Shown here: piece by piece, positions 1 to 55,275 of the stretch
Position numbering within the stretch: the stretch's first letter is position 1
Layout: the number at the start of each line of letters is the position of its first letter
Position numbers and translations under genes: made by a program
NCBI GenBank assembly: GCA_016935125.1
Contig: JAFGRM010000060.1
Span: 1-55,275, forward strand
DNA length: 55,275 nt
Reading direction: 5' to 3'
Source: Candidatus Woesearchaeota archaeon
GTDB taxonomy: Archaea > Nanobdellota > Nanobdellia > Woesearchaeales > DSVV01
Notes under the pieces: generated by a model
What the model saw: only the letters and a program-made list of their open reading frames with translations
The model's database searches: none
What the model was told of the DNA's origin: nothing

Positions 1-170
1 ATAGCATTCAACATCGACAGGCTGATACGAAAGGGAATTGATATGATTCTGATTCATATCAGAATCATGAGGGTTTCATATTAGCCGGTTAATAGACAAT
101 CTGCAATCCATACGCATACCTCTATGCCTGCCTTTACCCATAATATCCCTTTAGCATATCTATGCCCTGC

Positions 171-806
171 CTAAGCCTTAAGATAAGCCTTGTTTATCAC
201 GATACTTTCAAGCGGCCAATCCTGATGAGGGCCGTTAGATCCTGTCTTTGCAGCCTTGATCTTGTCAACAACATCCATCCCAGATACCACCTCGCCAAAG
301 ACTGCATAGCCGTCATTTCCAGGCGCATTGTTAAGAAATGCATTGTCAGCGACATTTATGAAGAACTGCGATGTCGCACTGTTTGGATCATTTGTCCTTG
401 CCATGGCAATGGTCCCGACAGTGTTCTTGAGCCCGTTTGCAGACTCAAGCATGATAGGCTCATGTGTGGGCCTCTCTTTTTCATCAGCAGTATAGCCGCC
501 TCCCTGGATCATGAACCCTTCAATGACCCTATGAAAGACCAGCCCGTCATAATGCCCCTCTTTTACATAGCGGACAAAATTCTCAACAGTAACCGGGGCT
601 TTTTCCCGATCAAGCTTGATCTCAATATTCCCATAACTCGTCTCAAGGACAACGATTTCCATTTTTTCACCCCCATCTTCTATAACTGCACTGCCAGTCA
701 CATCCTCTGCAGGATTATCTGGCTTTAACATGTTCAAGAATAGCATGATTGCAATCATGCAAACGATTAGAATGCTTATCCAAAGATAGTTTTTCTTTTT
801 GACCAT
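171..806 (-). CDS. cyclophilin-type peptidyl-prolyl cis-trans isomerase with N-terminal membrane anchor
   Basis: ORF 171..851 carries cyclophilin core motifs ([32 protein letters not shown]). The codon at 851 is TTG. The first ATG at 806 gives [23 protein letters not shown], a single TM helix. Confidence 0.85.
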
Positions 807-1088
807 AAAAAAAGCAAGACTGAGCTTATTTATTAATATTGATGTTATCAATTACAATAAATACCTCAACAAATACCTGATTTCTCATACCCCCTAAAAC
901 CACATACAGCAATCTTTAATCTTATTTAATGCTCCTCTGAACCTGCTGCAGCCCATTTAGAGCTTCTTTAGAACCTCTAAGCAGCTCTTATTTAGGTTCA
1001 CTATTTTAATATAGGTAGATTTATTCAACCTTAAATTGAATATTTTAGAAAAATTTAAATAATAGATTTGACACAAAAAATAGGAGCC

Positions 1089-1505
1089 ATGGAAAAATCC
1101 CTAAAGCAATTCAACATCAAAAAGCTTAAAGAGTCTACAGAAAAAGATACTGATAAAGATATCGAGTGGATATGCGGCAGTCTGGGATTCATCACTCCAA
1201 GGGACCAAGACAAGACAGCCTACATAATCCTAAAGGCCTTGATAAAATCAGCAAAGGAGAAGAAAGGGAAGACCAGTGAAGAGCTTGGGAAATTGGTCGA
1301 GCCTACAAGAGGGTCAGTGATCTACCATCTGAAGAGACTGATGAAATCCGGCTTGGTCGTAAAGATGGGCTCAGCATATGAATTGAAAATGAACTGCCTG
1401 GCAAATACGATTCAGGAGATCAGAAAAGAAGTTGATATCACATTAGACGATATTCAGAAAGTGGCAAAAGATATCGATGGGGCTGTTGGTCTTGAAACAA
1501 GATAA
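1089..1505 (+). CDS. winged helix-turn-helix DNA-binding protein (ArsR/MarR-like)
   Basis: ORF 1068..1505 begins with TTG; an ATG lies at 1089. The segment TSEELGKLVEPTRGSVIYHLKRLMKSGLV looks like a wHTH recognition helix plus wing. The call is from pattern only. Confidence 0.5.
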   Translation: MEKSLKQFNIKKLKESTEKDTDKDIEWICGSLGFITPRDQDKTAYIILKALIKSAKEKKGKTSEELGKLVEPTRGSVIYHLKRLMKSGLVVKMGSAYELKMNCLANTIQEIRKEVDITLDDIQKVAKDIDGAVGLETR

Positions 1506-1539
1506 CAAAAACCAAATCCTAAAACAAAGGTGCATTGCC

Positions 1540-1737
1540 ATGGCTTGCTCTAATTCTATCAAAATGCAGGCCAAAGAGTCAGAGAAGAACATCTTTGCTA
1601 TAGGAAGAGACAATACTTACCTTGAAAACAATGGGCTAAGCTCAGGAGAAGAGAATGAACCCAGATTTGCAAAAAGCAGGCCATTGGAGCATGGGCTGCT
1701 AAAATATGATCTTTCAATGGATGATAAGCTTGCATAA
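1540..1737 (+). CDS. small hypothetical protein (65 aa)
   Basis: In-frame ATG within ORF 1477..1737. AAGGTG (1527-1532) lies 7 nt upstream. No recognisable domain. Confidence 0.3.
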   Translation: MACSNSIKMQAKESEKNIFAIGRDNTYLENNGLSSGEENEPRFAKSRPLEHGLLKYDLSMDDKLA

Positions 1738-1753
1738 GAAAGGAGGTATGAAA

Positions 1754-1831
1754 ATGAGATATGAAGACGAATATGACAAAGACGATGATGATGACAATGA
1801 CGACTATGACCCTGACAAAGATGACTATTAG
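1754..1831 (+). CDS. hyper-acidic micro-protein (25 aa, MRYEDEYDKDDDDDNDDYDPDKDDY)
   Basis: GGAGGT at 1742-1747 lies 6 nt before the ATG at 1754, the same SD type seen before the 7572 and 27149 genes. 15 of 25 residues are D/E. Too short for the ORF track. Confidence 0.3.
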   Translation: MRYEDEYDKDDDDDNDDYDPDKDDY

Positions 1832-1933
1832 GCACATAAACAGGTTGCATACATCAATCTGAAGGCAATTATGATATAAAAGAAATATAACAGCAAAAAA
1901 AAGAGGCAGAAATCAAAGGATAATGTTCTTCCA

Positions 1934-2041
1934 ATGAAGAAAGCAAACAATATGATTCGTCACGATGATGACGAAGATGCTAAACAACAAACGGAGGTCA
2001 CCCAAATGGCAAAAAAAGGCAAGGCAAAAGGCAAAAAATAA
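1934..2041 (+). CDS. micro-protein (35 aa, acidic head, Lys-rich tail)
   Basis: Hand translation gives MKKANNMIRHDDDEDAKQQTEVTQMAKKGKAKGKK. Only a weak AAAGGA lies upstream. A hairpin follows. Confidence 0.2.
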   Translation: MKKANNMIRHDDDEDAKQQTEVTQMAKKGKAKGKK

Positions 2042-2054
2042 ACAATAAACTTTG

Positions 2055-2088
2055 ATCTGGCCGGGAGTAGAGATGCTCTTGGCCAGAT
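2055..2088 (+). terminator. stem-loop (8-bp stem ATCTGGCC/GGCCAGAT, 18-nt loop) followed by a T-rich stretch
   Basis: Inverted repeat read directly from the sequence, 14 nt after the stop at 2041. Function as a terminator is inferred. Confidence 0.3.
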
Positions 2089-2321
2089 TATTTAAGTCAA
2101 CGCAATTCCATTCTAGATATTTTTTTTGTATATTATTTTACCAAAATACCAATAGAAATGAATCCTCATACTGGAAACTAGATTCCTGTGCAAACTCCTT
2201 ATAAAGAATGAACATTTCCATATACACTAGAATTAGAAAGCTACAAAGACTAACTATATCGACGAAAACAAAGAAAAACGCCAGTTGTTCATTCTGGCTT
2301 TAGTGTTTTCAAGCTAAGCTA

Positions 2322-3068
2322 TTAGTCGTTCTCTACCCTTGGCGCAAGGATAAACTTAAGAAGGACCTTGTCTACTGTCTTGAACTCAAGCAGAAGAGGG
2401 TAGTCCCTGTTGAACCTGATAGATACAGTATCTGCAAGCTTGCTTCCCGCAACCATCTTCTTTAGGTACTCTATCGAGTACTTGGCCTTGATCTTGTCCT
2501 GAGTGTCTGCTACTATCTCTGTATCCTTGTCTTTTTTTATCTCGATCATCGCCTTTGAAAGGTCTCCCTCTGCTGACACCACAAGTTTTGATGATTCGCC
2601 TATGAACGAGACAGATTCAGCAACAATGTCGACATCTTCCACTGCTTCAGAAAGGTTTGATGCAGAAGTGGTTATCGATATTGGGAAGTTGAGATTAGGC
2701 TCCTTCTGCTCCTTTTCCTCAAGCTCTATTATAGGGAGCGAGAACTTCCTTGTATTGTTGCTCTTGAATATGACATCAAGCTTGTTCTCTTTTGATAGCT
2801 CAAGCGAAACAGTGTCGTTCGGCTTTGCCCTTCTCATGACCTGTTTCAGGTTGCTCAGGTTGACAGCGATCTCGACATCCTCTTCAACCTTATACTCTAC
2901 AAAAGTGCTGCTCAGAAGCTTGAATACGACCATCGCAACATTTGCAGGGTCCATCGCGATAAGCTCTATAGCATCGCTTGTTACCTTAAACCTAGCTTCA
3001 TTGACAAGCTCTGATATGATTGAAATACTATCCTTTAGATATTTTGGTTCAGCAAGAGTCAGTTTCAT
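2322..3068 (-). CDS. pcn: DNA polymerase sliding clamp (PCNA)
   Basis: 248 aa. The N-terminus MKLTLAEPKYLKDSISIISELVNEARFKVTSDAIELIAMDPANVAMV and the overall two-domain length are typical of archaeal PCNA. ATG start confirmed. Confidence 0.9.
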   Translation of the reverse strand: MKLTLAEPKYLKDSISIISELVNEARFKVTSDAIELIAMDPANVAMVVFKLLSSTFVEYKVEEDVEIAVNLSNLKQVMRRAKPNDTVSLELSKENKLDVIFKSNNTRKFSLPIIELEEKEQKEPNLNFPISITTSASNLSEAVEDVDIVAESVSFIGESSKLVVSAEGDLSKAMIEIKKDKDTEIVADTQDKIKAKYSIEYLKKMVAGSKLADTVSIRFNRDYPLLLEFKTVDKVLLKFILAPRVEND

Positions 3069-3397
3069 TGTAAATACACCCCATGATTCCTTCTATTCAG
3101 GAATAAAGTTACATTTATAAATATTATTATTTCAATCCGAAAAATGCAACAAGCTTGTGACAGATATCACATCAATTACAGAAATCTGGATTACAGCAGA
3201 CAGCCTTATCATAATTAGCTCTATTATATTATCATAACCTTCCTATTACAGTATCATAATCTTTAAATATAACCTGCAAAAGTTGAATAAGACAGTATTT
3301 GAAAACAACATTTATCAAGACGCATCTATCAAGACGCCGATGACTAGATACAACTGGGGCAACCCTAACTAAATATCAGTAAAAAAGTGGATAATTA

Positions 3398-3709
3398 ATG
3401 ACAGCGCATCATCTTTTCAGTTCTGACCATCTCAAGCACAGGTGTATGTACTGCGGAAATGACCTTGTAGACAAGGATTGGGAATCTGACCATGTTATGG
3501 AAAAGCATTACAAGGTCAACAAATGCAGAAAATGCGGCAAGAACGCAAAGATAGCTGTGGGCTTTGATGGTGATGGAAATGACTCTTGGGCGATGCCCAT
3601 CGAAAAGCAGCTGGAGAAGAACAGCCGCATAATGACTATTGTGGGCCACCAAAAAAAGAACAATGCGGATGAGAAAAAGGTAAAAGAGCTGGAGAGGATA
3701 GTGAAATAA
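3398..3709 (+). CDS. small zinc-ribbon protein, function unknown
   Basis: Two Cys pairs, CMYCG ... CRKCG, separated by about 30 aa, plus a Lys/Glu-rich tail. ATG start. Confidence 0.5.
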   Translation: MTAHHLFSSDHLKHRCMYCGNDLVDKDWESDHVMEKHYKVNKCRKCGKNAKIAVGFDGDGNDSWAMPIEKQLEKNSRIMTIVGHQKKNNADEKKVKELERIVK

Positions 3710-3756
3710 CAGCTTTATCCTAAATTTAGTATCTTAACACGCTCTGCAAAGCTAAA

Positions 3757-4431
3757 TCACTTTTTCTTGCATATGAATATCATGTGATCCTTCTCATATG
3801 GACCAAGATCCCTTGAGTCAACTATAGTGATCTTCTGCTCAAGCTCATACCTGACCTTCCTGAATATATCTTTTGGCTTTTTTGAGACATCGATGCTCCT
3901 TGACTTGACACATAGCAGGGCATAGCCGCCCTTCTTCAGGAACTGCTCCACATTCTTGAGGAAGATCTTTACCTGGTCGCGCTGGGCAATGTCCTGGAAA
4001 ACAACATCAACTTCTGGTGTAATCTTATCCTTGTAATCATCAGGCCTGTTCGCATCTTCCAAAAGCGGTGCCATGTTCCTGCGGTCAATGCATACATAGA
4101 CAAGGTCACGGACAACCCTGGGTGAGAAATCAAGAGCAAAGACAAACCCATTTTCCTGCACAATGTCTGACACATGGGATGCTGTTGTGCCTGATGCTGC
4201 GCCGAGATAGAGCACAATGTCGCCTTTCCTGATAAAGATATTTGGGCAGCCCTTCATTATTGCCGCTGCAATCTTGCTCCTAGTGGGATCCCATTCCCTG
4301 TATTCCACGCCTGCCTTTTTTACTGTATTCTCCCCATAGACACTCTTGCCTGGCGCAAACGATCTTGTATAGATGCACTTATGCCTTCCCTTGTGCATCT
4401 CATAGACTTCAAATATCTTGGATTTTTCCAT
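3757..4431 (-). CDS. flpA: fibrillarin-like rRNA/tRNA 2'-O-methyltransferase
   Basis: 224 aa. Motifs YREWDPTRSKIAAAI and VLYLGAASGTTASHVSDIV (SAM-binding) with the typical fibrillarin length. An AT-rich TATA-like region lies 26-35 nt upstream. Confidence 0.92.
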   Translation of the reverse strand: MEKSKIFEVYEMHKGRHKCIYTRSFAPGKSVYGENTVKKAGVEYREWDPTRSKIAAAIMKGCPNIFIRKGDIVLYLGAASGTTASHVSDIVQENGFVFALDFSPRVVRDLVYVCIDRRNMAPLLEDANRPDDYKDKITPEVDVVFQDIAQRDQVKIFLKNVEQFLKKGGYALLCVKSRSIDVSKKPKDIFRKVRYELEQKITIVDSRDLGPYEKDHMIFICKKK

Positions 4432-4518
4432 CTTCAGAACAAGAATAACTATCTACTATTTATATTCATCTACTCCTACTATTTACATTATTTATATTAT
4501 TTATATTCATCTACTATT

Positions 4519-5058
4519 TCAATTGCTCTCAGCAGCCTGGCCCCTGACAACCTCCTCCAGCTTCAGGTTCTGCTCAGCATCCTTTAGGATGATGTTATAA
4601 CCCACTGTCTTTATGAACTTGCTCTCTAGCCTGAACTCTCTCCCGAACCTGTTTTTCCTTATTATTATGGCCTTGAATTCCTGACTGGTTCCATCAACCT
4701 CTATATCAGACACAAAACCAACCACCTTCCCGTTGCTATCAAAGACCTCCATGCCTTTTATCTTAGGCAGGGGCGAGCGGTTCAGAAATATCGAATCAAC
4801 ACCAAAGTTCTTGACATAATCAAGGCCTATGAACAGGTCAGGCTTCATGAACCCCTGGTCAATCAGGATCCCTATTATCTTCTTTGAGTTCTTATCTATC
4901 TTAAGCTGCTGGACAACACCTATTATCTCGCCATCTACATCAACGACATCTTTCCCAAGTATATCATCAGAGGTTATTATCCTCTTTGTTGAACCGGTTC
5001 CAGCCATCTTTAACACAAAGGGCATGATGTATAAGAACTGCCCAATAACATAAGACAT
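4519..5058 (-). CDS. PRC-barrel domain protein (two PRC barrels)
   Basis: Two copies of the pattern ILGKDVVDVDGEIIGVV...IGILID / IKGMEVFDSNGKVVGFVSDIEVD. The start may instead be an internal Met (5025 or 5007). Confidence 0.7.
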   Translation of the reverse strand: MSYVIGQFLYIMPFVLKMAGTGSTKRIITSDDILGKDVVDVDGEIIGVVQQLKIDKNSKKIIGILIDQGFMKPDLFIGLDYVKNFGVDSIFLNRSPLPKIKGMEVFDSNGKVVGFVSDIEVDGTSQEFKAIIIRKNRFGREFRLESKFIKTVGYNIILKDAEQNLKLEEVVRGQAAESN

Positions 5059-5075
5059 TTATTTGATTATTTCAT

Positions 5076-5546
5076 TTATTTGATTATCTTGTTTAGTATT
5101 ATGTTCTTCCCTATGACATCCATATCTTTTTTTAGGATGCGAACAGGCCTGAAAAATACTAATCTCCTGACAGTGACCTCACTGAAATCATTGCTTGTGC
5201 CGACACGTTTTATCTCAGAGACCCTGCCAAGCCTCTTTCCATCCTTATCAAAAACGATCTTTCCTTTAAGAGATGTGACAGGGTTTATCTTAAGCACAAC
5301 TGAATCAGAGTTCAGCTGTTCGATATAACCGCAGCTGATAATTGTCCTCTTCATCCCAAAGAAGGAGCTGATTATTATCCCTATCACCTTGCCTGTATCA
5401 AATGCAATATCCTTTACCCTGCCAAAGACCTTGCCGTTCTTTGTTATTACCTTCTTGCCTATGATATTTAGCAGGTTAAAATGCCTTGAGATTCCTGCAG
5501 GGCTTATAACCGTAAGACGCTTATCCCCCTTATCCTGCATATCCAT
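5076..5546 (-). CDS. PRC-barrel domain protein (two PRC barrels), paralogue of 4519..5058
   Basis: IIGKKVITKNGKVFGRVKDIAFD and LKGKIVFDKDGKRLGRVSEIKRV. The ORF-track start at 5558 is GTG; the first ATG is at 5546. Confidence 0.7.
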   Translation of the reverse strand: MDMQDKGDKRLTVISPAGISRHFNLLNIIGKKVITKNGKVFGRVKDIAFDTGKVIGIIISSFFGMKRTIISCGYIEQLNSDSVVLKINPVTSLKGKIVFDKDGKRLGRVSEIKRVGTSNDFSEVTVRRLVFFRPVRILKKDMDVIGKNIILNKIIK

Positions 5547-5743
5547 GTGAAACACCACACCACCCTCTTAAATCTTAGTTATTAGATTTTCAATGATTAT
5601 TCTTTAATTATTGTATAACATCATACAACTAATATCATACAACTAACATCATGAATATCATTTGCATGAATCATTTATATCTTTTTTCATTTTTTAAGAA
5701 TCTGCAAAAACCCACCAAAGCCCTCTAAGCCAACCTGTACTCG

Positions 5744-5776
5744 CCCAAACTCACCCAAGCTCACCCATACTCGCCC
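5744..5776 (-). repeat. G3-N7-G3-N7-G3-N7-G3 tract (potential G-quadruplex) with a 10-bp period
   Basis: The minus strand reads GGGCGAGTATGGGTGAGCTTGGGTGAGTTTGGG. It starts 5 nt after the stop codon of the 5781..6443 gene. The motif is certain; its function is not. Confidence 0.6.
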
Positions 5777-5780
5777 AGGC

Positions 5781-6443
5781 TCAGTTCAGCAATGCAAAAA
5801 GGCCAACCAATGCAAGATATTTTATGACCTGGCCTGAAAATGTCAGCAGGAAAAGCCTTGCCTTGTTATACCTGAATACCCCTAAGATAAATGTAATCTG
5901 CTGTGATGGGAACATGGGTATTGCACTTGCAGCAAAGATTGCCGCTTTCCCATACCTGTTCAGGTATGACTTGATGCTGTAAAACTTCTTTGGTGATATA
6001 AACCTTCTTGAAATCCTTGACATCTTCATCCCAATAAGGTAATCAGATGAATACGACACTATGATTCCTAAAATAAATATTATGAAAAGCAGGGTCCTGT
6101 CTGTTGCCATAAGAGCACTGTAGAAATACGCTTCCATCGGGACAAAGATAAAAAAGAGCCCGCCAAAAAAGGCCACATAAAACGAGCCTGCTATGCTAAA
6201 AGAAGCGATCTGTGCCTTAAGAACAGCCACAATATCATTAAATATCGAATCCTGAAAAAATTCGAGTTTCCTGAAATAAAGTACATACAACAGGATTACG
6301 ACTGATATAAAGCCAATAATCATTATGGTGAATAAGCCTTCAAAATATCTCTTTTTCGCATTCAATTCAAAAATGCTCTTTGCATGCATCATGCTCTTTG
6401 TTTGGATCATTTTCTTTGTCTGCATAATGCCTTCTATCTGCAT
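5781..6443 (-). CDS. DedA/VTT (TVP38/TMEM64-like) membrane protein
   Basis: Multi-TM protein with the YGKAAIFAASAIPMFPSQQITFILGVFRY segment typical of SNARE-associated/DedA proteins. ATG start, with a TATA-like CTATAAATAG 23-32 nt upstream. Confidence 0.6.
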   Translation of the reverse strand: MQIEGIMQTKKMIQTKSMMHAKSIFELNAKKRYFEGLFTIMIIGFISVVILLYVLYFRKLEFFQDSIFNDIVAVLKAQIASFSIAGSFYVAFFGGLFFIFVPMEAYFYSALMATDRTLLFIIFILGIIVSYSSDYLIGMKMSRISRRFISPKKFYSIKSYLNRYGKAAIFAASAIPMFPSQQITFILGVFRYNKARLFLLTFSGQVIKYLALVGLFALLN

Positions 6444-6547
6444 ATGGTATTAACAGCATAAACAACTATAAATAGGTTTGTATCAAAAAGATTTTGACAC
6501 CACTGCCATCTTATTAAAGAATAATATTAAAGAATAATAATCGTATA

Positions 6548-7306
6548 TCATAAAGAACAGGTCTTATCTTTTAATTCCTTATTTAGCTTATCGCCGATAA
6601 AATCTCCCTTAAAATAGTCTACCTTGACAGCGATAGATATCTTGTCAGCAAGGGCTCTTGCAGCCCTTCCTTTGTCATCCTTTTTTACCTGTGCAACAAT
6701 AGGGTGCTGGATTATGAGGCCATGCTTGGGTGACCTTGCGCCTGTCCTCATATGCCTAAACAACGCCTTTTCTGCTCCAAGAAGCTGGACAGTCGAAGAG
6801 GTCATGCCTGCAAGGTGCTTGAGCGACCCTGCATGCTCAATAAGCCTTGCCCCTATTAGCGTGCCTGTTATCGCAAACATGTTCGGGCAGCATTTCTTCA
6901 TCAGCGATTCAAGATACCTCTCATGGGAACTGATAAGGCAGAACACCGAGCTAATCTGGGCTGCAAGGAGCAATATCTCATCAAGGTCCTGCTTGTCAAG
7001 CTCACAGCCCATAGACTGCCCCCTTGTTATGCCCAGCTCGTCCAAAAGCTTTTTACGTGACTTTTTCTGTATGATCTCAGAAAACTTCTGGTTATCAGAA
7101 AGTGCCCTTGCAAAATCAGGATTATAAAGCCCATACCACTCCCTGAGCCTCTTTGAAAGAAGATTTGCAGATTTCTGGAGCTCATCAATGTTATTTATGG
7201 CATGGATAATAAGATTGTCAACAGATACAGACTCTCTTATCCTCTCCCTTGTCTTCTCGATGTTTGCAGTGTGATACTTCCTTATGAATTCCTTTGTGAT
7301 CTCCAT
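6548..7306 (-). CDS. Nop5/Nop56/Prp31-family protein (NOSIC + Nop domain only, N-terminal domain absent)
   Basis: Motifs LREWYGLYNPDF, LIGARLIEHAGSLKHLA, STVQLLGAEKALFRH and PKHGLIIQHP match the Nop-domain pattern. Only 252 aa. The ATG at 7306 lies 24 nt from an exact TTTATAAA box. Confidence 0.8.
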   Translation of the reverse strand: MEITKEFIRKYHTANIEKTRERIRESVSVDNLIIHAINNIDELQKSANLLSKRLREWYGLYNPDFARALSDNQKFSEIIQKKSRKKLLDELGITRGQSMGCELDKQDLDEILLLAAQISSVFCLISSHERYLESLMKKCCPNMFAITGTLIGARLIEHAGSLKHLAGMTSSTVQLLGAEKALFRHMRTGARSPKHGLIIQHPIVAQVKKDDKGRAARALADKISIAVKVDYFKGDFIGDKLNKELKDKTCSL

Positions 7307-7329
7307 TGCCTGGCATTAATCGCATTTGA

Positions 7330-7337
7330 TTTATAAA
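7330..7337 (-). promoter_or_regulatory. TATA box (TTTATAAA) for the Nop5-like gene
   Basis: Exact palindromic octamer 24 nt from the ATG at 7306. The same spacing recurs at six other sites in the window. Confidence 0.5.
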
Positions 7338-7571
7338 TTTTTATCAAAGCCTTACAAAGCCTTATATTACCAAAGCCTTATATCAAGGTATCAAGGCAGA
7401 ACATCTCATGAAAACATCATCATACAAACAGAGACATCATAATACAGATACCTCTATACAAGTTCAAATACCATCATACAAACAGAAACATTTTTATATC
7501 ACTCTGCTATTAAAAGCAGGCAAGGGGTTATCAATTAATGCTTAAGTTATGTTGAAAAAGGAGGTTATAAA

Positions 7572-7865
7572 ATGGAAGGAACTGAACTTGTGATATTATC
7601 AATAATTATCGGCACTCTTGCTGCAATTGTCTATTCGCTTAGGATACTTGTCCTTCTTGAGAGAAGGATTGCAAGGATGGACCTGAATATAGAAAGAATC
7701 GCTCTTAGGATTGCAAAAGAAGAAGAGGAGCTGAAAAAAGAAGAAGATATAATACTAAAAGAAGAGAAGAAACTTGAGGCTAAGCTCGGCATCAGGGCAA
7801 AGAGACCAAAGCCTAAGGCAAAACCAAAGAAGAAGGTCGCTAAACCTAAAAAGAAGAAGAGATAA
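7572..7865 (+). CDS. small membrane protein with coiled-coil and Lys-rich tail
   Basis: N-terminal TM helix (LVILSIIIGTLAAIVYSL), then EEEELKKEE, then KRPKPKAKPKKKVAKPKKKKR. A strong SD AAAGGAGGT lies 6-7 nt upstream. Confidence 0.6.
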   Translation: MEGTELVILSIIIGTLAAIVYSLRILVLLERRIARMDLNIERIALRIAKEEEELKKEEDIILKEEKKLEAKLGIRAKRPKPKAKPKKKVAKPKKKKR

Positions 7866-8023
7866 TCCTCTTTTCCTCTCTCTATAGAGCTTGTTTATAT
7901 TAATATTATTTTTTATATCTTTAATTTTAGACAATTAATATATTATTTTCTGGCCAGGTCTTTTATATTATTCTCCAATGGTAATAAAGCTTTATATAAT
8001 GATAAATGAAATTCCTTTGCCTT

Positions 8024-8932
8024 ATGAGGGGGTTTGAAAAGGTTGTTGCAGACCTGAAATCTTTGAAGATACAGGGTGCGCAGGCAGTTGCAAAAGAGGC
8101 AGTAAAATCCCTCTATCATGTGGTTACAGCATCAAAAGCAATATACCCAAGAGAGCTCTTAAGAGAGCTTCATGCTGCCATGAACACGCTGGTCAAGACA
8201 AGGCCAACTGAACCCTGCATGAGAAACGCACTGCAGTATATCCTGTCTGGCCTTTCACCTCATGATGACATAGTATTGCTTACAAAAAGCCTTGATGAGC
8301 ACATCAGATCAGTCCTTGAACACTTCAGCTCTGCTGAGCAGAATATAAAGACATACGGTGCAAGGAAGGTAAGGGAAAGCTACACTGTGTTTACCCACTG
8401 CCACTCATCCAGTGTCATTGGCATACTTCTTGAGGCAAAAAAACAGGGCAAGAGCTTTGAAGTGCATAACACAGAGACAAGGCCGCTTTTCCAGGGAAGG
8501 ATCACTGCAAAAGAGCTCTCTGGCTCTGGGATCAAGGTCAGCCATTACATAGACTCTGCTGCAAGGCTGGCACTAAAAAAAGCAGACATCTGCCTGTTTG
8601 GTGCAGATGCAGTACAGTCAGATGGGTCAGTGATAAACAAGATCGGGACCGAGCTTTTTGTAGATATCGCAAACACATACGAGGTTCCTGTCTATTTCTG
8701 CACAGACTCATGGAAGTTCGACCCAAAGAGCATCTATGGAATAGACGAGCCTATCGAGAATCGGAACAGAGATGAGGTCTGGAAAAGCGCCCCGAAAAGG
8801 ATTACTATACACAACCCTGCATTTGAGCTTGTTGAACCGACAAAGATTAGCGGGATAATTTCAGAGCACGGAATATACAGGCCAGGTGTTTTTGTAGAAG
8901 AGGTCAAAAGAAAATACCCATGGCTTTTCTGA
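8024..8932 (+). CDS. eIF-2B alpha/beta/delta-family protein (putative ribose-1,5-bisphosphate isomerase / aIF-2B)
   Basis: GADAVQSDGSVINKIGT is the family signature. The ATG at 8006 is only 8-15 nt from the TATA-like TTTATATA (7991-7998); the ATG at 8024 is 26-33 nt away. Confidence 0.75.
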   Translation: MRGFEKVVADLKSLKIQGAQAVAKEAVKSLYHVVTASKAIYPRELLRELHAAMNTLVKTRPTEPCMRNALQYILSGLSPHDDIVLLTKSLDEHIRSVLEHFSSAEQNIKTYGARKVRESYTVFTHCHSSSVIGILLEAKKQGKSFEVHNTETRPLFQGRITAKELSGSGIKVSHYIDSAARLALKKADICLFGADAVQSDGSVINKIGTELFVDIANTYEVPVYFCTDSWKFDPKSIYGIDEPIENRNRDEVWKSAPKRITIHNPAFELVEPTKISGIISEHGIYRPGVFVEEVKRKYPWLF

Positions 8933-9098
8933 AGCCAGTCTGCATCATGCATCTTGAACAAGCCTGTATAGGTTAACAGCCTTCTGTTTCTATAAGATAT
9001 AATAGCCATTCTTCAATGCCTCTTGAAATATACATCCAATATCCAAAGAGAAAACCCTGGTGCACAGCTAACTATGCAGAAAAACAAAAAGATTATTA

Positions 9099-9800
9099 AT
9101 GCTCGAGACTAACCAAGGCATTATGCCTTATGCAGACATAGTATTTCCAAACAACAATGAAGACGAGCTGATTGCCATGGCTGAAAAGCTCGGCTACAGG
9201 GAATTATGCCTGACATACAGCCTTGAGGGCTACAAAAATGCAGGCAGGTACAACCCATCAGCAAGGATAAGGATTCATCATGGGATAATCGCTTCTCCAA
9301 AGGATGTGCAGAAGGCCAGGAACAAGGCAGACCTTGTCATTGTAAAGACTTCTGAAGATACGCGTGAGACAGTGGAAAAATACATGCCAGATATAGTAAT
9401 AGGGATGGAAGACCACAAGAAACGCGATTCAATGCACCAGAGGAACTCAGGTCTCAATGAAGTCATATGCAAGATTGCAAAAGGCAAGCATGTCGCATAT
9501 GGAATCTCGTTTGCAGGCATAAACAGCCTTAACCATTACCAGCCAATACTTGGAAGGATCATGCAGAACCTGAAGCTGTGCAAGAAATACAACTGCATGG
9601 TTATTGTCGGCTCGTTTGCAGAGACTGCCCTTGACATGAGATCACCAGCAGATATCGCAAGCTTTCTTGAGCTGTTGGGCATGGATGCCAGGTCTGCCAA
9701 GAATGCGCTGATGAACCTTCCCTTAATAATTGAAAGGAACAGGAAGATCAGGCAGAAGAAGCTTATTGCAGACGGCGTAGAGATTACAGGTGATGCGTGA
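9099..9800 (+). CDS. RNase P protein component 3 (Rpp30)
   Basis: 233 aa. The segment LKLCKKYNCMVIVGSFAETALDMRSPADIASFLELLGMD...PLIIERN matches the Rpp30 (PHP/TIM-barrel) C-terminal pattern. Confidence 0.7.
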   Translation: MLETNQGIMPYADIVFPNNNEDELIAMAEKLGYRELCLTYSLEGYKNAGRYNPSARIRIHHGIIASPKDVQKARNKADLVIVKTSEDTRETVEKYMPDIVIGMEDHKKRDSMHQRNSGLNEVICKIAKGKHVAYGISFAGINSLNHYQPILGRIMQNLKLCKKYNCMVIVGSFAETALDMRSPADIASFLELLGMDARSAKNALMNLPLIIERNRKIRQKKLIADGVEITGDA

Positions 9801-10867
9801 TGTTCAGCTGGCTGGTCATCCTGCTGATAACTGTCCTCGGCATCATGGCATCAGCTACCGACATAAATGAGGGAAAGATAAAAAACAAACACCTGATAGC
9901 AGTTGCCTTATTTTTCTCAGCAATAGTTGGAGTAAAGATCATAATCGATGTCATATCCGGCAGGTATCTATTCAGCTGGTTCGTATTCACCTTTGCAAAC
10001 CTTGTCCTTGCGCTTGTCTTTGGATTCCTGCTCTGGCAGCTTGGGTTCTGGACAGCCGGTGATGCTAAGCTTTACTCTGTGTTCTCGATGATGATCGCCT
10101 CTCTTTTTGCAAGACCCCAGTCACTTATCGATTTCCCTTTCATATCGCTTATCATATTCTCATTTGCGCCATTCTTCATATACTTCGCAGCAAAGGTGGT
10201 ATTTTCCATCAGGCTGAAAAATATCATCAGCTCAGGAAAAGACAGCTTGTCTCTAAAGAGCATATCTCTGCCTGCACTGTCTATGTTCGTCATACTCTGG
10301 CCTCTTGAGCTGCTCAAAAACGATTCAAGATACGCATTTCTGATCATGGTCGTGCTTATCGGCGCTACAATCACTATCGAGAAGACTATGGGAAGGGCTT
10401 CGGCCTATATCCTCTCTGCCCTTGCGATCGCCCGCCTTGTCTTTGACAGGAAAGTATATTCATGGAACTATATCGCTATCTTTGTGATGCTTGTATTCGT
10501 GTTCATCATAGTCAGAAAACTTTTATTCTACCAAGGATATTACGCATTCACAAAGGATATCAGGATAAAGTCGCTTAGGAGAAAGATGATCTTGGCAGAA
10601 GAGATAAGGGAGATCAAAGGCAGGTATGTTAAAGAGAAGGTCTCTGCGCTCAACATCTTTTCTGGCAAGACCATAAAGACAGGTGACCATAAAGATACAA
10701 GAAAAGGCAAGAGCCAAGACTACAGCATAAAGGATATCAGCATGATAATAAGGCTCTATAAGCAAAAGAAGCTGGATTTTGACAGCATCAGAATCTATGA
10801 CACCCTGCCTTTTGCGCCTTTCATGTTTGCTGGAGCGATACTGGTCCTGATATTAAACCATATATAG
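9800..10867 (+). CDS. A24-family (prepilin/preflagellin peptidase-like) membrane protein with a cytoplasmic insertion
   Basis: Multi-TM protein. Candidate catalytic Asp motifs are ATDINEGKIKN and WTAGDAKLY (GxGDxK-like); the C-terminus is PFAPFMFAGAIL. The ATG at 9800 overlaps the Rpp30 TGA by 1 nt. Confidence 0.5.
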   Translation: MFSWLVILLITVLGIMASATDINEGKIKNKHLIAVALFFSAIVGVKIIIDVISGRYLFSWFVFTFANLVLALVFGFLLWQLGFWTAGDAKLYSVFSMMIASLFARPQSLIDFPFISLIIFSFAPFFIYFAAKVVFSIRLKNIISSGKDSLSLKSISLPALSMFVILWPLELLKNDSRYAFLIMVVLIGATITIEKTMGRASAYILSALAIARLVFDRKVYSWNYIAIFVMLVFVFIIVRKLLFYQGYYAFTKDIRIKSLRRKMILAEEIREIKGRYVKEKVSALNIFSGKTIKTGDHKDTRKGKSQDYSIKDISMIIRLYKQKKLDFDSIRIYDTLPFAPFMFAGAILVLILNHI

Positions 10868-10997
10868 TTGATATAGTTATGACTATAGTCAAGATATGGA
10901 AGATGGGCCTAATGCCGTTCTTGAAATTCTTCACCCCTATACCTGGAACAGAAGAATAAAAAGAGGATTTTGTCTGGCAAATGAAGAATGGAATATC

Positions 10998-11552
10998 TCA
11001 GCCAAGGCATCCTACAAGCTGATCAACCCTTTTTTTGAGCTCTTCTTTTGTGCCGTTGTTCACGATTATATGATCTGCCTTGCTTATTATGTGCTGGTTG
11101 TTCATGACATTTATTATCTCTCTTTTTGAAAACCTGTTGTTGAGCCTTTCATATATCTTAGTGACATCTGTCTGTATAAGGATTACCTTCTCTACGACAT
11201 CATCAAGGTTCAGCTCCCTAAAGAGCGCAACATCAAGCACAGTGTTCTCGCTGCTCCTGCTGATCTTGTTCTTGATCAGCTGTTTTAAGAATGGATGTAC
11301 GATGCGGTTCAATGCTATCAGGCGCTCAGGGTTGTTGAACACAAGGCTGCTCAGCTTGTCCCGATCCACCTGAAAATCCCTGCCCATAACCTTGATGCCG
11401 AACTCTGCTTTCAGCTTCTCGCTGACCTCATTGTTTCTGAGCAGCTCATGGCCAAGCTCATCCACATTTATTATCCTGTAGCCGTGCATAGAGAAAAAAC
11501 CAGCAGCAGTGCTCTTGCCAGAGCCTATGTAGCCTGTTATTGCGATGATCAT
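10998..11552 (-). CDS. coaE: dephospho-CoA kinase, bacterial CoaE type
   Basis: MIIAITGYIGSGKST P-loop, VDELGHELL, LNRIVHPF and the length (184 aa) fit the COG0237 pattern. The ATG lies 24 nt from TTTATAAA. Confidence 0.8.
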   Translation of the reverse strand: MIIAITGYIGSGKSTAAGFFSMHGYRIINVDELGHELLRNNEVSEKLKAEFGIKVMGRDFQVDRDKLSSLVFNNPERLIALNRIVHPFLKQLIKNKISRSSENTVLDVALFRELNLDDVVEKVILIQTDVTKIYERLNNRFSKREIINVMNNQHIISKADHIIVNNGTKEELKKRVDQLVGCLG

Positions 11553-11575
11553 GCATCAGGGTTATACAGCGGTCT

Positions 11576-11583
11576 TTTATAAA
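11576..11583 (-). promoter_or_regulatory. TATA box (TTTATAAA) for coaE
   Basis: Exact octamer 24 nt upstream of the ATG at 11552. Confidence 0.5.
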
Positions 11584-11778
11584 TATTTGGTGTTATATCT
11601 AAATGAGATCTAATTGATATATAGTAGAGATTTAGTGCATATCTGGTAGATATAGCTCCAGTATGATATTATAACGTATGATATTAGAATCTATTATGAT
11701 ATTAGAACTCTTGTTTGAGATTGGATATTTAACTTATCTATCAGCGGATACTCAACTTATCTCTAAGCAAGTTTCAAG

Positions 11779-11785
11779 AAAAAAA
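11779..11785 (-). terminator. oligo-T terminator after 5S rRNA
   Basis: A T7 run on the minus strand starts 2 nt after the 3' end of the 5S helix I. Confidence 0.6.
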
Positions 11786-11786
11786 G

Positions 11787-11903
11787 TGTGAACAGCGAAC
11801 CAGATCTCCCACACAAAGTGCAGTACGCTCTAGAACGCGGGTCTGCTTAACTTCCGTGTTCGAAATGGGAACGGGTGTAACCAAACCGCTATGGCCGTTC
11901 ACA
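11787..11903 (-). rRNA. 5S ribosomal RNA (orphan, not linked to 16S/23S in this window)
   Basis: The minus strand reads GTGAACGGCCATAGCGG...CCCGTTCCCATTTCGAACACGGAAGTTAAGC...GCTGTTCAC. It contains the universal 5S loop C/helix III motif, and the two ends pair to form helix I. Ends are accurate to about 3 nt. Confidence 0.9.
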
Positions 11904-11925
11904 ATCTGTCAGGACATGACATCTG

Positions 11926-11933
11926 TTTATAAA
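11926..11933 (-). promoter_or_regulatory. TATA box (TTTATAAA) for 5S rRNA
   Basis: Exact octamer 23 nt upstream of the inferred 5S 5' end. Confidence 0.6.
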
Positions 11934-11957
11934 GTTTGTGGTTTTTAACATGAAAAC

Positions 11958-11965
11958 TTTTATAA
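11958..11965 (+). promoter_or_regulatory. TATA-like box (TTTTATAA) for ugd, the first gene of the glycan locus
   Basis: Lies 27 nt upstream of the ATG at 11992, with no SD between, which suggests a leaderless transcript. Confidence 0.45.
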
Positions 11966-11991
11966 GTGCCTTGAAGACATGAATATATATA

Positions 11992-13317
11992 ATGAAGATA
12001 ACAGTCATAGGAACAGGATATGTCGGTCTTGTAGTAGGCACATCGCTTGCAAACCTTGGCAACGAAGTGCTCTGCCTGGACATAGATGACAATAAGATCA
12101 AAAGCCTGAAAAAAGGCATAATCCCTATATACGAGCCAGGGCTTGAAGAGCTGTTCAAGGCAAATGTCATGAACAAAAGGCTCGCCTTTACAACAGATAC
12201 AAAAAATGCGGTCAAGCACGGCCAGGTCATATTTCTTGCAGTAGGTACCCCACCTGGAAAGGGCCATGAAGCAGACCTCTCTTCAGTAAAGGAATGTGCA
12301 AAGAATATAGGAAGATACATTGACAGCTACAAGGTGATAGTAAACAAGAGCACAGTCCCTGTCGGGACTGCTGAGCTTGTAAGGCAGATAATAAAAGACA
12401 ACCAAAAGAGCAGGACCAGCTTTGATGTCGTATCAAACCCTGAATTCCTAAGAGAAGGGGTTGCACTAAAAGACTTTGAGAACCCTGACAGGGTCATAAT
12501 AGGTGTTGAATCTAAAAAAGCCCAACAGATCATGGAGCACATCTACAGGTCGGTTGCAAGGGTCGGAAGGCCGATTATGATAACAGACATCAAGAGTGCA
12601 GAACTGATCAAATACGCTTCAAATTCAATGCTTGCCACACGCATCAGCTTCATGAACATGCTCTCACACCTCTGTGAGAAAGTCGGAGCAGACATAAAAG
12701 AGGTTGCCCATGGCATGGGCCTTGATGACAGGATTGGGCCCAGGTTCCTGCAGGCAGGGATAGGCTATGGCGGAAGCTGTTTTCCAAAGGACATAAGGGC
12801 ACTCATACAGACCATGAAGAACCACGGCTGCAGCTCAAGCCTGCTTGAATGTGTAGACGACATAAATGAGAAGCAGAAACTATCTTTGCTTGCCAAGATA
12901 GAAAAGAATCTCGATATCAAGGGCAGCACCATCGCTGTATGGGGCCTTGCGTTCAAGCCAAAGACCGACGACATAAGGGAAGCGCCGTCGATAGTCCTGA
13001 TAAAGGAGCTTGTCAAGCGTGGTGCCAGGATCAGGGCATATGACCCTAAAGCTGTAAAAAACGCAAAAGATGCGCTAAAATCCCAGGACATTGAATTCTG
13101 TGCTGGCTCTAATGAGGCAATAAAAGGCGCAGATGCCCTGGTTGTCGTAACAGAATGGGATGAGTTCAGAAACATCGACCTTGATAATCTCAAATCCGTC
13201 ATGAATAAGCCCATTGTGATCGATGGAAGGAACATATATGATTCCTCTGAGATGAAAGCAAATGGCATAAGATACATCTCTGTAGGAAGGGGTGAAGATA
13301 CATATATGGACACGTAG
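11992..13317 (+). CDS. ugd: UDP-glucose 6-dehydrogenase
   Basis: MKITVIGTGYVGLV Rossmann N-terminus, catalytic GGSCFPKDIRAL, 441 aa. Confidence 0.88.
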   Translation: MKITVIGTGYVGLVVGTSLANLGNEVLCLDIDDNKIKSLKKGIIPIYEPGLEELFKANVMNKRLAFTTDTKNAVKHGQVIFLAVGTPPGKGHEADLSSVKECAKNIGRYIDSYKVIVNKSTVPVGTAELVRQIIKDNQKSRTSFDVVSNPEFLREGVALKDFENPDRVIIGVESKKAQQIMEHIYRSVARVGRPIMITDIKSAELIKYASNSMLATRISFMNMLSHLCEKVGADIKEVAHGMGLDDRIGPRFLQAGIGYGGSCFPKDIRALIQTMKNHGCSSSLLECVDDINEKQKLSLLAKIEKNLDIKGSTIAVWGLAFKPKTDDIREAPSIVLIKELVKRGARIRAYDPKAVKNAKDALKSQDIEFCAGSNEAIKGADALVVVTEWDEFRNIDLDNLKSVMNKPIVIDGRNIYDSSEMKANGIRYISVGRGEDTYMDT

Positions 13318-13319
13318 GT

Positions 13320-14291
13320 ATGATCCAAAATAAAATGGAAACAGTCCTTGTTAGCGGCGGTGCAGGCTTCATAGGAAGCCATACATGTGAAAAGCTTATC
13401 CAGCTCGGCTATCGTGTTCTTTGCATCGACAACCTCAATGATTACTATGACCCAAGATTCAAGCAACAGAACCTTGCCAAACTGAAAAAGAGCAAGAGCT
13501 TCAGCTTCTACAAAGCCGACATCTGCAACAGGAGTGAGATGGGCAAGCTATTCTCTAAAAACAGGATTGACAGGATAATACACCTGGCAGCAAGAGCTGG
13601 CGTAAGGCCATCGATTGAAGATCCTGGATTATATGCAAAGGTCAACATATCCGGAACAATAAACCTGCTTGAAGAGGCAAGGAAAAACAGCATAAAGTAT
13701 TTCGTGTTCGGGTCGAGCTCAAGCGTCTATGGCAACTGCAGGGAAGTCCCTTTTAGTGAAGATATGCAGCTGGATAGGCCGATCTCGCCTTACGCTGCGA
13801 CAAAAAAGGCAGGAGAGCTCATCTGCTATGCATACCATCACCTATACAACATCAACATAAGCTGCCTGCGGTTCTTCACAGTATACGGGCCAAGGGGAAG
13901 GCCGGACATGGCACCATACAAGTTCTTGAGCAGGATAGCAGAAGGAATCCCTATAGATATGTATGGTGATGGCAGCACGAGCAGGGACTACACCTATGTA
14001 GCAGACATTGTCGACGGCATAATCGCATCTATGGAGAGGCTTGACGGATACCAGATATTTAACCTTGGCAATTCAAACCCAATCACACTCTCTGAGTTCA
14101 TAGCTGTAATAGAGAGTGTTACTGGCAAACAGGCTGTGATAAAAAGGGAGAAGATGCAGCCAGGCGACGTCGACACCACCTACTCAGACATAACAAAGGC
14201 AGCAAGGATGCTGGGATACAGGCCAAAGGTCCAATTCAGGGAAGGCATCAGCATGATGTATGACTGGCTCAAAAACCACGACAAAAGATAA
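13320..14291 (+). CDS. UDP-glucuronate 4-epimerase-like extended SDR
   Basis: GGAGFIGSH, IDNLNDYYDP, SSSSVYG, PYAATKKAGE (YxxxK) and RFFTVYGPRGRPDMA match the UDP-GlcA 4-epimerase pattern. Confidence 0.75.
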   Translation: MIQNKMETVLVSGGAGFIGSHTCEKLIQLGYRVLCIDNLNDYYDPRFKQQNLAKLKKSKSFSFYKADICNRSEMGKLFSKNRIDRIIHLAARAGVRPSIEDPGLYAKVNISGTINLLEEARKNSIKYFVFGSSSSVYGNCREVPFSEDMQLDRPISPYAATKKAGELICYAYHHLYNINISCLRFFTVYGPRGRPDMAPYKFLSRIAEGIPIDMYGDGSTSRDYTYVADIVDGIIASMERLDGYQIFNLGNSNPITLSEFIAVIESVTGKQAVIKREKMQPGDVDTTYSDITKAARMLGYRPKVQFREGISMMYDWLKNHDKR

Positions 14292-14535
14292 CACCATAAA
14301 CCCCATATGTAGTGGCGATAGCATGCATATATTATATACATTATATACATCTCATGCAGCATAAAGAAGTATCTCTGCCGCATCTTATTGGCATGTATTG
14401 TATGCATATCGCGCGCAACATCACACACCCAAAGATGCCAATGTTGCATAAAGTTTTTAAATGGACTTCAAATAGTCAGATACAGTAAGGCAATAGGTAT
14501 TTATTAGAGATTTATGTATGCAGGGGACGGAAAAG

Positions 14536-15474
14536 ATGTCATCATTTTTAGTAACAGGAGGCGCAGGTTTCATAGGCTCAAACATCTGTGAGGAGCTCAT
14601 AAGGCGCGGGCATAAGGTCAGGGTAATCGATGACCTCTCAACAGGGAACATCGACAACATAAAGGGTATCTTAAGCAAGATAGAGTTTATCAATGACAGC
14701 ATATGCAACGCCGATGCTATAAAAAAGGCATGCTGCGGAATGGACTTCGTGCTCCACCAGGCAGCAATACCCTCTGTCCCAAGGTCTGTGAAGGATCCGC
14801 TCACATCAAACCATGTGAACATAGACGGCACATTAAACGTCCTCCTAGCAGCAAGGGACTCTGGAGTCAGGAAGGTCGTGTTCGCTGCATCATCTTCAGC
14901 ATACGGCGAATCTGAGAGCCTTCCTAAAAAAGAAGAGATGAAGCCTATGCCACTCTCGCCATATGCAATCTCAAAACTGGCTGGTGAGCATTACTGCAAG
15001 GTTTTCTGTGACCTATATGGCATAGAGACTGTCTCGCTAAGGTATTTCAATGTCTTTGGGCCGAAACAAGACCCTGCATCAGAATACGCTGCAGTCGTGC
15101 CAAAGTTCATCAGCTCAATCCTGGCAGGAAGGCAGCCTCTGATATACGGAGACGGGCTGCAGACAAGGGATTTCACTTTCATAAAGAATGTGGTTGAGGC
15201 AAACATCCTCTGCACAGAAAGAAAGCTCCATGGAGAAGTGCTTAACATCGCAACAGGCAGCAGGATCACCCTGATAAGGCTCGTTGAGATGCTCAACAGC
15301 ATAATTGGCAGTGACATTGAACCTGAGCTTGGCGATGAGAGGGAAGGTGATATCAGGCATTCGCTGGCTGACATAAGCCTTGCAGAAAAGGTCATAGGAT
15401 ACAGGCCAAAAATATGCGTAGAGGAAGGGTTAAAAGAAACAGTAAGATGGTTCAAGAACAAAAAAAGCAGCTGA
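14536..15474 (+). CDS. UDP-GlcNAc/GlcNAcA 4-epimerase (WbpP/TviC-like)
   Basis: MSSFLVTGGAGFIGSN, SPYAISKLAGE, RYFNVFGPKQDP and GDGLQTRDFTF. The ATG at 14536 (versus 14518) fits the usual epimerase N-terminus and a TATA-like TATTTATTA about 30 nt upstream. Confidence 0.75.
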   Translation: MSSFLVTGGAGFIGSNICEELIRRGHKVRVIDDLSTGNIDNIKGILSKIEFINDSICNADAIKKACCGMDFVLHQAAIPSVPRSVKDPLTSNHVNIDGTLNVLLAARDSGVRKVVFAASSSAYGESESLPKKEEMKPMPLSPYAISKLAGEHYCKVFCDLYGIETVSLRYFNVFGPKQDPASEYAAVVPKFISSILAGRQPLIYGDGLQTRDFTFIKNVVEANILCTERKLHGEVLNIATGSRITLIRLVEMLNSIIGSDIEPELGDEREGDIRHSLADISLAEKVIGYRPKICVEEGLKETVRWFKNKKSS

Positions 15475-16757
15475 AGGATATCAGGATCTGTGTAGTGGGG
15501 CTTGGGTATGTAGGGCTACCCTTGGCAGTAGAGTTCGGCAAACTGCAAAAGGTTATAGGCTTTGACATCAATAAAAAAAAGCTTGACGAGCTCAGGGAAG
15601 GGACAGACTCGACAGGAGAGATGACAAGCCAAGAGCTGAAAAAGGCAGATATAGAATACACTTCTGATGAAAAAAAGATAGGTGATGCGAACTTTATCAT
15701 AGTTGCAGTGCCTACGCCGATTACTAAAGCCCATGCCCCTGACACATCCTACCTTGAATCATCATCCAGGATCATAGGTAAGAACATCAAAAAAGGAACT
15801 ATAGTTGTCTATGAGAGCACTGTCTATCCTGGCGCCACTGAAGAGGTCTGTGTACCTATAATAGAAAAGGCCTCTGGCCTTAGATGCGGAAAAGACTTCA
15901 AGGTGGGCTACAGCCCTGAAAGGATCAACCCAGGCGACAAGGAGCACACTGTTAAAAATATCGTAAAGGTGGTCTCCGGCATGGACGAAGGATCCAGAGA
16001 AACGATCGCCATGGTATATGGGTCGATAATAAGAGCAGGTGTGTTCAAGGCAGCAGACATAAAGACTGCAGAGGCTGCAAAGGTAATAGAAAACATCCAG
16101 CGGGATCTCAATATCGCGCTCATGAATGAGCTCTCACTGATCTTTGAGAGGATAGGGATAAACACAAAAGATGTCATCGAGGCTGCTGGGACAAAATGGA
16201 ACTTCCACAAATACCATCCCGGGCTTGTAGGCGGCCACTGCATAGGTGTTGACCCGTATTATCTCACATACAAGGCGCAGGAATTAGGCTACCAGCCCCA
16301 GATAATCCTTGCAGGGCGGGCAATCAACGAGCACATGGCAAAGCATGTTGCAGAGCTTGTGGTAAAGGGACTGAGCAAGGCAGGAAAGGTGCTAAAAGAA
16401 AGCAAGGTTCTCCTGCTCGGACTCACGTTTAAGGAGAATGTCAGGGATTCAAGGAACTCAAAGGCAAAAGACCTGATAAGGGAGCTTGAAAAGTTCAATA
16501 TCAGCGTCATAGGATGCGACCCGTGTCTTTCAGATGAAGAGGTCAAAAGGATCTTCAATGTCAAAAACATCTGCTTAGAGAACCTAAAAGGCAAGGTTGA
16601 CTGTGTTATCCTAGCAACACCCCATGACATATTCAAGAAGATAACATTAGAGAAGATGAGGTCAATCATGACAGAGAAACCTGTGCTTGTCGACGTAAAA
16701 TCATTGTTCGGAAAGATTAGCGCAGAAAAGGCAGGGTTCATCTACAGCTCGTTATAG
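15447..16757 (+). CDS. UDP-N-acetyl-hexosamine 6-dehydrogenase (WbpO/TviB-like)
   Basis: ICVVGLGYVGLPLA and catalytic GGHCIGVDPYYL. The ATG at 15447 overlaps the upstream epimerase by 28 nt. Confidence 0.75.
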   Translation: MVQEQKKQLKDIRICVVGLGYVGLPLAVEFGKLQKVIGFDINKKKLDELREGTDSTGEMTSQELKKADIEYTSDEKKIGDANFIIVAVPTPITKAHAPDTSYLESSSRIIGKNIKKGTIVVYESTVYPGATEEVCVPIIEKASGLRCGKDFKVGYSPERINPGDKEHTVKNIVKVVSGMDEGSRETIAMVYGSIIRAGVFKAADIKTAEAAKVIENIQRDLNIALMNELSLIFERIGINTKDVIEAAGTKWNFHKYHPGLVGGHCIGVDPYYLTYKAQELGYQPQIILAGRAINEHMAKHVAELVVKGLSKAGKVLKESKVLLLGLTFKENVRDSRNSKAKDLIRELEKFNISVIGCDPCLSDEEVKRIFNVKNICLENLKGKVDCVILATPHDIFKKITLEKMRSIMTEKPVLVDVKSLFGKISAEKAGFIYSSL

Positions 16758-16762
16758 GAAAC

Positions 16763-17671
16763 ATGATTTGGATAGGAAAAATGCCTGCAAAAGACGATGA
16801 AAAAAGGGACAGGAAAGGCTTCTCAGTAGTCATCCCGGTATTCAATGAAGAAGCATCAATAAAAGAGACAGTCGAAAAGCTAAGGAAAGTGCTTGATTCG
16901 ACAGGCAAGGATTATGAGATCATAATAATCAACGATTGCTCGACAGACAGGACTGCAAAGATAATCGAGAGGATAGATGGGATAGAGATAATCACACATA
17001 CCATCAACAAGGGATACGGCTATTCGCTGAAGGATGGGATAAGAAAAGCAAGATATGAGACTATAGTCATGACTGACGGAGATGGAACATACCCCTGCAG
17101 CCCTATCCCTGAGATGCTCGAACTCTCAAAAGGCCATGAGATAGTAAGCGGGATGAGGGTTGGCAAAGGCGCAAAGATCCCTCTGCTCAGAAGGCCTGCA
17201 AAGTTCATCCTGACACAGCTTGCGAACTTCCTTGTAGGGATGAAGATCCCTGACCTGAACTGCGGCCTGAGGGTCATAAAGAAAAGCGATGTAACAAGAT
17301 ACTTCAGGATACTGCCGGACAGGTTCTCTTTTACAACAACTCACCTGCTCTCGTGCATTGCAGACAGCGGCAGGATAAGGTTCGTTAAGATTGAGTATTA
17401 CAAGCGTGCGGGAAAATCCACAATACACCCTGTAAAGGATTTTTTGAGGTTCATAAATATCATCTTCAAAGAGGGCCTGCTGATCAACCCTATAAAATTT
17501 TTCTCGCTAATATCCGGCTTGTTTGTCCTTCTTGCAATACTGGTCTTCATCTACAGCATGGCCTTTCTCGGCGAGATCATGGACATAAGCATAGTTGTAC
17601 TATTTGTCGGGGCTGTGCAGATATTTCTTTTTGGGATGCTTGCTGACCTTATCATAAGGAAGATCAAATAG
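16763..17671 (+). CDS. GT2 glycosyltransferase, polyprenyl-phosphate hexose synthase type (DPM1/GtrB/ArnC/AglD-like)
   Basis: FSVVIPVFNEE, IINDCSTD and MTDGDG (DxD) with two C-terminal TM helices. Confidence 0.7.
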   Translation: MIWIGKMPAKDDEKRDRKGFSVVIPVFNEEASIKETVEKLRKVLDSTGKDYEIIIINDCSTDRTAKIIERIDGIEIITHTINKGYGYSLKDGIRKARYETIVMTDGDGTYPCSPIPEMLELSKGHEIVSGMRVGKGAKIPLLRRPAKFILTQLANFLVGMKIPDLNCGLRVIKKSDVTRYFRILPDRFSFTTTHLLSCIADSGRIRFVKIEYYKRAGKSTIHPVKDFLRFINIIFKEGLLINPIKFFSLISGLFVLLAILVFIYSMAFLGEIMDISIVVLFVGAVQIFLFGMLADLIIRKIK

Positions 17672-17791
17672 TAAGATAATACAATCTGAAATGATGTATG
17701 AAATGACAAAAACCAATCACTCCAGCTTATCGAACAGTGCCAATTCCATCCAGCATAAAATAGGGGCAGAACCTGCTTGCTAAACCAGGAT

Positions 17792-19633
17792 TCAACTGTA
17801 TCTCTTTCTTACTTTGCCGTCCCTAAGGTCTATTGTCCTTGTGAATCTCAGCCTGGAGCCGTCCCTGAGCCCTGCTAGGTTTTTTGCAGGCACATAATCA
17901 CCCTGCAGCTCAAGCTCTATTGGCTGGAAATACATCGACTGCGGCACGTATCTTACAAAGAACTCGTCGCCGATCTTCAGCTTCTTAAAAGGCTTCTTTG
18001 AGTTGTTGCAGATCTCATCATTCACAGTGATCTGGCTGTTCTTGTCATCAAAATCAACAGTCCTCCTGAAACTGACAGGTGACCTCTTGTTACCGAATAT
18101 GATAAGGTTCCTGATCATGCCCTTAAGCTTATAAGAGAGATATGTGTTGGCGCCGACAGTAAGCATGACTGACCTAAAGAGCATTCCCTTGTAAGGGCTG
18201 AATACCTTCTCAGGGACAGTATTAAGCTTTCCCTGTACCACAACCTGGCCATCCCTGACCTCTGTCTTGTAATCCTTGTCGACCCACTGGCTGGTGTAGG
18301 TGCTGCTGTTCATCTGGCCTATTATCCCATTGTCATTGAACACAAGCCTGTTGTCCTTGTCAAATATCTTGATAACGCCGCCCTTTGCCATGTTCTCAAT
18401 AAAATAATAATCACTGCCTTTCCTTACATAGTACCTTCCATGCGGGAAATGCCTTGTGAACTGGCTTTCTTCATAAGGCATAAGAGGGCGCTTCGCTGCA
18501 GGCCTTTTGCCGTAATCGATATACGACTCAAGGAGCTCAGGTATCCTGTATAGGAAATAGCGGTCTGCCTGTATCTGCGGCGGGACAAGCTTCCCTTCAG
18601 AGAGCCCTGCAAGCATCCTGTCAGCAACAACTGAAGCGATTGGTATCTTCGACGAGAAATACTCGCATCCATGCGGATAGAAATGGAGCGTCTGTCTTGA
18701 GCCCATGCTTCCTGCATAATAGTTATTTGGATAGACGAAATATTTCAGGAACCCTACAGACTTTTCTGCTGTCTCAAGTATCTTTTTGTCAGGGTTGAGC
18801 TTGTACAGCTTTGCAAGGAAGCTCACTGTTGCTGAGAGGTAGCCCAGATCAGCCCCATCATACTCAAGCGACCATCCCTCTTTTGAGACAAGCCTGTAAA
18901 AATAGTTGATCTTGTCCCTGTAATAGTTAAGGAGCCTCTTGTCTTTCAGAAGGTCATAAGCATGGTATATCGGCATGAACGCCATCGCGTGATGGTTCGC
19001 AAGGATGCCTTCCTCGTCATACTTGCCAAGGAAAACCGCAGCTTTCCTGCAGGTCTCAAGGAACCTGTCCTTAAACGAGCTTGACATCGAGTCGCCTACA
19101 AGCCTGTATGACTGTGCCATGGAATAAAGAAGGAATCCTGTAGGTCCTGCCCAGCCGCGCTCGTTAGGATAAAACTCATCAAAAGAGCCGTCGCTGTGCT
19201 GGATCCTTGTCCAGTAGTCCATCGCTGCAAGCGTCCATCTTTTTATCTTTTCCTTCCTGTAATAGATGCTCCCTGGAAATGGGTATGAATAGACAAGCGC
19301 AAGGGACTGTGTGCCGAACTGCGGAAGCGCATTTACAAAGTCATCGCTCTTGTCGAGCCAGAATGTCCTCTGGAATGAGCCATATGTCTTTGAAAACTCG
19401 TTCCTGTTGAGAAGGCTCAGGAGACGCGGGATCATGATCAGGGCCTTGTCTGAATATACTGCCCTATCGCTGCTGGATACTGCCCTATTGCTGCTGCCGG
19501 ATGCAGGAGACTTGCTGGCTGTAACAGTGCTGTTGGATGCAAGAGCTTTGCCGGCTGTAACAGTTCTATTGGATGCAAGAGCCATTCTGGCTGCAAGCGT
19601 GTTGCCTGATGTAAGAGCATTTGCGCGTTTCAT
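17792..19633 (-). CDS. hypothetical 613-aa protein: repeat-rich N-terminus, helical toroid-like middle, beta-rich C-terminus
   Basis: No family recognised. Motif IQHSDGSFDEFYPNERGWAGPTGFLLYSMA resembles (alpha/alpha)-barrel repeats. The codon at 19639 is TTG; the ATG at 19633 lies 27-34 nt from a TATATAAA box (19660-19667). Confidence 0.6.
   Translation of the reverse strand: MKRANALTSGNTLAARMALASNRTVTAGKALASNSTVTASKSPASGSSNRAVSSSDRAVYSDKALIMIPRLLSLLNRNEFSKTYGSFQRTFWLDKSDDFVNALPQFGTQSLALVYSYPFPGSIYYRKEKIKRWTLAAMDYWTRIQHSDGSFDEFYPNERGWAGPTGFLLYSMAQSYRLVGDSMSSSFKDRFLETCRKAAVFLGKYDEEGILANHHAMAFMPIYHAYDLLKDKRLLNYYRDKINYFYRLVSKEGWSLEYDGADLGYLSATVSFLAKLYKLNPDKKILETAEKSVGFLKYFVYPNNYYAGSMGSRQTLHFYPHGCEYFSSKIPIASVVADRMLAGLSEGKLVPPQIQADRYFLYRIPELLESYIDYGKRPAAKRPLMPYEESQFTRHFPHGRYYVRKGSDYYFIENMAKGGVIKIFDKDNRLVFNDNGIIGQMNSSTYTSQWVDKDYKTEVRDGQVVVQGKLNTVPEKVFSPYKGMLFRSVMLTVGANTYLSYKLKGMIRNLIIFGNKRSPVSFRRTVDFDDKNSQITVNDEICNNSKKPFKKLKIGDEFFVRYVPQSMYFQPIELELQGDYVPAKNLAGLRDGSRLRFTRTIDLRDGKVRKRYS
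19456..19617. repeat. tandem repeats: 2 x 21 bp (19456-19497) and 3 x 36 bp (19510-19617)
   Basis: Read directly from the sequence. The 36-bp units encode ALTSGNTLAARM / ALASNRTVTAGK / ALASNSTVTASK. The region is open in several frames on both strands. Confidence 0.85.
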
Positions 19634-19791
19634 CTGCAAGGAGAAGTGTCGGGCTATTGTATATAAAGCTTATGAAATTACAAAATTATGAAATTATAAA
19701 ATTTATTGAAAGAACTTTGAAAAAAGAGGCTCTTAATCTGAAATCCGTCCCTTATATTGGTTGTTGTATTATTGGCTCTTTACAATTGGGC

Positions 19792-20742
19792 TTATTGGCT
19801 TTTCACCATGTACCTGTTTACCCATAACAGCCCCAGTAATGCAGGGATGACATAACGAAGCGAAAAGATAAGCCCAAAGAGTATCATCACCTGTGCAGGC
19901 GCATATGATGAGAAGAGGAATATGAACGCAGCATCCCTTGTCCCCATGCCAGCAATTGTCACAGGGATCATCCCTGCCAGGATGCCTATAGGGATCAGCC
20001 CAAGCGCTATAAAAAATCCAATGTCCTGGCCAACCACCCAGAAGAAGAGATACCCCTGGAAAAGATGGAGAAACCAAAGCAGAAACGAAGACAAGATCAC
20101 TATCGTGACCTTTTTCCTGTCTTTTCTCACTGTATCAAAATAAGATAGCATCTCAAGCGCCAGAGACCTTAATCTCTTGAAAGGTATAAGAAAGCTGACG
20201 CATCTACAGACCAGGCTGCCTTTGCCGAGCCTGGCAGTAAACGCAACAACAAGAAAGGCCAGCAAGAGGCAAAGAAGCAGGATTATGTAATAAGCCATGC
20301 CAAAGCCTGTCTTCATAAAAAGCACGCCAAGCACTGCAAACAAGAGTATGCTTATCAGGTCAAACGATTTCTCAAGTATGACTGCTGCTGCCCCTATCTT
20401 CATGTTAAACCTGCTGTCCCTAAGAAAATAGGCTTTTCCCAGGTCGCCTATCCTTGAAGGGGTGATGGTGTTCAGGCTCTGGCTCAGAAGATAGGTCTTG
20501 ATCCCTTCACTGACGCTTATAGCCTTATAATCGCTTATCATAAGCTTCCACCTGTAGCCGCTTATGTAAAATATCGGCACCAGGACAAGAAGCGAGACCA
20601 GAAGTGCGCATATGCTGATGTTCCTGACACTGTCCATGAACATGGCCAGGTCGATCCTAGAGAACAGGATTGCAAATATAGCTAACGTCAGAACCACAGA
20701 CACAGCAAACGAAAGCCATTTCTTATTTTTCATTCTCTTCAC
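19792..20742 (-). CDS. MprF-flippase-like (UPF0104 / LPG_synthase_TM) membrane protein
   Basis: About 8 TM segments and PVTIAGMGTRDAAF near the C-terminus. 20742 is GTG; an alternative ATG lies at 20733. Confidence 0.6.
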   Translation of the reverse strand: MKRMKNKKWLSFAVSVVLTLAIFAILFSRIDLAMFMDSVRNISICALLVSLLVLVPIFYISGYRWKLMISDYKAISVSEGIKTYLLSQSLNTITPSRIGDLGKAYFLRDSRFNMKIGAAAVILEKSFDLISILLFAVLGVLFMKTGFGMAYYIILLLCLLLAFLVVAFTARLGKGSLVCRCVSFLIPFKRLRSLALEMLSYFDTVRKDRKKVTIVILSSFLLWFLHLFQGYLFFWVVGQDIGFFIALGLIPIGILAGMIPVTIAGMGTRDAAFIFLFSSYAPAQVMILFGLIFSLRYVIPALLGLLWVNRYMVKSQ

Positions 20743-20769
20743 TGTCTCAATATCTGGCTGGATCTATTT

Positions 20770-20802
20770 ATATGCTTTATGAAAATATATGCTTTATGAA
20801 AA
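20770..20802. repeat. tandem duplication ATATGCTTTATGAAAA x2 (period 17) upstream of the 19792..20742 gene
   Basis: Exact 16-mer at 20770-20785 and 20787-20802. Confidence 0.8.
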
Positions 20803-20840
20803 AACAGAGCGGACCTGACCAATGGCGCATGTTCCAGAAG

Positions 20841-21626
20841 CTATGTCAGGGAAGTATTCCTGCTACCTGGCCCAGCCTGCCTCTTTCTTCCTGCAACAAG
20901 GATGTTTGCGCCTTTCAGGAAGAGTGACATGAACTCGTCGACATAGATAAGCAGCATAGGAATAAAGAACAGGCTCTTGTAGACCTTAAACATGGTTGAG
21001 CTGTTCGCCTTTAATATGTCACTCTGTTTCGAGAAAGCCTTGTCTTTTTTGCTGTAGACTGATTTTGTCAGCTCCATAAAGAGCTGGGTAAAGAGTATCA
21101 TTGAATAGCTTACACTGGCAACCCTAAAGCCTGCCTCCAAAAACCTGCTGACAAGCTCTTTTCTTGTGTAATCCTCCCTGAAATGCTTTTCAAGCCCGTG
21201 CTTGTGGCATTTGTCAGAGACCTTTACAAGCCCCTCTGAAGAAGGTGTTGTGATGACTGCAAGCCCGCCTGGCTTAAGCACCCTCCTTATCTCATTTAGA
21301 AACAGCCTGTCATCCTCTACGTGCTCAATAACTTCAGAGGATATCACATAATCAAAAGTGTCATCCTTGAAAGGAAGCTTTTTGCCTGCATCAGCAACCA
21401 TGTATTTCCCTTTGGGATCTTGATCCGCTGCAAACCTTATGCAGTCCTTGTCAAGGTCTATCCCTGTTGCCTGGAACCTGCCTGAAAGCCTTGCTGTCAT
21501 ATACCCAAGCCCGCATCCCACATCAAGCAGCCTTTTCTGCGGCCCTGGCTTTAGCATCCGTGATATGGCCCTGTATCTGTACCTGACGCTGATGTTATAA
21601 TGCATAGGGTATCTTCTTAGCTCCAT
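20841..21626 (-). CDS. class I SAM-dependent methyltransferase (Methyltransf_11-like) with a hydrophobic C-terminal extension
   Basis: LLDVGCGLGYMT (motif I) and LKPGGLAVITTP. Confidence 0.7.
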   Translation of the reverse strand: MELRRYPMHYNISVRYRYRAISRMLKPGPQKRLLDVGCGLGYMTARLSGRFQATGIDLDKDCIRFAADQDPKGKYMVADAGKKLPFKDDTFDYVISSEVIEHVEDDRLFLNEIRRVLKPGGLAVITTPSSEGLVKVSDKCHKHGLEKHFREDYTRKELVSRFLEAGFRVASVSYSMILFTQLFMELTKSVYSKKDKAFSKQSDILKANSSTMFKVYKSLFFIPMLLIYVDEFMSLFLKGANILVAGRKRQAGPGSRNTSLT

Positions 21627-21672
21627 GACCAGGAGGATGAATCATAAACTATTTAAAAGCTTTCTGATTTCA

Positions 21673-21729
21673 AAGACCATGATTTTTTTGTGAGAAAACC
21701 TCAGGATATTTCAGGATTATCATGGTCTT
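21673..21729. promoter_or_regulatory. 11-bp inverted repeat (AAGACCATGAT ... ATCATGGTCTT) in the divergent methyltransferase promoter region
   Basis: Arms at 21673-21683 and 21719-21729. The 35-nt spacer contains TCAGGAT twice. Confidence 0.4.
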
Positions 21730-21779
21730 GAGTATTTTGAGAACAACTGATTTTCCATAATTTTTCCATAATATATGGG

Positions 21780-22520
21780 GTGGAGATTATCAATAGCCAA
21801 AACGAGAGATACAGGGAAGCCTGGGAAAAGAAGAAGATACTCAGGAGATTCTTTTATGCATGGTATGACAGGTTCAGGCCGTATCTGGAGAAGGGAAATA
21901 ACATAGTGGAGTTCGCAGGCGGCACAGGCACATTCAAGGATTACTGGCCTGAAAGCATCTGCACTGACATCGAGCTGACAAGACATGTGGACCTGATCTG
22001 TGATGCGACAAGACCCCCTTTTGCCAAAGGGTCGGTCGACGCAGCAGTCGTGATCCATGGGATACACCATTTCATGAAACTCGACAGCTTCTTTGATGAG
22101 ATGCTGACTATCCTTAAGCCAGGCGGAAAACTGATCATTGTAGAGCCGTTTCTCTCACCTCCTTCCTATCTGATGCACAGGTTTTTCCACCATGAGAATG
22201 TTGACATGAAAAACCTGGATGTGGGGAATAATGCCCAGGACGGAAACACTGCAATTGCGACAGTGCTCTTCTTCAAAAGGCTAAAGAGCTTCAAGAACAG
22301 GCATCCTGGATTCAGGATAGTCAAGAGGGATCTTTTTGGCAGCCTTTATCCGCTCATAGGCGGATATTGCGGAATAAGCCTCATACCAAACTTCATGGCA
22401 GGGCTGCTGATAAAGGCAGACCGGGCAATGCCATTCAAAAGGCTCCATGCATTCAAGACACTGATCGTGCTGGAAAAGATAACAGGAAAAAATGGAAAAA
22501 CAGATAATAATCAAAAATAA
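21780..22520 (+). CDS. class I SAM-dependent methyltransferase
   Basis: IVEFAGGTGTF (motif I) and LKPGGKLIIVEP. GTG start, with no in-frame ATG nearby. Confidence 0.65.
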   Translation: MEIINSQNERYREAWEKKKILRRFFYAWYDRFRPYLEKGNNIVEFAGGTGTFKDYWPESICTDIELTRHVDLICDATRPPFAKGSVDAAVVIHGIHHFMKLDSFFDEMLTILKPGGKLIIVEPFLSPPSYLMHRFFHHENVDMKNLDVGNNAQDGNTAIATVLFFKRLKSFKNRHPGFRIVKRDLFGSLYPLIGGYCGISLIPNFMAGLLIKADRAMPFKRLHAFKTLIVLEKITGKNGKTDNNQK

Positions 22521-22584
22521 CCATAACCATAAAATAATACTATAAAATAACACTCTAGCTGATAAAAATATTATAATATATAAA

Positions 22585-24423
22585 ATGGTCAGAAAAAACA
22601 GGTCAAAAAAAAGTTTTATTGAAGAGTACAAGTATATTATCCTTATCACAATCATCCTGTTGGGATTTTTCCTGAGGATGTATAATTCAGGAGGGCTTTC
22701 AGGTGGCGACGATTCTGAGTATGCAAAACAGGCAATGCTGATCCTTGAAGGCAAGATCAACCCATTTTACATAAAAGGGCCTGATGAGCCCATAAGCTGG
22801 GGAAACAACTATGTTTTCATAAGGCCGATGGCACCTGTGCCTTATACGATCTCTGTCGCCATCTTCGGAAACACGACATTTGCATCAAAGTTTCCTGCAG
22901 CGCTGATAAGCACGATAAACATCCTGCTCCTCTTTATCATCCTAAAAAGGTATTACAGCAATGAGATCGCATTATTGGCAAGCTTCTTTTTTGCAGTAAA
23001 CCCATTCACAATAGCATTCTCAAGGATTGGGATACTGAACCCATTCCTCATGTTCTACCTGCTCCTCATATTCCTGTTTGTCTTCAAGGGATTTGAAGAG
23101 AAGAAGAACTACTGCTTCTACCTTGCAGGGCTGTTTGTGCTGCTCAGCCAGCTAACGACACAGTTCCGCGGCCTTGTCCCTCTTGTTGGGCTCTTGCCTT
23201 ACCTTTACCTCCAGTACAGAAAAAAGGAAAAATATTGGAAGGTACAATTTCTCCATTTCTTTACAGCAATGGCTCTTCCGGCAATAGCATACATAGGATA
23301 CCTCTTGCTCCCTTTCCTTTGGGGTGACCATTCCTTCTTTGAACAGTTCTTTGTTATGGCAGGAAAAGCTGTTGGCAGAACAGAAACTGTCAACACCATC
23401 ACCACATCAATCTTATACAATGATGGGCCTGTTTTCCTGACACCTTTTATGGGGATAATATTCATACCTGCACTATTCGGACTGTACCATTGCATAAAAA
23501 ATATTGGAGACAAAATCAACGGTGTGCTTGTATTTTCTGCGATTATAACACCAATACCTTTTTTTCTCCAAAAACAGATTGCTCCTCTTAGGCAGGACAT
23601 TATTGTCTTTGCGTTTGTATTCCTCGCTGCAACAGGTATTATGATATTTAAAAGATCTTATATCAAAGAAAAAAGCATTGGCCTTAGTATTATGGGTGGG
23701 ATGACTATCCTGTATTACATCATTATATTGAAAATCTTCCCATTATTATTTCCTGCAGAGTGGATTTTTGCCCAGCAGATGATGGAACACCTAAACTTAT
23801 ATGGATATTATAAAATGGTGTTCTCGGAATACTTCACTCTTTTTTTTCTGATGGCAATGATCTGTCTGACAAGTATATCACTTATTGTGTATTGGATCAG
23901 GATGAGCAAAAAGACAAGAAGATTGCTAGCTTCCGCTGTGATAGGGATATTCTTGATATTCAACCTGATTATACCTATTGCTCTTACCACAACAAGGATG
24001 GCTTATTATTACAAGCCATCTGAGATAGAAAAGATTGCTAACTACATAAACAATAACCTAAAGGAAGAAACCTACTCATGTGTCGCTGGGATATATGATA
24101 AGAGCTTATACTATTATACAGAAAAACCGTGCGCAGTATATGCTTATGTAAATGAAGAATGGATGGAAGAAAAAGCCGATGCGGGCGAACTCAGCTACTT
24201 CCTAATTAATCTCTACAGTGTACAAGGCACATGGGGCCTAGGAAAATTCAACCAAGACCTAACTATAGACGAATCAAGTGAAGGCAAACCAGGCATAAAG
24301 AATTATCCTGAAAAACTTGAGTGGCTGATGGCTAACACTGTTGATGTAACAGAAGAGACTGGACTTAGCAAGGATAACCCTTATTTCAGGCTAAGAAGAT
24401 ACGTTCCTGCACAGAAGCGATGA
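22585..24423 (+). CDS. GT-C fold glycosyltransferase (ArnT/PMT, GT39/GT83-like)
   Basis: 612 aa with more than 10 TM segments. The first loop carries GGDDSEYAKQA (the DE/DD-x-x-Y motif of ArnT/PMT). A large C-terminal soluble domain follows. Confidence 0.65.
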   Translation: MVRKNRSKKSFIEEYKYIILITIILLGFFLRMYNSGGLSGGDDSEYAKQAMLILEGKINPFYIKGPDEPISWGNNYVFIRPMAPVPYTISVAIFGNTTFASKFPAALISTINILLLFIILKRYYSNEIALLASFFFAVNPFTIAFSRIGILNPFLMFYLLLIFLFVFKGFEEKKNYCFYLAGLFVLLSQLTTQFRGLVPLVGLLPYLYLQYRKKEKYWKVQFLHFFTAMALPAIAYIGYLLLPFLWGDHSFFEQFFVMAGKAVGRTETVNTITTSILYNDGPVFLTPFMGIIFIPALFGLYHCIKNIGDKINGVLVFSAIITPIPFFLQKQIAPLRQDIIVFAFVFLAATGIMIFKRSYIKEKSIGLSIMGGMTILYYIIILKIFPLLFPAEWIFAQQMMEHLNLYGYYKMVFSEYFTLFFLMAMICLTSISLIVYWIRMSKKTRRLLASAVIGIFLIFNLIIPIALTTTRMAYYYKPSEIEKIANYINNNLKEETYSCVAGIYDKSLYYYTEKPCAVYAYVNEEWMEEKADAGELSYFLINLYSVQGTWGLGKFNQDLTIDESSEGKPGIKNYPEKLEWLMANTVDVTEETGLSKDNPYFRLRRYVPAQKR

Positions 24424-24515
24424 ACAGTGCTTGACCAAACCAAAAGGCAATGTAAATAAGAGCTTATTATTAATAAACTTTTTAAATAGCCTTGTTATAT
24501 TCTGCGTTGATACTC

Positions 24516-25082
24516 ATGAAGGATAATGTATACATACACAAGACTGCTGATGTTTCTAAAGATGCAAGTATCGGAGCAAACACAAAGATATGGAACTGGG
24601 CCCAGATAAGAGAGAATGCATCAATAGGCTCAGACTGCATCATCAGCAAAGGTGTCTATATAGATTTTGGTGTTAAGATTGGAAACAAAGTCAAGATACA
24701 GAACAATGTATCTGTATATCATGGCGTCACAATTAAAGATGGGGTTTTCATAGGACCTCATGTCTGCTTCACAAACGACAAGAACCCAAGAGCAATAACC
24801 CATAATGGAACACTGAAATCAGACAAAGATTGGGAATTATACAAGACAACAGTCAAGAAAGGGGTATCGATAGGTGCTAATGCAACAATACTTCCTGGGA
24901 TAGATATTGGTGAATATGCCATGATTGGATCAGGGACTGTAGTGACAAAAAGTGTCCCAGATTACAGTTTGGTCATAGGAAATCCAGGAAAAATCGTAGG
25001 ATATGTATGTAAATGTGGAAAAAAGTTTGACAATTCTGATGAATGTAGAGAATGTAAAATAAAACTCAATGAGATAAAATGA
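24516..25082 (+). CDS. UDP-2-acetamido-3-amino-2,3-dideoxy-glucuronate N-acetyltransferase (WbpD/WlbB-like, left-handed beta-helix) with C-terminal Cys4 ribbon
   Basis: Hexapeptide repeats ([29 protein letters not shown]...) and CKCGKKF..CRECK. 24492 is TTG; the ATG at 24516 lies 28-38 nt from CTTTTTAAATAG. Confidence 0.7.
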
Positions 25083-26173
25083 TCCCAATAGCAAAACCAT
25101 TAATCGGCGAAACTGAAACGCAGTATGTTATGGAGGTTCTAAAATCTGGTATTCTTGCACAAGGACCTAAAGTAAAGGAGCTTGAGGAAAGGTTTGCACA
25201 GCTTTGCAAAACAAAACATGCGGTTGCAGTAAACTCAGGTACTGCCGCAATCCATGCTGCCCTTTATGCAGCAGGGGTTAGGAGAGGTGATGAAGTGATT
25301 ACAACCCCATTCACCTTTGTCGCAACTGCAAACCCTATAATCATGCAGGGTGCAAAGCCTGTGTTTGTGGATATAAAAGAGGATACTTTCAACATAGATC
25401 CTGAATCTGTTATCGAAAAGATCACCCCAAAAACAAAGGCAATCATCCCAGTTGACCTTTTCGGACAGATTTATGATTATAAAGCGATATCAGAGATTGC
25501 TGAAGACAAGAAAATAAAAGTAGTTGAAGATGCGTGTCAGGCAGTAAACGCCCAGATTGATGGGAAGATGGCTGGCTCGCTTGGTGACCTTGCCTGCTTC
25601 TCATTTTATGCAACAAAGAATATCATCAGCGGAGAAGGTGGAATAATAACCACAGACAACAGGGATTATGCTGAGCTTGCGAGGCGCTTCAGACATCATG
25701 GGCAGTCAGAACAGACAAGGTATGAATATTTTGATCTTGGATATAATTATAGGATGATGGACCTGCAGGCTGCAATAGCACTAGCTCAGCTTGAAAAAGT
25801 GGACGCATTTACAGACAGAAGGATTGAGAATGCACGATTACTAACAAAAGGTCTAAAGGATATCAAAGGGATAGGTGTGCCATATATAAAACCCGGGACG
25901 AAGCATGTTTTTCATCAATACACTATCAAGGTTGATGGGTTTAGACTAAACAGAAACAAGCTAATAGAACACTTAAATAAGAATGATATTGGATGTGGAA
26001 TCTACTACCCAAAACCACTTCATCTCCACCCTTTTTTTATGAAGGCAGGCTATAAGAAAGGCGATTTACCGGTTTCGGAATCTGCCTCAGAAAAAGTTTT
26101 ATCACTGCCTGTCCACCCAAGTGTTTCCAAAGATGATATCAAAAAAATAGTGGAGGTTATCAAATATGCTTAA
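25079..26173 (+). CDS. DegT/DnrJ/EryC1-type PLP aminotransferase (WbpE-like)
   Basis: [21 protein letters not shown] (PLP Lys) and LSLPVHP. ATGA overlap with the upstream gene. Confidence 0.8.
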
Positions 26174-27152
26174 TGCAGCAGTAATCGGAGTTGGTCTGAT
26201 GGGCAAGAACCATGCAAGAGTTTACTTTGGTCTTGACAACGTCAACCTTGTGGCAATCGCAGACCCTGATAAAAACAAGCTTGGTAAGTTGTCTAAGGAC
26301 TATAGATGCAAGGCTTACACAGACTACAAAAAGATGCTCTCAGAAGAAAAGATAGATATTGTGTCGATAGCTGTTCCGACAATAAACCATTTTGAAGTGT
26401 CCTGCAATACGTTAGATAAAGGTATCAATGTTCTTCTGGAAAAACCAATTGCAGTTTCCACAGCAGAAGGCAAGAACATTATCAGCCTCGCCAAAAAGAA
26501 AAACCTAAAGCTGATGGTAGGTCATATTGAAAGGTTCAATCCTGCAGTAATCGAACTCAAAAAAAGAATAAACAATAATGAACTAGGAAGGGTGTATAAG
26601 ATAGATGTCAACCGCATTGGCCCATATCCTGGGAGGATAAGGGATGTAGGTGTTGTAATAGATCTTGCTGTCCATGACATTGACATCATAAGGTACATAA
26701 CAGGTTCGGAGGTTAAGCGTCTTTATGCTGAAACTGAAAAGAAAATAAACTCAAAATATGAAGATATGCTCAGTGGCCTGTTAAGGTTTGAAAATGGAAT
26801 AATATGTAACATGAATATCAACTGGCTTACTCCTACAAAGATAAGGAAGCTTTACATAACTGGTGAGAGAGGGATGTTCGTCGTAAATTACCTAAAGCAG
26901 GAGTTGATATTCTATGAGAATGCCGAAGTCACAAACAATCTTGATTATGCAGATATCATGAGAGGTGTAAGTGAAGGCAGGATGATAAAGTTTGCAATCA
27001 ATAAGAAAGAGCCTTTGCTCGCAGAGATTGAGCATTTTGTCAATTGTATTAACGAAAACAAAGAGCCATTGATAAGTGGAGAGGATGGTCTGACTGCGAT
27101 TAAAATTGCTGATATGCTGCTTAAGTCTTCTTCAGAAAGGAGGGCAATATGA
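26166..27152 (+). CDS. Gfo/Idh/MocA oxidoreductase (WbpB-like UDP-GlcNAcA 3-dehydrogenase)
   Basis: AAVIGVGLMGKNHA, VLLEKPIA and MVGHIERFNP. 8-nt overlap upstream. Confidence 0.7.
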   Translation: MLNAAVIGVGLMGKNHARVYFGLDNVNLVAIADPDKNKLGKLSKDYRCKAYTDYKKMLSEEKIDIVSIAVPTINHFEVSCNTLDKGINVLLEKPIAVSTAEGKNIISLAKKKNLKLMVGHIERFNPAVIELKKRINNNELGRVYKIDVNRIGPYPGRIRDVGVVIDLAVHDIDIIRYITGSEVKRLYAETEKKINSKYEDMLSGLLRFENGIICNMNINWLTPTKIRKLYITGERGMFVVNYLKQELIFYENAEVTNNLDYADIMRGVSEGRMIKFAINKKEPLLAEIEHFVNCINENKEPLISGEDGLTAIKIADMLLKSSSERRAI

Positions 27153-28342
27153 GAGTCTGTGTGGTGGGATTAGGGAAAGCAGGGCTGCCTCTTGCCGCAG
27201 TGATTGCAGACAGCGGAATAGAGGTCATAGGGGTTGATATATCACAGAACAGGGTTGATGAGATAAACAATGGCATTAACCCTTTGCCAGAAGAGCCAGG
27301 TCTTAGCGAACTAATCAAAAAACATGGCGGCAAAGGGCTAAAGGCGACAAGCGATTACTCAACATGCCCAGGAAAACCTGGAGAGATTACAACATTTATA
27401 ATTATCGTTCCGTTGTTCATAGACTATAACAAGAAACCAGATTTCTCGATACTTAAAAAGGCATTTGAGAGTGTTTCCAAGGTCATAAACGATGGAGACA
27501 TCGTGGTCTTAGAAACAACTGTGCCGCCTGGAACGACCGAAAAGATCCTTAAGCCGGTACTCGACAACTCAAACAAGAAATATCACCTTGCTTATTCGCC
27601 TGAAAGAATCATGACAGGATATTCAATATCAAGATACAAAGAATTTCCTAAAGTAATCGGCGGCTTTGACAAAAAGAGTGGGGAAAAAGCTAAAGAGCTT
27701 TATTCAATGTTCTGCAAGAACGTACAGCTTGTATCAAACATAAGAACTGCAGAGATGATAAAGGTCTGTGAAGGCGTCTACAGAGATGTAAACATTGCTC
27801 TTGCAAATGAGCTTTTCAAGGTTTGCGAAAGCAAAGGGCTTGATTATTATGAGATAAGACATTATGCAAACCATGAGTATTGCAATCTGCACCTCCCTGG
27901 AAACGTAGGCGGACACTGCATCCCAGTCTATCCTTGGTTTATGATAAATGAATTCAATGTCCCTCTGATAAAGCTTGCAAGAGAGATTAATGATTCGATG
28001 ATTGACTATTATATTGCTAAGATTATAAAGATTGCAGGAAACAAGAAAAATGTAGGAATCATCGGCCTGAGTTACAGAGAAGGTGTCAAGGAAAAGGCAT
28101 ATAGCATGTCCATTACACTCATAAAGAAGCTGAAGGAAAAAGGATTCAATGTTTTCGGTTTGGATCCAATGTATAACAGAACTGAGGTCTACAACGAGTT
28201 CGGCATAGATATTATTAAAGACATAGCTAACATGGACGCAATCATCCTCATGAATAATGAATCTGCATTCAGAGATGATTTGCTAAAAATCAAGGATAAA
28301 GTTGTCGATGTCAAAAACACACTCAGGAAATTGTTAGGTTGA
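27149..28342 (+). CDS. UDP-N-acetyl-hexosamine 6-dehydrogenase (WbpA/WecC-like)
   Basis: MRVCVVGLGKAGLPLA and catalytic GGHCIPVYP. SD AAAGGAGGG lies 5 nt upstream. ATGA overlap with the upstream gene. Confidence 0.75.
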   Translation: MRVCVVGLGKAGLPLAAVIADSGIEVIGVDISQNRVDEINNGINPLPEEPGLSELIKKHGGKGLKATSDYSTCPGKPGEITTFIIIVPLFIDYNKKPDFSILKKAFESVSKVINDGDIVVLETTVPPGTTEKILKPVLDNSNKKYHLAYSPERIMTGYSISRYKEFPKVIGGFDKKSGEKAKELYSMFCKNVQLVSNIRTAEMIKVCEGVYRDVNIALANELFKVCESKGLDYYEIRHYANHEYCNLHLPGNVGGHCIPVYPWFMINEFNVPLIKLAREINDSMIDYYIAKIIKIAGNKKNVGIIGLSYREGVKEKAYSMSITLIKKLKEKGFNVFGLDPMYNRTEVYNEFGIDIIKDIANMDAIILMNNESAFRDDLLKIKDKVVDVKNTLRKLLG

Positions 28343-28354
28343 TAATAGAACAAG

Positions 28355-29320
28355 GTGGTGGTAAAAATAAAGAGCAAAGGAAAGGGGTTGTGCCTTGTCA
28401 CAGGCGGTTCAGGTTTTGTTGGTTATCACATAGTTAGGAGGCTTCTTGACGAGGGATATTCTGTTAGGGTCATAGACAATCTGTCGAGAAACTGCAATAA
28501 TATCTTGGATTTAGAAAAAGAAGGCAAGGTCGAGTTCATCCATGGTGATATAAGGTATGATGATACCGTAAGAAAGGTAATGAAAGATGTCGACTATATT
28601 TTTCATGAAGCTGCAATATGCATAAACAGGAGCAAGGAATTTCCAAAGGAAGCTATCGATGTGAACCTTGTTGGTTCATTCAACATATTTCAGGCAGCGA
28701 TTGACTTTGGCGTCAAAAAGGTAGTGTTTGCATCAACATCAAGCGTCTACGGACAACCTGAATACCTACCTGTTGACGAGAAGCACCCTCTTAACCCACA
28801 AACACCATATGAATCAGCAAAACTATGTGCAGAACACATGCTCAAATTTCTCGCAAAAAAACACAACATAAAATACAATATCTTAAGATATTTTAATGTA
28901 TACGGCAAAAAGCAGAGCACAGATGCATATTATACATCAGTGATAAATACTTTTATCAAAAGAGTGCTTGCTGGTGAGCCCCCAGTCATCAACGGTAAAG
29001 GGGATCAATCGATGGATTTCACTCATGTTAGTGATGTTGTTGAAGTAAATATGCGTGCTCTTGAAAGTGACATATCTGGAGAAGTCTTCAATGTAGCAAA
29101 GGGAGAGGAGACTACAATTGCAGAAGTGGCAAACATCATATTAAAGCACTGCAATTCAAAACTCAAACCAACATTTATTGAAAGAGAGGTTCTCGTGACA
29201 AGGAGGAGGGCTGATACATCAAAAATCAAGAAGATGCTCAATTACGAACCGAAAGTCAGCTTCACAGAAGGCATAAAAGAGGTCATAAAAGACATAAAAG
29301 AAAATCCACAGGATTACTGA
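28355..29320 (+). CDS. NAD-dependent nucleotide-sugar epimerase/dehydratase (extended SDR)
   Basis: VTGGSGFVGYH, STSSVYG, YESAKLCAE (YxxxK) and RYFNVYG. GTG start, so the exact start is uncertain. Substrate unknown. Confidence 0.7.
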   Translation: MVVKIKSKGKGLCLVTGGSGFVGYHIVRRLLDEGYSVRVIDNLSRNCNNILDLEKEGKVEFIHGDIRYDDTVRKVMKDVDYIFHEAAICINRSKEFPKEAIDVNLVGSFNIFQAAIDFGVKKVVFASTSSVYGQPEYLPVDEKHPLNPQTPYESAKLCAEHMLKFLAKKHNIKYNILRYFNVYGKKQSTDAYYTSVINTFIKRVLAGEPPVINGKGDQSMDFTHVSDVVEVNMRALESDISGEVFNVAKGEETTIAEVANIILKHCNSKLKPTFIEREVLVTRRRADTSKIKKMLNYEPKVSFTEGIKEVIKDIKENPQDY

Positions 29321-29380
29321 CATACTTATAGCCTACCAATTAGGCGTTCTCCTGCGCAGGCAAAAACAATATTCAGGAAT

Positions 29381-30505
29381 TTATTGTAGCCTGCTTTTTA
29401 TCTTTTCAACCACATACTCCTGTTCTTCATCTGACAAGAAGTTGTGCATAGGAAGCACTATTGCTCTATGGAAGAGATCCTCAGCTGTTTCAAGACTGCC
29501 ATACTGCTTTGCAGAATCCCTGAAGAATGGCTCAAGATGAAGGCAATATGTAGCAATCTGCGCTTCAATGTTGTCTTCCCTTAAGCCGGCAATCAGGCTG
29601 TCGCGATTGGTACCATGATTAACTAGACACGCAAAAGACTGGTAAGTATGTCTTATGCCATCCTTGACAAATGGCGGTGTTAACAGACCATTTCCCTGCA
29701 GAATTTTCCGATAATATTCTGCCTTCTCCACTCTTTTACTGATGATTGCATCTATCTTTTTCAGTTGCTCTACCCCTATAGCCGCAAGAATATTAGAGAG
29801 CTTATAATTGGTTCCGATATGGTTGAACAAAAACCTGTTCTTGCCAGTTATCATCTCTCCTCCAAAGTGCTTTATTGCTTTTGCTTTGTTATACCAACCC
29901 TCATTATCCGTAACAAACATCCCTCCTTCTCCTGTCGTGATGACTTTTCTTGGGTGGAAAGAGAAACATGTAATATCTGACATTGTTCCGGTCTTTACTC
30001 CATTAAACATGGCTCCTGTGCTACAGGCAGCGTCCTCAACAATAAACACATCATGATTTGACTTTATCCGTTTTATATCAGCAGGATTTACTGGGTTTCC
30101 AAATAAGGACACAGGAATTATGCATTTTGTTTTATCATTTATAGCTTCATCAGCTATCTTAAAGTCGATATTATAGCTTTTCTTGTCCACATCGACAAGG
30201 ATAGGAGTAGCTCCGACCATCGCAACTGCATCAGCTGTAGCAGGATGAGTAAAATCAGGAACAATAACCTCATCGCCAGGTCCAATATCAAGCGTCCTCA
30301 TTGCTAGGTCAAGAGCAGTAGCGCAGCTTGTCGTGGCAACTGCATATCTTGCCCCAACATAATCCTTGAATTTTGACTCAAATTCCCTTGTAACTGGGCC
30401 ATCAGTCAGATATCCTGACTCAAGCACTGCCTTGACTGCCTTAAGTTCCTCATCACCAACCCATGGTTTCATGAGATTAATTCTCTTGTTCATAGTAGTT
30501 GCCAT
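29381..30505 (-). CDS. DegT-type PLP sugar aminotransferase
   Basis: INLMKPWVGDEE, FSFHPRKVI (PLP Lys) and IVLPMH. Confidence 0.8.
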   Translation of the reverse strand: MATTMNKRINLMKPWVGDEELKAVKAVLESGYLTDGPVTREFESKFKDYVGARYAVATTSCATALDLAMRTLDIGPGDEVIVPDFTHPATADAVAMVGATPILVDVDKKSYNIDFKIADEAINDKTKCIIPVSLFGNPVNPADIKRIKSNHDVFIVEDAACSTGAMFNGVKTGTMSDITCFSFHPRKVITTGEGGMFVTDNEGWYNKAKAIKHFGGEMITGKNRFLFNHIGTNYKLSNILAAIGVEQLKKIDAIISKRVEKAEYYRKILQGNGLLTPPFVKDGIRHTYQSFACLVNHGTNRDSLIAGLREDNIEAQIATYCLHLEPFFRDSAKQYGSLETAEDLFHRAIVLPMHNFLSDEEQEYVVEKIKSRLQ

Positions 30506-30511
30506 ATATAC

Positions 30512-31096
30512 TCACTTCCTATTGAAATAAACCAGTTCGGTCTTGCCTCCCGCTAACCTTACCTCCCCTATAACCCTCGCAGGATTCCCTGCAACAATTG
30601 AGTTGTTGGGAATATCTTTGCTTACAACTGCATTAGCACCTATTATGCAATGGCTGCCAATCCTGCTTCCAGGGAGGATAACTGCACCGCTTCCTATAAA
30701 GACATATGATCCTATGCTTACTGGTTTTTTTATTATAGGGCACTTGTTTTCTGACACACATTTCATATGAGTTGAATGTGTAAATATCATGACCTGTGAT
30801 GCGATTGAGCATCCATCTCCTATAATTAGCTCACCTCCAGAAGCATCAAGAATAACAAATGGATTGATCTTGGTCTCCTCCCCGACCTTTGGCTTTCCAT
30901 ATATGTAGACACTCTCATATAATGAGCAGCCTTTGCCTAAGCCAGCTAATTTTGCCCTTTTCCACCTATCACTTAGAAGTTCAGTTATCGGCAGTATGCG
31001 GTCATACTTTTCCTGCATTACCTCTGTTAACTTCTCCTGCACCTCGAGAAACTTTTTTTTGATTGCATCTATTGTATTAATCATTGTATAAACCAT
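30512..31096 (-). CDS. left-handed beta-helix sugar acetyltransferase (MAT/WcaF-like)
   Basis: IGDGCSIASQVMIF, IGSYVFIGSGAVILPGSRIGSHCIIGANAVV and AGNPARVI. An alternative ATG lies at 31084. Confidence 0.7.
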   Translation of the reverse strand: MVYTMINTIDAIKKKFLEVQEKLTEVMQEKYDRILPITELLSDRWKRAKLAGLGKGCSLYESVYIYGKPKVGEETKINPFVILDASGGELIIGDGCSIASQVMIFTHSTHMKCVSENKCPIIKKPVSIGSYVFIGSGAVILPGSRIGSHCIIGANAVVSKDIPNNSIVAGNPARVIGEVRLAGGKTELVYFNRK

Positions 31097-31228
31097 TTAC
31101 ATCCATATAATCTATTTACATCTTTTGTATGTCTTTTGTATAGATTCTTAAGATATTTATTTTAGAGCATTAACTCCAGAATAAACCCTGTTTTTTATAT
31201 AATTTATGATTTAGAATAAACAATTATC

Positions 31229-32629
31229 TCAGATAAATGCAGTGATATACTTCAGCCCTGCTTTGACTGTATCAACTAGGCCCATTCGCCTTAACTGGTG
31301 CATGATAGGTTTTGGCCGAAAATAAAAACTCCTGTGCGCTTTTTTCTGAAGCCTGACAAGATCATCTGGTTTTAGGCCATCAAGTTCAATCACTGCATTA
31401 CCCCATCTTCTGTATTTTCTCCAGTCCTTGACAACAAGCCTGAGACCCTGACCCTTCAAAGCCATATCATAAAGCTCTGTTCCTGGATAGGGGGTCATAA
31501 TGTTGAAATATGCTTCATCAAGATCTATTCTTTTTGCAAAATTGATTGATTGTCTTATTGTTTTCAGTGTGTCATAAGGATTTCCTATGATAAATGAGCC
31601 ACGGGTTTCAAAGCCCACCTTTTTTGCCATACGAAAACCATCTTCATATTGTTTTAGGGTTGCATCCTTTTTGAGGATGTTGAGTATCTTTTGGCTTCCT
31701 GATTCAACACCCATGGTAATCCTATCGCACCCTGCCTTTTTCATCCACCTGAACATTTCAAGGTCACAAATATTGGCCCTTGTGCTTGCAAACCATGTTA
31801 TATCAATCTTCTCTTTTACTATACGCTTGCATATCTCAATAACCCTATCCTTCTTTAAGGTAAAGGTTTCATCCAGCATTATGAAAAACTTTATCCCATA
31901 ATCATCTGTAATCAATTTCAATTCTTCCAAGACAGAATCAGGGCTTCTGAAGCGAACAGTCCGTCCAAACAATTTGCCACAAAAGACACACCTATATGGA
32001 CAGCCGCGTGTAGTGAGCATAGTCCCGCCAGGTATGATGCCTCTGTCCTTTACAGGCCACAAGTAATCCTTGTATTTTATCAGGTGCCATGCAGGAAAAG
32101 GTATGGAATCCAGATCATCTATCAATCTTGCAGGGCGATTGTGAATAATCCTGCCTTTCTCTTTATAGCTGATTCCACCTACCTTCTTCAGGCTTTTATT
32201 CTTCACAAAGGCATTGATAAGATTTGGGAACTCAAGCTCACCTTCTCCTTTGAAGATGGCATCAACACTATTGTACCTTATAGCATCATCAGGAAGCAAT
32301 GTAGGGTGCGGACCGCCCATTACTGTCTTTATGTCTGGCCTCACTCTCTTAATAAAATCAAGCAATTGCACATTTTCCTGGATCTCTGGAGTGGTAGTTG
32401 TCACACCCGCCACTTTTGCATCAGTTCTTTCAAGAATCTTCCTAAGCTGATGATGTGTCTTGTTTTCCAGTTGCAAGTCGACAATCTTTGGCCTAAAGCC
32501 CGCACGCTCCAGCCCTGATGCAACATACATCAAGCTAGTCGGAGGTATAAGAGTCTGTACCTTAGCACTGGTCTTAAATGAGGTATATATTCCCTCATAG
32601 TTAGGCCTAAAAAGCAGGACATCGGTCAT
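31229..32629 (-). CDS. B12-binding-domain radical SAM enzyme (class B)
   Basis: RGCPYRCVFCG is the CxxxCxxC motif. The N-terminal domain is Rossmann-like (IPPTSLMYVASGLERAGFRPKIVDLQ). 32638 is TTG; the only ATG, at 32629, lies 23 nt from TTTATAAA. Confidence 0.8.
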   Translation of the reverse strand: MTDVLLFRPNYEGIYTSFKTSAKVQTLIPPTSLMYVASGLERAGFRPKIVDLQLENKTHHQLRKILERTDAKVAGVTTTTPEIQENVQLLDFIKRVRPDIKTVMGGPHPTLLPDDAIRYNSVDAIFKGEGELEFPNLINAFVKNKSLKKVGGISYKEKGRIIHNRPARLIDDLDSIPFPAWHLIKYKDYLWPVKDRGIIPGGTMLTTRGCPYRCVFCGKLFGRTVRFRSPDSVLEELKLITDDYGIKFFIMLDETFTLKKDRVIEICKRIVKEKIDITWFASTRANICDLEMFRWMKKAGCDRITMGVESGSQKILNILKKDATLKQYEDGFRMAKKVGFETRGSFIIGNPYDTLKTIRQSINFAKRIDLDEAYFNIMTPYPGTELYDMALKGQGLRLVVKDWRKYRRWGNAVIELDGLKPDDLVRLQKKAHRSFYFRPKPIMHQLRRMGLVDTVKAGLKYITAFI

Positions 32630-32651
32630 TAAGATCAAGATTCAAGTTTGA

Positions 32652-32659
32652 TTTATAAA
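32652..32659 (-). promoter_or_regulatory. TATA box (TTTATAAA) for the radical SAM gene
   Basis: Exact octamer 23 nt upstream of the ATG at 32629. Confidence 0.5.
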
Positions 32660-32801
32660 CTTTATGAAATTTATTACAGTCAAGTAGACATTGTATTAAA
32701 ACTTAATCTTGCTGCTTGGAATCTCTTGCAAAATGTTTGCTTATATCGCTTTTTTGCATATATCACTATATATAACTATAATAATTATACAGAGGTTCAT
32801 G

Positions 32802-33998
32802 TTATGTTTTTTTATTTTTTTTAAGAACATGACTGTAAACGTTTTCAAACTGTCTGTATGTGTTTTCCCATGTAAAGTGGTTTCTTATCAGTTTTGCAGC
32901 AGAACCCCCTATCTTTTTGCTTAATTTCTTATCAGCAAGCAGCTTTACCAGTGCAGCTGAGATATCATCAACATTCCCTGGTCTAACAAGAATTATGTTC
33001 CCCCAATTCTTCAGCACACCTTTCCCCAAAAAATCCTTATCCACATTCGCAAGTATTGGCTTTCCTAGAGCCATCGCTTCTGTTGCAGCTTTACCTAAGC
33101 CTAACTGAAGGGTGAGGCCATGGGCCTCTACATCTGATGCCAAGAGCAGCCGCAATGCTTCATCTCTTGGAAGTGCGCCTGTAAAAGACACATTCTTCTC
33201 CAGGCTAAGTTCTTTTACGAGCCTAACCGATTTCTGAGTGTACACATCACCAACTATAAGAAGCTTTACATCTGGAAACTTCTTAATCACATATGGCATG
33301 GATCTTATTATCTCAACCCTGTCACGTAGGTTATGGACATGACCTAAAGAGACTATAAGTTCTTTCTTGACCATGTATTTCTCTTTAGTATGTTGAATTG
33401 TTCTCTTATCTACCTTCACTGCCTTAAGGTCCATAGGATGTATGATAAGTGGAGCAAACATGGGATCAATACCATATGTATCTCTGATATAATTGATGCT
33501 ATAGGTATCGCCGGCAGGCACCACACATCTCTTTACGAACTGCTTTATGACAAGCTTGTCGAATAATGTCACAAAAAAGTTATAGAACCTGTTTGTATGA
33601 TAGATATATGTATGTATTACCAGGACAAGTGGAAGATGCATGATTTTTGCCATGATTACCGCACTTGCAAGCAGATCAAATATCTGCCCGTGTACCTGCA
33701 GGATTTCACAACGATGCCTCTTGATAATCTTATAGATCCTGTATAAATTTACCGGGCTAAAAGTATAAGTGAAATACTGAAAATTATGTAATATCTCAAA
33801 CCTTGGTATTCTTAGACAGGGCAGCCTGTAGACCTTGATGCCATCTATTACCTCTTCACTCCTTTGACCCTTGAACTTTGAGGTTACTACAACTACTTCA
33901 TGGCCTTTTCTCTTAAGCCTCTTTGCAAGCTTGGAAACAAAATAAGTTGATCCTGAACGTATGGGCGTGTAAATGTTGTTGAATAAGCAGATTCTCAT
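32802..33998 (-). CDS. GT4-family (GT-B) glycosyltransferase
   Basis: The N-terminus MRICLFNNIYTPIRSGSTYFVSKLAKRLKRKGHEV and the C-terminal EAHGLTLQLGLGKAATEAMALGKPILA (an E-x7-E-like region) fit Glycos_transf_1. Confidence 0.75.
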   Translation of the reverse strand: MRICLFNNIYTPIRSGSTYFVSKLAKRLKRKGHEVVVVTSKFKGQRSEEVIDGIKVYRLPCLRIPRFEILHNFQYFTYTFSPVNLYRIYKIIKRHRCEILQVHGQIFDLLASAVIMAKIMHLPLVLVIHTYIYHTNRFYNFFVTLFDKLVIKQFVKRCVVPAGDTYSINYIRDTYGIDPMFAPLIIHPMDLKAVKVDKRTIQHTKEKYMVKKELIVSLGHVHNLRDRVEIIRSMPYVIKKFPDVKLLIVGDVYTQKSVRLVKELSLEKNVSFTGALPRDEALRLLLASDVEAHGLTLQLGLGKAATEAMALGKPILANVDKDFLGKGVLKNWGNIILVRPGNVDDISAALVKLLADKKLSKKIGGSAAKLIRNHFTWENTYRQFENVYSHVLKKNKKT

Positions 33999-34253
33999 AT
34001 TTTAAATTTTGTTTTACCCAAGATATTTTAAATATTCTGATTTTATCAATCAGTTAACATGGGAACATATGTAGGTCACAGCATGAAAGTGCCTTGAAAA
34101 TGGTTCAAGTGGCTGAAAGACCCATAAAACGCATAAAAAGCACATAAAAATGGTCAAATAAATAAAAGAGGTACATAAAATATTTAAAGCGAATTTCTTT
34201 TTTAAAACAACAGGCAACAAGAGAAGACAAGAATAAGACAAGAGTTGATAAAG

Positions 34254-36293
34254 ATGTGTGGCATATTCGGGTTAGTAATCAAGAGAGGGGCAAAAGTCAG
34301 AAAATATGCAATAGAAAATATGCTGATAAAGCTGTTTAAGTTATCAGAGTCTAGAGGGAAAGAAGCAGCAGGATTAGCAATAAGGATAGACAATAGGATA
34401 TATGTGTATAAGGTTCCTGTATCTGCGTCAACAATGCTCAGAACGTCACATTATAGGAGAACTATTTCTGAAATAATAAGCAAGTGTTATGGAAGAGATA
34501 CTAAAAAGACCCAGAAGCCGATTGTCATTATAGGACACTCTAGGCTTGTGACAAACGGCGTCCACACCGAAACTAATAACAACCAACCTATCATCAAAGG
34601 GAACTGTGTAGCTGTCCATAATGGCATAATTGTCAATGTCGATAAGCTTTACAGTAGATATAGGGACATTAAAAGAAAGTATAGTGTTGATACTGAAGTC
34701 ATGTTAGACATCCTTCAGAGATGCATGGCTACAAACAGTCAGATAGACAACTGTATAACAGATACTTTCAGGGAAATCGAAGGCTCAGTCTCAACAGGCA
34801 TCCTTTTCTCTAATCTGGACCTGCTCCTGCTTGCGACCAATACTGGCTCGTTATACTCCTGTTATAACAAAGAGGAAGGCATATTCTCATTTGCTTCAGA
34901 GAGATATATAATAGATAGCTTCATAAAGTATAGAACTGCCAGAATATATTTCCATAGTTCAACCCCTTCACAGATCAAACCAAAAAAAGGGTTAGTAATC
35001 AGCTGTGGTTTAAGGTACATAAATGAACTTGATTTCAGCAAAAAGAGCAGGCAGGAAAAGCACGAGCTAGGATTAGAATACATAAAAGGAGAGATTAAGG
35101 ACATCTCACCAAGAAAGGTTTCAAGACAGATAAAAGCTTCACTAGTTGACCCAAATATAAAATCAAGAGAGCACATCTCCCTCTTTGATGTTCCTTCATC
35201 AAAACTCAATATAAAAAGATGCACACGTTGCCTGCTCCCTGAAACCCATCCGGGAATAAGATTCGATGAAAATGGTGTGTGCAATCACTGCAAGAACTAT
35301 AAACCATTCAAAATCAAGGGCAGGGAAGAACTTGAAAAGCTAATCAATAAGTACAAAAGCAGAACAGGAAAACCTGACTGCATTGTTGCCTTTAGTGGAG
35401 GCAGAGACAGCACTTACGGCCTTCATTATATCAAGAAAGAACTTAATTTGAACCCCATCACATTTACATATGATTGGGGCATGGTAACAGACCTAGCAAG
35501 AAGAAATCAAGCAAGGATATGCGGCAAGCTAGGTGTCGAGCATATTCTTGTTTCTGCAAACATATCCAAAAAAAGGGAATACATAAAAAAGAATGTAGAG
35601 GCATGGCTAAAGAGACCTGATCTTGGGATGGTGCCTATCTTCATGGCAGGGGATAAGCAGTTCTTTTATTATGCTCATGAACTAAGAAAACAGACAGGTG
35701 TAAAGCTTGTCATCTTCTGCGCAGGAAGCGAATATGAGATTACACACTTCAAGCAGGGATTCTGCGGTTGCAGCAATTTTGTGGAGAAAACAATGACTGC
35801 CCTATCAATCAAGGACAAGATCAAGATACTGATGTATTATATCAAGCAATACATAACAAACCCTTCATACATCAATTCCTCGCTTCTTGATACACTTTTT
35901 GCATTCTACTCAACATACATACTAAAGGATGATTACATCTATCTTTTCAACTACATCCCATGGGATGAAAAGGAAATTGAAGCGACAATCAAAGATGAGT
36001 ACAACTGGGAGCTTGCAAACGACACAAAAACCTCATGGAGGATAGGTGATGGAACAGCGCCATTCTACAACTATATCTATTATACAGTAGCAGGATTTTC
36101 TGAATTTGATGTTATGAGAAGCAATCAGGTAAGGGCGGGGATACTGACCAGAGAAGAGGCTTTTAAGCTGCTTGATGATGATAACAAGCCACGGCTTGAA
36201 TCACTTCAGTGGTATGCCAACATTATAGGTTTTGACCTAAAAAAGGCCATAAACATAATCAATTCTATACCTAAACTTTATGAGAAGAAATGA
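34254..36293 (+). CDS. fusion protein: class II (Ntn) glutamine amidotransferase domain + PP-loop N-acetyl-sugar amidotransferase (WbuX/WbpG-like)
   Basis: MCGIFG (Cys nucleophile, so the ATG at 34254 is needed rather than the TTG at 34245), GHSRLVTNG, VHNGII.N and SVDTEV. The C-terminal half has CTRCLLPETHPGIRFDENGVCNHC and the AFSGGRDS PP-loop. Confidence 0.75.
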   Translation: MCGIFGLVIKRGAKVRKYAIENMLIKLFKLSESRGKEAAGLAIRIDNRIYVYKVPVSASTMLRTSHYRRTISEIISKCYGRDTKKTQKPIVIIGHSRLVTNGVHTETNNNQPIIKGNCVAVHNGIIVNVDKLYSRYRDIKRKYSVDTEVMLDILQRCMATNSQIDNCITDTFREIEGSVSTGILFSNLDLLLLATNTGSLYSCYNKEEGIFSFASERYIIDSFIKYRTARIYFHSSTPSQIKPKKGLVISCGLRYINELDFSKKSRQEKHELGLEYIKGEIKDISPRKVSRQIKASLVDPNIKSREHISLFDVPSSKLNIKRCTRCLLPETHPGIRFDENGVCNHCKNYKPFKIKGREELEKLINKYKSRTGKPDCIVAFSGGRDSTYGLHYIKKELNLNPITFTYDWGMVTDLARRNQARICGKLGVEHILVSANISKKREYIKKNVEAWLKRPDLGMVPIFMAGDKQFFYYAHELRKQTGVKLVIFCAGSEYEITHFKQGFCGCSNFVEKTMTALSIKDKIKILMYYIKQYITNPSYINSSLLDTLFAFYSTYILKDDYIYLFNYIPWDEKEIEATIKDEYNWELANDTKTSWRIGDGTAPFYNYIYYTVAGFSEFDVMRSNQVRAGILTREEAFKLLDDDNKPRLESLQWYANIIGFDLKKAINIINSIPKLYEKK

Positions 36294-36388
36294 CCACTGC
36301 CAAGAATTTTTAGGTTAAGCCTACTGACAGAGCAATGCCTGTGGAAGTATTCAATCTAGCTGAGACCACTTCCTGATTATGCAACACC

Positions 36389-37330
36389 TTATTTTTTTAT
36401 AAGATATAACACAGCACCTGGCAGTGCATATATCCACATTGTAACAAGGATAAGCAAAAAAGATAGTGCAACAGCAGACTCTGATGAAACACCAACCAGC
36501 CCTAACAAAAGTATGCACGACGCCTGGATAGTGCCAAAACCGGATATGGAGATAGGGATAAGATTTACCAGTATCATCACAGGGAACACTAATGCTAAGA
36601 AAGCAAATGCAATATCAATTTTCAATGCTTTTGCAAGTATATACACACTGATTACATTAAATAACCAAACAAAGAGTGTAAAAATAAAGCAGATAATATA
36701 TGTCCTTAAGCTGATTTTTCTGACACCTTTATAGAACTCCTTAAATTCAAACTTCAGTTTCTCCTTTAGCCTCTTTGGTATAAATATATTTGCCAGCGGC
36801 CGCAACAACTTCCCCATGTGTCTCTCATTCAGAAATACTATCATACATACTATCACAACTGCAGAAAACAAGAATACTAACCACAGAGGAATCTTTATCA
36901 GGAAAAGGTTTATTAGGATAAGTGAACAGACAGACCCAAGAAATAGTAGAGTAAATGCATCCAGCATCCTGTCGACTATCACAGTTGACAACGTAAAACC
37001 TGCACTCCTGTCTGTCTTCTCCATGAGATATTTTGTCCTGTACAGTTCGCCTAGCTTACCAGGCGTCACAACCCCAAGGGTAATCCCCTTGACAAGGCTC
37101 TTCAGTGATTCCAAATATGAAAAATTAATTCCAAGTGACCTTATTAAAGTATACCAGCGGAGATTCATTATAAATATAATCGATAAAGAGACCACTGTTG
37201 CGAGAACAGCAAGGAGTATATTTGTTGACTTTAATATCACAAGCATCTTGCGCAGGTCTATCTGATAAAGGATATAGACAAATAACAGAATGCCTATTAC
37301 TGGCGTAAGTTTCTTTATTTTCTGCTTCAT
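36389..37330 (-). CDS. MprF-flippase-like (UPF0104 / LPG_synthase_TM) membrane protein, second copy
   Basis: About 8 TM segments and NLIPISISGFGTIQAS near the C-terminus. 37348 is GTG; the first ATG is at 37330. Confidence 0.6.
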   Translation of the reverse strand: MKQKIKKLTPVIGILLFVYILYQIDLRKMLVILKSTNILLAVLATVVSLSIIFIMNLRWYTLIRSLGINFSYLESLKSLVKGITLGVVTPGKLGELYRTKYLMEKTDRSAGFTLSTVIVDRMLDAFTLLFLGSVCSLILINLFLIKIPLWLVFLFSAVVIVCMIVFLNERHMGKLLRPLANIFIPKRLKEKLKFEFKEFYKGVRKISLRTYIICFIFTLFVWLFNVISVYILAKALKIDIAFAFLALVFPVMILVNLIPISISGFGTIQASCILLLGLVGVSSESAVALSFLLILVTMWIYALPGAVLYLIKK

Positions 37331-37530
37331 TTTTGTATATCCCAGCACCCCGCCTGTAAAAGTATTGGTTTTTATATCCCTTCATATCCTATAATGCAAA
37401 AAGTTAATCAGCGCATTATTTATAGAAGTATCTATAAAATTACTATTTATAAAAGTATTGAATTAAAAAGATGCCGATTACACATGAAAAATTCATAATA
37501 TTCTTAAACATCTGAACAACAATATGGAAA

Positions 37531-39078
37531 ATGGAATGTTCAATCAATGGATACAACAAGGTTGACATAGTAATAATGCTGCTGTTCTTGATTGTTCCGT
37601 TTATATTACTGATACCCTATATTAATGTACCGCTGCTTGATGATGGAGTATATTATACAGAGATATCAGAAAAGATCTCTAAGAACTGGCCTGACCTTAC
37701 AGGAAAGGCGACTGATGGCGCAACTATTGTATTTGATCTTCCGCCAATCTTCCCGTTGATGGGAGCGTTTTTCGTAGCATTGTCTGATAATCCTCTGACT
37801 GCTATGAGAATGATGAACGCGATGATGCTCGGCATAACCCTTTTCATGGTCTTCATAATTTCAAGAAGGTTAGGGATAAGCAGGAAGCTATCTATTTGTG
37901 CCCCTCTTCTTATGCTTACAAATCCTTTCTTCTTCCAGTTTACATCAGGGCTTTTTGTGCTTACTGAATCAACATCAATGGTGTTTTTACTTTTGGGTAT
38001 ACATGCATTCTTCTTTGGCAAGCCAAAATACAAACACATCACATCTTCTGTATTTTTTGTCCTTGCTGTTTTCACTAGGTACATGTCCATTTTTATCATT
38101 GCACCATTCCTCCTTTATTATCTGATCAAACTGTTCAAGGAAAAAAAGAAGACAAGAAGCGTTGTTTTCATGCTGATAATAGTGATACCTATAATCTTCT
38201 GGGTAGCCATGGCTGCCATATATGGCTCTCCTGAAGAAAGAAAATATAATATCAACGATGAAAAGATATCCATAAGCAAAATCATAATGGAGTTTCCAAG
38301 AACATTCATGATAAACACAATAATCACCCCTCTTCTGACATTCCTATTCATCAATCTGTTCATTATTCCCAAAATATACCTATCTATACTAAGGGCATTA
38401 AAAAGAACAAAACCTTATAAAAAACTCAACTGGCTCTTTGAGGATAATGTAAAAGACAAGTACTCAATCATCATCTTGCTCGTCATCGCATTATACTCTT
38501 TGTCGACATCACTTGCCATGTTCTTAATAACAACAACAAAAGTTGAATACAGTCTTGTATACATCATATCCAGGACAAGATTCTTTATAGTTGCAATGCC
38601 ACTCATAATAATTCTTGGGATGATATTCATGAGATATGACCTAAGGACAAGAAAGCTTAAGCTGTTTTTTAATGCGGCGCTTGTCACATCTCTGGCACTT
38701 AGCACTATAATATGCATAACTCTTAATTCTGGATATGTTCAGGACAGGTTGGATGGTCTTTCTTATATTGAAAATACGTATGTAAAAAGGAACTACCACA
38801 GGACACAGGCTCTTGAATGGTTTGATAACAAACTCGAGAACAAGAGGGTAGGCATCTTCTTCATGGAACCAGTACAGGGTGACAGCGGTATAAATATCTT
38901 TTCAGAACACTACCTAAAAAAGAACAGTGTCTCAAAGACAGGGTTGGAATATGTCATCACAGATGAGTTTTTCTTGACTGAAAAAGGTGTCATAGAGATG
39001 TGTGGAAACAAAGATTATAGCCTTATCTACAGCACAGAAAGTCCTGCTGCATATGTCTTTAACTGCATAAATGGATGA
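37531..39078 (+). CDS. GT-C fold glycosyltransferase (ArnT/PMT-like), second copy
   Basis: 515 aa, multi-TM. The first loop has LLDDGVYYTEISEKI (DD-x-x-Y). No WWDYG-type OST motif was seen. Confidence 0.55.
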   Translation: MECSINGYNKVDIVIMLLFLIVPFILLIPYINVPLLDDGVYYTEISEKISKNWPDLTGKATDGATIVFDLPPIFPLMGAFFVALSDNPLTAMRMMNAMMLGITLFMVFIISRRLGISRKLSICAPLLMLTNPFFFQFTSGLFVLTESTSMVFLLLGIHAFFFGKPKYKHITSSVFFVLAVFTRYMSIFIIAPFLLYYLIKLFKEKKKTRSVVFMLIIVIPIIFWVAMAAIYGSPEERKYNINDEKISISKIIMEFPRTFMINTIITPLLTFLFINLFIIPKIYLSILRALKRTKPYKKLNWLFEDNVKDKYSIIILLVIALYSLSTSLAMFLITTTKVEYSLVYIISRTRFFIVAMPLIIILGMIFMRYDLRTRKLKLFFNAALVTSLALSTIICITLNSGYVQDRLDGLSYIENTYVKRNYHRTQALEWFDNKLENKRVGIFFMEPVQGDSGINIFSEHYLKKNSVSKTGLEYVITDEFFLTEKGVIEMCGNKDYSLIYSTESPAAYVFNCING

Positions 39079-39157
39079 CATAGGAATTAGAATAGAAATT
39101 CTTGATGAACTAATGAGTTCAGAAACTATTTAAATATGAAAACAAAAAAAGGAAACA

Positions 39158-40669
39158 ATGGCAGATGAAAAAGAGATAATACACGACACGATCACATTTT
39201 CCATATTAAAGTACATATCGTTCTCTCTTGTTATTGTTTCAACAGCTGTGCTTCTAAAACTGCTGCCAGTCTCTGTTTTTGGAATCTATTCAGCATTGAT
39301 GCTTCTGCTCGACTACAGCAGATTTGGTTTTCTTATACCTTACTCTGCAAGCTTCAAGAAAATCCCTTTCTTAAGGGGAAAAAACAGCAGTGAAAAAGAG
39401 ATACAGGAGGTGAGGGATCTCTCATTCGGACCCACTTTCTACATAATGCTTATAGGCACCATAGCAATCTTTACAGGCACATACTTTACCAGCCAGTTCA
39501 GCTATGAGCTGGTGCTTGGAATAAGGCTCACAGCACTCCTGGTAATGCTGCAGCATTTCAACTTCTTCCAGACCAATTTTCTTAGGACTGACAAAAGATT
39601 CAACCTTGTCGGTGTGCTTGAACTAGTCCTTGTTGCAACAAGACTTGTCCTGATATTTGCCCTTGTAGGCAAGTACGGACTGAATGGTACCTTGGTTGCC
39701 TTCATAATCTCATATGCTATCACTATCGCTCTGGGCATATATCTAGCAAGATATAGATTCAGTTTCAGCCTCAGAACATTTAATAGGAAAGCATGGAAAC
39801 TGTTCTTGTTCGGGCTGCCTCCTGCACTTGTAGGAATCATCGCAACAGCCTTTGTGACAGTGGATAAGTTAATGGTCATACGGTTTCTCGACACCACTAT
39901 GCTTGGTTACTATTCATTTGCCATACTTGTCGTAGAAGTCATATCATTCGTCCCTAACATAATAGCAACTGTCATGCTTCCTAGACAACTGGAAAAACAC
40001 GGCCAGAAAATGAATACAAAAACAAGGCTGAACTACCTTGTGATGCCACAACAGATAATATCATATCTAATACCATTTGTAATAGCGGCAGCATTCATAT
40101 TTTCTGAACTGATAACATTATTTTTCTTTCCGAAATATCTTAACGCGCTACCTGTCATATACATACTGATTTTCGCGTCATTCTTCCTATCAAATAGCTA
40201 TTCAATTGCAAACTACCTATTATCTGTAGACAAAGAGAAGCATATCATAATTGGGAGAAGCATACTGATATTATTCGCAATAATCTCAAACTATACTGCC
40301 ATTGTTCTGGGATATGGAATATGCGGAGTTGCAATAGCAACATTAATCTCTTATATCCTAGAATTCCTGTACCTTTGCATAGTGTCTTTGAAAGCTGTAA
40401 AGGCTAGCGGAAAGACAAGAACCAAATACCTCATAAGATTCATCTTCCCTTTCATCTATATGAGTATCTTGCTTTATTTATCATCTTTGTTCCAGCATGA
40501 AACCGTGAAAAATATTGCATCTGTCCTAGTCCAGACATGTAAGTATGCAGGTTTTGTAATCATCTACGTGCCATTGCTATTCTATCTGGAAAAGAACACA
40601 GGTTTCATCTCTACGATGTATGAATACACGAAAACAGCAATCAAAAAATTGACATGCAATTTCAGGTAG
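39158..40669 (+). CDS. Wzx-type oligosaccharide flippase (MOP superfamily polysaccharide biosynthesis protein)
   Basis: 503 aa with about 12-14 TM segments in the typical Polysacc_synt layout. A TATA-like ATTTAAAT lies 23-30 nt upstream. Confidence 0.65.
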   Translation: MADEKEIIHDTITFSILKYISFSLVIVSTAVLLKLLPVSVFGIYSALMLLLDYSRFGFLIPYSASFKKIPFLRGKNSSEKEIQEVRDLSFGPTFYIMLIGTIAIFTGTYFTSQFSYELVLGIRLTALLVMLQHFNFFQTNFLRTDKRFNLVGVLELVLVATRLVLIFALVGKYGLNGTLVAFIISYAITIALGIYLARYRFSFSLRTFNRKAWKLFLFGLPPALVGIIATAFVTVDKLMVIRFLDTTMLGYYSFAILVVEVISFVPNIIATVMLPRQLEKHGQKMNTKTRLNYLVMPQQIISYLIPFVIAAAFIFSELITLFFFPKYLNALPVIYILIFASFFLSNSYSIANYLLSVDKEKHIIIGRSILILFAIISNYTAIVLGYGICGVAIATLISYILEFLYLCIVSLKAVKASGKTRTKYLIRFIFPFIYMSILLYLSSLFQHETVKNIASVLVQTCKYAGFVIIYVPLLFYLEKNTGFISTMYEYTKTAIKKLTCNFR

Positions 40670-40683
40670 ATGGATTCATCAAC

Positions 40684-40691
40684 TTTATAAA
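40684..40691 (+). promoter_or_regulatory. TATA box (TTTATAAA) for the nonulosonate operon
   Basis: Exact octamer 27 nt upstream of the ATG at 40718. Confidence 0.5.
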
Positions 40692-40717
40692 GAAACTTGT
40701 ATTTCATAGGTATAATA

Positions 40718-41437
40718 ATGTACAAAAATATCAGGGTACTGGCAGTTGTGCCTGCAAGAGGAGGAAGCAAGGGCATTCCAAAGAAGAATATAATAGAATT
40801 AAACGGAAAACCACTTATTGCATGGACAATTGAAGCAGGAAAGCAAACAACATATATAGACAGGATGATTGTTTCAACTGACAGCAAAGAGATAGCAGAG
40901 GTCGCAAAAAGGTTTAAAGCAGATGTACCTTTCATCAGGCCGGATTATCTCTCAAGTGATACAGCTAGTTCTGTAGATGTGCTCCTCCATGCTATTGATT
41001 ATCTTGAAGAGAAAGGAGAAATTTATGATTACATAATGCTACTTGAACCAACATCCCCACTGAGAACAACAGAAGATATCGAGAAAAGCATAGAGATGCT
41101 TGAGTCAAACACCGATGCCGAATCTATAGTTGGCGTAGCAAAGGCAGAATCTTCGCACCCATTATTCAGCGTTACTATCACAGACAGCGGTTTCATAAGG
41201 CCGTTTTCAGGAGAAGAGCTTAAGCACATAAGGAGACAGGATATCAAGGATGTATATTTTCTGGAAGGGACCATATATACCTCAAAGATAGATGCCCTGA
41301 GAAAAAGAAAGACATTTTATCATGAAAGGACATTGCCTTACATAGTTGAAAGGTATAAACAGTTTGAAGTGGATGAGGAAACAGATCTTGTATGTATAGA
41401 AGCCCTGATGAGATACAAGAAGGACGTCTACAGATAA
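40718..41437 (+). CDS. CMP-nonulosonate synthetase (acylneuraminate cytidylyltransferase family)
   Basis: LAVVPARGGSKGIPKKN and LLEPTSPLR. 40697 is TTG; ATG at 40718. Confidence 0.8.
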   Translation: MYKNIRVLAVVPARGGSKGIPKKNIIELNGKPLIAWTIEAGKQTTYIDRMIVSTDSKEIAEVAKRFKADVPFIRPDYLSSDTASSVDVLLHAIDYLEEKGEIYDYIMLLEPTSPLRTTEDIEKSIEMLESNTDAESIVGVAKAESSHPLFSVTITDSGFIRPFSGEELKHIRRQDIKDVYFLEGTIYTSKIDALRKRKTFYHERTLPYIVERYKQFEVDEETDLVCIEALMRYKKDVYR

Positions 41438-41497
41438 GAGCATTTATGGAAAAGCAAGAGGTTCTCTAATGCTGACATCAAAGGAAGGATGAAAAGA

Positions 41498-42817
41498 ATG
41501 GAAAAGAACAAAGGAGAAGAACTATGGAAAGAAGCAAAGAAGCTTATCCCAGGTGGTTCACAGCTGTTATCAAAACGTGCTGAGCTGTTCTTGCCTGAGC
41601 ACTGGCCTGCATATTACAGCAAGGCAAAAGGCGTGGATGTCTGGGACATCGATGGCAAGAAATATATTGACATGAGCATAATGGGGGTTGGGGCATGTAT
41701 TTTAGGATACGCTGACAAGGATGTCAACGAAGCTGTAAAAAAAGCTGTAGACAACGGCTCGATGTGCACGCTGAACTGCCCTGAAGAGGTCGAACTTGCA
41801 AAGCTACTCTTGGAACTCCATCCCTGGGCTGGCATGGTAAGGTACGCAAAGGCCGGCGGAGAGGCGATGTCGGTCGCCGTCAGGATTGCAAGAGCATATT
41901 CAAAAAAGGACAAGATAGCGTTCTGCGGATACCATGGTTGGAACGACTGGTACCTTGCAGCAAATCTTGCAGATGACAAGAATCTTGATGGCCATCTTAT
42001 ACCTGGCCTGGCGCCGACCGGCGTGCCAAGATGTCTTAAGGGCACAGCCATCCCTTTCGAGTACAATGACATCGACACGCTCAGGAAGATTATCAAGCAG
42101 AACTATGGTGAGATAGGCGTCATCGTGCTCGAGCCGATAAGACACCAAAAACATAAAGACAACTTCATAAAAAAAGTTGCAGAAATCGCAAAAGAGATTA
42201 GCGCGGTCTTAATCTTTGATGAGATCACGACAGGCTGGCGCCTTAACCCAGGCGGAGCCTACAAAGAGCACAATGTCAACCCGGACATTGTTGTGTACGG
42301 CAAAGCAATGGCAAACGGGCTGCCAATATCAGCGATAGTCGGCAAAAAGGATATTATGGATGCAGCACAGACAAGCTTTATCAGCAGCACATTCTGGACA
42401 GAAAGGACAGGAACCGCAGCAGCAATAGTTACAATAAAGAAAATTATCAGTCATAATGTGCCCGAGCACCTGATAAGGATAGGAAAGCTTGCAAAAAAAG
42501 GATGGGCAGAACTTGCCAAGAAGCACGGGCTCAAGCTGGAAGTGATGGGTATCGACCCGCTAGCAACCTTCCATTTAGAGTATGGAGAAGATTCCCAACT
42601 ACTGCATACCTTGTTTACACAGGAGATGCTCAAAAGAGGATATCTGGCATCGAAGCAGTTTTATGTATCATACAGCCATAATGAGAAGATAGTCAGCAGC
42701 TATCTTGAAAAGGTAGACGAGGTCTTAGGCATAATAAAAGCTGCGTTAGAGAAGGGGAATGCCAAAGACCTGCTGGAAGGGCCAGTTGCCCACACTAAAT
42801 TCAAACGTCTAAACTGA
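41498..42817 (+). CDS. class III PLP aminotransferase (glutamate-1-semialdehyde aminomutase-like)
   Basis: LIPGGSQLLSKR, VLIFDEITTGWR and VYGKAMANG (PLP Lys). ATG at 41498, or at 41489. Confidence 0.7.
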   Translation: MEKNKGEELWKEAKKLIPGGSQLLSKRAELFLPEHWPAYYSKAKGVDVWDIDGKKYIDMSIMGVGACILGYADKDVNEAVKKAVDNGSMCTLNCPEEVELAKLLLELHPWAGMVRYAKAGGEAMSVAVRIARAYSKKDKIAFCGYHGWNDWYLAANLADDKNLDGHLIPGLAPTGVPRCLKGTAIPFEYNDIDTLRKIIKQNYGEIGVIVLEPIRHQKHKDNFIKKVAEIAKEISAVLIFDEITTGWRLNPGGAYKEHNVNPDIVVYGKAMANGLPISAIVGKKDIMDAAQTSFISSTFWTERTGTAAAIVTIKKIISHNVPEHLIRIGKLAKKGWAELAKKHGLKLEVMGIDPLATFHLEYGEDSQLLHTLFTQEMLKRGYLASKQFYVSYSHNEKIVSSYLEKVDEVLGIIKAALEKGNAKDLLEGPVAHTKFKRLN

Positions 42818-42830
42818 CAAGGTGTCCAAT

Positions 42831-43616
42831 ATGAAAGACCATAACCTGAATGATAAGGTCATTGTTATCACAGGCGGGGCCGGGCTAATCGGCAGGGCAT
42901 TTGTCCAAGGCTGCGCAGAAAAGGGCGCCAGGGTGATAATTGCAGACGTGGATGAGAAGGAAGGCCAGCGTCTCGTTAAAGATGTCAAGGGTAAAACAGG
43001 GAACAATGAAATCATATTCATCAGGTGCGATATCAACAATAAGGACAACATAGACGGCCTTATTAAGGCAGTCATCATGAAGTATGGTGTCATCGATGCG
43101 CTTGTCAACAACGCTTATCCGAGAAACAGGAACTACGGCAAGAGATTCGAGGACGTCAGGTATGAAGACTTCTGTGAAAATATCAACATAAACCTGGGCG
43201 GGCTCTTCCTTGTAACAAAAGAGATTGCAGATGTAATGAAAAAGCAGAAGAAAGGGAACATAATCAACATCGCCTCCATATACGGCGTTTTTGCACCGGA
43301 CTTTGAAGTGTACAAAGGGACAAAGATGACCATGCCGATAGAATATTCTGCAATAAAAGGGGCTGTTGTCAACATGACAAGATATCTTGCCTCATACCTC
43401 GGCAAGTACAATATAAGGGTCAATGCAATATCGCCCGGTGGAGTCTTCAATAACCAACCGCCCGGATTTGTCAAGCGGTACTCCAAAAAGGTTGTCCTTG
43501 GGAATAGGATGGCCGGTACTGATGATATATGTGGTGTCCTTGCGTTCCTGCTTTCAGACCAAGCAGGATATATTACTGGGCAGAACATAATAGTGGATGG
43601 CGGCTGGAGCCTCTGA
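42831..43616 (+). CDS. classical short-chain dehydrogenase/reductase
   Basis: VIVITGGAGLIGRAF, NNAY, YSAIKGAV (YxxxK) and ITGQNIIVDGGWS. AAGGTG lies 6 nt before the ATG at 42831. Confidence 0.75.
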   Translation: MKDHNLNDKVIVITGGAGLIGRAFVQGCAEKGARVIIADVDEKEGQRLVKDVKGKTGNNEIIFIRCDINNKDNIDGLIKAVIMKYGVIDALVNNAYPRNRNYGKRFEDVRYEDFCENININLGGLFLVTKEIADVMKKQKKGNIINIASIYGVFAPDFEVYKGTKMTMPIEYSAIKGAVVNMTRYLASYLGKYNIRVNAISPGGVFNNQPPGFVKRYSKKVVLGNRMAGTDDICGVLAFLLSDQAGYITGQNIIVDGGWSL

Positions 43617-43626
43617 TACACTTAAA

Positions 43627-44676
43627 ATGCAACCGATAAAGATTGAAAATAAGACCATTGGTGAAGGTCAGCCTGTATTCATAATTGCAGAAGCAGGTGT
43701 CAACCATAACGGAAGCCTGAAAACTGCATTAGATATGGTCAATGCTGCAAAAGAATCAGGAGCAGACGCAATCAAATTCCAGACTTTCAAGTCTGAAAGC
43801 ATAGTGACAGTAGACACACCTTCTGCCACATACCAGAAAAAGAACACGGACTCAGAAGAGACTCAGCTTGAGATGCTCAGGAGATACGAGCTCAAGGAGG
43901 ATGATTTCAAAGAGCTTAAGAGATACTGTATGGAAAGCGGCATAATATTTCTTTCTACAGCACACACAGATGATATCATAGATTTTCTTGATAATCTTGT
44001 GCCTGCACATAAGACTGGTTCGGGTGACCTGACCAACATCCCCCTTCTCAGGAAGATAGCAGAGAAAAAGAAAACCATGATAGTAGGCACAGGAATGGCT
44101 ACGATGGATGAGGTTAGGGAAAGCTTGAATGCCATACATGATGAAGGGAATAACGATGTCGTGCTGCTGCACTGCACCACATCATATCCATGCGAACCAT
44201 CTGATGCAAACCTCATGGCGATAAAGACCATGAAAGATGAACTGGGCTGCCTGGTAGGGTATTCTGACCACACCACCAGCACGATAACACCATCTGTTGC
44301 TGTTGCCCTTGGAGCGGTTGTGATCGAGAAGCACTTCACACTAGACAACAATATGCCTGGCCCTGACCACAAAGCATCATTAAACCCTGCAAAGCTCAAA
44401 GATATGATCCAGAATGTCAGGCTGACAGAGACTCTACTAGGCAAAGGCCTAAAGAAGCCATGCCAAAGCGAACTTGAGAATATAAGCTTCATAAGGAAAA
44501 GCCTTGTTGCTGCAAGAGACATCAAAAAAGGCGAGACCATTGATACCAACAATATTACTATAAAAAGGCCGGGTACAGGCATGAAGCCGGCTTCATTGTA
44601 TGAAATAGACAGGAAGAAAAAAGCGAAGAATGATATAAAAAAGGACACATTAATCAAAGAGGAGGACATAGAATGA
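43627..44676 (+). CDS. nonulosonic acid synthase (NeuB/LegI/PseI family) with C-terminal SAF domain
   Basis: PVFIIAEAGVNHNG, GYSDHT and KHFTLD; C-terminal IKKGETI..ITIKRPGTG. Start at 43627, or at 43597. Confidence 0.85.
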   Translation: MQPIKIENKTIGEGQPVFIIAEAGVNHNGSLKTALDMVNAAKESGADAIKFQTFKSESIVTVDTPSATYQKKNTDSEETQLEMLRRYELKEDDFKELKRYCMESGIIFLSTAHTDDIIDFLDNLVPAHKTGSGDLTNIPLLRKIAEKKKTMIVGTGMATMDEVRESLNAIHDEGNNDVVLLHCTTSYPCEPSDANLMAIKTMKDELGCLVGYSDHTTSTITPSVAVALGAVVIEKHFTLDNNMPGPDHKASLNPAKLKDMIQNVRLTETLLGKGLKKPCQSELENISFIRKSLVAARDIKKGETIDTNNITIKRPGTGMKPASLYEIDRKKKAKNDIKKDTLIKEEDIE

Positions 44677-45317
44677 AAGTTCTTGTTGTTGCTGCACACC
44701 CAGATGATGAAATCCTTGGGGTTGGGGGGGCACTCATCAAACATCATTGCCAAGGAGATGATATTTATGTATGCATGGTCACAAAAGCGTATGAGCCGGA
44801 GTGGTCCAAGAAATATATCAAAACAAAAAAGGATGAAGCATCAAAAGTCGACAGGCTATTAGGGATAAAAAAGAGATATTACTGCGATTTCCCAACTGTA
44901 AAATTAAATACAATTCCTCATGGAGAATTCAATAGAAAAATCGCAGAGATTATCAACGAGACATGCCCGGATGTTATCTACACACATTTCAAGAATGATG
45001 TTAACTTAGACCACAGGATAATATTCAACGCTGTGATGGTTGGGGCAAGGCCGGGCAACAGACAGATAGGAATAATCTGTTTTGAGACACCCTCATCAAC
45101 AGAATGGAGTAATGTTCCGTTCCACCCAAACCATTATGTGGATATCAAAGAGCATCTAGACAAGAAGGTAAAGGCTTTTTCGTTATATAAATCAGAGGTA
45201 AAGGCCTACCCACACCCCAGAAGCGAAAAAGGCATAAGGATATGGGCGAACAAAAGAGGGGTTGAGGTCTGCAGAGAATATGCAGAAGCATTTATTATAA
45301 TCAGGAGTTACTGGTAA
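44673..45317 (+). CDS. PIG-L/LmbE-family N-deacetylase
   Basis: VVAAHPDDEILGVGG motif and HLDH-type NLDHR. Strong SD AGAGGAGGA. ATGA overlap with the upstream gene. Confidence 0.8.
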   Translation: MKVLVVAAHPDDEILGVGGALIKHHCQGDDIYVCMVTKAYEPEWSKKYIKTKKDEASKVDRLLGIKKRYYCDFPTVKLNTIPHGEFNRKIAEIINETCPDVIYTHFKNDVNLDHRIIFNAVMVGARPGNRQIGIICFETPSSTEWSNVPFHPNHYVDIKEHLDKKVKAFSLYKSEVKAYPHPRSEKGIRIWANKRGVEVCREYAEAFIIIRSYW

Positions 45318-45318
45318 G

Positions 45319-46068
45319 ATGAGAATAGTATGGCTTTCTGCGAACAGGCTGGGTTATGAAACCCTAAAAGAAGCAGTAAAGATAAAAGATGCTGACATAG
45401 TAGGCATCATAACGCTCAGCAGCGATTTCAATACAAAGATGTATGATGGAATCCCAACCAAAGAGTGGAGCAGATTCGGAACAAAGGTCTACGAAATAAG
45501 CAAGATTAACCAGGAAAGAAAGCTCCTTGCGGAGATTGCGCCAGACATCATCATCATGTGCGGCTGGAGACAAATCATAGACAAGAGCATCTTAAGGATA
45601 CCTAAAAAAAGTGTGATAGGTTTTCATCCGACGCTGCTTCCTAAGGGCAGGGGTCCTGCACCGATAATAAACTCAATCCTAAACGGGTTTGTGACATCAG
45701 GAGTGACCATGTTTTATGTTGATGAAGGGCTCGACAACGGCGACATCATCGGACAGGTAAGGTTCAAAATAGAGAAAAACGATCATGCCTCAGATGTATA
45801 CAATAAGGTCATAACCTCCGGCAAGGAGCTGATAAGAGACTACCTGCCGAAGATAATCAAGGAGTGTGCACCGCGAATTAAGCAGGATGAGTCAAAAGCG
45901 ACGGTTTTTAAAAAGCCCTTATTATCGAGCAACGAGATAAACCCTGAGACTGACTCAATCGAAGAAATTTCAAAAAAAATCAAGGCATTATCAAGACCAT
46001 ACGAAGGAGCATACATAAGAAAAAATGGTAAAAGACTTATCATATGGGAGGCAGAGCTGATAGAATGA
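45319..46068 (+). CDS. formyltransferase (Fmt/ArnA-N-like, N- and C-terminal domains)
   Basis: VIGFHPTLLPKGRGPAPI and VDEGLDNGDI, plus a C-terminal Fmt-like domain. By my manual alignment the usual catalytic Asn is Gly here. Confidence 0.75.
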   Translation: MRIVWLSANRLGYETLKEAVKIKDADIVGIITLSSDFNTKMYDGIPTKEWSRFGTKVYEISKINQERKLLAEIAPDIIIMCGWRQIIDKSILRIPKKSVIGFHPTLLPKGRGPAPIINSILNGFVTSGVTMFYVDEGLDNGDIIGQVRFKIEKNDHASDVYNKVITSGKELIRDYLPKIIKECAPRIKQDESKATVFKKPLLSSNEINPETDSIEEISKKIKALSRPYEGAYIRKNGKRLIIWEAELIE

Positions 46069-47210
46069 GAAATATCTGCATAGTAACAGGAACCAGGTCA
46101 GAATATGGGCTATTAAAACCGGTCATTGACAAGATAATCTCTTCAGGCATACTCAAACTTTCATTAATCGTCGCAGGGATGCACTTATCAAGAGAGTTTG
46201 GCTATACCGCAAGGGATATTGAGAATGATGGAATTAGAGTGGATGCAAAGGTCATAATGAACCCTGAAGAAGACACAGGCTTATCTATGGCAAACGCTAT
46301 AGGTAAGGGCATCTGCGGTATGGCTGCCGCCCTCAACAGGATAAAACCTGACATAATCGTCGTGCTTGGAGACAGGATTGAAGCTCTCTCTGCTGTAGTA
46401 GCTGGAGCATTCATGAACATCCCAATTGCACATATACATGGTGGGGACAGTGCTAAAGCTGGTCTTGATGAATCAGTAAGGCATGCTATAACAAAGTTTG
46501 CACACATACATTTCCCTGCTACAAGAAAGAGCGCTGAAAGGATAGTCAAGATGGGTGAGGACAAGTGGAGAATATTCTGTGTAGGAGCACCAGGTCTTGA
46601 TACAATACTAAATAAAAAGCTCCTTGACAGGAAAGACCTCGAAAAGGAACTAGGAATCTCGCTAAGAGGACAGGTAATTCTGTTGGTTCAACATCCAGTA
46701 ACAACAGAGATTGAAAATGCTGAGCATGATATAACAGAAACGCTTGAAGGGGTCAGAAATTTAGGTATTAAGACAATAGCAATCTACCCCAACTCTGATG
46801 CAGGTGGGCGAAAGATAATCAAAAAGATAAAAGAATATGAAAAAAAAGGGATACTGAAAGCATATAAGAGCCTATCTCACAAGACATACCTGAGCCTACT
46901 CAAACATACATCTGTCATGGTGGGCAACTCAAGCAGTGGAATAATCGAGTCTTCATCCTTTGGGCTCCCTGTAGTGAACATAGGCATCAGGCAGGAAGGC
47001 CGGGAAAGAGCCTACAACGTGATAGATACGGCAAACGACAGAGAAAGCATCAGAAAATCAGTCAATAAAGCATTGAGCCAAGATTTCAAGAAGAACATAT
47101 GTCCCTGCAATAACCCATATGGCGACGGGAAAGCTGCTGAAAGGATAACCAAAGTCTTAAGCGAGATCAGGCTAGACAATAAACTAATACAAAAGAAGTT
47201 GACATATTGA
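46065..47210 (+). CDS. hydrolysing UDP/GDP-N-acetylhexosamine 2-epimerase (NeuC/LegG-like)
   Basis: ICIVTGTRSEYGLLKPV, VVLGDRIE and AHIHGGD. The ATG at 46065 forms an ATGA overlap with the upstream stop. Confidence 0.8.
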   Translation: MRNICIVTGTRSEYGLLKPVIDKIISSGILKLSLIVAGMHLSREFGYTARDIENDGIRVDAKVIMNPEEDTGLSMANAIGKGICGMAAALNRIKPDIIVVLGDRIEALSAVVAGAFMNIPIAHIHGGDSAKAGLDESVRHAITKFAHIHFPATRKSAERIVKMGEDKWRIFCVGAPGLDTILNKKLLDRKDLEKELGISLRGQVILLVQHPVTTEIENAEHDITETLEGVRNLGIKTIAIYPNSDAGGRKIIKKIKEYEKKGILKAYKSLSHKTYLSLLKHTSVMVGNSSSGIIESSSFGLPVVNIGIRQEGRERAYNVIDTANDRESIRKSVNKALSQDFKKNICPCNNPYGDGKAAERITKVLSEIRLDNKLIQKKLTY

Positions 47211-47215
47211 TAAAA

Positions 47216-47626
47216 ATGGGAAAAGAAGAAAGATTTGAAAGATGGGTAATGCCTGAGATAAAGGAAGGCGAACTGACAAAATGGAACTGGATGGTCCAAA
47301 ACAAAGAAGGGCTTGTACTCGGCAAGAACACCGACATCGGCGCTTTCACATATCTGAACGCCCTAAATGGTATTGAGATAAACGATAATGTCCAGATAGG
47401 CAGCCATTGTTCAATATATAGCATAAGCACAATCGATGGTAAAAATGGTAAGGTCACGATCAAGAAGAACGCTTGTATAGGCTCTCACAGCATAGTTATG
47501 CCAGGAGTTACAATCGGCGAGAATTCAATTATTGGTGCGTTCAGTTTTGTAAATAGAGACATCCCTAAAGATGTCATCGCGATGGGTGTGCCTGTAAAGG
47601 TTATCAAAAAAATAGACAATAGGTAA
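47216..47626 (+). CDS. left-handed beta-helix N-acetyltransferase (LegH/PseH-role candidate)
   Basis: Hexapeptide repeats IGSHCSIYS, IGSHSIVMPGVTIGENSIIGAFSFV. 47207 is TTG; ATG at 47216. Confidence 0.7.
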   Translation: MGKEERFERWVMPEIKEGELTKWNWMVQNKEGLVLGKNTDIGAFTYLNALNGIEINDNVQIGSHCSIYSISTIDGKNGKVTIKKNACIGSHSIVMPGVTIGENSIIGAFSFVNRDIPKDVIAMGVPVKVIKKIDNR

Positions 47627-47634
47627 AACACAAG

Positions 47635-48780
47635 ATGGAATGGAAAATACCTTTATTCAGGATAAACAATGAGGAAACTGATATCAAAGCAGTTACAGAT
47701 ATTATCAGAAGGGGAAGCTACTGGACAACAGGTCCGGAGATAAAGGAATTTGAGAGCAAGATAGCAGAATATGTAGGAAAGAAGTATGCGCTTACCTTCA
47801 ACTCAGGAACATCTGCACTCCATACCCTTCTGCTCGCCCATTCAGTAAGTGGAGGAGAAATTATCGTGCCTTCATTCACATTTATCTCAACCGCAAACGC
47901 AGTTGTGCTTGCAGGCGCACGGCCAGTTTTCGCTGAATCTGAACCTGATACCCTCGGGCTTGATGTGAAAGATGTGAAGAAACGGATTACCCCAAAGACA
48001 AAAGCGGTTATAGCGATAGACTACGGCGGCTGTATATGCAGGGATATAGATAGATTAAGAGAACTCTGCAGGGAAAAAAACATCCAGCTTATTGAGGATG
48101 CAGCTGAGTCTTTCGGATCAACTGCCAAAGACAGGATGGCTGGCTCATTGTCAGATTCAGCCATATTCTCTTTCTGTCAAAACAAGATTATAACAACAGG
48201 TGAAGGCGGTGCAGCAGTTACAGATTCCAAGGAGATATACGAGAAAATGAAGCTTATCAGATCACATGGTAGAATTGAGAATGATCAGGGCTACTTCTCA
48301 AACCCTGAAGACAGCGATTATATCGATATAGGCTACAATTACAGAATGTGTAGCATAACAGCCTCAATAGGACTTTCCCAGATTAACAGGGTTGACAAAA
48401 TTATCATGGAACGGAGGAGCATAGCCAAAGAATACAACGAAGCATTTTCAAAAATAAAAGAGATAAAGACCCCTAGCGAGCCACCTGGTTTTAAGCATGT
48501 CTATCAGATGTACAGCATACTGATAAATAAAAAAACAAAAAGAGATGCATTAAAGAAGCATCTGGAAAAAAACGGTGTGATGGTAAAAGTATATTTTAAT
48601 CCTGTACATCTCAAGACATATTATATGAAAAGATTCAACTACCACATAGGAGACCTTCCTTTTACAGAAGACATCTCAAACAGGGTGTTATCTTTGCCGA
48701 TTTATCCGGGCATAAAAAAAGAGGACCTGAAGTTCATAATTAATATTATAAATGATTTTTTCAGAAAAAGCACAAGGTGA
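47635..48780 (+). CDS. DegT-type PLP aminotransferase (LegC/PseC-like)
   Basis: IPLFRINNEE, FSFCQNKII (PLP Lys) and LSLPIYP. Confidence 0.8.
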   Translation: MEWKIPLFRINNEETDIKAVTDIIRRGSYWTTGPEIKEFESKIAEYVGKKYALTFNSGTSALHTLLLAHSVSGGEIIVPSFTFISTANAVVLAGARPVFAESEPDTLGLDVKDVKKRITPKTKAVIAIDYGGCICRDIDRLRELCREKNIQLIEDAAESFGSTAKDRMAGSLSDSAIFSFCQNKIITTGEGGAAVTDSKEIYEKMKLIRSHGRIENDQGYFSNPEDSDYIDIGYNYRMCSITASIGLSQINRVDKIIMERRSIAKEYNEAFSKIKEIKTPSEPPGFKHVYQMYSILINKKTKRDALKKHLEKNGVMVKVYFNPVHLKTYYMKRFNYHIGDLPFTEDISNRVLSLPIYPGIKKEDLKFIINIINDFFRKSTR

Positions 48781-48786
48781 ACAGCT

Positions 48787-49809
48787 ATGAAAAACATCTT
48801 CAAAGACAAGACAATCCTCGTGACAGGAGGGTGCGGCTCAATCGGTTCCGAGATAGTAAGGCAACTGCTTAAGTTCAATCCAAAAGTCATAAGGATATTC
48901 GACCATGACGAAGCAGGACATTTCAGGCTTAACCAGTCGCTTAAGGTAGATGACCCTGAAAAGACAAGAAATCTCATTGGGGATATCACTGACAGGGATA
49001 GGGTATTTAGGGCCATGGAGGATGTTGACATTGTGTTCCATGCAGCTGCTCTAAAACATGTCCCTTTCTGTGAATATAACCCTTTCGAAGCTGTTAAGAC
49101 GAATGTGATAGGTACACAGAACCTTGTCGACGCGGCAATAAAAGAAAATGTCGATATATTCGTAGGCATAAGCACTGACAAGGCTGTCAATCCCATCAAC
49201 ACAATGGGGGCTACAAAGCTCCTTGCTGAAAAGATAATAACAAACGCCCCAATAGGGAAGAGTCTTGTCAAGTTCTGTTGTGTCCGATTCGGAAATGTGC
49301 TGAATTCCTCCGGATCAGTAATCCCAATCTTCCTAAAAGAAATTGAAGAAGGGTACTCGATAAGTATAACATCAGAAAAGATGACCCGTTTTTTCATGAG
49401 CCTGCACGACTCTGTATCCCTTGTTATAAAAGCTGCAGAACTAACAGAGATGGGAGAGGTCTTTATCTTGAAGATGAACGCTATAAATATCAAAGACCTA
49501 GCCGAAGTGCTTGTAGAGGAGCTTGCACCAAGATTCAAGAAGAATCCAAAAGATTACATATACAACACAATAGGTGTTAGACCAGGTGAAAAGATGCATG
49601 AGTCTCTTATGGTCGATGAAGAAGTTAGGTATATGACCGAGAAAGAGGATATGTTCATACTCCGCAACTCGCTCCTTGCCCATTATTCATCAAAAAATGG
49701 CAGAGTGGCTGCCAAATGGGAAGAGGGTCAGGAATATAATTCTGAAAATGCGCCACTGCTTAACAAAGAACAGATCAGAAAAACACTCAAAGAAGACGGG
49801 ATAATATGA
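48787..49809 (+). CDS. NDP-N-acetylglucosamine 4,6-dehydratase (Polysacc_synt_2: PseB/LegB/PglF-like)
   Basis: KTILVTGGCGSIGSE, HAAALKHVP and STDKAVNPINTMGATKLLAEK. Confidence 0.8.
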   Translation: MKNIFKDKTILVTGGCGSIGSEIVRQLLKFNPKVIRIFDHDEAGHFRLNQSLKVDDPEKTRNLIGDITDRDRVFRAMEDVDIVFHAAALKHVPFCEYNPFEAVKTNVIGTQNLVDAAIKENVDIFVGISTDKAVNPINTMGATKLLAEKIITNAPIGKSLVKFCCVRFGNVLNSSGSVIPIFLKEIEEGYSISITSEKMTRFFMSLHDSVSLVIKAAELTEMGEVFILKMNAINIKDLAEVLVEELAPRFKKNPKDYIYNTIGVRPGEKMHESLMVDEEVRYMTEKEDMFILRNSLLAHYSSKNGRVAAKWEEGQEYNSENAPLLNKEQIRKTLKEDGII

Positions 49810-51158
49810 AGATAAAAGCAAATAATTGTGATATGATAAACGTACTAGTCATACAATGGATGAATAAGAAAGACCTGGCACCATTAAGGGAGTATATAAA
49901 AAATAAAGATACAAAGATAAGGTTAGTCAATTTTGATGAGGTATATTCTGTAAAGTATGACTATCAGAGAAGGTTCTTAAGATACTGGTCGCAACTAAAA
50001 AGGTTCAATTTAAAGAAATTGGGCATTTATTTCAATTTTATAATAAATTCTTATATCAAAAAAAATTATTCTTATAGCTTTGACAATGTCAGAAAGCTTG
50101 CAATAATGGGGCTATCATTTAAGGATTATAATAAGATTATAAAGAATAATAATATCCGGGCGATAATGATATATAGGGATGACCCTTGGCTTAACAACAT
50201 CATTCTATTCTCAAAAAGGATAGGCATAAAGGTCATCATATTGAACAACGAGCATGTCTTCGGTGAATCTGAGACAACAATCAAGGTTGTCAAATCGCTT
50301 CCTTGTAGGGGAGACCTGATTCTTGTAGGAGGAGAATCCGGAAAAAAATACTGGTCTCATTCAATAGGCATAAACAAAGAAAAGATCAAGATAGTGGGCG
50401 TATCAAGGTTTGATGCTTATCAGTCAAAAGGATACATGAGTAGAAGTGAATTCTGTAATATTTTAGGCTTGGATCAAAAGAAAAAGATAGTGTTTTTTCC
50501 ATCATTCATTAACCAATATGACCTCTATGTATATGGCCTCACAAAGTCTTCTTTGACCATGACATACAAGCCAGAAGACCTAGATTTCTGTTGGCCAATC
50601 AAGGAAACAATAAATGTCAACATGGAAAAGTATAAGGAAGACAAGATGAAACTGCTTTTTGATATTGCCAAAGAAAACAAAAATATCCAGATCATAATAA
50701 AACTTCATCCTGACCAGCAGGCAAACGAAGAGCACTGCGTAAAGCACGAGCTCATGGCAATGAACAGAGTTTTACCTAATTTTGTCGGAATCCCCGGCAT
50801 ACCAAATAGGATAACTGCCCCAGACATAATAATCAACTCAGATGTGATTGTAGGCCATGGCAGCACAATGCTTCTCGAGGCAATAATTGCAAATAAAACC
50901 ATCCTACCTACACAGTGGGATCTGCCAAACAATGAATTCCGTCTTCCAATTATTGAAAGAAAAACCTGCGAAGATGTCACAGGTAAGGATATGTTCAAGA
51001 AGAAGTTATTTAAAATATTAAGGGATGGTGAAGATGTAAAAAGGTTTGAGAAAGGAAGAAAAGAACTGATTGAGTACTACTTCGGCAAGCAGGACGGCCA
51101 GTCATGCGAAAGGATAGTAAAAGAGATAGAAAAAGAGTTTTCAAATGCAAAAGACTAA
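49806..51158 (+). CDS. hypothetical TagF/KpsS-like GT-B protein (candidate CMP-nonulosonate transferase)
   Basis: The pattern IVGVSRFD ... KKKIVFFPSF ... IIIKLHPDQ ... NSDVIVGHGSTMLLEA resembles Glyphos_transf/Capsule_synth families. ATGA overlap with the dehydratase stop. Function inferred. Confidence 0.45.
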   Translation: MKIKANNCDMINVLVIQWMNKKDLAPLREYIKNKDTKIRLVNFDEVYSVKYDYQRRFLRYWSQLKRFNLKKLGIYFNFIINSYIKKNYSYSFDNVRKLAIMGLSFKDYNKIIKNNNIRAIMIYRDDPWLNNIILFSKRIGIKVIILNNEHVFGESETTIKVVKSLPCRGDLILVGGESGKKYWSHSIGINKEKIKIVGVSRFDAYQSKGYMSRSEFCNILGLDQKKKIVFFPSFINQYDLYVYGLTKSSLTMTYKPEDLDFCWPIKETINVNMEKYKEDKMKLLFDIAKENKNIQIIIKLHPDQQANEEHCVKHELMAMNRVLPNFVGIPGIPNRITAPDIIINSDVIVGHGSTMLLEAIIANKTILPTQWDLPNNEFRLPIIERKTCEDVTGKDMFKKKLFKILRDGEDVKRFEKGRKELIEYYFGKQDGQSCERIVKEIEKEFSNAKD

Positions 51159-51766
51159 ACAGGAAAAATAGTCTCCTCACAGATAAGCAAATCAACCGGC
51201 ACATCCCATTCATTTGCATCCAGATGGTCGACGACCTGCGACTCCTTGCAGAGCCCGATAATAGTTTTCTTACCTTTTACATCAGAAAGGAACCTGTCAA
51301 AATAGCCAAGGCCCCTGCCTTTCCTGTTGAGCTTCCTGTCAAAAAGTGTCCCTGGAACTATGAACAGGTCAATCTCACCCTTATCAACCTCATTACCATC
51401 CTCTGGCTCAAAAACACCATAAGCACCTGCCTTAAGCTCATCCAAACAAGATATCCTTATGCCTGCCATTGTATAATCATCCCTGCATTTCGGAACAATA
51501 ACCCTATATCCTTTGTCAAAGAGGTAGCTTATTATCCCTGATGTATCCACCTCATCATCCTTTGGTATGAATATGAATACAGTCTTGGCACCCTTAAGAA
51601 ATGGGATAAGGCAATCGAGTATCTTTTTCCCTCTTATAATCCCTTTATTTCTCCCTCTTAAGATACCTTTATCTCTCTCTCCGGTGATTCCTTTATATCT
51701 CCTTTTTGTGATACCTTTACCCTGCAGACTGCATATCTTACCAGTACTGTCTATCGTACTTCCCAT
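51155..51766 (-). CDS. 5-formyltetrahydrofolate cyclo-ligase with a repeat-containing N-terminus
   Basis: EVDTSGII, IVPK, GVFEP, IDLFIVPGTLFDRKLNRKGRGLGYFDRFL and DVPVDLLICE. 51829 is TTG; the ATG at 51766 lies 23 nt from TTTATAAA (another ATG at 51811). Confidence 0.7.
   Translation of the reverse strand: MGSTIDSTGKICSLQGKGITKRRYKGITGERDKGILRGRNKGIIRGKKILDCLIPFLKGAKTVFIFIPKDDEVDTSGIISYLFDKGYRVIVPKCRDDYTMAGIRISCLDELKAGAYGVFEPEDGNEVDKGEIDLFIVPGTLFDRKLNRKGRGLGYFDRFLSDVKGKKTIIGLCKESQVVDHLDANEWDVPVDLLICEETIFPV
51623..51718 (-). repeat. 4 x 24-bp imperfect tandem repeat encoding KGITKRRY/KGITGERD/KGILRGRN/KGIIRGKK
   Basis: Units at 51695-51718, 51671-51694, 51647-51670 and 51623-51646, read directly from the sequence. 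Confidence 0.85.
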
Positions 51767-51788
51767 AAACAGGCATAAATTCAATATC

Positions 51789-51796
51789 TTTATAAA
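51789..51796 (-). promoter_or_regulatory. TATA box (TTTATAAA) for the 5-FCL gene
   Basis: Exact octamer 23 nt upstream of the ATG at 51766. Confidence 0.5.
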
Positions 51797-51948
51797 TATA
51801 ACCCCCAGCATGGATAATAAAGGTAACAAAAACCCTCCACACTGGCTAATTGATGGCAGGCGAGTTTTTTAGAACATGGAAATTGCATCGCAATTTCCTG
51901 GCCTGCAAATGCTCTAGAAAATGTGTCAAAGGCTTCGATGAACTCAAA

Positions 51949-52794
51949 ATGGTAACAATTCTTGATGGGAAAGCGCTTGCAGAAAAGCTCTGCAACAGTT
52001 ATAAAAAGAAAGTAGAGAAAGCAGGGCTTAAGATCAAGCTTGCAGTTGTGCTTGTAGGTGACAACCCTGCATCAGAGATCTATGTGCAGAACAAGAAAAA
52101 GAGATGCATGGACGTTGGGATAGGCTGTGAGATAAGGCGGTTTAAAAAAGAGATCTCAGAAGAGATGCTGATCTCTGAGATAGATGCACTTAATTCTGAC
52201 AAGGAGATCGATGCACTGATGGTCCAGATGCCTCTTCCCAAGCACATCAACCCCAGGAACATCTTAGAGGCAGTTGATACCAGAAAGGATGTTGAAGGGC
52301 TCTCAACATACCATATGGGAAGGCTCTCTTTAGGCAATGAGGATGTTGTGCCATGCACACCAAAAGGGGTGATTAGGCTCCTTGATGAGTATGGGATAGG
52401 GCTTGCAGGCAAGGATGTCTGCATAATCGGCTATAGCGACATCGTAGGAAAACCGCTTGCTACACTCTGCCTTAACAGGGAAGCAACAGTCACAGTCTGC
52501 CATGTCAAGACAAAAGATCTTGGCAAGCATACTAGGGATGCAGACATTATAATGACTGCAACAGGTGTACCGAAGCTGATAAAAAAAGAGATGATAAAGC
52601 AAGGCTGCATAATAATAGACATTGGCATTAAAAAACTCAGGGAAAATGTCGTAGGTGATGCAGACTTTGAGAGCATAAAAGGCAGATGCAGCCATATCAC
52701 ACCTGTACCTGGCGGGATAGGGCCCATGACTATCGCGATGCTTGTCGAGAACATGGTCGAGGCTGCTGAGAGAAAGTTAAAACAAACAGAATAA
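51949..52794 (+). CDS. folD: bifunctional methylenetetrahydrofolate dehydrogenase/methenyl-THF cyclohydrolase
   Basis: MVTILDGKALAEK, VGDNPASEIYVQNKKK, QMPLPKHI, GYSDIVGKPLA and TPVPGGIGPMTIAML. The ORF-track start at 51850 is a TTG extension. Confidence 0.88.
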   Translation: MVTILDGKALAEKLCNSYKKKVEKAGLKIKLAVVLVGDNPASEIYVQNKKKRCMDVGIGCEIRRFKKEISEEMLISEIDALNSDKEIDALMVQMPLPKHINPRNILEAVDTRKDVEGLSTYHMGRLSLGNEDVVPCTPKGVIRLLDEYGIGLAGKDVCIIGYSDIVGKPLATLCLNREATVTVCHVKTKDLGKHTRDADIIMTATGVPKLIKKEMIKQGCIIIDIGIKKLRENVVGDADFESIKGRCSHITPVPGGIGPMTIAMLVENMVEAAERKLKQTE

Positions 52795-53054
52795 TAAGCC
52801 CAACAATACTGGCAAAGGTTCTCCTTTTGTAGCAGAATATTTTATCCTTAAAAAATCAAAAGATTTAAATTCTTACTAAGTTGCGAAGCTAAATCTGCTT
52901 AATCAATCGGAGTTTAGATAGATACCTGATTGTGAGAACAGCAATAGAGCAGGATAACGCTGCAAACAACACAAGAAGATTAAACCTGGCAAGAATAAGA
53001 TCAGATAAAAAGATGGGATGACAAGTGGTCAGGGTCTAAAAAATAGGGTGAAAG

Positions 53055-54041
53055 ATGGATAATGGTTTTGATATAGGTTCTTTAAGCGTATTTGACAGGA
53101 TCATGCTTAATAATTATAAGAGGCTCAGCAATAACACAGGGCCACTGTTTGGCCTCTGGACAGGGATAGATCTCTACTCATGCGACCCTGCAGCAGTCAA
53201 CTCACATAGAGAGGAAAGCCGCAGCACGATCGAAGGGATGGTCGCAGACCTGTGCATGGATATAGACATGAAACGCTTTGGAGAGACAATAATTGTCGGA
53301 TTTGGCAACGAGCCTAGAGTAAGCGGATATTCAATGATGCAGCTGATCGAAACCTCGCTTGTATCAGGGCATTTTGTTGACATGAATAATTCTGCATATA
53401 TAGACATATTCAGCTGCAAACCCTACCCACCTGAGCATGCAGCAATGCTCTGTAAGGACATTTTAAAGGCAGAGCATATGGAACTTGAGGCAGCATTACG
53501 GGGTTATGACCACAGGCTCACCAGCTCAGTACCGCATACACTAAGCCCATACAGCACAGAGATAACCTGCACCCTTCACGGTATAAGCCACAGGATGCTG
53601 GAAGATAACACCGCGATGCGGAACCTGTTTCTTGAAAGCCTATTTTATGCAGAGGGTTTTACAATTGAACAGGTCAGGCAGCACAGGTTTCCTGGGGAAG
53701 GCCTGAGTATCACAACAATAATATCTGAGTCAGGGTCAGAGTTCCACACAAACCCCTCTTTGGGATCAGCCACCTATTCGTCCAAGAGCTGCCACAGGAG
53801 AAAACATGGCATGCTCGCGCTTGCAAACATAATCAGGTCCACCATGCCTGACTCGATTGAGCATTATCACCAGGCATCTGTGAGAAACAATCCTGCTGCT
53901 GATCCGCGAGCTACATGGTCTTTTACGCTTGAAGGGTTCAATCCTGAAGCACTTGTCGCATACCTATGCGGACAGACAAATAGGGATGATTTTGTTGCAG
54001 GCACTAAAGCTCGACAGAAACAGTCTTATCTTTCTCGTTGA
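53055..54041 (+). CDS. tandem-domain S-adenosylmethionine decarboxylase-like (pyruvoyl enzyme family) protein
   Basis: Domain 1: GYSMMQLIETSLVSGHF...AYIDIFSCK. Domain 2: GLSITTIISESGSEFHTNP...ATYSSKSC. Both fit the small AdoMetDC pattern GvS..ll.ESH..iHT.PE...D.f.C. SD AGGGTGA upstream. Confidence 0.6.
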   Translation: MDNGFDIGSLSVFDRIMLNNYKRLSNNTGPLFGLWTGIDLYSCDPAAVNSHREESRSTIEGMVADLCMDIDMKRFGETIIVGFGNEPRVSGYSMMQLIETSLVSGHFVDMNNSAYIDIFSCKPYPPEHAAMLCKDILKAEHMELEAALRGYDHRLTSSVPHTLSPYSTEITCTLHGISHRMLEDNTAMRNLFLESLFYAEGFTIEQVRQHRFPGEGLSITTIISESGSEFHTNPSLGSATYSSKSCHRRKHGMLALANIIRSTMPDSIEHYHQASVRNNPAADPRATWSFTLEGFNPEALVAYLCGQTNRDDFVAGTKARQKQSYLSR

Positions 54042-55128
54042 TCTCTTTTACGACCTTGTGGCCTTTCAGCTTCTCTTTTATCTCTTTAAAAGAGTGCTTT
54101 TTTCTTGCATTGTTGATAGTGCTTATTATCTCATCGACAACAGCATATTTTTGATAGATAAGCTCCCCTTTTTTCTGGTTCTCGTCTGCACTCTCCTTGT
54201 ACTCAGATATCTGATTTTTCTGCTGCTCAATCTGCCTATTGAGGCGCTCAAGCTCTTTTTTATATGGCGCAAGCCTCTTTTCCTGCTCATGCATATGCGC
54301 CTCTCTTGTAAGGATTGAATCCAATGCCTCGTTGAATGAGGAAAAGCTCTTTACAACTCCATCTCTTCTTGTCTTGAACCTGACAGGCAGGATTATCGCA
54401 GGCAGATTATCTTCATATATGACGTTGGCATCTATCTCTTCATCTGCCAGATTTTTGATCTCAGCATACAGGGCATCTATCTCTTCATCTGCCAGGTTTT
54501 TCTTGTCCTTTTCGATCCCTGCTCTCATGCAAATCTCTTCAGAATAGCTGCCGCCGATGCCAAGATCCATAGCAAGGCTCTTTACAATAGACTCTTTTTC
54601 AGACCCTTTTATGCAAACCCTAAAATCATCATTGCTCAGCTCAAAAGGGTTCAGCCTTTTCTTCGGAAACTCGTAACAGACATTTCCACGCAGCGTCCTG
54701 TCCTTCCATCTCTTTGCCTCAAGGACTGACTTTATATTGTAATCCTCATCAGTAAATATCATGTTTCCTATCGAGAAAAATTCTATTATCAGCCTGTATA
54801 TCCCCTGCTTGGTCTCAAAGACAAGCTCTAAGACCCTTTCAAACCCTGGCTGGCGGATATCCGCAAGCCTTGAGCCTGTAAGGTATTTTCTGAGCATCAT
54901 GCAAAACCCGCCAGGCGCTTCAGGCATCTCTCCCTTAAAATCAGTAAGAAACATGTATCCGGGAAGATTGATCCTCATGATCTGCTTTCCTATCCCTGTT
55001 GCATGAAACCTTATTATGAAATCCTTTTTTTCAGGCTGGAAGATCTTGTCAGCCTTTGCCCTGATAAGCCTCTCTTTTAACTCCCTTAAGAGGAAATGCA
55101 TATCCATTGCAGTTATCTGGTATTTCAT
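54004..55128 (-). CDS. NFACT-N family protein (FbpA/Rqc2/RqcH-like), lacking an NFACT-R domain
   Basis: The N-terminus MKYQITAMDMHFLLRELKE...IFQPEKKDFIIRFH...INLPGYMFLT fits NFACT-N, followed by a coiled coil. The ORF stops at 374 aa. A TATA-like TATTTAAAAT lies 23-32 nt upstream. Confidence 0.7.
   Translation of the reverse strand: MKYQITAMDMHFLLRELKERLIRAKADKIFQPEKKDFIIRFHATGIGKQIMRINLPGYMFLTDFKGEMPEAPGGFCMMLRKYLTGSRLADIRQPGFERVLELVFETKQGIYRLIIEFFSIGNMIFTDEDYNIKSVLEAKRWKDRTLRGNVCYEFPKKRLNPFELSNDDFRVCIKGSEKESIVKSLAMDLGIGGSYSEEICMRAGIEKDKKNLADEEIDALYAEIKNLADEEIDANVIYEDNLPAIILPVRFKTRRDGVVKSFSSFNEALDSILTREAHMHEQEKRLAPYKKELERLNRQIEQQKNQISEYKESADENQKKGELIYQKYAVVDEIISTINNARKKHSFKEIKEKLKGHKVVKEINEKDKTVSVEL
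54427..54501 (-). repeat. 30-bp direct repeat (29/30 identical) spaced 45 bp apart inside the NFACT gene
   Basis: GGCATCTATCTCTTCATCTGCCAG[A/G]TTTTT at 54427-54456 and 54472-54501. It encodes KNLADEEIDA twice. Confidence 0.85.
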
Positions 55129-55275
55129 AGAGTATGCTAACTTCAGTGGATATTTAAAATTAGTGGATATCCAAGCGAAAAAAGCACTCCCAACTGACTG
55201 ATGTCCTATTTGGGAGTATCCAATTCCTATAATATCTACATGGGCTCAATTTGCGGGTCTCATAGTTTTTCTTGG

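Follow-up and report, generated by a model that had tools for sequence, protein, structure and literature searches.

A mosaic glycan locus of a DPANN archaeon, probably serving the cell envelope, with a conserved cassette around a lyase-fold protein

The window analyzed here, a stretch of 55,275 nucleotides, carries 34 adjacent genes (g1 to g34; positions 11992 to 51158, from the ORF listing and a script) that probably constitute a mosaic cell-envelope glycan locus of a DPANN archaeon, with at least six modules arranged round a shared core of ~13 kb and two assembly routes leading to an N-glycan. The initial interpretation of the locus is partly supported: it combines known modules and does not amount to a system of a new kind. 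Its novel part is g6, which lies in a widespread but unstudied five-gene cassette; this cassette would probably alter a sugar acid while it is still bound to its lipid carrier, ahead of delivery to the cell surface.

Locus extent and host

Coding sequence occupies 37,341 of the 39,167 nt of the run (95%), no unrelated ORF interrupts it between 11992 and 51158, and the widest intergenic gap is 246 nt. In Pfam and NCBIfam searches, 33 of the 34 genes matched glycan or sugar-tailoring families, and 34 successive glycan genes cannot be a chance arrangement. This bears out the 39-kb uninterrupted archaeal super-locus described in the initial annotation of this DNA. Its further claim that every ORF has a plausible glycan role holds by family for these 33 genes but not for g6, which matches no family in either collection; for g6, whose role is approached via predicted fold and neighbors only, the claim is not knowable from sequence. 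Five of the genes (g8, g9, g18, g25, and g26) belong to generic families and are linked to glycans by context only.

The left boundary is marked by the following gene (strand in parentheses here and below):

11787..11902 (-), orphan 5S rRNA gene (Rfam RF00001, 82.7 bits)

The left flank encodes PCNA, fibrillarin, Nop56/58, RNase P p30, and aIF-2B, all archaeal informational genes, so that the window is archaeal. The named fibrillarin relatives all come from Nanoarchaeota, Woesearchaeota, or Nanobdellota, at identities of at most 75%; as judged from this protein, the host is an uncultured DPANN archaeon of the Woesearchaeota/Nanoarchaeota type. The only identical DNA was the same contig in the same sequencing run, and the closest relatives of the locus genes are 40 to 64% identical, which means that the locus is not a near-identical copy of a characterized cluster.

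Supply of uronates and a nonulosonate

Genes for uronate and diacetamido-uronate supply are the following:

g1, 11992..13317 (+), UDP-glucose 6-dehydrogenase (Ugd); three UDPG_MGDP_dh Pfam domains, TIGR03026 472 bits (above cut-off), TuaD 550 bits; GGSCFPKD
g2, 13320..14291 (+), extended SDR, probable UDP-glucuronate 4-epimerase (giving UDP-GalA); Pfam Epimerase
g3, 14518..15474 (+), extended SDR, TviC/WbpP-like UDP-GlcNAc(A) 4-epimerase; top NCBIfam match TviC, 252 bits (under cut-off)
g4, 15414..16757 (+), TviB/WbpO-like UDP-GlcNAc 6-dehydrogenase; TviB 452 bits (cut-off 592), TIGR03026 410 bits (above cut-off); GGHCIGVDP
g11, 24492..25082 (+), hexapeptide N-acetyltransferase (WbpD-like); Pfam Hexapep, NeuD/PglB/VioB subfamily 100 bits (under cut-off)
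g12, 25079..26173 (+), DegT aminotransferase (WbpE-like); Pfam DegT_DnrJ_EryC1 431 bits
g13, 26166..27152 (+), GFO/IDH/MocA UDP-GlcNAc(A) 3-dehydrogenase (WbpB-like); NCBIfam archaeal UDP-GlcNAc 3-dehydrogenase 346 bits (cut-off 450)
g14, 27149..28342 (+), NDP-sugar 6-dehydrogenase (WbpA/WecC-like); TIGR03026 335 bits (above cut-off); GGHCIPVYP
g15, 28355..29320 (+), extended SDR, probable UDP-HexNAc(A) 4-epimerase; Pfam Epimerase, nearest solved relatives GalE-type epimerases and WbgU

The start of g2 lies 2 nt past ugd; its nearest solved relatives include the UDP-GlcA 4-epimerase of B. cereus (6zl6, 207 bits) and MoeE5, and its orthologues (46 to 53% identity) accompany the g6 cassette in other loci. 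The real start of g4 is probably ~20 codons downstream of the ORF start. Going by family matches, g1-g2, which resemble the Ugd plus UDP-GlcA 4-epimerase pathway, would supply UDP-GlcA and UDP-GalA; g3-g4, comparable to TviB/TviC or WbpO/WbpP, would supply UDP-GalNAcA; and g11-g15, comparable to WbpABDE or the Methanococcus route, would supply a UDP-2,3-diacetamido-2,3-dideoxy-hexuronate.

The right-hand part of the run is a full nonulosonate operon (g24 to g33), as initially proposed, followed by g34 and two possible accessory genes:

g24, 40697..41437 (+), CMP-nonulosonate synthetase; Pfam CTP_transf_3 94 bits, PseF 166 bits (under cut-off)
g25, 41489..42817 (+), class III aminotransferase (GSA-aminomutase-like); Pfam Aminotran_3 142 bits, PRK06209 282 bits (under cut-off)
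g26, 42822..43616 (+), classical SDR, PtmA-like; PRK09186 325 bits (above cut-off), FlagModPtmA 239 bits
g27, 43597..44676 (+), nonulosonate synthase (NeuB/LegI type); TIGR03569 428 bits (cut-off 399.65)
g28, 44673..45317 (+), PIG-L family de-N-acetylase; Pfam PIG-L 85 bits
g29, 45319..46068 (+), N-formyltransferase (Fmt/ArnA-N type); Pfam Formyl_trans_N 85 bits, ArnA N-terminal region 124 bits
g30, 46044..47210 (+), hydrolysing UDP-sugar 2-epimerase (NeuC/LegG type); TIGR03568 449 bits (cut-off 235.9)
g31, 47207..47626 (+), hexapeptide N-acetyltransferase (PglD/LegH-like); Pfam Hexapep 53 bits
g32, 47635..48780 (+), DegT aminotransferase (PglE/LegC/PseC-like); Pfam DegT 370 bits, PseC 314 and LegC 250 bits (both under cut-off)
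g33, 48787..49809 (+), UDP-GlcNAc 4,6-dehydratase (PglF/PseB/LegB class), extended SDR; Pfam Polysacc_synt_2 345 bits, PseB 307 bits (under cut-off)
g34, 49806..51158 (+), candidate nonulosonate transferase (TagB/TagF-fold GT-B); NCBIfam BFO_1060 91 bits, E 8e-26 (cut-off 200)
51155-51829 (-), 5-formyl-THF cyclo-ligase; TIGR02727 122 bits (above cut-off)
51850-52794 (+), FolD; THF_DHG_CYH domains

The operon would yield a CMP-activated 5,7-diamino nonulosonate of the legionaminic type, on which the deacetylase g28 and the formyltransferase g29 probably exchange an N-acetyl for an N-formyl group. The operon resembles the N-formyl-legionaminic acid cluster of Halorubrum sp. PV6, where the leg genes likewise enclose a formyltransferase and a GlcA-containing N-glycan is capped by N-formyl-legionaminic acid (PMC6137143). 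The cyclo-ligase and FolD genes adjoin the formyltransferase operon, a position that hints at a functional link. As for g34, initially labeled TagF-like, its match to Pfam Glyphos_transf is marginal (22.8 bits, threshold 22.1), and BFO_1060 fits better. With its DLD and HP motifs, it looks more like the pseudaminic/legionaminic acid transferases of Tannerella than like TagF; characterized enzymes of the BFO_1060 family transfer Pse/Leg onto ManNAcA (PMC5420450).

Tailoring, lipid-carrier, and membrane genes

The middle of the locus holds tailoring and transfer genes:

g16, 29381..30505 (-), DegT aminotransferase; Pfam DegT 356 bits
g17, 30512..31096 (-), hexapeptide acetyltransferase; Pfam Hexapep 55 bits
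g18, 31229..32638 (-), B12-binding radical SAM enzyme (BchE/HpnJ-like); Pfam B12-binding and Radical_SAM, HpnJ 220 bits (under cut-off)
g19, 32802..33998 (-), GT4 (GT-B) Leloir glycosyltransferase; Pfam Glycos_transf_1 and Glyco_transf_4
g20, 34245..36293 (+), class II glutamine amidotransferase (Cys nucleophile) fused to a WbuX-type PP-loop N-acetyl-sugar amidotransferase; Pfam GATase_6/7

Genes resembling g18 recur beside the cassette in related loci. The GATase-WbuX fusion of g20 (TIGR03573 WbuX 157 bits, under cut-off; MCGIFG and SGGRDS motifs) is widespread, and the protein may convert an acetamido into an acetamidino group. Most predicted products (GlcA/GalA, GalNAcA, a possibly amidinated 2,3-diacetamido-uronate, and a legionaminic-type acid) are plausibly acidic. 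However, most enzyme-specific NCBIfam equivalog matches (TviB, TviC, 3-dehydrogenase, WbuX, PseF, PseB, LegC, and BFO_1060) score under cut-off, making the sugar identities family-level guesses and leaving the claim that all building blocks are acidic unproven as a whole.

Genes for lipid-carrier and membrane steps are the following:

g5, 16763..17671 (+), GT2, polyprenyl/dolichyl-phosphate sugar synthase; Pfam Glycos_transf_2
g7, 19792..20742 (-), MprF-type flippase-like membrane protein; Pfam LPG_synthase_TM 127 bits, TIGR00374 93 bits (above cut-off), ~8-9 TM
g8, 20841..21626 (-), SAM-dependent methyltransferase, cassette partner of g6; Pfam Methyltransf_11 85 bits
g9, 21780..22520 (+), second SAM-dependent methyltransferase; Pfam Methyltransf_11 40 bits (above cut-off)
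g10, 22585..24423 (+), GT-C glycosyltransferase (PMT_2/ArnT type); Pfam PMT_2 46.8 bits (cut-off 26.1), ~12 TM, GGDDSEY after TM1
g21, 36389..37348 (-), second MprF-type flippase-like protein; Pfam LPG_synthase_TM 158 bits, TIGR00374 109 bits
g22, 37531..39078 (+), second GT-C glycosyltransferase; Pfam PMT_2 37.4 bits (cut-off 26.1), ~10 TM, LLDDGVYY after TM1
g23, 39158..40669 (+), Wzx-type (MOP) lipid-linked oligosaccharide flippase, polytopic; Pfam Polysacc_synt_3 33 bits (cut-off 23)

The top NCBIfam matches of g5 are AglJ, Dol-P-hexose transferase, ArnC, and PpgS; it aligns over its full length with solved ArnC, GtrB, and Pyrococcus DPMS and has one or more TM segments at its C terminus. 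Both GT-C enzymes share a DD motif after TM1. The flippase role of the LPG_synthase_TM proteins would follow by extrapolation from MprF; the related HpnL is still uncharacterized (bioRxiv 10.1101/2025.07.29.667474). A GT2, flippase-like proteins, and GT-C enzymes together make up a familiar route, in which lipid-phosphate donors provide the sugars for addition outside the membrane and few Leloir glycosyltransferases are therefore needed. In Haloferax, AglD/AglR/AglS serve the extracellular addition of a sugar from a Dol-P carrier (PMC3871713), and the bactoprenyl-P-GalA transferase RgtE partners the GalA transferases RgtD/RgtF (PMC7663294). With g5 being of the ArnC/GtrB/DPMS type, this route largely accounts for an assembly logic that had been considered unexplained, with few glycosyltransferases. 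Likewise, nearly every module maps to a described pathway, which speaks against an undescribed archaeal surface-polymer system.

The enzyme inventory given initially was reproduced by Pfam and NCBIfam with one exception: only three hexapeptide acetyltransferases (g11, g17, and g31) were found instead of four. Otherwise, the locus encodes three UDP-sugar dehydrogenases (g1, g4, and g14) with exactly the motifs then quoted, five SDRs (extended g2, g3, g15, and g33; classical g26), three DegT aminotransferases (g12, g16, and g32) and one of class III (g25), two methyltransferases (g8 and g9), the B12-radical SAM enzyme and the amidotransferase fusion, GT2 (g5), GT4 (g19), two PMT_2-type GT-C enzymes (g10 and g22), Wzx (g23), and two LPG_synthase_TM proteins (g7 and g21).

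A lyase-fold protein in a conserved cassette

g6, 17792..19639 (-), lyase/epimerase-fold protein of an uncharacterized family (predicted alpha/alpha toroid plus beta-sandwich)

g6 has no sequence match in Pfam, NCBIfam, or PDB. Its AF2 model, a confident one (pLDDT 90), finds uronate lyases (PL15/17/33/12/8) and DS-epimerase 1 as best Foldseek matches, at moderate similarity (TM 0.45-0.50, 9-13% identity), which suggests a polysaccharide-lyase/dermatan-sulfate-epimerase fold. The family comprises 987 clusters at E<=1e-30 and occurs in DPANN archaea and CPR bacteria. Around it we found a conserved cassette of GT2, lyase-fold protein, methyltransferase, flippase-like protein, and GT-C. Among 27 non-redundant loci that extend at least 4 kb to either side of the lyase-fold gene, a GT2 lies within 4 kb in 85% (in 15 of the 27 it is the co-oriented gene immediately upstream) and a flippase-like protein in 74%, while a GT-C lies within 8 kb in 74% and a methyltransferase in 59%. 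In 6 of 88 ORFs, a methyltransferase domain homologous to g8 is fused to the lyase-fold protein. Ugd or a g2-like epimerase stands alongside in only 19-44% of loci, so the cassette sugar need not always be a uronate.

A core of ~13 kb is common to three DPANN-type contigs (L014, L020, and L025; 31-61% identity to the window), comprising NFACT ... ugd, epimerase, lyase-fold protein, (methyltransferase), GT2, TviB-like dehydrogenase, B12-rSAM, flippase-like protein, and GT-C, with the flippase-like protein recognized in L014 and L025. In another relative (L015), the cassette lies 8 kb from an STT3/AglB gene.

Proposed assembly and alternatives

While gene content, family and fold assignments, and cassette conservation were observed, we infer the substrates, the sequence of reactions, and the acceptor. 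In one route, the Leloir enzymes g19, candidate g34, and others encoded elsewhere would build a lipid-linked oligosaccharide in the cytoplasm, which g23 would carry across the membrane. In a parallel route, g5 would place a single sugar, most likely GalA, on dolichyl/polyprenyl phosphate; g6 and the methyltransferases g8/g9 would tailor it on that lipid, a flippase-like protein (g7, g21) would carry it across, and a GT-C enzyme (g10, g22) would attach it at the outer side of the membrane. As final acceptor we consider most likely an N-glycan on S-layer or pilin proteins, with AglB encoded outside the window. Counting against this proposal, two flippase-like/GT-C pairs are served by a single GT2, and Pfam and NCBIfam searches of the window found no STT3/AglB and no initiating phosphoglycosyl transferase, nor is there an obvious S-layer, pilin, or other acceptor gene; the absence of AglB and S-layer/pilin genes had been recognized initially.

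The lack of AglB and an acceptor would also suit a free or lipid-anchored acidic polymer (capsule, teichuronic-acid-like chain, or lipoglycan) in place of a protein-linked N-glycan, with no role for AglB and with the GT-C enzymes acting as polymerases or ligases or decorating the polymer outside the cell. The pairing of Wzx with two GT-C proteins is reminiscent of Wzx-dependent polysaccharide systems, the best-known setting of TviB/TviC-like genes is the Vi capsule, and some GT-C members, such as ArnT and the Rgt transferases, act on lipids or polymers (PMC7663294). Nevertheless, we consider such a polymer unlikely: no Wzy polymerase, chain-length regulator, ABC exporter, or homologue of the Vi polymerase TviE was detected in the window with Pfam and NCBIfam, a short capped oligosaccharide suits a terminal nonulosonate transferase and a lone GT4 better than a repeat polymer does, STT3/AglB lies beside a related cassette, and the closest archaeal precedent carries N-formyl-legionaminic acid on an N-glycan (PMC6137143). 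It is more improbable still that the GT2, lyase-fold, methyltransferase, flippase-like, and B12-rSAM genes modify a membrane lipid head group, yielding a tailored glycolipid instead of feeding a glycan, in the manner of hopanoid side-chain tailoring (HpnA/I/J/K/L) or lipid A modification by Arn. The gene set does parallel Hpn (SDR as HpnA, GT2 as HpnI, g18 as HpnJ, deacetylase as HpnK, and LPG_synthase_TM, a lipid-handling domain, as HpnL), and the cassette is common to DPANN and CPR organisms, both of which rely on scavenged lipids. Yet g5 resembles polyprenyl-phosphate sugar synthases, with no HpnI or HpnB model among its NCBIfam matches at E<=1e-5, and the GT-C accompanying the cassette in 74% of loci, which passes the sugar on from a lipid-phosphate donor, speaks for the lipid as a carrier rather than as the final product.

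A possible, if somewhat doubtful, alternative is that the 39 kb are a hypervariable region of several independent, horizontally acquired pathways, each for a different surface structure. GC content is patchy (0.44-0.48 across g1-g9, 0.37-0.42 across g10-g24), so the modules may not work as a single pathway; identity between paralogues inside the locus is only 23-39%, only the ~13-kb core occurs in related genomes, and bacterial (CPR) proteins reach ~50% identity to the g6 and g20 families. On the other hand, the genes are tightly packed with numerous 4-nt overlaps (by script), there is one Wzx and one terminal nonulosonate transferase, and known archaeal N-glycans join uronates with a terminal nonulosonate (PMC6137143). 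This alternative overlaps, and is compatible with, the N-glycan proposal.

Gene content and genomic context of the glycan locus

The glycan locus (11992-51158) holds 34 genes, numbered g1 to g34 from left to right, which are tightly packed, with 37,341 of 39,167 nt coding, many 4-nt overlaps, and no gap larger than 246 nt. Pfam and NCBIfam searches over the 34 genes confirmed nearly all of the gene list of the initial annotation, and the motifs of the three UDP-sugar dehydrogenases proved identical to those quoted there; hexapeptide acetyltransferases, however, numbered three instead of the four left-handed beta-helix acetyltransferases claimed. The further statement that every ORF has a plausible role in glycan synthesis holds for nearly all genes, the exception being g6, which belongs to no curated family, while for five genes (the two methyltransferases, the B12-radical SAM enzyme, the class III aminotransferase, and the classical SDR) the link to glycans runs through context alone. 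Although the locus is indeed large, archaeal, and no copy of any studied cluster, we would describe it as a new combination of known modules and not, as first suggested, as a new kind of system.

Modules of the glycan locus
Module A, g1-g5: Ugd; an SDR near UDP-GlcA 4-epimerases; a TviC-like and TviB-like pair; a GT2
Module B, g6-g10: the lyase/epimerase-fold protein g6, a flippase-like protein, two methyltransferases, a GT-C
Module C, g11-g15: acetyltransferase, aminotransferase, GFO-type 3-dehydrogenase, 6-dehydrogenase, epimerase-like SDR
Module D, g16-g19, minus strand: aminotransferase, acetyltransferase, B12-radical SAM enzyme, GT4
Module E, g20-g23: amidotransferase fusion, second flippase-like protein, second GT-C, Wzx
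Module F, g24-g34: nonulosonate operon

The left flank encodes PCNA, fibrillarin, Nop56/58, RNase P p30, aIF-2B, a CoaE-type kinase, and an orphan 5S rRNA, and the right flank encodes 5-formyl-THF cyclo-ligase, FolD, AdoMet decarboxylase, and an NFACT protein. The first five of these left-flank genes show that the host is an archaeon. All named relatives of the fibrillarin come from Nanoarchaeota, Woesearchaeota, or Nanobdellota metagenome-assembled genomes (MAGs), at identities of at most 75%, and the nearest named relatives of other genes in the window also lie in Woesearchaeota MAGs. A scan of a genome collection with aIF-2B returned distant relatives only (40 to 58% identity), with no other gene of the window near any of them, and the window, a metagenomic contig of 55,275 nt, has its sequence in one public run, SRR13394437. 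On these sequence comparisons, we treat the host as a Woesearchaeota-type DPANN archaeon without a close sequenced relative.

A lyase/epimerase-fold protein in a biosynthetic locus

The unexpected element of the locus is g6 (17792-19639, minus strand), whose lyase-fold family, abundant in DPANN and CPR genomes, is not represented by any curated family. No Pfam or NCBIfam family matched g6 above threshold (Pec_lyase only with an E value of 0.005); a sequence search against solved structures found nothing, and a profile of 30 homologues found only chance-level matches to complement C4. An AlphaFold model based on 30 homologues (pLDDT 90, pTM 0.91) predicts an alpha/alpha toroid followed by an antiparallel beta-sandwich, for which the top Foldseek matches in the PDB (TM 0.45 to 0.50, E about 1e-7) are glycosaminoglycan lyases, PL15 Atu3025, PL33 lyases, heparinase III, PL17 Alg17c, PL8 lyases, and human dermatan sulfate epimerase 1 (DS-epi1). 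The protein thus shares the toroid-plus-sandwich fold of PL8, PL12, PL15, PL17, PL33, and DS-epi1, but has no detectable sequence similarity to any solved member. Abstraction of the C5 proton of a uronic acid is common to all of these best fold matches. Residues N149, H150, Y194, Y201, R249, H253, and Y255 are invariant in 30 sequences, and the His-to-Tyr spacing resembles that of PL15/17 and DS-epi1. Since g6 has neither a signal peptide nor a transmembrane (TM) helix, it would act in the cytoplasm, which fits biosynthesis and not degradation. Given its modeled fold, g6 may act on a lipid-linked sugar, as a uronate C5-epimerase or eliminase, an assignment that we regard as possible rather than probable. 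If true, this would be the first case of a lyase/DS-epimerase fold serving biosynthesis on a lipid-linked sugar, and lyase-fold enzymes could prove to have been recruited for biosynthesis well outside animals.

As a soluble alpha/alpha-type protein in a uronate-rich glycosylation cluster, g6 is reminiscent of Agl32/AglQ, the recently described archaeal GlcA C5-epimerase. However, Agl32 has 372 aa and a cellobiose-2-epimerase-like barrel with little structural similarity to DS-epi1, and this published description points to g6 belonging to a distinct family; homology between them was rejected on this ground (PMC12624080, PMC13308652).

The 968 relatives of g6, all labelled hypothetical, are about 50% identical over Woesearchaeota, Peribacteria, Peregrinibacteria, other Patescibacteria, Omnitrophica, and Chloroflexi, and a profile search of 1.84 billion cluster representatives assigned at least 987 clusters to the family at E ≤ 1e-30. 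That such an identity is kept between DPANN archaea on the one side and CPR bacteria, Chloroflexi, and Omnitrophica on the other suggests cross-domain transfer among organisms that share habitats. Some relatives are about 790 aa long and carry a methyltransferase domain fused C-terminally. The g6 ORF itself has an N-terminal extension, 'ALASNxTVTAxK', that is encoded by a 36-nt tandem repeat of 3.5 copies (19492-19618) and occurs in no homologue; the true start could be further downstream, or this lineage may have a tail of its own.

The lyase-fold gene is embedded in a conserved cassette

We collected 80 metagenomic loci with g6 relatives, plus 8 from exact look-ups, and classified the neighbouring genes by profiles built from the proteins of the window, the methyltransferase profile being made without lyase-fold/methyltransferase fusions. 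Percentages refer to a set of 27 loci, free of redundancy, in which the lyase-fold gene has at least 4 kb on either side.

Genes near the lyase-fold gene, as a share of the 27 loci
GT2, within 4 kb: 85%
Flippase-like protein, within 4 kb: 74%
Flippase-like protein, within 8 kb: 81%
GT-C, within 8 kb: 74%
Methyltransferase, within 8 kb: 59%
Extended SDR, within 8 kb: 44%
B12-radical SAM enzyme, within 8 kb: 22%

The GT2, the flippase-like protein, and the GT-C all occur within 8 kb in 17 of the 27 loci. The usual arrangement, on a single strand, is GT2, lyase-fold protein, (methyltransferase), flippase-like protein, GT-C, and in 15 of the 27 loci the GT2 is directly upstream of the lyase-fold gene. 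A methyltransferase fusion was found in 6 of 88 lyase-fold ORFs. Three DPANN-type contigs (L014, L020, and L025, among them one from a Woesearchaeota MAG, one of 922 kb, and one of 262 kb) share a compact core of about 13 kb, in which NFACT lies 2 to 3 kb upstream of ugd, followed by an epimerase, the lyase-fold protein, (a methyltransferase), a GT2, a TviB-like dehydrogenase, a B12-radical SAM enzyme, and a GT-C; a flippase-like gene was recognized in L014 and L025, the Woesearchaeota and 922-kb ones. The window contains the same core in rearranged form, with NFACT at the far end of the 39-kb locus and modules C to F as additions. Since NFACT is kept in all four cases, the site seems to be conserved, with its content expanded and rearranged. 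Literature searches on the cassette, and on partners of LPG_synthase_TM proteins, turned up no description.

A probable lipid-carrier route for sugar assembly

The GT2 g5 aligns over its full length to the solved structures of ArnC, GtrB, and the Pyrococcus dolichyl-phosphate mannose synthase; its best family matches are AglJ, Dol-P-hexose transferase, ArnC, and PpgS, and its C terminus is hydrophobic. Both GT-C proteins, g10 and g22, score above the PMT_2 gathering threshold and have a DD motif after TM1. Sequence searches with g7, the flippase-like protein of the cassette, and with g10 against solved structures found nothing. ArnC and ArnT use a scheme with lipid-phosphate donors, and ArnD and NaxD tailor sugars on undecaprenyl phosphate. 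In Haloferax, AglD/AglR/AglS likewise add a sugar from a lipid carrier outside the membrane (PMC3871713), and Rhizobium RgtE and the Rgt GalA transferases follow this lipid-donor scheme (PMC7663294). What the locus shares with these systems (AglD/AglR/AglS, ArnC/ArnD/ArnEF/ArnT, RgtE with RgtA-D/F, and GtrA/GtrB/GtrC) is a DPM1/ArnC/GtrB-type GT2 with C-terminal TM helices that would load one sugar onto a polyprenyl phosphate, a membrane protein that may flip the loaded carrier, and a GT-C for transfer outside, and with the Rgt logic it also shares Ugd and a UDP-GlcA 4-epimerase upstream. Given that these two genes lie directly upstream of g5, its most likely product, by analogy, would be Dol-P-GalA. 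The scarcity of classical glycosyltransferases, which had seemed to leave assembly unexplained, can be understood on this scheme, because g5-type enzymes load the lipid, and GT-C enzymes like g10 and g22 use lipid donors outside.

In contrast to these systems, the flippase candidate of the cassette is not GtrA, ArnE/F, or AglR/Wzx but an MprF-type LPG_synthase_TM protein (TIGR00374, "flippase-like"). Moreover, all of them lack the tailoring set of the cassette, that is, the lyase/epimerase-fold protein, the methyltransferase (sometimes fused to it), and, often nearby, the B12-radical SAM enzyme. In common with agl clusters, the locus has a Dol-P-dependent glycosyltransferase (g5, by the AglJ and Dol-P-hexose models) and flippases (g23 of the Wzx/MOP type, with g7 and g21 flippase-like); unlike them, it has no STT3 among the 34 genes or in their flanks. 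The absence of AglB noted initially was thus borne out, and no STT3/AglB, initiating transferase, or evident acceptor protein was found across the window. On a groundwater contig (L015, 13002-14801), about 8 kb separate the cassette from an STT3/AglB gene for a protein of 938 aa, with Wzx, GT4, and GT2 genes in between.

An amidotransferase fusion and possibly interchangeable tailoring enzymes

In the product of g20 (34245-36293), a WbuX-type PP-loop domain is fused to a class II glutamine amidotransferase that has a Cys at its N terminus. This fusion has 7,736 matches at E ≤ 1e-20, about 50% identical over the full length; it is very common in CPR bacteria and many archaea and is mostly named GlmS, AsnB, or hypothetical. 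Although the WbuX-type domain is reminiscent of WbuX/PseA-type acetamidino formation, the ammonia source in g20 is the fused amidotransferase and not HisH/HisF-like partners. In both contexts examined (L100 and L101), the fusion follows a GT2 of about 290 to 320 aa; one of them has an LPG_synthase_TM gene nearby, the other a PMT_2 gene. At another locus, a polysaccharide deacetylase and a hexapeptide transferase occupy the tailoring position. These contexts suggest that tailoring enzymes acting between the GT2 and the flippase-like protein may be interchangeable, and it is tempting to speculate that there may be a common grammar of GT2, tailoring enzyme, flippase-like protein, and GT-C, in which an amidotransferase, a deacetylase, or a radical SAM enzyme can take the second place, comparable to the roles of ArnD and NaxD on undecaprenyl-phosphate sugars. 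The run g20-g21-g22 may be a second unit of this kind without a GT2 of its own.

Predicted supply of uronates and diacetamido-uronates

Module C appears to encode a Wbp/Methanococcus-type route to a 2,3-diacetamido-uronate, in that a GFO 3-dehydrogenase, a DegT aminotransferase, a hexapeptide acetyltransferase, and a 6-dehydrogenase stand in a single operon (g11-g14), as in the Wbp pathway (Pseudomonas WbpA/B/D/E) and the UDP-GlcNAc3NAcA route of Methanococcus maripaludis. Unlike the Wbp route, it has no non-hydrolysing 2-epimerase (WbpI/WecB) but the SDR epimerase g15. A reading of g15 as a LegB-type 4,6-dehydratase was discarded, as its solved relatives are epimerases; similarly, g2 matches UDP-GlcA 4-epimerases much better than UDP-xylose synthase or ArnA-type decarboxylases. 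Counterparts of the Vi-antigen locus are limited to the TviB-like and TviC-like genes, both under their cut-offs (452 of 592 and 252 of 760 bits), and no NCBIfam model for TviD or TviE was reported for any gene of the locus. The genes of this pair, g3 and g4 (14518-16757), have 61 nt in common; as g4 aligns to its families only from residue 21 to 24 onward, its start probably lies later than annotated.

A putative N-formyl nonulosonate operon

Two genes of the nonulosonate operon scored above the cut-offs of their models, namely the NeuC/LegG-type hydrolysing 2-epimerase g30 (TIGR03568, 449 bits) and the NeuB/LegI-type synthase g27 (TIGR03569, 428 bits). The 4,6-dehydratase g33, the 4-aminotransferase g32, the N-acetyltransferase g31, and the CMP-synthetase g24 fit their families, all under the specific-enzyme cut-offs. 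Because a PglF/PglE/PglD-like trio is present and PseG- and PseH-type genes are absent from the operon, the gene families point to a legionaminic-type 5,7-diamino acid, and not Pse, as the probable product. A PIG-L deacetylase (g28) and a formyltransferase (g29) lie 1 nt apart.

The only characterized archaeal precedent for a leg cluster with a formyltransferase is that of Halorubrum sp. PV6, where 5-N-formyl-legionaminic acid tips an S-layer N-glycan that also holds glucuronic acids (PMC6137143). Both are archaeal sets of legB/C/G/I/F-type genes with a formyltransferase and a NeuD-type acetyltransferase, but the window adds a BFO_1060-like transferase, a PtmA-like SDR, a class III aminotransferase, and, by the formyltransferase, the PIG-L deacetylase; moreover, Halorubrum is a haloarchaeon, whereas the window represents a DPANN archaeon. 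Genes for 5-formyl-THF cyclo-ligase and FolD (51155-52794) adjoin the operon, and their products are a possible source of the formyl donor. Four copies of a 24-nt tandem repeat (51624-51719) lie in the 5' part of the cyclo-ligase ORF, and, as the family alignment does not begin before residue 76, translation probably starts later than annotated.

The gene closing the operon, g34, had initially been taken as TagF-like. It passes Pfam Glyphos_transf by only 0.7 bit (22.8 versus 22.1), with no TagD-type or CDP-alcohol gene in the locus, and fits the NCBIfam model BFO_1060 better, over positions 59 to 362 of 365 with an E value of 8e-26, although at 91 bits it stays under the cut-off of 200. In Tannerella forsythia, BFO_1060, Tanf_01245, and TFUB4_00887 are needed to add Pse/Leg derivatives to a ManNAcA residue (PMC5420450), a uronate of a class that this locus can also make. 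In contrast to those transferases, g34 is under the family cut-off and shows no D/E-D/E-G motif; DXD and HP motifs are present. A search of g34 by sequence against solved structures found nothing, and its AlphaFold model, from a single sequence, was unusable (pLDDT 33).

A two-route model and its alternatives

From gene content, folds, and cassette conservation, we infer an overall architecture of two routes, which we consider on balance probable. In one, UDP-GalA would be loaded onto dolichyl phosphate by g5; the lipid-linked GalA would be tailored by g6, through C5 epimerization or 4,5-elimination, methylated by g8/g9, moved across the membrane by g7, and attached on the outside by g10. Alongside this, g34 would cap a short lipid-linked oligosaccharide of uronates and diacetamido-uronates with an N-formyl legionaminic-type acid, g23 would flip it, and an AglB encoded elsewhere would then move it to its acceptor. 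A more far-reaching speculation, which we ourselves rate as rather unlikely, is that the cassette g5-g10 represents a widespread DPANN/CPR envelope pathway in which a uronic acid is C5-epimerized or 4,5-eliminated and methylated on a polyprenyl-phosphate carrier, flipped, and attached outside.

The acidic product could instead be a free polymer or a lipoglycan, for which no Wzy, chain-length regulator, or exporter speaks, and we deem this unlikely. Even less probable, in our view, is a tailored glycolipid head group analogous to that made by the hopanoid Hpn genes: in its favour, the gene set is like Hpn, with g18, the B12-radical SAM enzyme, similar to HpnJ; against it, g5 has the look of a carrier-loading enzyme, and a GT-C usually accompanies the cassette. 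It is conceivable, and compatible with the two-route architecture, that the locus is a patchwork of independent pathways, as its patchy GC content, the deep divergence of its paralogues (23 to 39% identity), and the much smaller core in relatives would suggest.

Genomes of DPANN archaea and CPR bacteria measure about 1 Mb, and, as these organisms live in attachment to other cells, their surfaces decide which partners they can live on; to our knowledge, almost nothing is known of their surface chemistry. If the host is near this typical size, the 39-kb locus would take up a few per cent of its genome, a heavy outlay on an acidic, sialic-acid-like coat. The cassette is a cloneable target that could reveal a new route to rare uronic acids (iduronate-type, altruronate-type, and methylated), and the present analysis corrects the annotation of two large families now labelled hypothetical, GlmS, or AsnB.

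Additional features of the flanks

No tRNA genes, and no non-coding RNA besides the 5S rRNA, were found in the window. For the protein at 9797-10867, neither a role as initiating transferase nor one as prepilin peptidase was retained, as no family matched even at E ≤ 5. A plus-strand ORF at 162-728, overlapping the cyclophilin ORF, looks spurious.

Features flanking the glycan locus
171-851, minus strand: cyclophilin-type prolyl isomerase with an N-terminal hydrophobic segment, probably exported
9797-10867, plus strand: 356-aa protein with about 8 TM segments; its 'AGDAKLY' is like the GxGDxK of A24 prepilin peptidases, as a motif resemblance only
11787-11902, minus strand: orphan 5S rRNA abutting the locus on its left side; neither 16S nor 23S rRNA nearby
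53055-54041, plus strand: AdoMet decarboxylase with two AdoMet_dc stretches
4519-5558, minus strand: two neighbouring PRC-barrel proteins, between the genes for fibrillarin and a DedA/VTT-domain membrane protein

Follow-up and report, generated by a model that had tools for sequence, protein, structure and literature searches.

What does a single open reading frame (ORF) of Candidatus Woesearchaeota do when the databases name its product, depending on the source, 'glucosamine 6-phosphate synthetase', 'asparagine synthetase B' or '7-cyano-7-deazaguanine synthase'? The ORF lies in a stretch of 55,275 nucleotides (hereafter the window, i.e., the whole of the DNA analysed), and the original prediction saw in it a class II (Ntn) glutaminase fused to a WbuX/WbpG-type N-acetyl-sugar amidotransferase (NASAT). 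The gene and the parts of its product are the following:

34254..36293, + strand: fusion gene, 679-aa protein (ORF; full-length homologues at 100% coverage; AF2 model)
33999..34253, + strand: A+T-rich intergenic region, common to the fusion gene and a divergent GT4 gene (sequence read)
34254..35003, + strand: class II (Ntn) glutaminase domain of the GlmS type, aa 1-250 (GATase_6/GATase_7, Foldseek, profile search)
34257..34259, + strand: codon of Cys2 (invariant in 30/30 homologues; aligned with Cys1 in the models of GlmS, PurF and AsnB)
34533..34700, + strand: glutamine-binding and oxyanion-hole segment (residue-by-residue alignment to GlmS 1xff; translation)
35004..35198, + strand: inter-domain linker, aa 251-315 (columns about 290-410 of alignment A1)
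35199..36290, + strand: NASAT-type (WbuX/WbpG/AglX-like) PP-loop ATP-pyrophosphatase domain, aa 316-679 (TIGR03573, hhalign, PDB 8wex)
35220..35291, + strand: tetracysteine zinc-ribbon CxxC...GxCxxC, CTRCLLPETHPGIRFDENGVCNHC (translation; invariant in A1)
35394..35411, + strand: PP-loop SGGRDS, aa 381-386, ATP alpha-beta pyrophosphatase signature (translation; invariant in A1)

The single plus-strand ORF has two possible starts, 34245 (TTG) and 34254 (ATG), and ends at 36293 (stop codon 36291-36293). The ATG at 34254 was retained because homologues begin at MCGIFG (aa 1-6); with this start, a cysteine occupies residue 2, which matches the requirement for an Ntn nucleophile. The gene has no same-strand neighbour upstream, and 33999..34253 presumably holds both its promoter and that of the divergent GT4 gene. 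The AF2 model (pLDDT 85.8, pTM 0.87) depicts what would be a rigid two-domain protein, for which Foldseek found no solved structure with the same two-domain arrangement. The linker varies in length and sequence across alignment A1 (30 homologues of about 50% identity), and model confidence within it is low (pLDDT below 50 at residues 290-306). An exhaustive search (E <= 1e-30) recovered 553 clusters at 50% identity, of which the best 150 are nearly all full length; this same single-ORF architecture, also found in at least 561 species genomes, rules out a frameshift or an assembly artefact.

The N-terminal domain is recognized by Pfam above gathering score as both GATase_6 (43.4 bits vs. 27) and GATase_7 (42 bits vs. 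25). In profile-versus-PDB searches, it matched GlmS/GFAT at 2-4e-11 and PurF at 1e-5 to 4e-4, while AsnB yielded no match to the fusion profile, and Foldseek superposed it on the GlmS glutaminase domain (1xff) with a TM of 0.77-0.78 and an rmsd of 3.7-3.8 Å. By sequence profile and by fold, its closest relative is the glutaminase domain of GlmS, rather than that of AsnB. The motifs GHSRLVTNG, VHNGIIVN and SVDTEV all fall inside 34533-34700, where R97, T100, N123-G124 and D146 align with R73, T76, N98-G99 and D123 of GlmS. These residues, along with C2 and R34, are invariant among the 30 homologues of A1, and the equivalents of Cys1, Arg26, Arg73, Thr76, Asn98, Gly99 and Asp123 of GlmS/GFAT are all conserved; Cys2 is predicted to become the N-terminal nucleophile after removal of Met1. 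In contrast, the channel-gating Trp74 of GlmS is replaced by Leu98, and the sugar-isomerase (SIS) half of GlmS is missing from the fusion protein.

The C-terminal domain matches NCBIfam TIGR03573 (WbuX) with E = 8.1e-46 (profile positions 2-333 of 344 vs. aa 321-659), at a score of 157 bits that is below the NCBI curated cutoff of 203.2 bits. With hhalign, it aligns from one end to the other with stand-alone NASATs (probability 100%, E = 5.5e-66, 346 columns), a homology that extends over the C-terminal 360 aa and includes WbpG of P. aeruginosa O5, WbuX of E. coli O145, AglX of M. maripaludis and LpNASAT (8WEX). The latter structure was matched by sequence at 1.3e-11 and 5.8e-16 and by fold with E = 2e-13 and a TM of 0.59-0.60 (Foldseek, normalised to 8wex), the fold match being moderate (rmsd 9.4-9.6 Å over about 400 columns). 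The zinc-ribbon cysteines (C323-x2-C326 ... G341-V-C343-x2-C346) correspond to the motif CXXCXn[GN]XCXXC, which defines the NASAT family and binds Zn in LpNASAT (PMC10607449). Likewise, SGGRDS satisfies the NASAT motif SGGXDS and is common to eight stand-alone NASATs. The four cysteines and SGGRDS are invariant in A1 and are also found in stand-alone NASATs, with which the fusion C-domain has 23 residues in common family-wide, while PP-loop matches to QueC, LarE and TilS are weak and limited to aa 374-451. Altogether, every motif quoted in the original prediction (MCGIFG, GHSRLVTNG, VHNGIIVN, SVDTEV, CTRCLLPETHPGIRFDENGVCNHC and SGGRDS) was retrieved in the translation, and the Pfam/NCBIfam scans that it had called for, together with hhalign and Foldseek, establish a genuine fusion, the scan matches being well outside what chance would give. 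The fusion C-domains nevertheless form a distinct monophyletic clade, a divergent sister group with about 21% identity to stand-alone NASATs. Because the C-domain has its own clade and falls below the TIGR03573 cutoff, its substrate or acceptor group could differ from those of NASATs. Stand-alone paralogues of the fusion-type C-domain, devoid of any glutaminase, are rare (loci L061 and L091).

Apart from the names themselves, it is hardly credible that the protein is an ordinary GlmS, AsnB or QueC, given its domain content. Matches to the AsnB, GlmS and PurF models are confined to the N-terminal roughly 245 aa; those of GlmS and AsnB cover aa 1-245 only, at a tenth of their cutoffs, and neither a SIS nor an Asn_synthase domain follows. 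For AsnB, TIGR01536 matches aa 2-220 only (33 bits vs. a cutoff of 267); for GlmS, NF001484 and TIGR01135 match profile positions 1-219 of about 600 (46-60 bits vs. cutoffs of 381-418); for QueC, the match (19.4 bits, cutoff 22) is a 63-aa PP-loop region, PF06508 covering aa 376-438 only, and TIGR00364 reaches 21.7 against a cutoff of 150.3. Superposed over its full length on AsnB or GlmS, the protein deviates with an rmsd of 15-23 Å, the whole-chain fit to AsnB being poor (22-23 Å, TM 0.21-0.28). The original prediction had named an AsnB-like C-terminal half as the outcome that would undo it; that half matches TIGR03573, and the Pfam scan of the fusion protein returned no match to PF00733 (Asn_synthase).

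If the C-terminal domain is of the NASAT type, where does its ammonia come from? NASATs work with a separate class I HisH-like glutaminase and a HisF-like protein, whereas the fusion carries an Ntn (class II) glutaminase at its N-terminus. The canonical arrangement cited in the original prediction is real: hisH and hisF adjoin the annotated stand-alone NASATs of L089 and L090, and WbpG and HisF2 interact physically, as shown by Co-IP (PMC11445079), the ammonia-supply model being based on gene adjacency and this one Co-IP. As predicted, the window encodes neither HisH nor HisF: a six-frame tblastn search with annotated proteins of both kinds found nothing, and Pfam detected none in 40 other ORFs, among them all those of at least 150 aa between 11.9 and 52.8 kb (three more of this size, 162-728, 2322-3068 and 10998-11552, were covered by tblastn). 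Nor were they found in 85 of 88 fusion loci (1.57 Mb covered). In the other three (L028, L037 and L056), a canonical NASAT-HisH-HisF trio adjoins the fusion, so that such partners do occur beside it elsewhere, as the original prediction had feared, but there they flank a separate stand-alone NASAT. Since both coexist in these loci, the fusion and the canonical trio are not simple substitutes for each other.

We therefore regard the protein as, rather probably, a single-chain, glutamine-dependent N-acetyl-sugar amidotransferase in which the fused Ntn domain replaces HisH/HisF and whose substrate belongs to a cell-surface glycan. Once Met1 is removed, Cys2 would act as the nucleophile of a GlmS-type glutaminase, turning glutamine into glutamate and ammonia, and the ammonia would move inside the protein to the NASAT domain. 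There, the PP-loop would adenylate the acetamido carbonyl oxygen of an amino-sugar precursor (ATP to AMP and PPi), and ammonia would displace AMP to leave a positively charged acetamidino (amidine) group, as proposed for NASATs (PMC10607449). The fused domain would thus do the job of the separate HisH-like and HisF-like proteins that serve WbpG, WbuX and AglX, on a building block of a cell-surface glycan. NASATs and the fusion have in common the tetracysteine Zn motif, the SGGxDS PP-loop, the fold and a location in glycan-biosynthesis loci, and presumably the same ATP-dependent conversion of acetamido into acetamidino groups. To our knowledge, neither any NASAT nor any member of the fusion clade has been assayed in vitro, so we infer amidine formation from homology to distant relatives (about 21% identity) and from their genetics; ammonia channelling and the substrate are likewise proposals. 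The 'different ammonia-channel solution' of the original prediction is a reasonable reading of this architecture.

The AsnB family (AsnB, human ASNS, beta-lactam synthetase and WbpS-type glycan amidotransferases) shares the design of the fusion, i.e., an N-terminal Cys1 Ntn glutaminase followed by an acceptor-adenylating PP-loop ATP-pyrophosphatase, and in AsnB the ammonia travels through an internal tunnel. By the same logic, the PP-loop domain might adenylate a carboxylate (e.g., of a hexuronic acid) and ammonia would then yield a uronamide, as is thought for AsnB-like WbpS-type enzymes. The three NDP-sugar 6-dehydrogenases of the window and the separate, below-cutoff clade of the C-domain would suit such a reaction, which we nonetheless deem very unlikely, as the C-domain of AsnB is an Asn_synthase domain while that of the fusion is an end-to-end homologue of NASATs. 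Moreover, bona fide AsnB paralogues adjoin the fusion in L086, L087 and five other loci, which argues that the fusion has a job other than that of AsnB, and a sugar 6-dehydrogenase is missing near the fusion in most loci (relatives of the Wbp-operon enzyme in only 5 of 82; dehydrogenase cluster C11 in 6 loci in all, window included).

Returning to acetamidino formation as the preferred reading, which sugar would be modified? The genes of the window that bear on this question are:

16763..17671, + strand: DPMS/ArnC/AglJ-like GT2 of cluster C1, its sole member in the window (cluster and NCBIfam)
24492..29320, + strand: Wbp-like operon (Pfam; NCBIfam NF040723 346 bits, TIGR03026 335 bits)
31229..32638, - strand: B12-binding radical SAM enzyme, recurrent family neighbour (Pfam)
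32802..33998, - strand: GT4 glycosyltransferase, divergent neighbour (Pfam)
36389..37348, - strand: LPG_synthase_TM (flippase-like) polytopic membrane protein, convergent neighbour (Pfam 4.6e-46)
37531..39078, + strand: PMT_2 (GT-C, ArnT-like) membrane glycosyltransferase (Pfam)

The Wbp-like operon encodes a hexapeptide acetyltransferase, a DegT aminotransferase, a UDP-GlcNAc 3-dehydrogenase-like protein, an NDP-sugar 6-dehydrogenase and an SDR, and the original prediction took its presumed product, GlcNAc3NAcA, as the 'obvious substrate'. The fusion would then be the equivalent of WbpG/AglX and turn 3-acetamido into 3-acetamidino on UDP-GlcNAc3NAcA or UDP-ManNAc3NAcA, for which the M. maripaludis glycan provides a precedent. 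The 3-dehydrogenase-like, DegT, acetyltransferase and 6-dehydrogenase genes are indeed located 5-10 kb upstream of the fusion; Wbp-type sets lie directly upstream of a GT2-fusion pair in L010 and L031, where there is no canonical NASAT, and another set occurs in L016 (Legionella londiniensis). A further precedent is ManNAc3NAmA in P. aeruginosa O5 (PMC10607449). Yet this substrate is doubtful and anything but obvious: across the family, only about 6 of 82 loci combine the fusion with Wbp-type genes, an epimerase-type SDR and a GT2 are all that most loci have to offer, and, in the window itself, four opposite-strand genes separate the operon from the fusion. In L028, the canonical HisH-HisF-NASAT trio stands between the Wbp genes and the fusion, which has an SDR-GT2-acetyltransferase-flippase module of its own, an order that suggests that the Wbp product is handled there by the canonical enzyme. 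A Wbp-type UDP-diacetamido-uronate is a possible alternative substrate in this window. As for nonulosonic-acid genes, they were never found beside the fusion in 82 loci, whereas they adjoin the stand-alone NASATs of L088-L090.

The context of the fusion is always glycan biosynthesis, and what characterises it, in contrast to that of stand-alone NASATs, is a DPMS/ArnC-like GT2 together with a flippase. No neighbour recurs more often than this GT2 (cluster C1), which is found in 44 of 76 loci; in 14 of 73 loci it directly precedes the fusion on the same strand, spaced by -50 to +88 nt, and in 25 of 73, with Archaea and several bacterial phyla represented, it is at most two genes away. Among solved structures, it comes closest to Dol-P-Man synthase (3.7e-10) and to ArnC. 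NCBIfam matches the cluster to AglJ, PpgS, PgfS and ArnC, and the member in the window to AglJ (111 bits), Dol-P-hexose transferase and ArnC; the GT2 has about two predicted C-terminal TM helices. A flippase, either Polysacc_synt or LPG_synthase_TM, lies within two genes of the fusion in 23 of 73 loci. The LPG_synthase_TM protein of the window has about nine predicted TM segments, and its family recurs near the fusion in L008, L039, L012, L022 and L065. Two PMT_2/GT-C proteins are encoded in the window (37531-39078, with 10 predicted TM segments, and 22585-24423) and others in L001 and L005, while cluster C22 gives a weak PMT_2/GT-C match; enzymes of this class use polyprenyl-phosphate sugars as donors. 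Among the other neighbours, radical SAM relatives occur in 11-13 fusion loci and beside the stand-alone paralogue of L091, and a different GT4 family (cluster C4) is directly downstream of the fusion in seven loci, including Bathyarchaeota and Anaerolineae, none of which holds a close relative of the GT4 of the window.

These neighbours recall the polyprenyl-phosphate modules (ArnC/ArnD/ArnEF/ArnT; CsbB/GtcA/YfhO; PpgS with a GT-C; archaeal AglJ-type), in gene context only: the GT2 that most often accompanies the fusion is of the class found in these modules, and flippase-like proteins and, in some loci, PMT_2/GT-C proteins occur along with it. We know of no amidotransferase in such modules, but ArnD, which modifies Und-P-Ara4FN, offers an analogy. 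One possibility, though a somewhat doubtful one, is that the DPMS/ArnC/CsbB-like GT2 makes a polyprenyl-phosphate-HexNAc, that the fusion forms the amidine on the cytoplasmic face, and that, through the flippase and a GT-C, an envelope polymer or a protein then receives the cationic sugar. The frequency and relatives of the GT2, its TM segments, the adjacent flippases and the PMT_2/GT-C proteins all point in this direction. However, this is guilt by association, GT2s and flippases being common in polysaccharide loci of every kind; Pfam gave no match for the large membrane proteins of clusters C8, C15 and C21; known NASATs are thought to use nucleotide sugars or nonulosonic-acid intermediates; and the C1 GT2 of the window lies 17 kb from the fusion. 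Family-wide, the best-supported candidate substrate of the amidotransferase is a simple HexNAc handled by the DPMS/ArnC-like GT2 and the flippase, whether nucleotide- or polyprenyl-phosphate-linked.

How widespread is the fusion? Full-length relatives exist in Archaea as well as Bacteria, in at least 561 GTDB species, some of them cultured, and the architecture extends over many bacterial phyla and thousands of metagenomic proteins. Examples of carriers that have this enzyme alone are Pseudomonas abietaniphila ATCC 700689, Legionella londiniensis and Solidesulfovibrio carbinolicus. The original prediction had treated a common, already annotated architecture as a weakness: common it is, but in none of the sources examined is it correctly annotated, relatives being labelled "hypothetical", "GlmS", "AsnB" or "QueC", and our literature search found no published description. 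The fusion family is large, widespread, mislabelled or unnamed, and never characterised.

Acetamidino sugars are known from antigens of Pseudomonas, E. coli O145, Legionella and Campylobacter and from archaeal N-glycans. Their synthesis is known mainly from genetics, and, according to the single structural paper, little is known on NASAT function (PMC10607449). With glutaminase and amidotransferase on one polypeptide, the fusion would be a much simpler system for reconstitution, in which the ammonia path could be mapped and the substrate identified. It also shows the NASAT PP-loop scaffold coupled to two unrelated glutaminase folds. NAD synthetase, GMP synthetase and AsnB offer parallel cases. 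Among the carriers of the fusion are DPANN archaea and Patescibacteria, whose reduced genomes we would expect to have no histidine-pathway HisH/HisF to borrow. A bolder and, on the whole, unlikely proposal would make the fusion the founding example of a single-chain Ntn-glutaminase-NASAT family dedicated to envelope decoration across domains, from GT2-made polyprenyl-phosphate HexNAc to a cationic acetamidino sugar placed by flippase and GT-C on surface polymers or proteins; if true, this pathway would be an amidine-based counterpart of the Ara4N or GalN modification of surface charge. In practice, thousands of entries named GlmS, AsnB, QueC or 'hypothetical' are open to re-annotation, and, in Patescibacteria, DPANN, Bathyarchaeota, Planctomycetota and other groups, the family marks out glycan loci that are likely to make cationic amidino sugars.

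The fusion protein is encoded by a single open reading frame on the plus strand (34245/34254–36293), whose start we place at ATG 34254 because its homologues begin at MCGIFG in the alignment, which gives a product of 679 aa with the cysteine as residue 2. All the motifs quoted in the original prediction are found where expected in this frame, and the Pfam and NCBIfam scans bear out the proposed architecture, a class II (Ntn) glutaminase joined to an N-acetyl sugar amidotransferase (NASAT). GATase_6 (43.4 bits) and GATase_7 (42 bits) both match aa 91–218 above their gathering scores, and TIGR03573 (WbuX, N-acetyl sugar amidotransferase) matches aa 321–659 over profile positions 2–333 of 344 (E = 8.1e-46), with a score of 157 bits that lies below the NCBI curated cutoff of 203.2; a QueC-type PP-loop match of Pfam (aa 376–438) is sub-threshold. 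The alternative of an ordinary AsnB-like protein is ruled out, as the scans found no Asn_synthase domain, the GlmS, PurF and AsnB models of NCBIfam are restricted to the first ~245 residues, the N-terminal domain is nearer to GlmS and the global fold matches AsnB poorly.

For the glutaminase half (aa 1–250), a profile built from 30 homologues matched the glutaminase domains of GlmS/GFAT (2–4e-11) and PurF (1e-5 to 4e-4), with no match to AsnB. In the AlphaFold2 model of the fusion (pLDDT 85.8, pTM 0.87), this half can be overlaid on 1xff, the GlmS glutaminase domain in isolation (Foldseek TM 0.77–0.78, rmsd 3.7 Å). Residues R97, T100, N123–G124 and D146 align with R73, T76, N98–G99 and D123 of GlmS, which we take from established GlmS enzymology to be the glutamine-binding and oxyanion-hole residues. 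All of them, and C2 and R34 as well, are invariant in the 30 homologues, even though these share only ~50% identity, and, judging from this invariance, the glutaminase half appears catalytically competent.

As for the C-terminal half (aa 316–679), the nearest solved protein is the Legionella pneumophila NASAT 8WEX, both in sequence (E = 1.3e-11 and 5.8e-16) and in fold (Foldseek TM 0.59–0.60 on the model). Compared with the profile of eight diverse stand-alone NASATs, the C-domain profile aligned end to end over 346 columns (probability 100%, E = 5.5e-66), and 23 positions are common to the fusion clade and the stand-alone enzymes. The two motifs that define the NASAT family, CXXCXn[GN]XCXXC and SGGXDS (PMC10607449), are present in the fusion and invariant among its homologues. 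When the whole chain is considered, the model superposes poorly on AsnB, human ASNS and beta-lactam synthetase (rmsd 22–23 Å, TM 0.21–0.28), and poorly as well on GlmS. Its two-domain arrangement is shared by no solved protein. The high pTM suggests a defined packing of the two domains.

Canonical NASATs are encoded with separate partners, in the order hisF-like, hisH, NASAT on an Azospirillum thermophilum plasmid and NASAT, hisH, hisF on a Rhodobacteraceae plasmid, with adjoining nonulosonic-acid genes in both records, and the co-immunoprecipitation of HisF2 and WbpG supports HisH2/HisF2 as the source of the ammonia (PMC11445079). Using the HisH and HisF proteins of annotated plasmid records as tblastn queries against the window and 88 fusion loci (1.57 Mb), we obtained no match in the window, in agreement with the original prediction, and matches in only three of the 88 loci (L028, L037, L056), so the fusion is normally found without HisH or HisF next to it. 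In these three loci, HisH and HisF lie on the flanks of a separate stand-alone NASAT; therefore, the canonical trio coexists with the fusion and does not serve it.

Glycan loci encoding both the canonical HisH–HisF–NASAT trio and the fusion
L028:7421–11977, trio directly adjacent to the fusion
L037:17727–20265, trio; fusion at 9889–11832
L056:10001–12028 and 15183–17996, trio and fusion

Their presence in the same glycan locus implies that the two systems are not simple substitutes, and they may amidinate different sugars or different positions. In the fusion, ammonia for the NASAT half would instead be supplied by the fused Ntn domain. In the best supported reading, the fusion is a self-contained amidotransferase that acts on glycan precursors and depends on glutamine and ATP; by analogy with its NASAT relatives, its product would most probably be an acetamidino group, the formation of a carboxamide being a minor rival. 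The analysis shows directly which domains are present, that their catalytic residues are conserved, that HisH/HisF are absent and that the surroundings are those of glycan biosynthesis; the reaction, the channelling of ammonia and the substrate are inferred.

The architecture is widespread. A word-indexed protein search returned 7736 proteins at E <= 1e-5, the best 120 of which are all full length (634–741 aa, 96–100% coverage, 47–53% identity), while an exhaustive HMMER search of 1.84 billion representatives returned 553 clusters at 50% identity with E <= 1e-30; among the best 150 of these (E < 1e-125), nearly all are 560–690 aa long and match the whole query or both halves, a few being shorter, C-domain-only proteins. 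At least 561 loci encode a relative in GTDB (one genome per species), and the query is matched over nearly its whole length in the best 80. These 80 loci come from Archaea (Bathyarchaeota, Thermoproteota, Methanoregula) and Bacteria (Patescibacteria, Planctomycetota, Anaerolineae, Verrucomicrobia, Omnitrophota, Myxococcales, Rhodospirillales, Bacteroidota and others), including the cultured strains Legionella londiniensis ATCC 49505, Pseudomonas abietaniphila ATCC 700689, Oceanibacterium hippocampi and Ramlibacter humi. The C-domains of the fusions are monophyletic, with 44–100% identity among themselves and ~21% to stand-alone NASATs, which are themselves ~21% identical to each other; these sequence relationships point to one ancient fusion event.

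According to the original prediction, a common and already annotated architecture would weaken the claim. Common it is, but a correct family name appears in none of the sources looked at (protein databases, RefSeq, UniRef). Members go under ‘hypothetical protein’, ‘glucosamine 6-phosphate synthetase’ or ‘asparagine synthetase B’, and UniRef has ‘Glutamine amidotransferase type-2 domain-containing protein’. Full-length members at L086:9001–10965 (NZ_CP026539.1; WP_129355994.1, named ‘7-cyano-7-deazaguanine synthase’), in L087 (NZ_CP016500.1) and in NZ_CP045856.1 bear the RefSeq labels ‘7-cyano-7-deazaguanine synthase’, ‘hypothetical protein’ and ‘glucosamine 6-phosphate synthetase’. The labels GlmS, AsnB and QueC are wrong for this family, and the last seems to be assigned in error systematically, on account of the weak PP-loop match. 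Genes labelled QueC on Bacillus thuringiensis and B. cereus plasmids match only the NASAT-type half (query aa 320–645, 22% identity). No published description of a glutaminase–NASAT fusion was found in the literature on NASATs, acetamidino sugars, AglXYZ and WbpG, and a 2026 survey of the QueC superfamily features only NASATs of 300–400 aa and some giant multidomain proteins.

Stand-alone proteins of the fusion-type C-domain are rare (L061:17809–18897 and L091:5001–6197; 362 and 398 aa, 41–52% identity). No Ntn glutaminase is encoded within or beside these two genes, and no split-gene form, with a separate glutaminase beside a fusion-type C-domain, was found. These paralogues may be ammonia-dependent forms, or their glutaminase may have been lost secondarily. 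The L091 paralogue is surrounded by peptidase U32-family, GT2 and B12-binding radical SAM genes.

To characterize the genomic context, ORFs were called in 86 loci and clustered, and distances to the fusion were taken from the 73 non-redundant loci in which its ORF was called.

Recurrent neighbours of the fusion
GT2 glycosyltransferase (C1): 44 of 76 loci; at most two genes away in 25 of 73; the next gene upstream, on the same strand, in 14 (spacing of −50 to +88 nt)
Polysacc_synt flippase (C2): 29 loci; at most two genes away in 23 of 73
B12-binding radical SAM protein (C5): at most two genes away in 10
Epimerase-type SDR (C3): at most two genes away in 9
GT4 glycosyltransferase (C4): immediately downstream in 7 loci, Bathyarchaeota and Anaerolineae among them

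The GT2 gene is immediately upstream in Bathyarchaeota, Patescibacteria, Anaerolineae, Planctomycetota, Proteobacteria and Flavobacteriales, and also on a Solidesulfovibrio plasmid. With ~2 C-terminal transmembrane segments, Dol-P-Man synthase and ArnC as nearest solved relatives, and AglJ, PpgS, PgfS and ArnC as best NCBIfam matches, C1 is assigned by sequence to the polyprenyl-phosphate glycosyltransferase class. True AsnB paralogues adjoin the fusion in several loci. The large membrane proteins C8, C15 and C21 have no Pfam match, and their identification as GT-C enzymes was dropped; only C22 has weak PMT matches. B12-binding radical SAM enzymes, for which the best models (BchE, HpnJ) score far below cutoff, recur beside the family (window 31229–32638 (−), L012, L021, L032, L034, L043, L064, L091) and are present in 11–13 loci, with eight paralogues around the GT2–fusion pair of L021 and several around the stand-alone gene of L091. 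In Legionella londiniensis (L016:4057–9618), the context is unlike the usual GT2/flippase one: ATP-grasp enzymes lie on both sides of the fusion, along with a transglutaminase-like protein, and a Wbp-type set is on the opposite strand.

The window is archaeal. Fibrillarin, Nop5, RNase P p30 and an aIF-2B-like protein are among its products, and its Nop5 is nearest to proteins of Nanoarchaeota and Woesearchaeota (DPANN; 51–67% identity). Glycan biosynthesis occupies ~40 kb, with GT2 and GT4 glycosyltransferases and a flippase in addition to the following features.

Glycan-biosynthesis features of the window
11992–13317, NDP-sugar 6-dehydrogenase
15414–16757, NDP-sugar 6-dehydrogenase
16763–17671, DPMS/AglJ-like GT2
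19792–20742 (−) and 22585–24423 (+), LPG_synthase_TM (flippase-like) and PMT_2 (GT-C) pair, near this GT2
24492–29320 (+), Wbp-like operon
27149–28342, NDP-sugar 6-dehydrogenase
36389–37348 (−) and 37531–39078 (+), second LPG_synthase_TM and PMT_2 pair
40697–49809, nonulosonic-acid cluster

The three paralogous 6-dehydrogenases within 17 kb imply several different uronic acids in the surface glycans of the organism, and the two LPG_synthase_TM/PMT_2 pairs suggest two lipid-linked-monosaccharide decoration modules in one locus. Two ORFs have no Pfam match: 9797–10867 (+), 356 aa, and 17792–19639 (−), 615 aa, the latter without predicted transmembrane segment and flanked by the AglJ-like GT2 on one side and an LPG_synthase_TM gene on the other. 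Within 40697–52794, the nonulosonic-acid cluster comprises a CMP-NulO synthetase, a class III aminotransferase, an SDR, NeuB (428 bits), a PIG-L deacetylase, a formyltransferase, NeuC, a DegT aminotransferase and a PseB/LegB-like dehydratase, followed by 5-formyl-THF cyclo-ligase and FolD. By its gene content, this set looks intended for an N-formylated nonulosonic acid, comparable to the 5-N-formyl-legionaminic acid of a haloarchaeon.

To address the substrate, the window's own genes were compared with 82 other fusion loci. A nonulosonic acid, as this cluster (40.7–49.8 kb) and the NulO context of canonical NASATs (L088–L090) might suggest, is not supported, because relatives of NeuB, NeuC and the CMP-synthetase are found in none of the 82. 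The L-FucNAc (FnlABC) pathway, as in E. coli O145, was ruled out for L003, where the two SDRs are not FnlA/FnlB and the epimerase is a plain WecB. The original prediction saw the substrate source in the Wbp-like operon, and a Wbp-derived diacetamido-uronate is possible in the window: in L010 and L031, Wbp genes directly precede the GT2–fusion pair and no other NASAT is encoded there. This is not a family-wide rule, however, as relatives of the Wbp-type 3-dehydrogenase, acetyltransferase and 6-dehydrogenase each occur in only 5–6 of the 82 loci (generic DegT aminotransferases in 11). In L028, Wbp genes are followed by HisH–HisF–NASAT, and then by the fusion with an SDR–GT2–acetyltransferase–flippase module. 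Across the family, the evidence points to a HexNAc processed together with the DPMS/ArnC-like GT2 and the flippase, and possibly modified while on the lipid carrier.

The chemistry and both kinds of domains are already known; what is new is their combination. The fusion amounts to a second, unrelated glutaminase solution for NASATs. Far from being unique to the window, it is easy to find once sought, and represents a large, cross-domain family, unnamed or misnamed, with its own conserved neighbourhood. It offers a tractable single-protein route into a question of enzymology.
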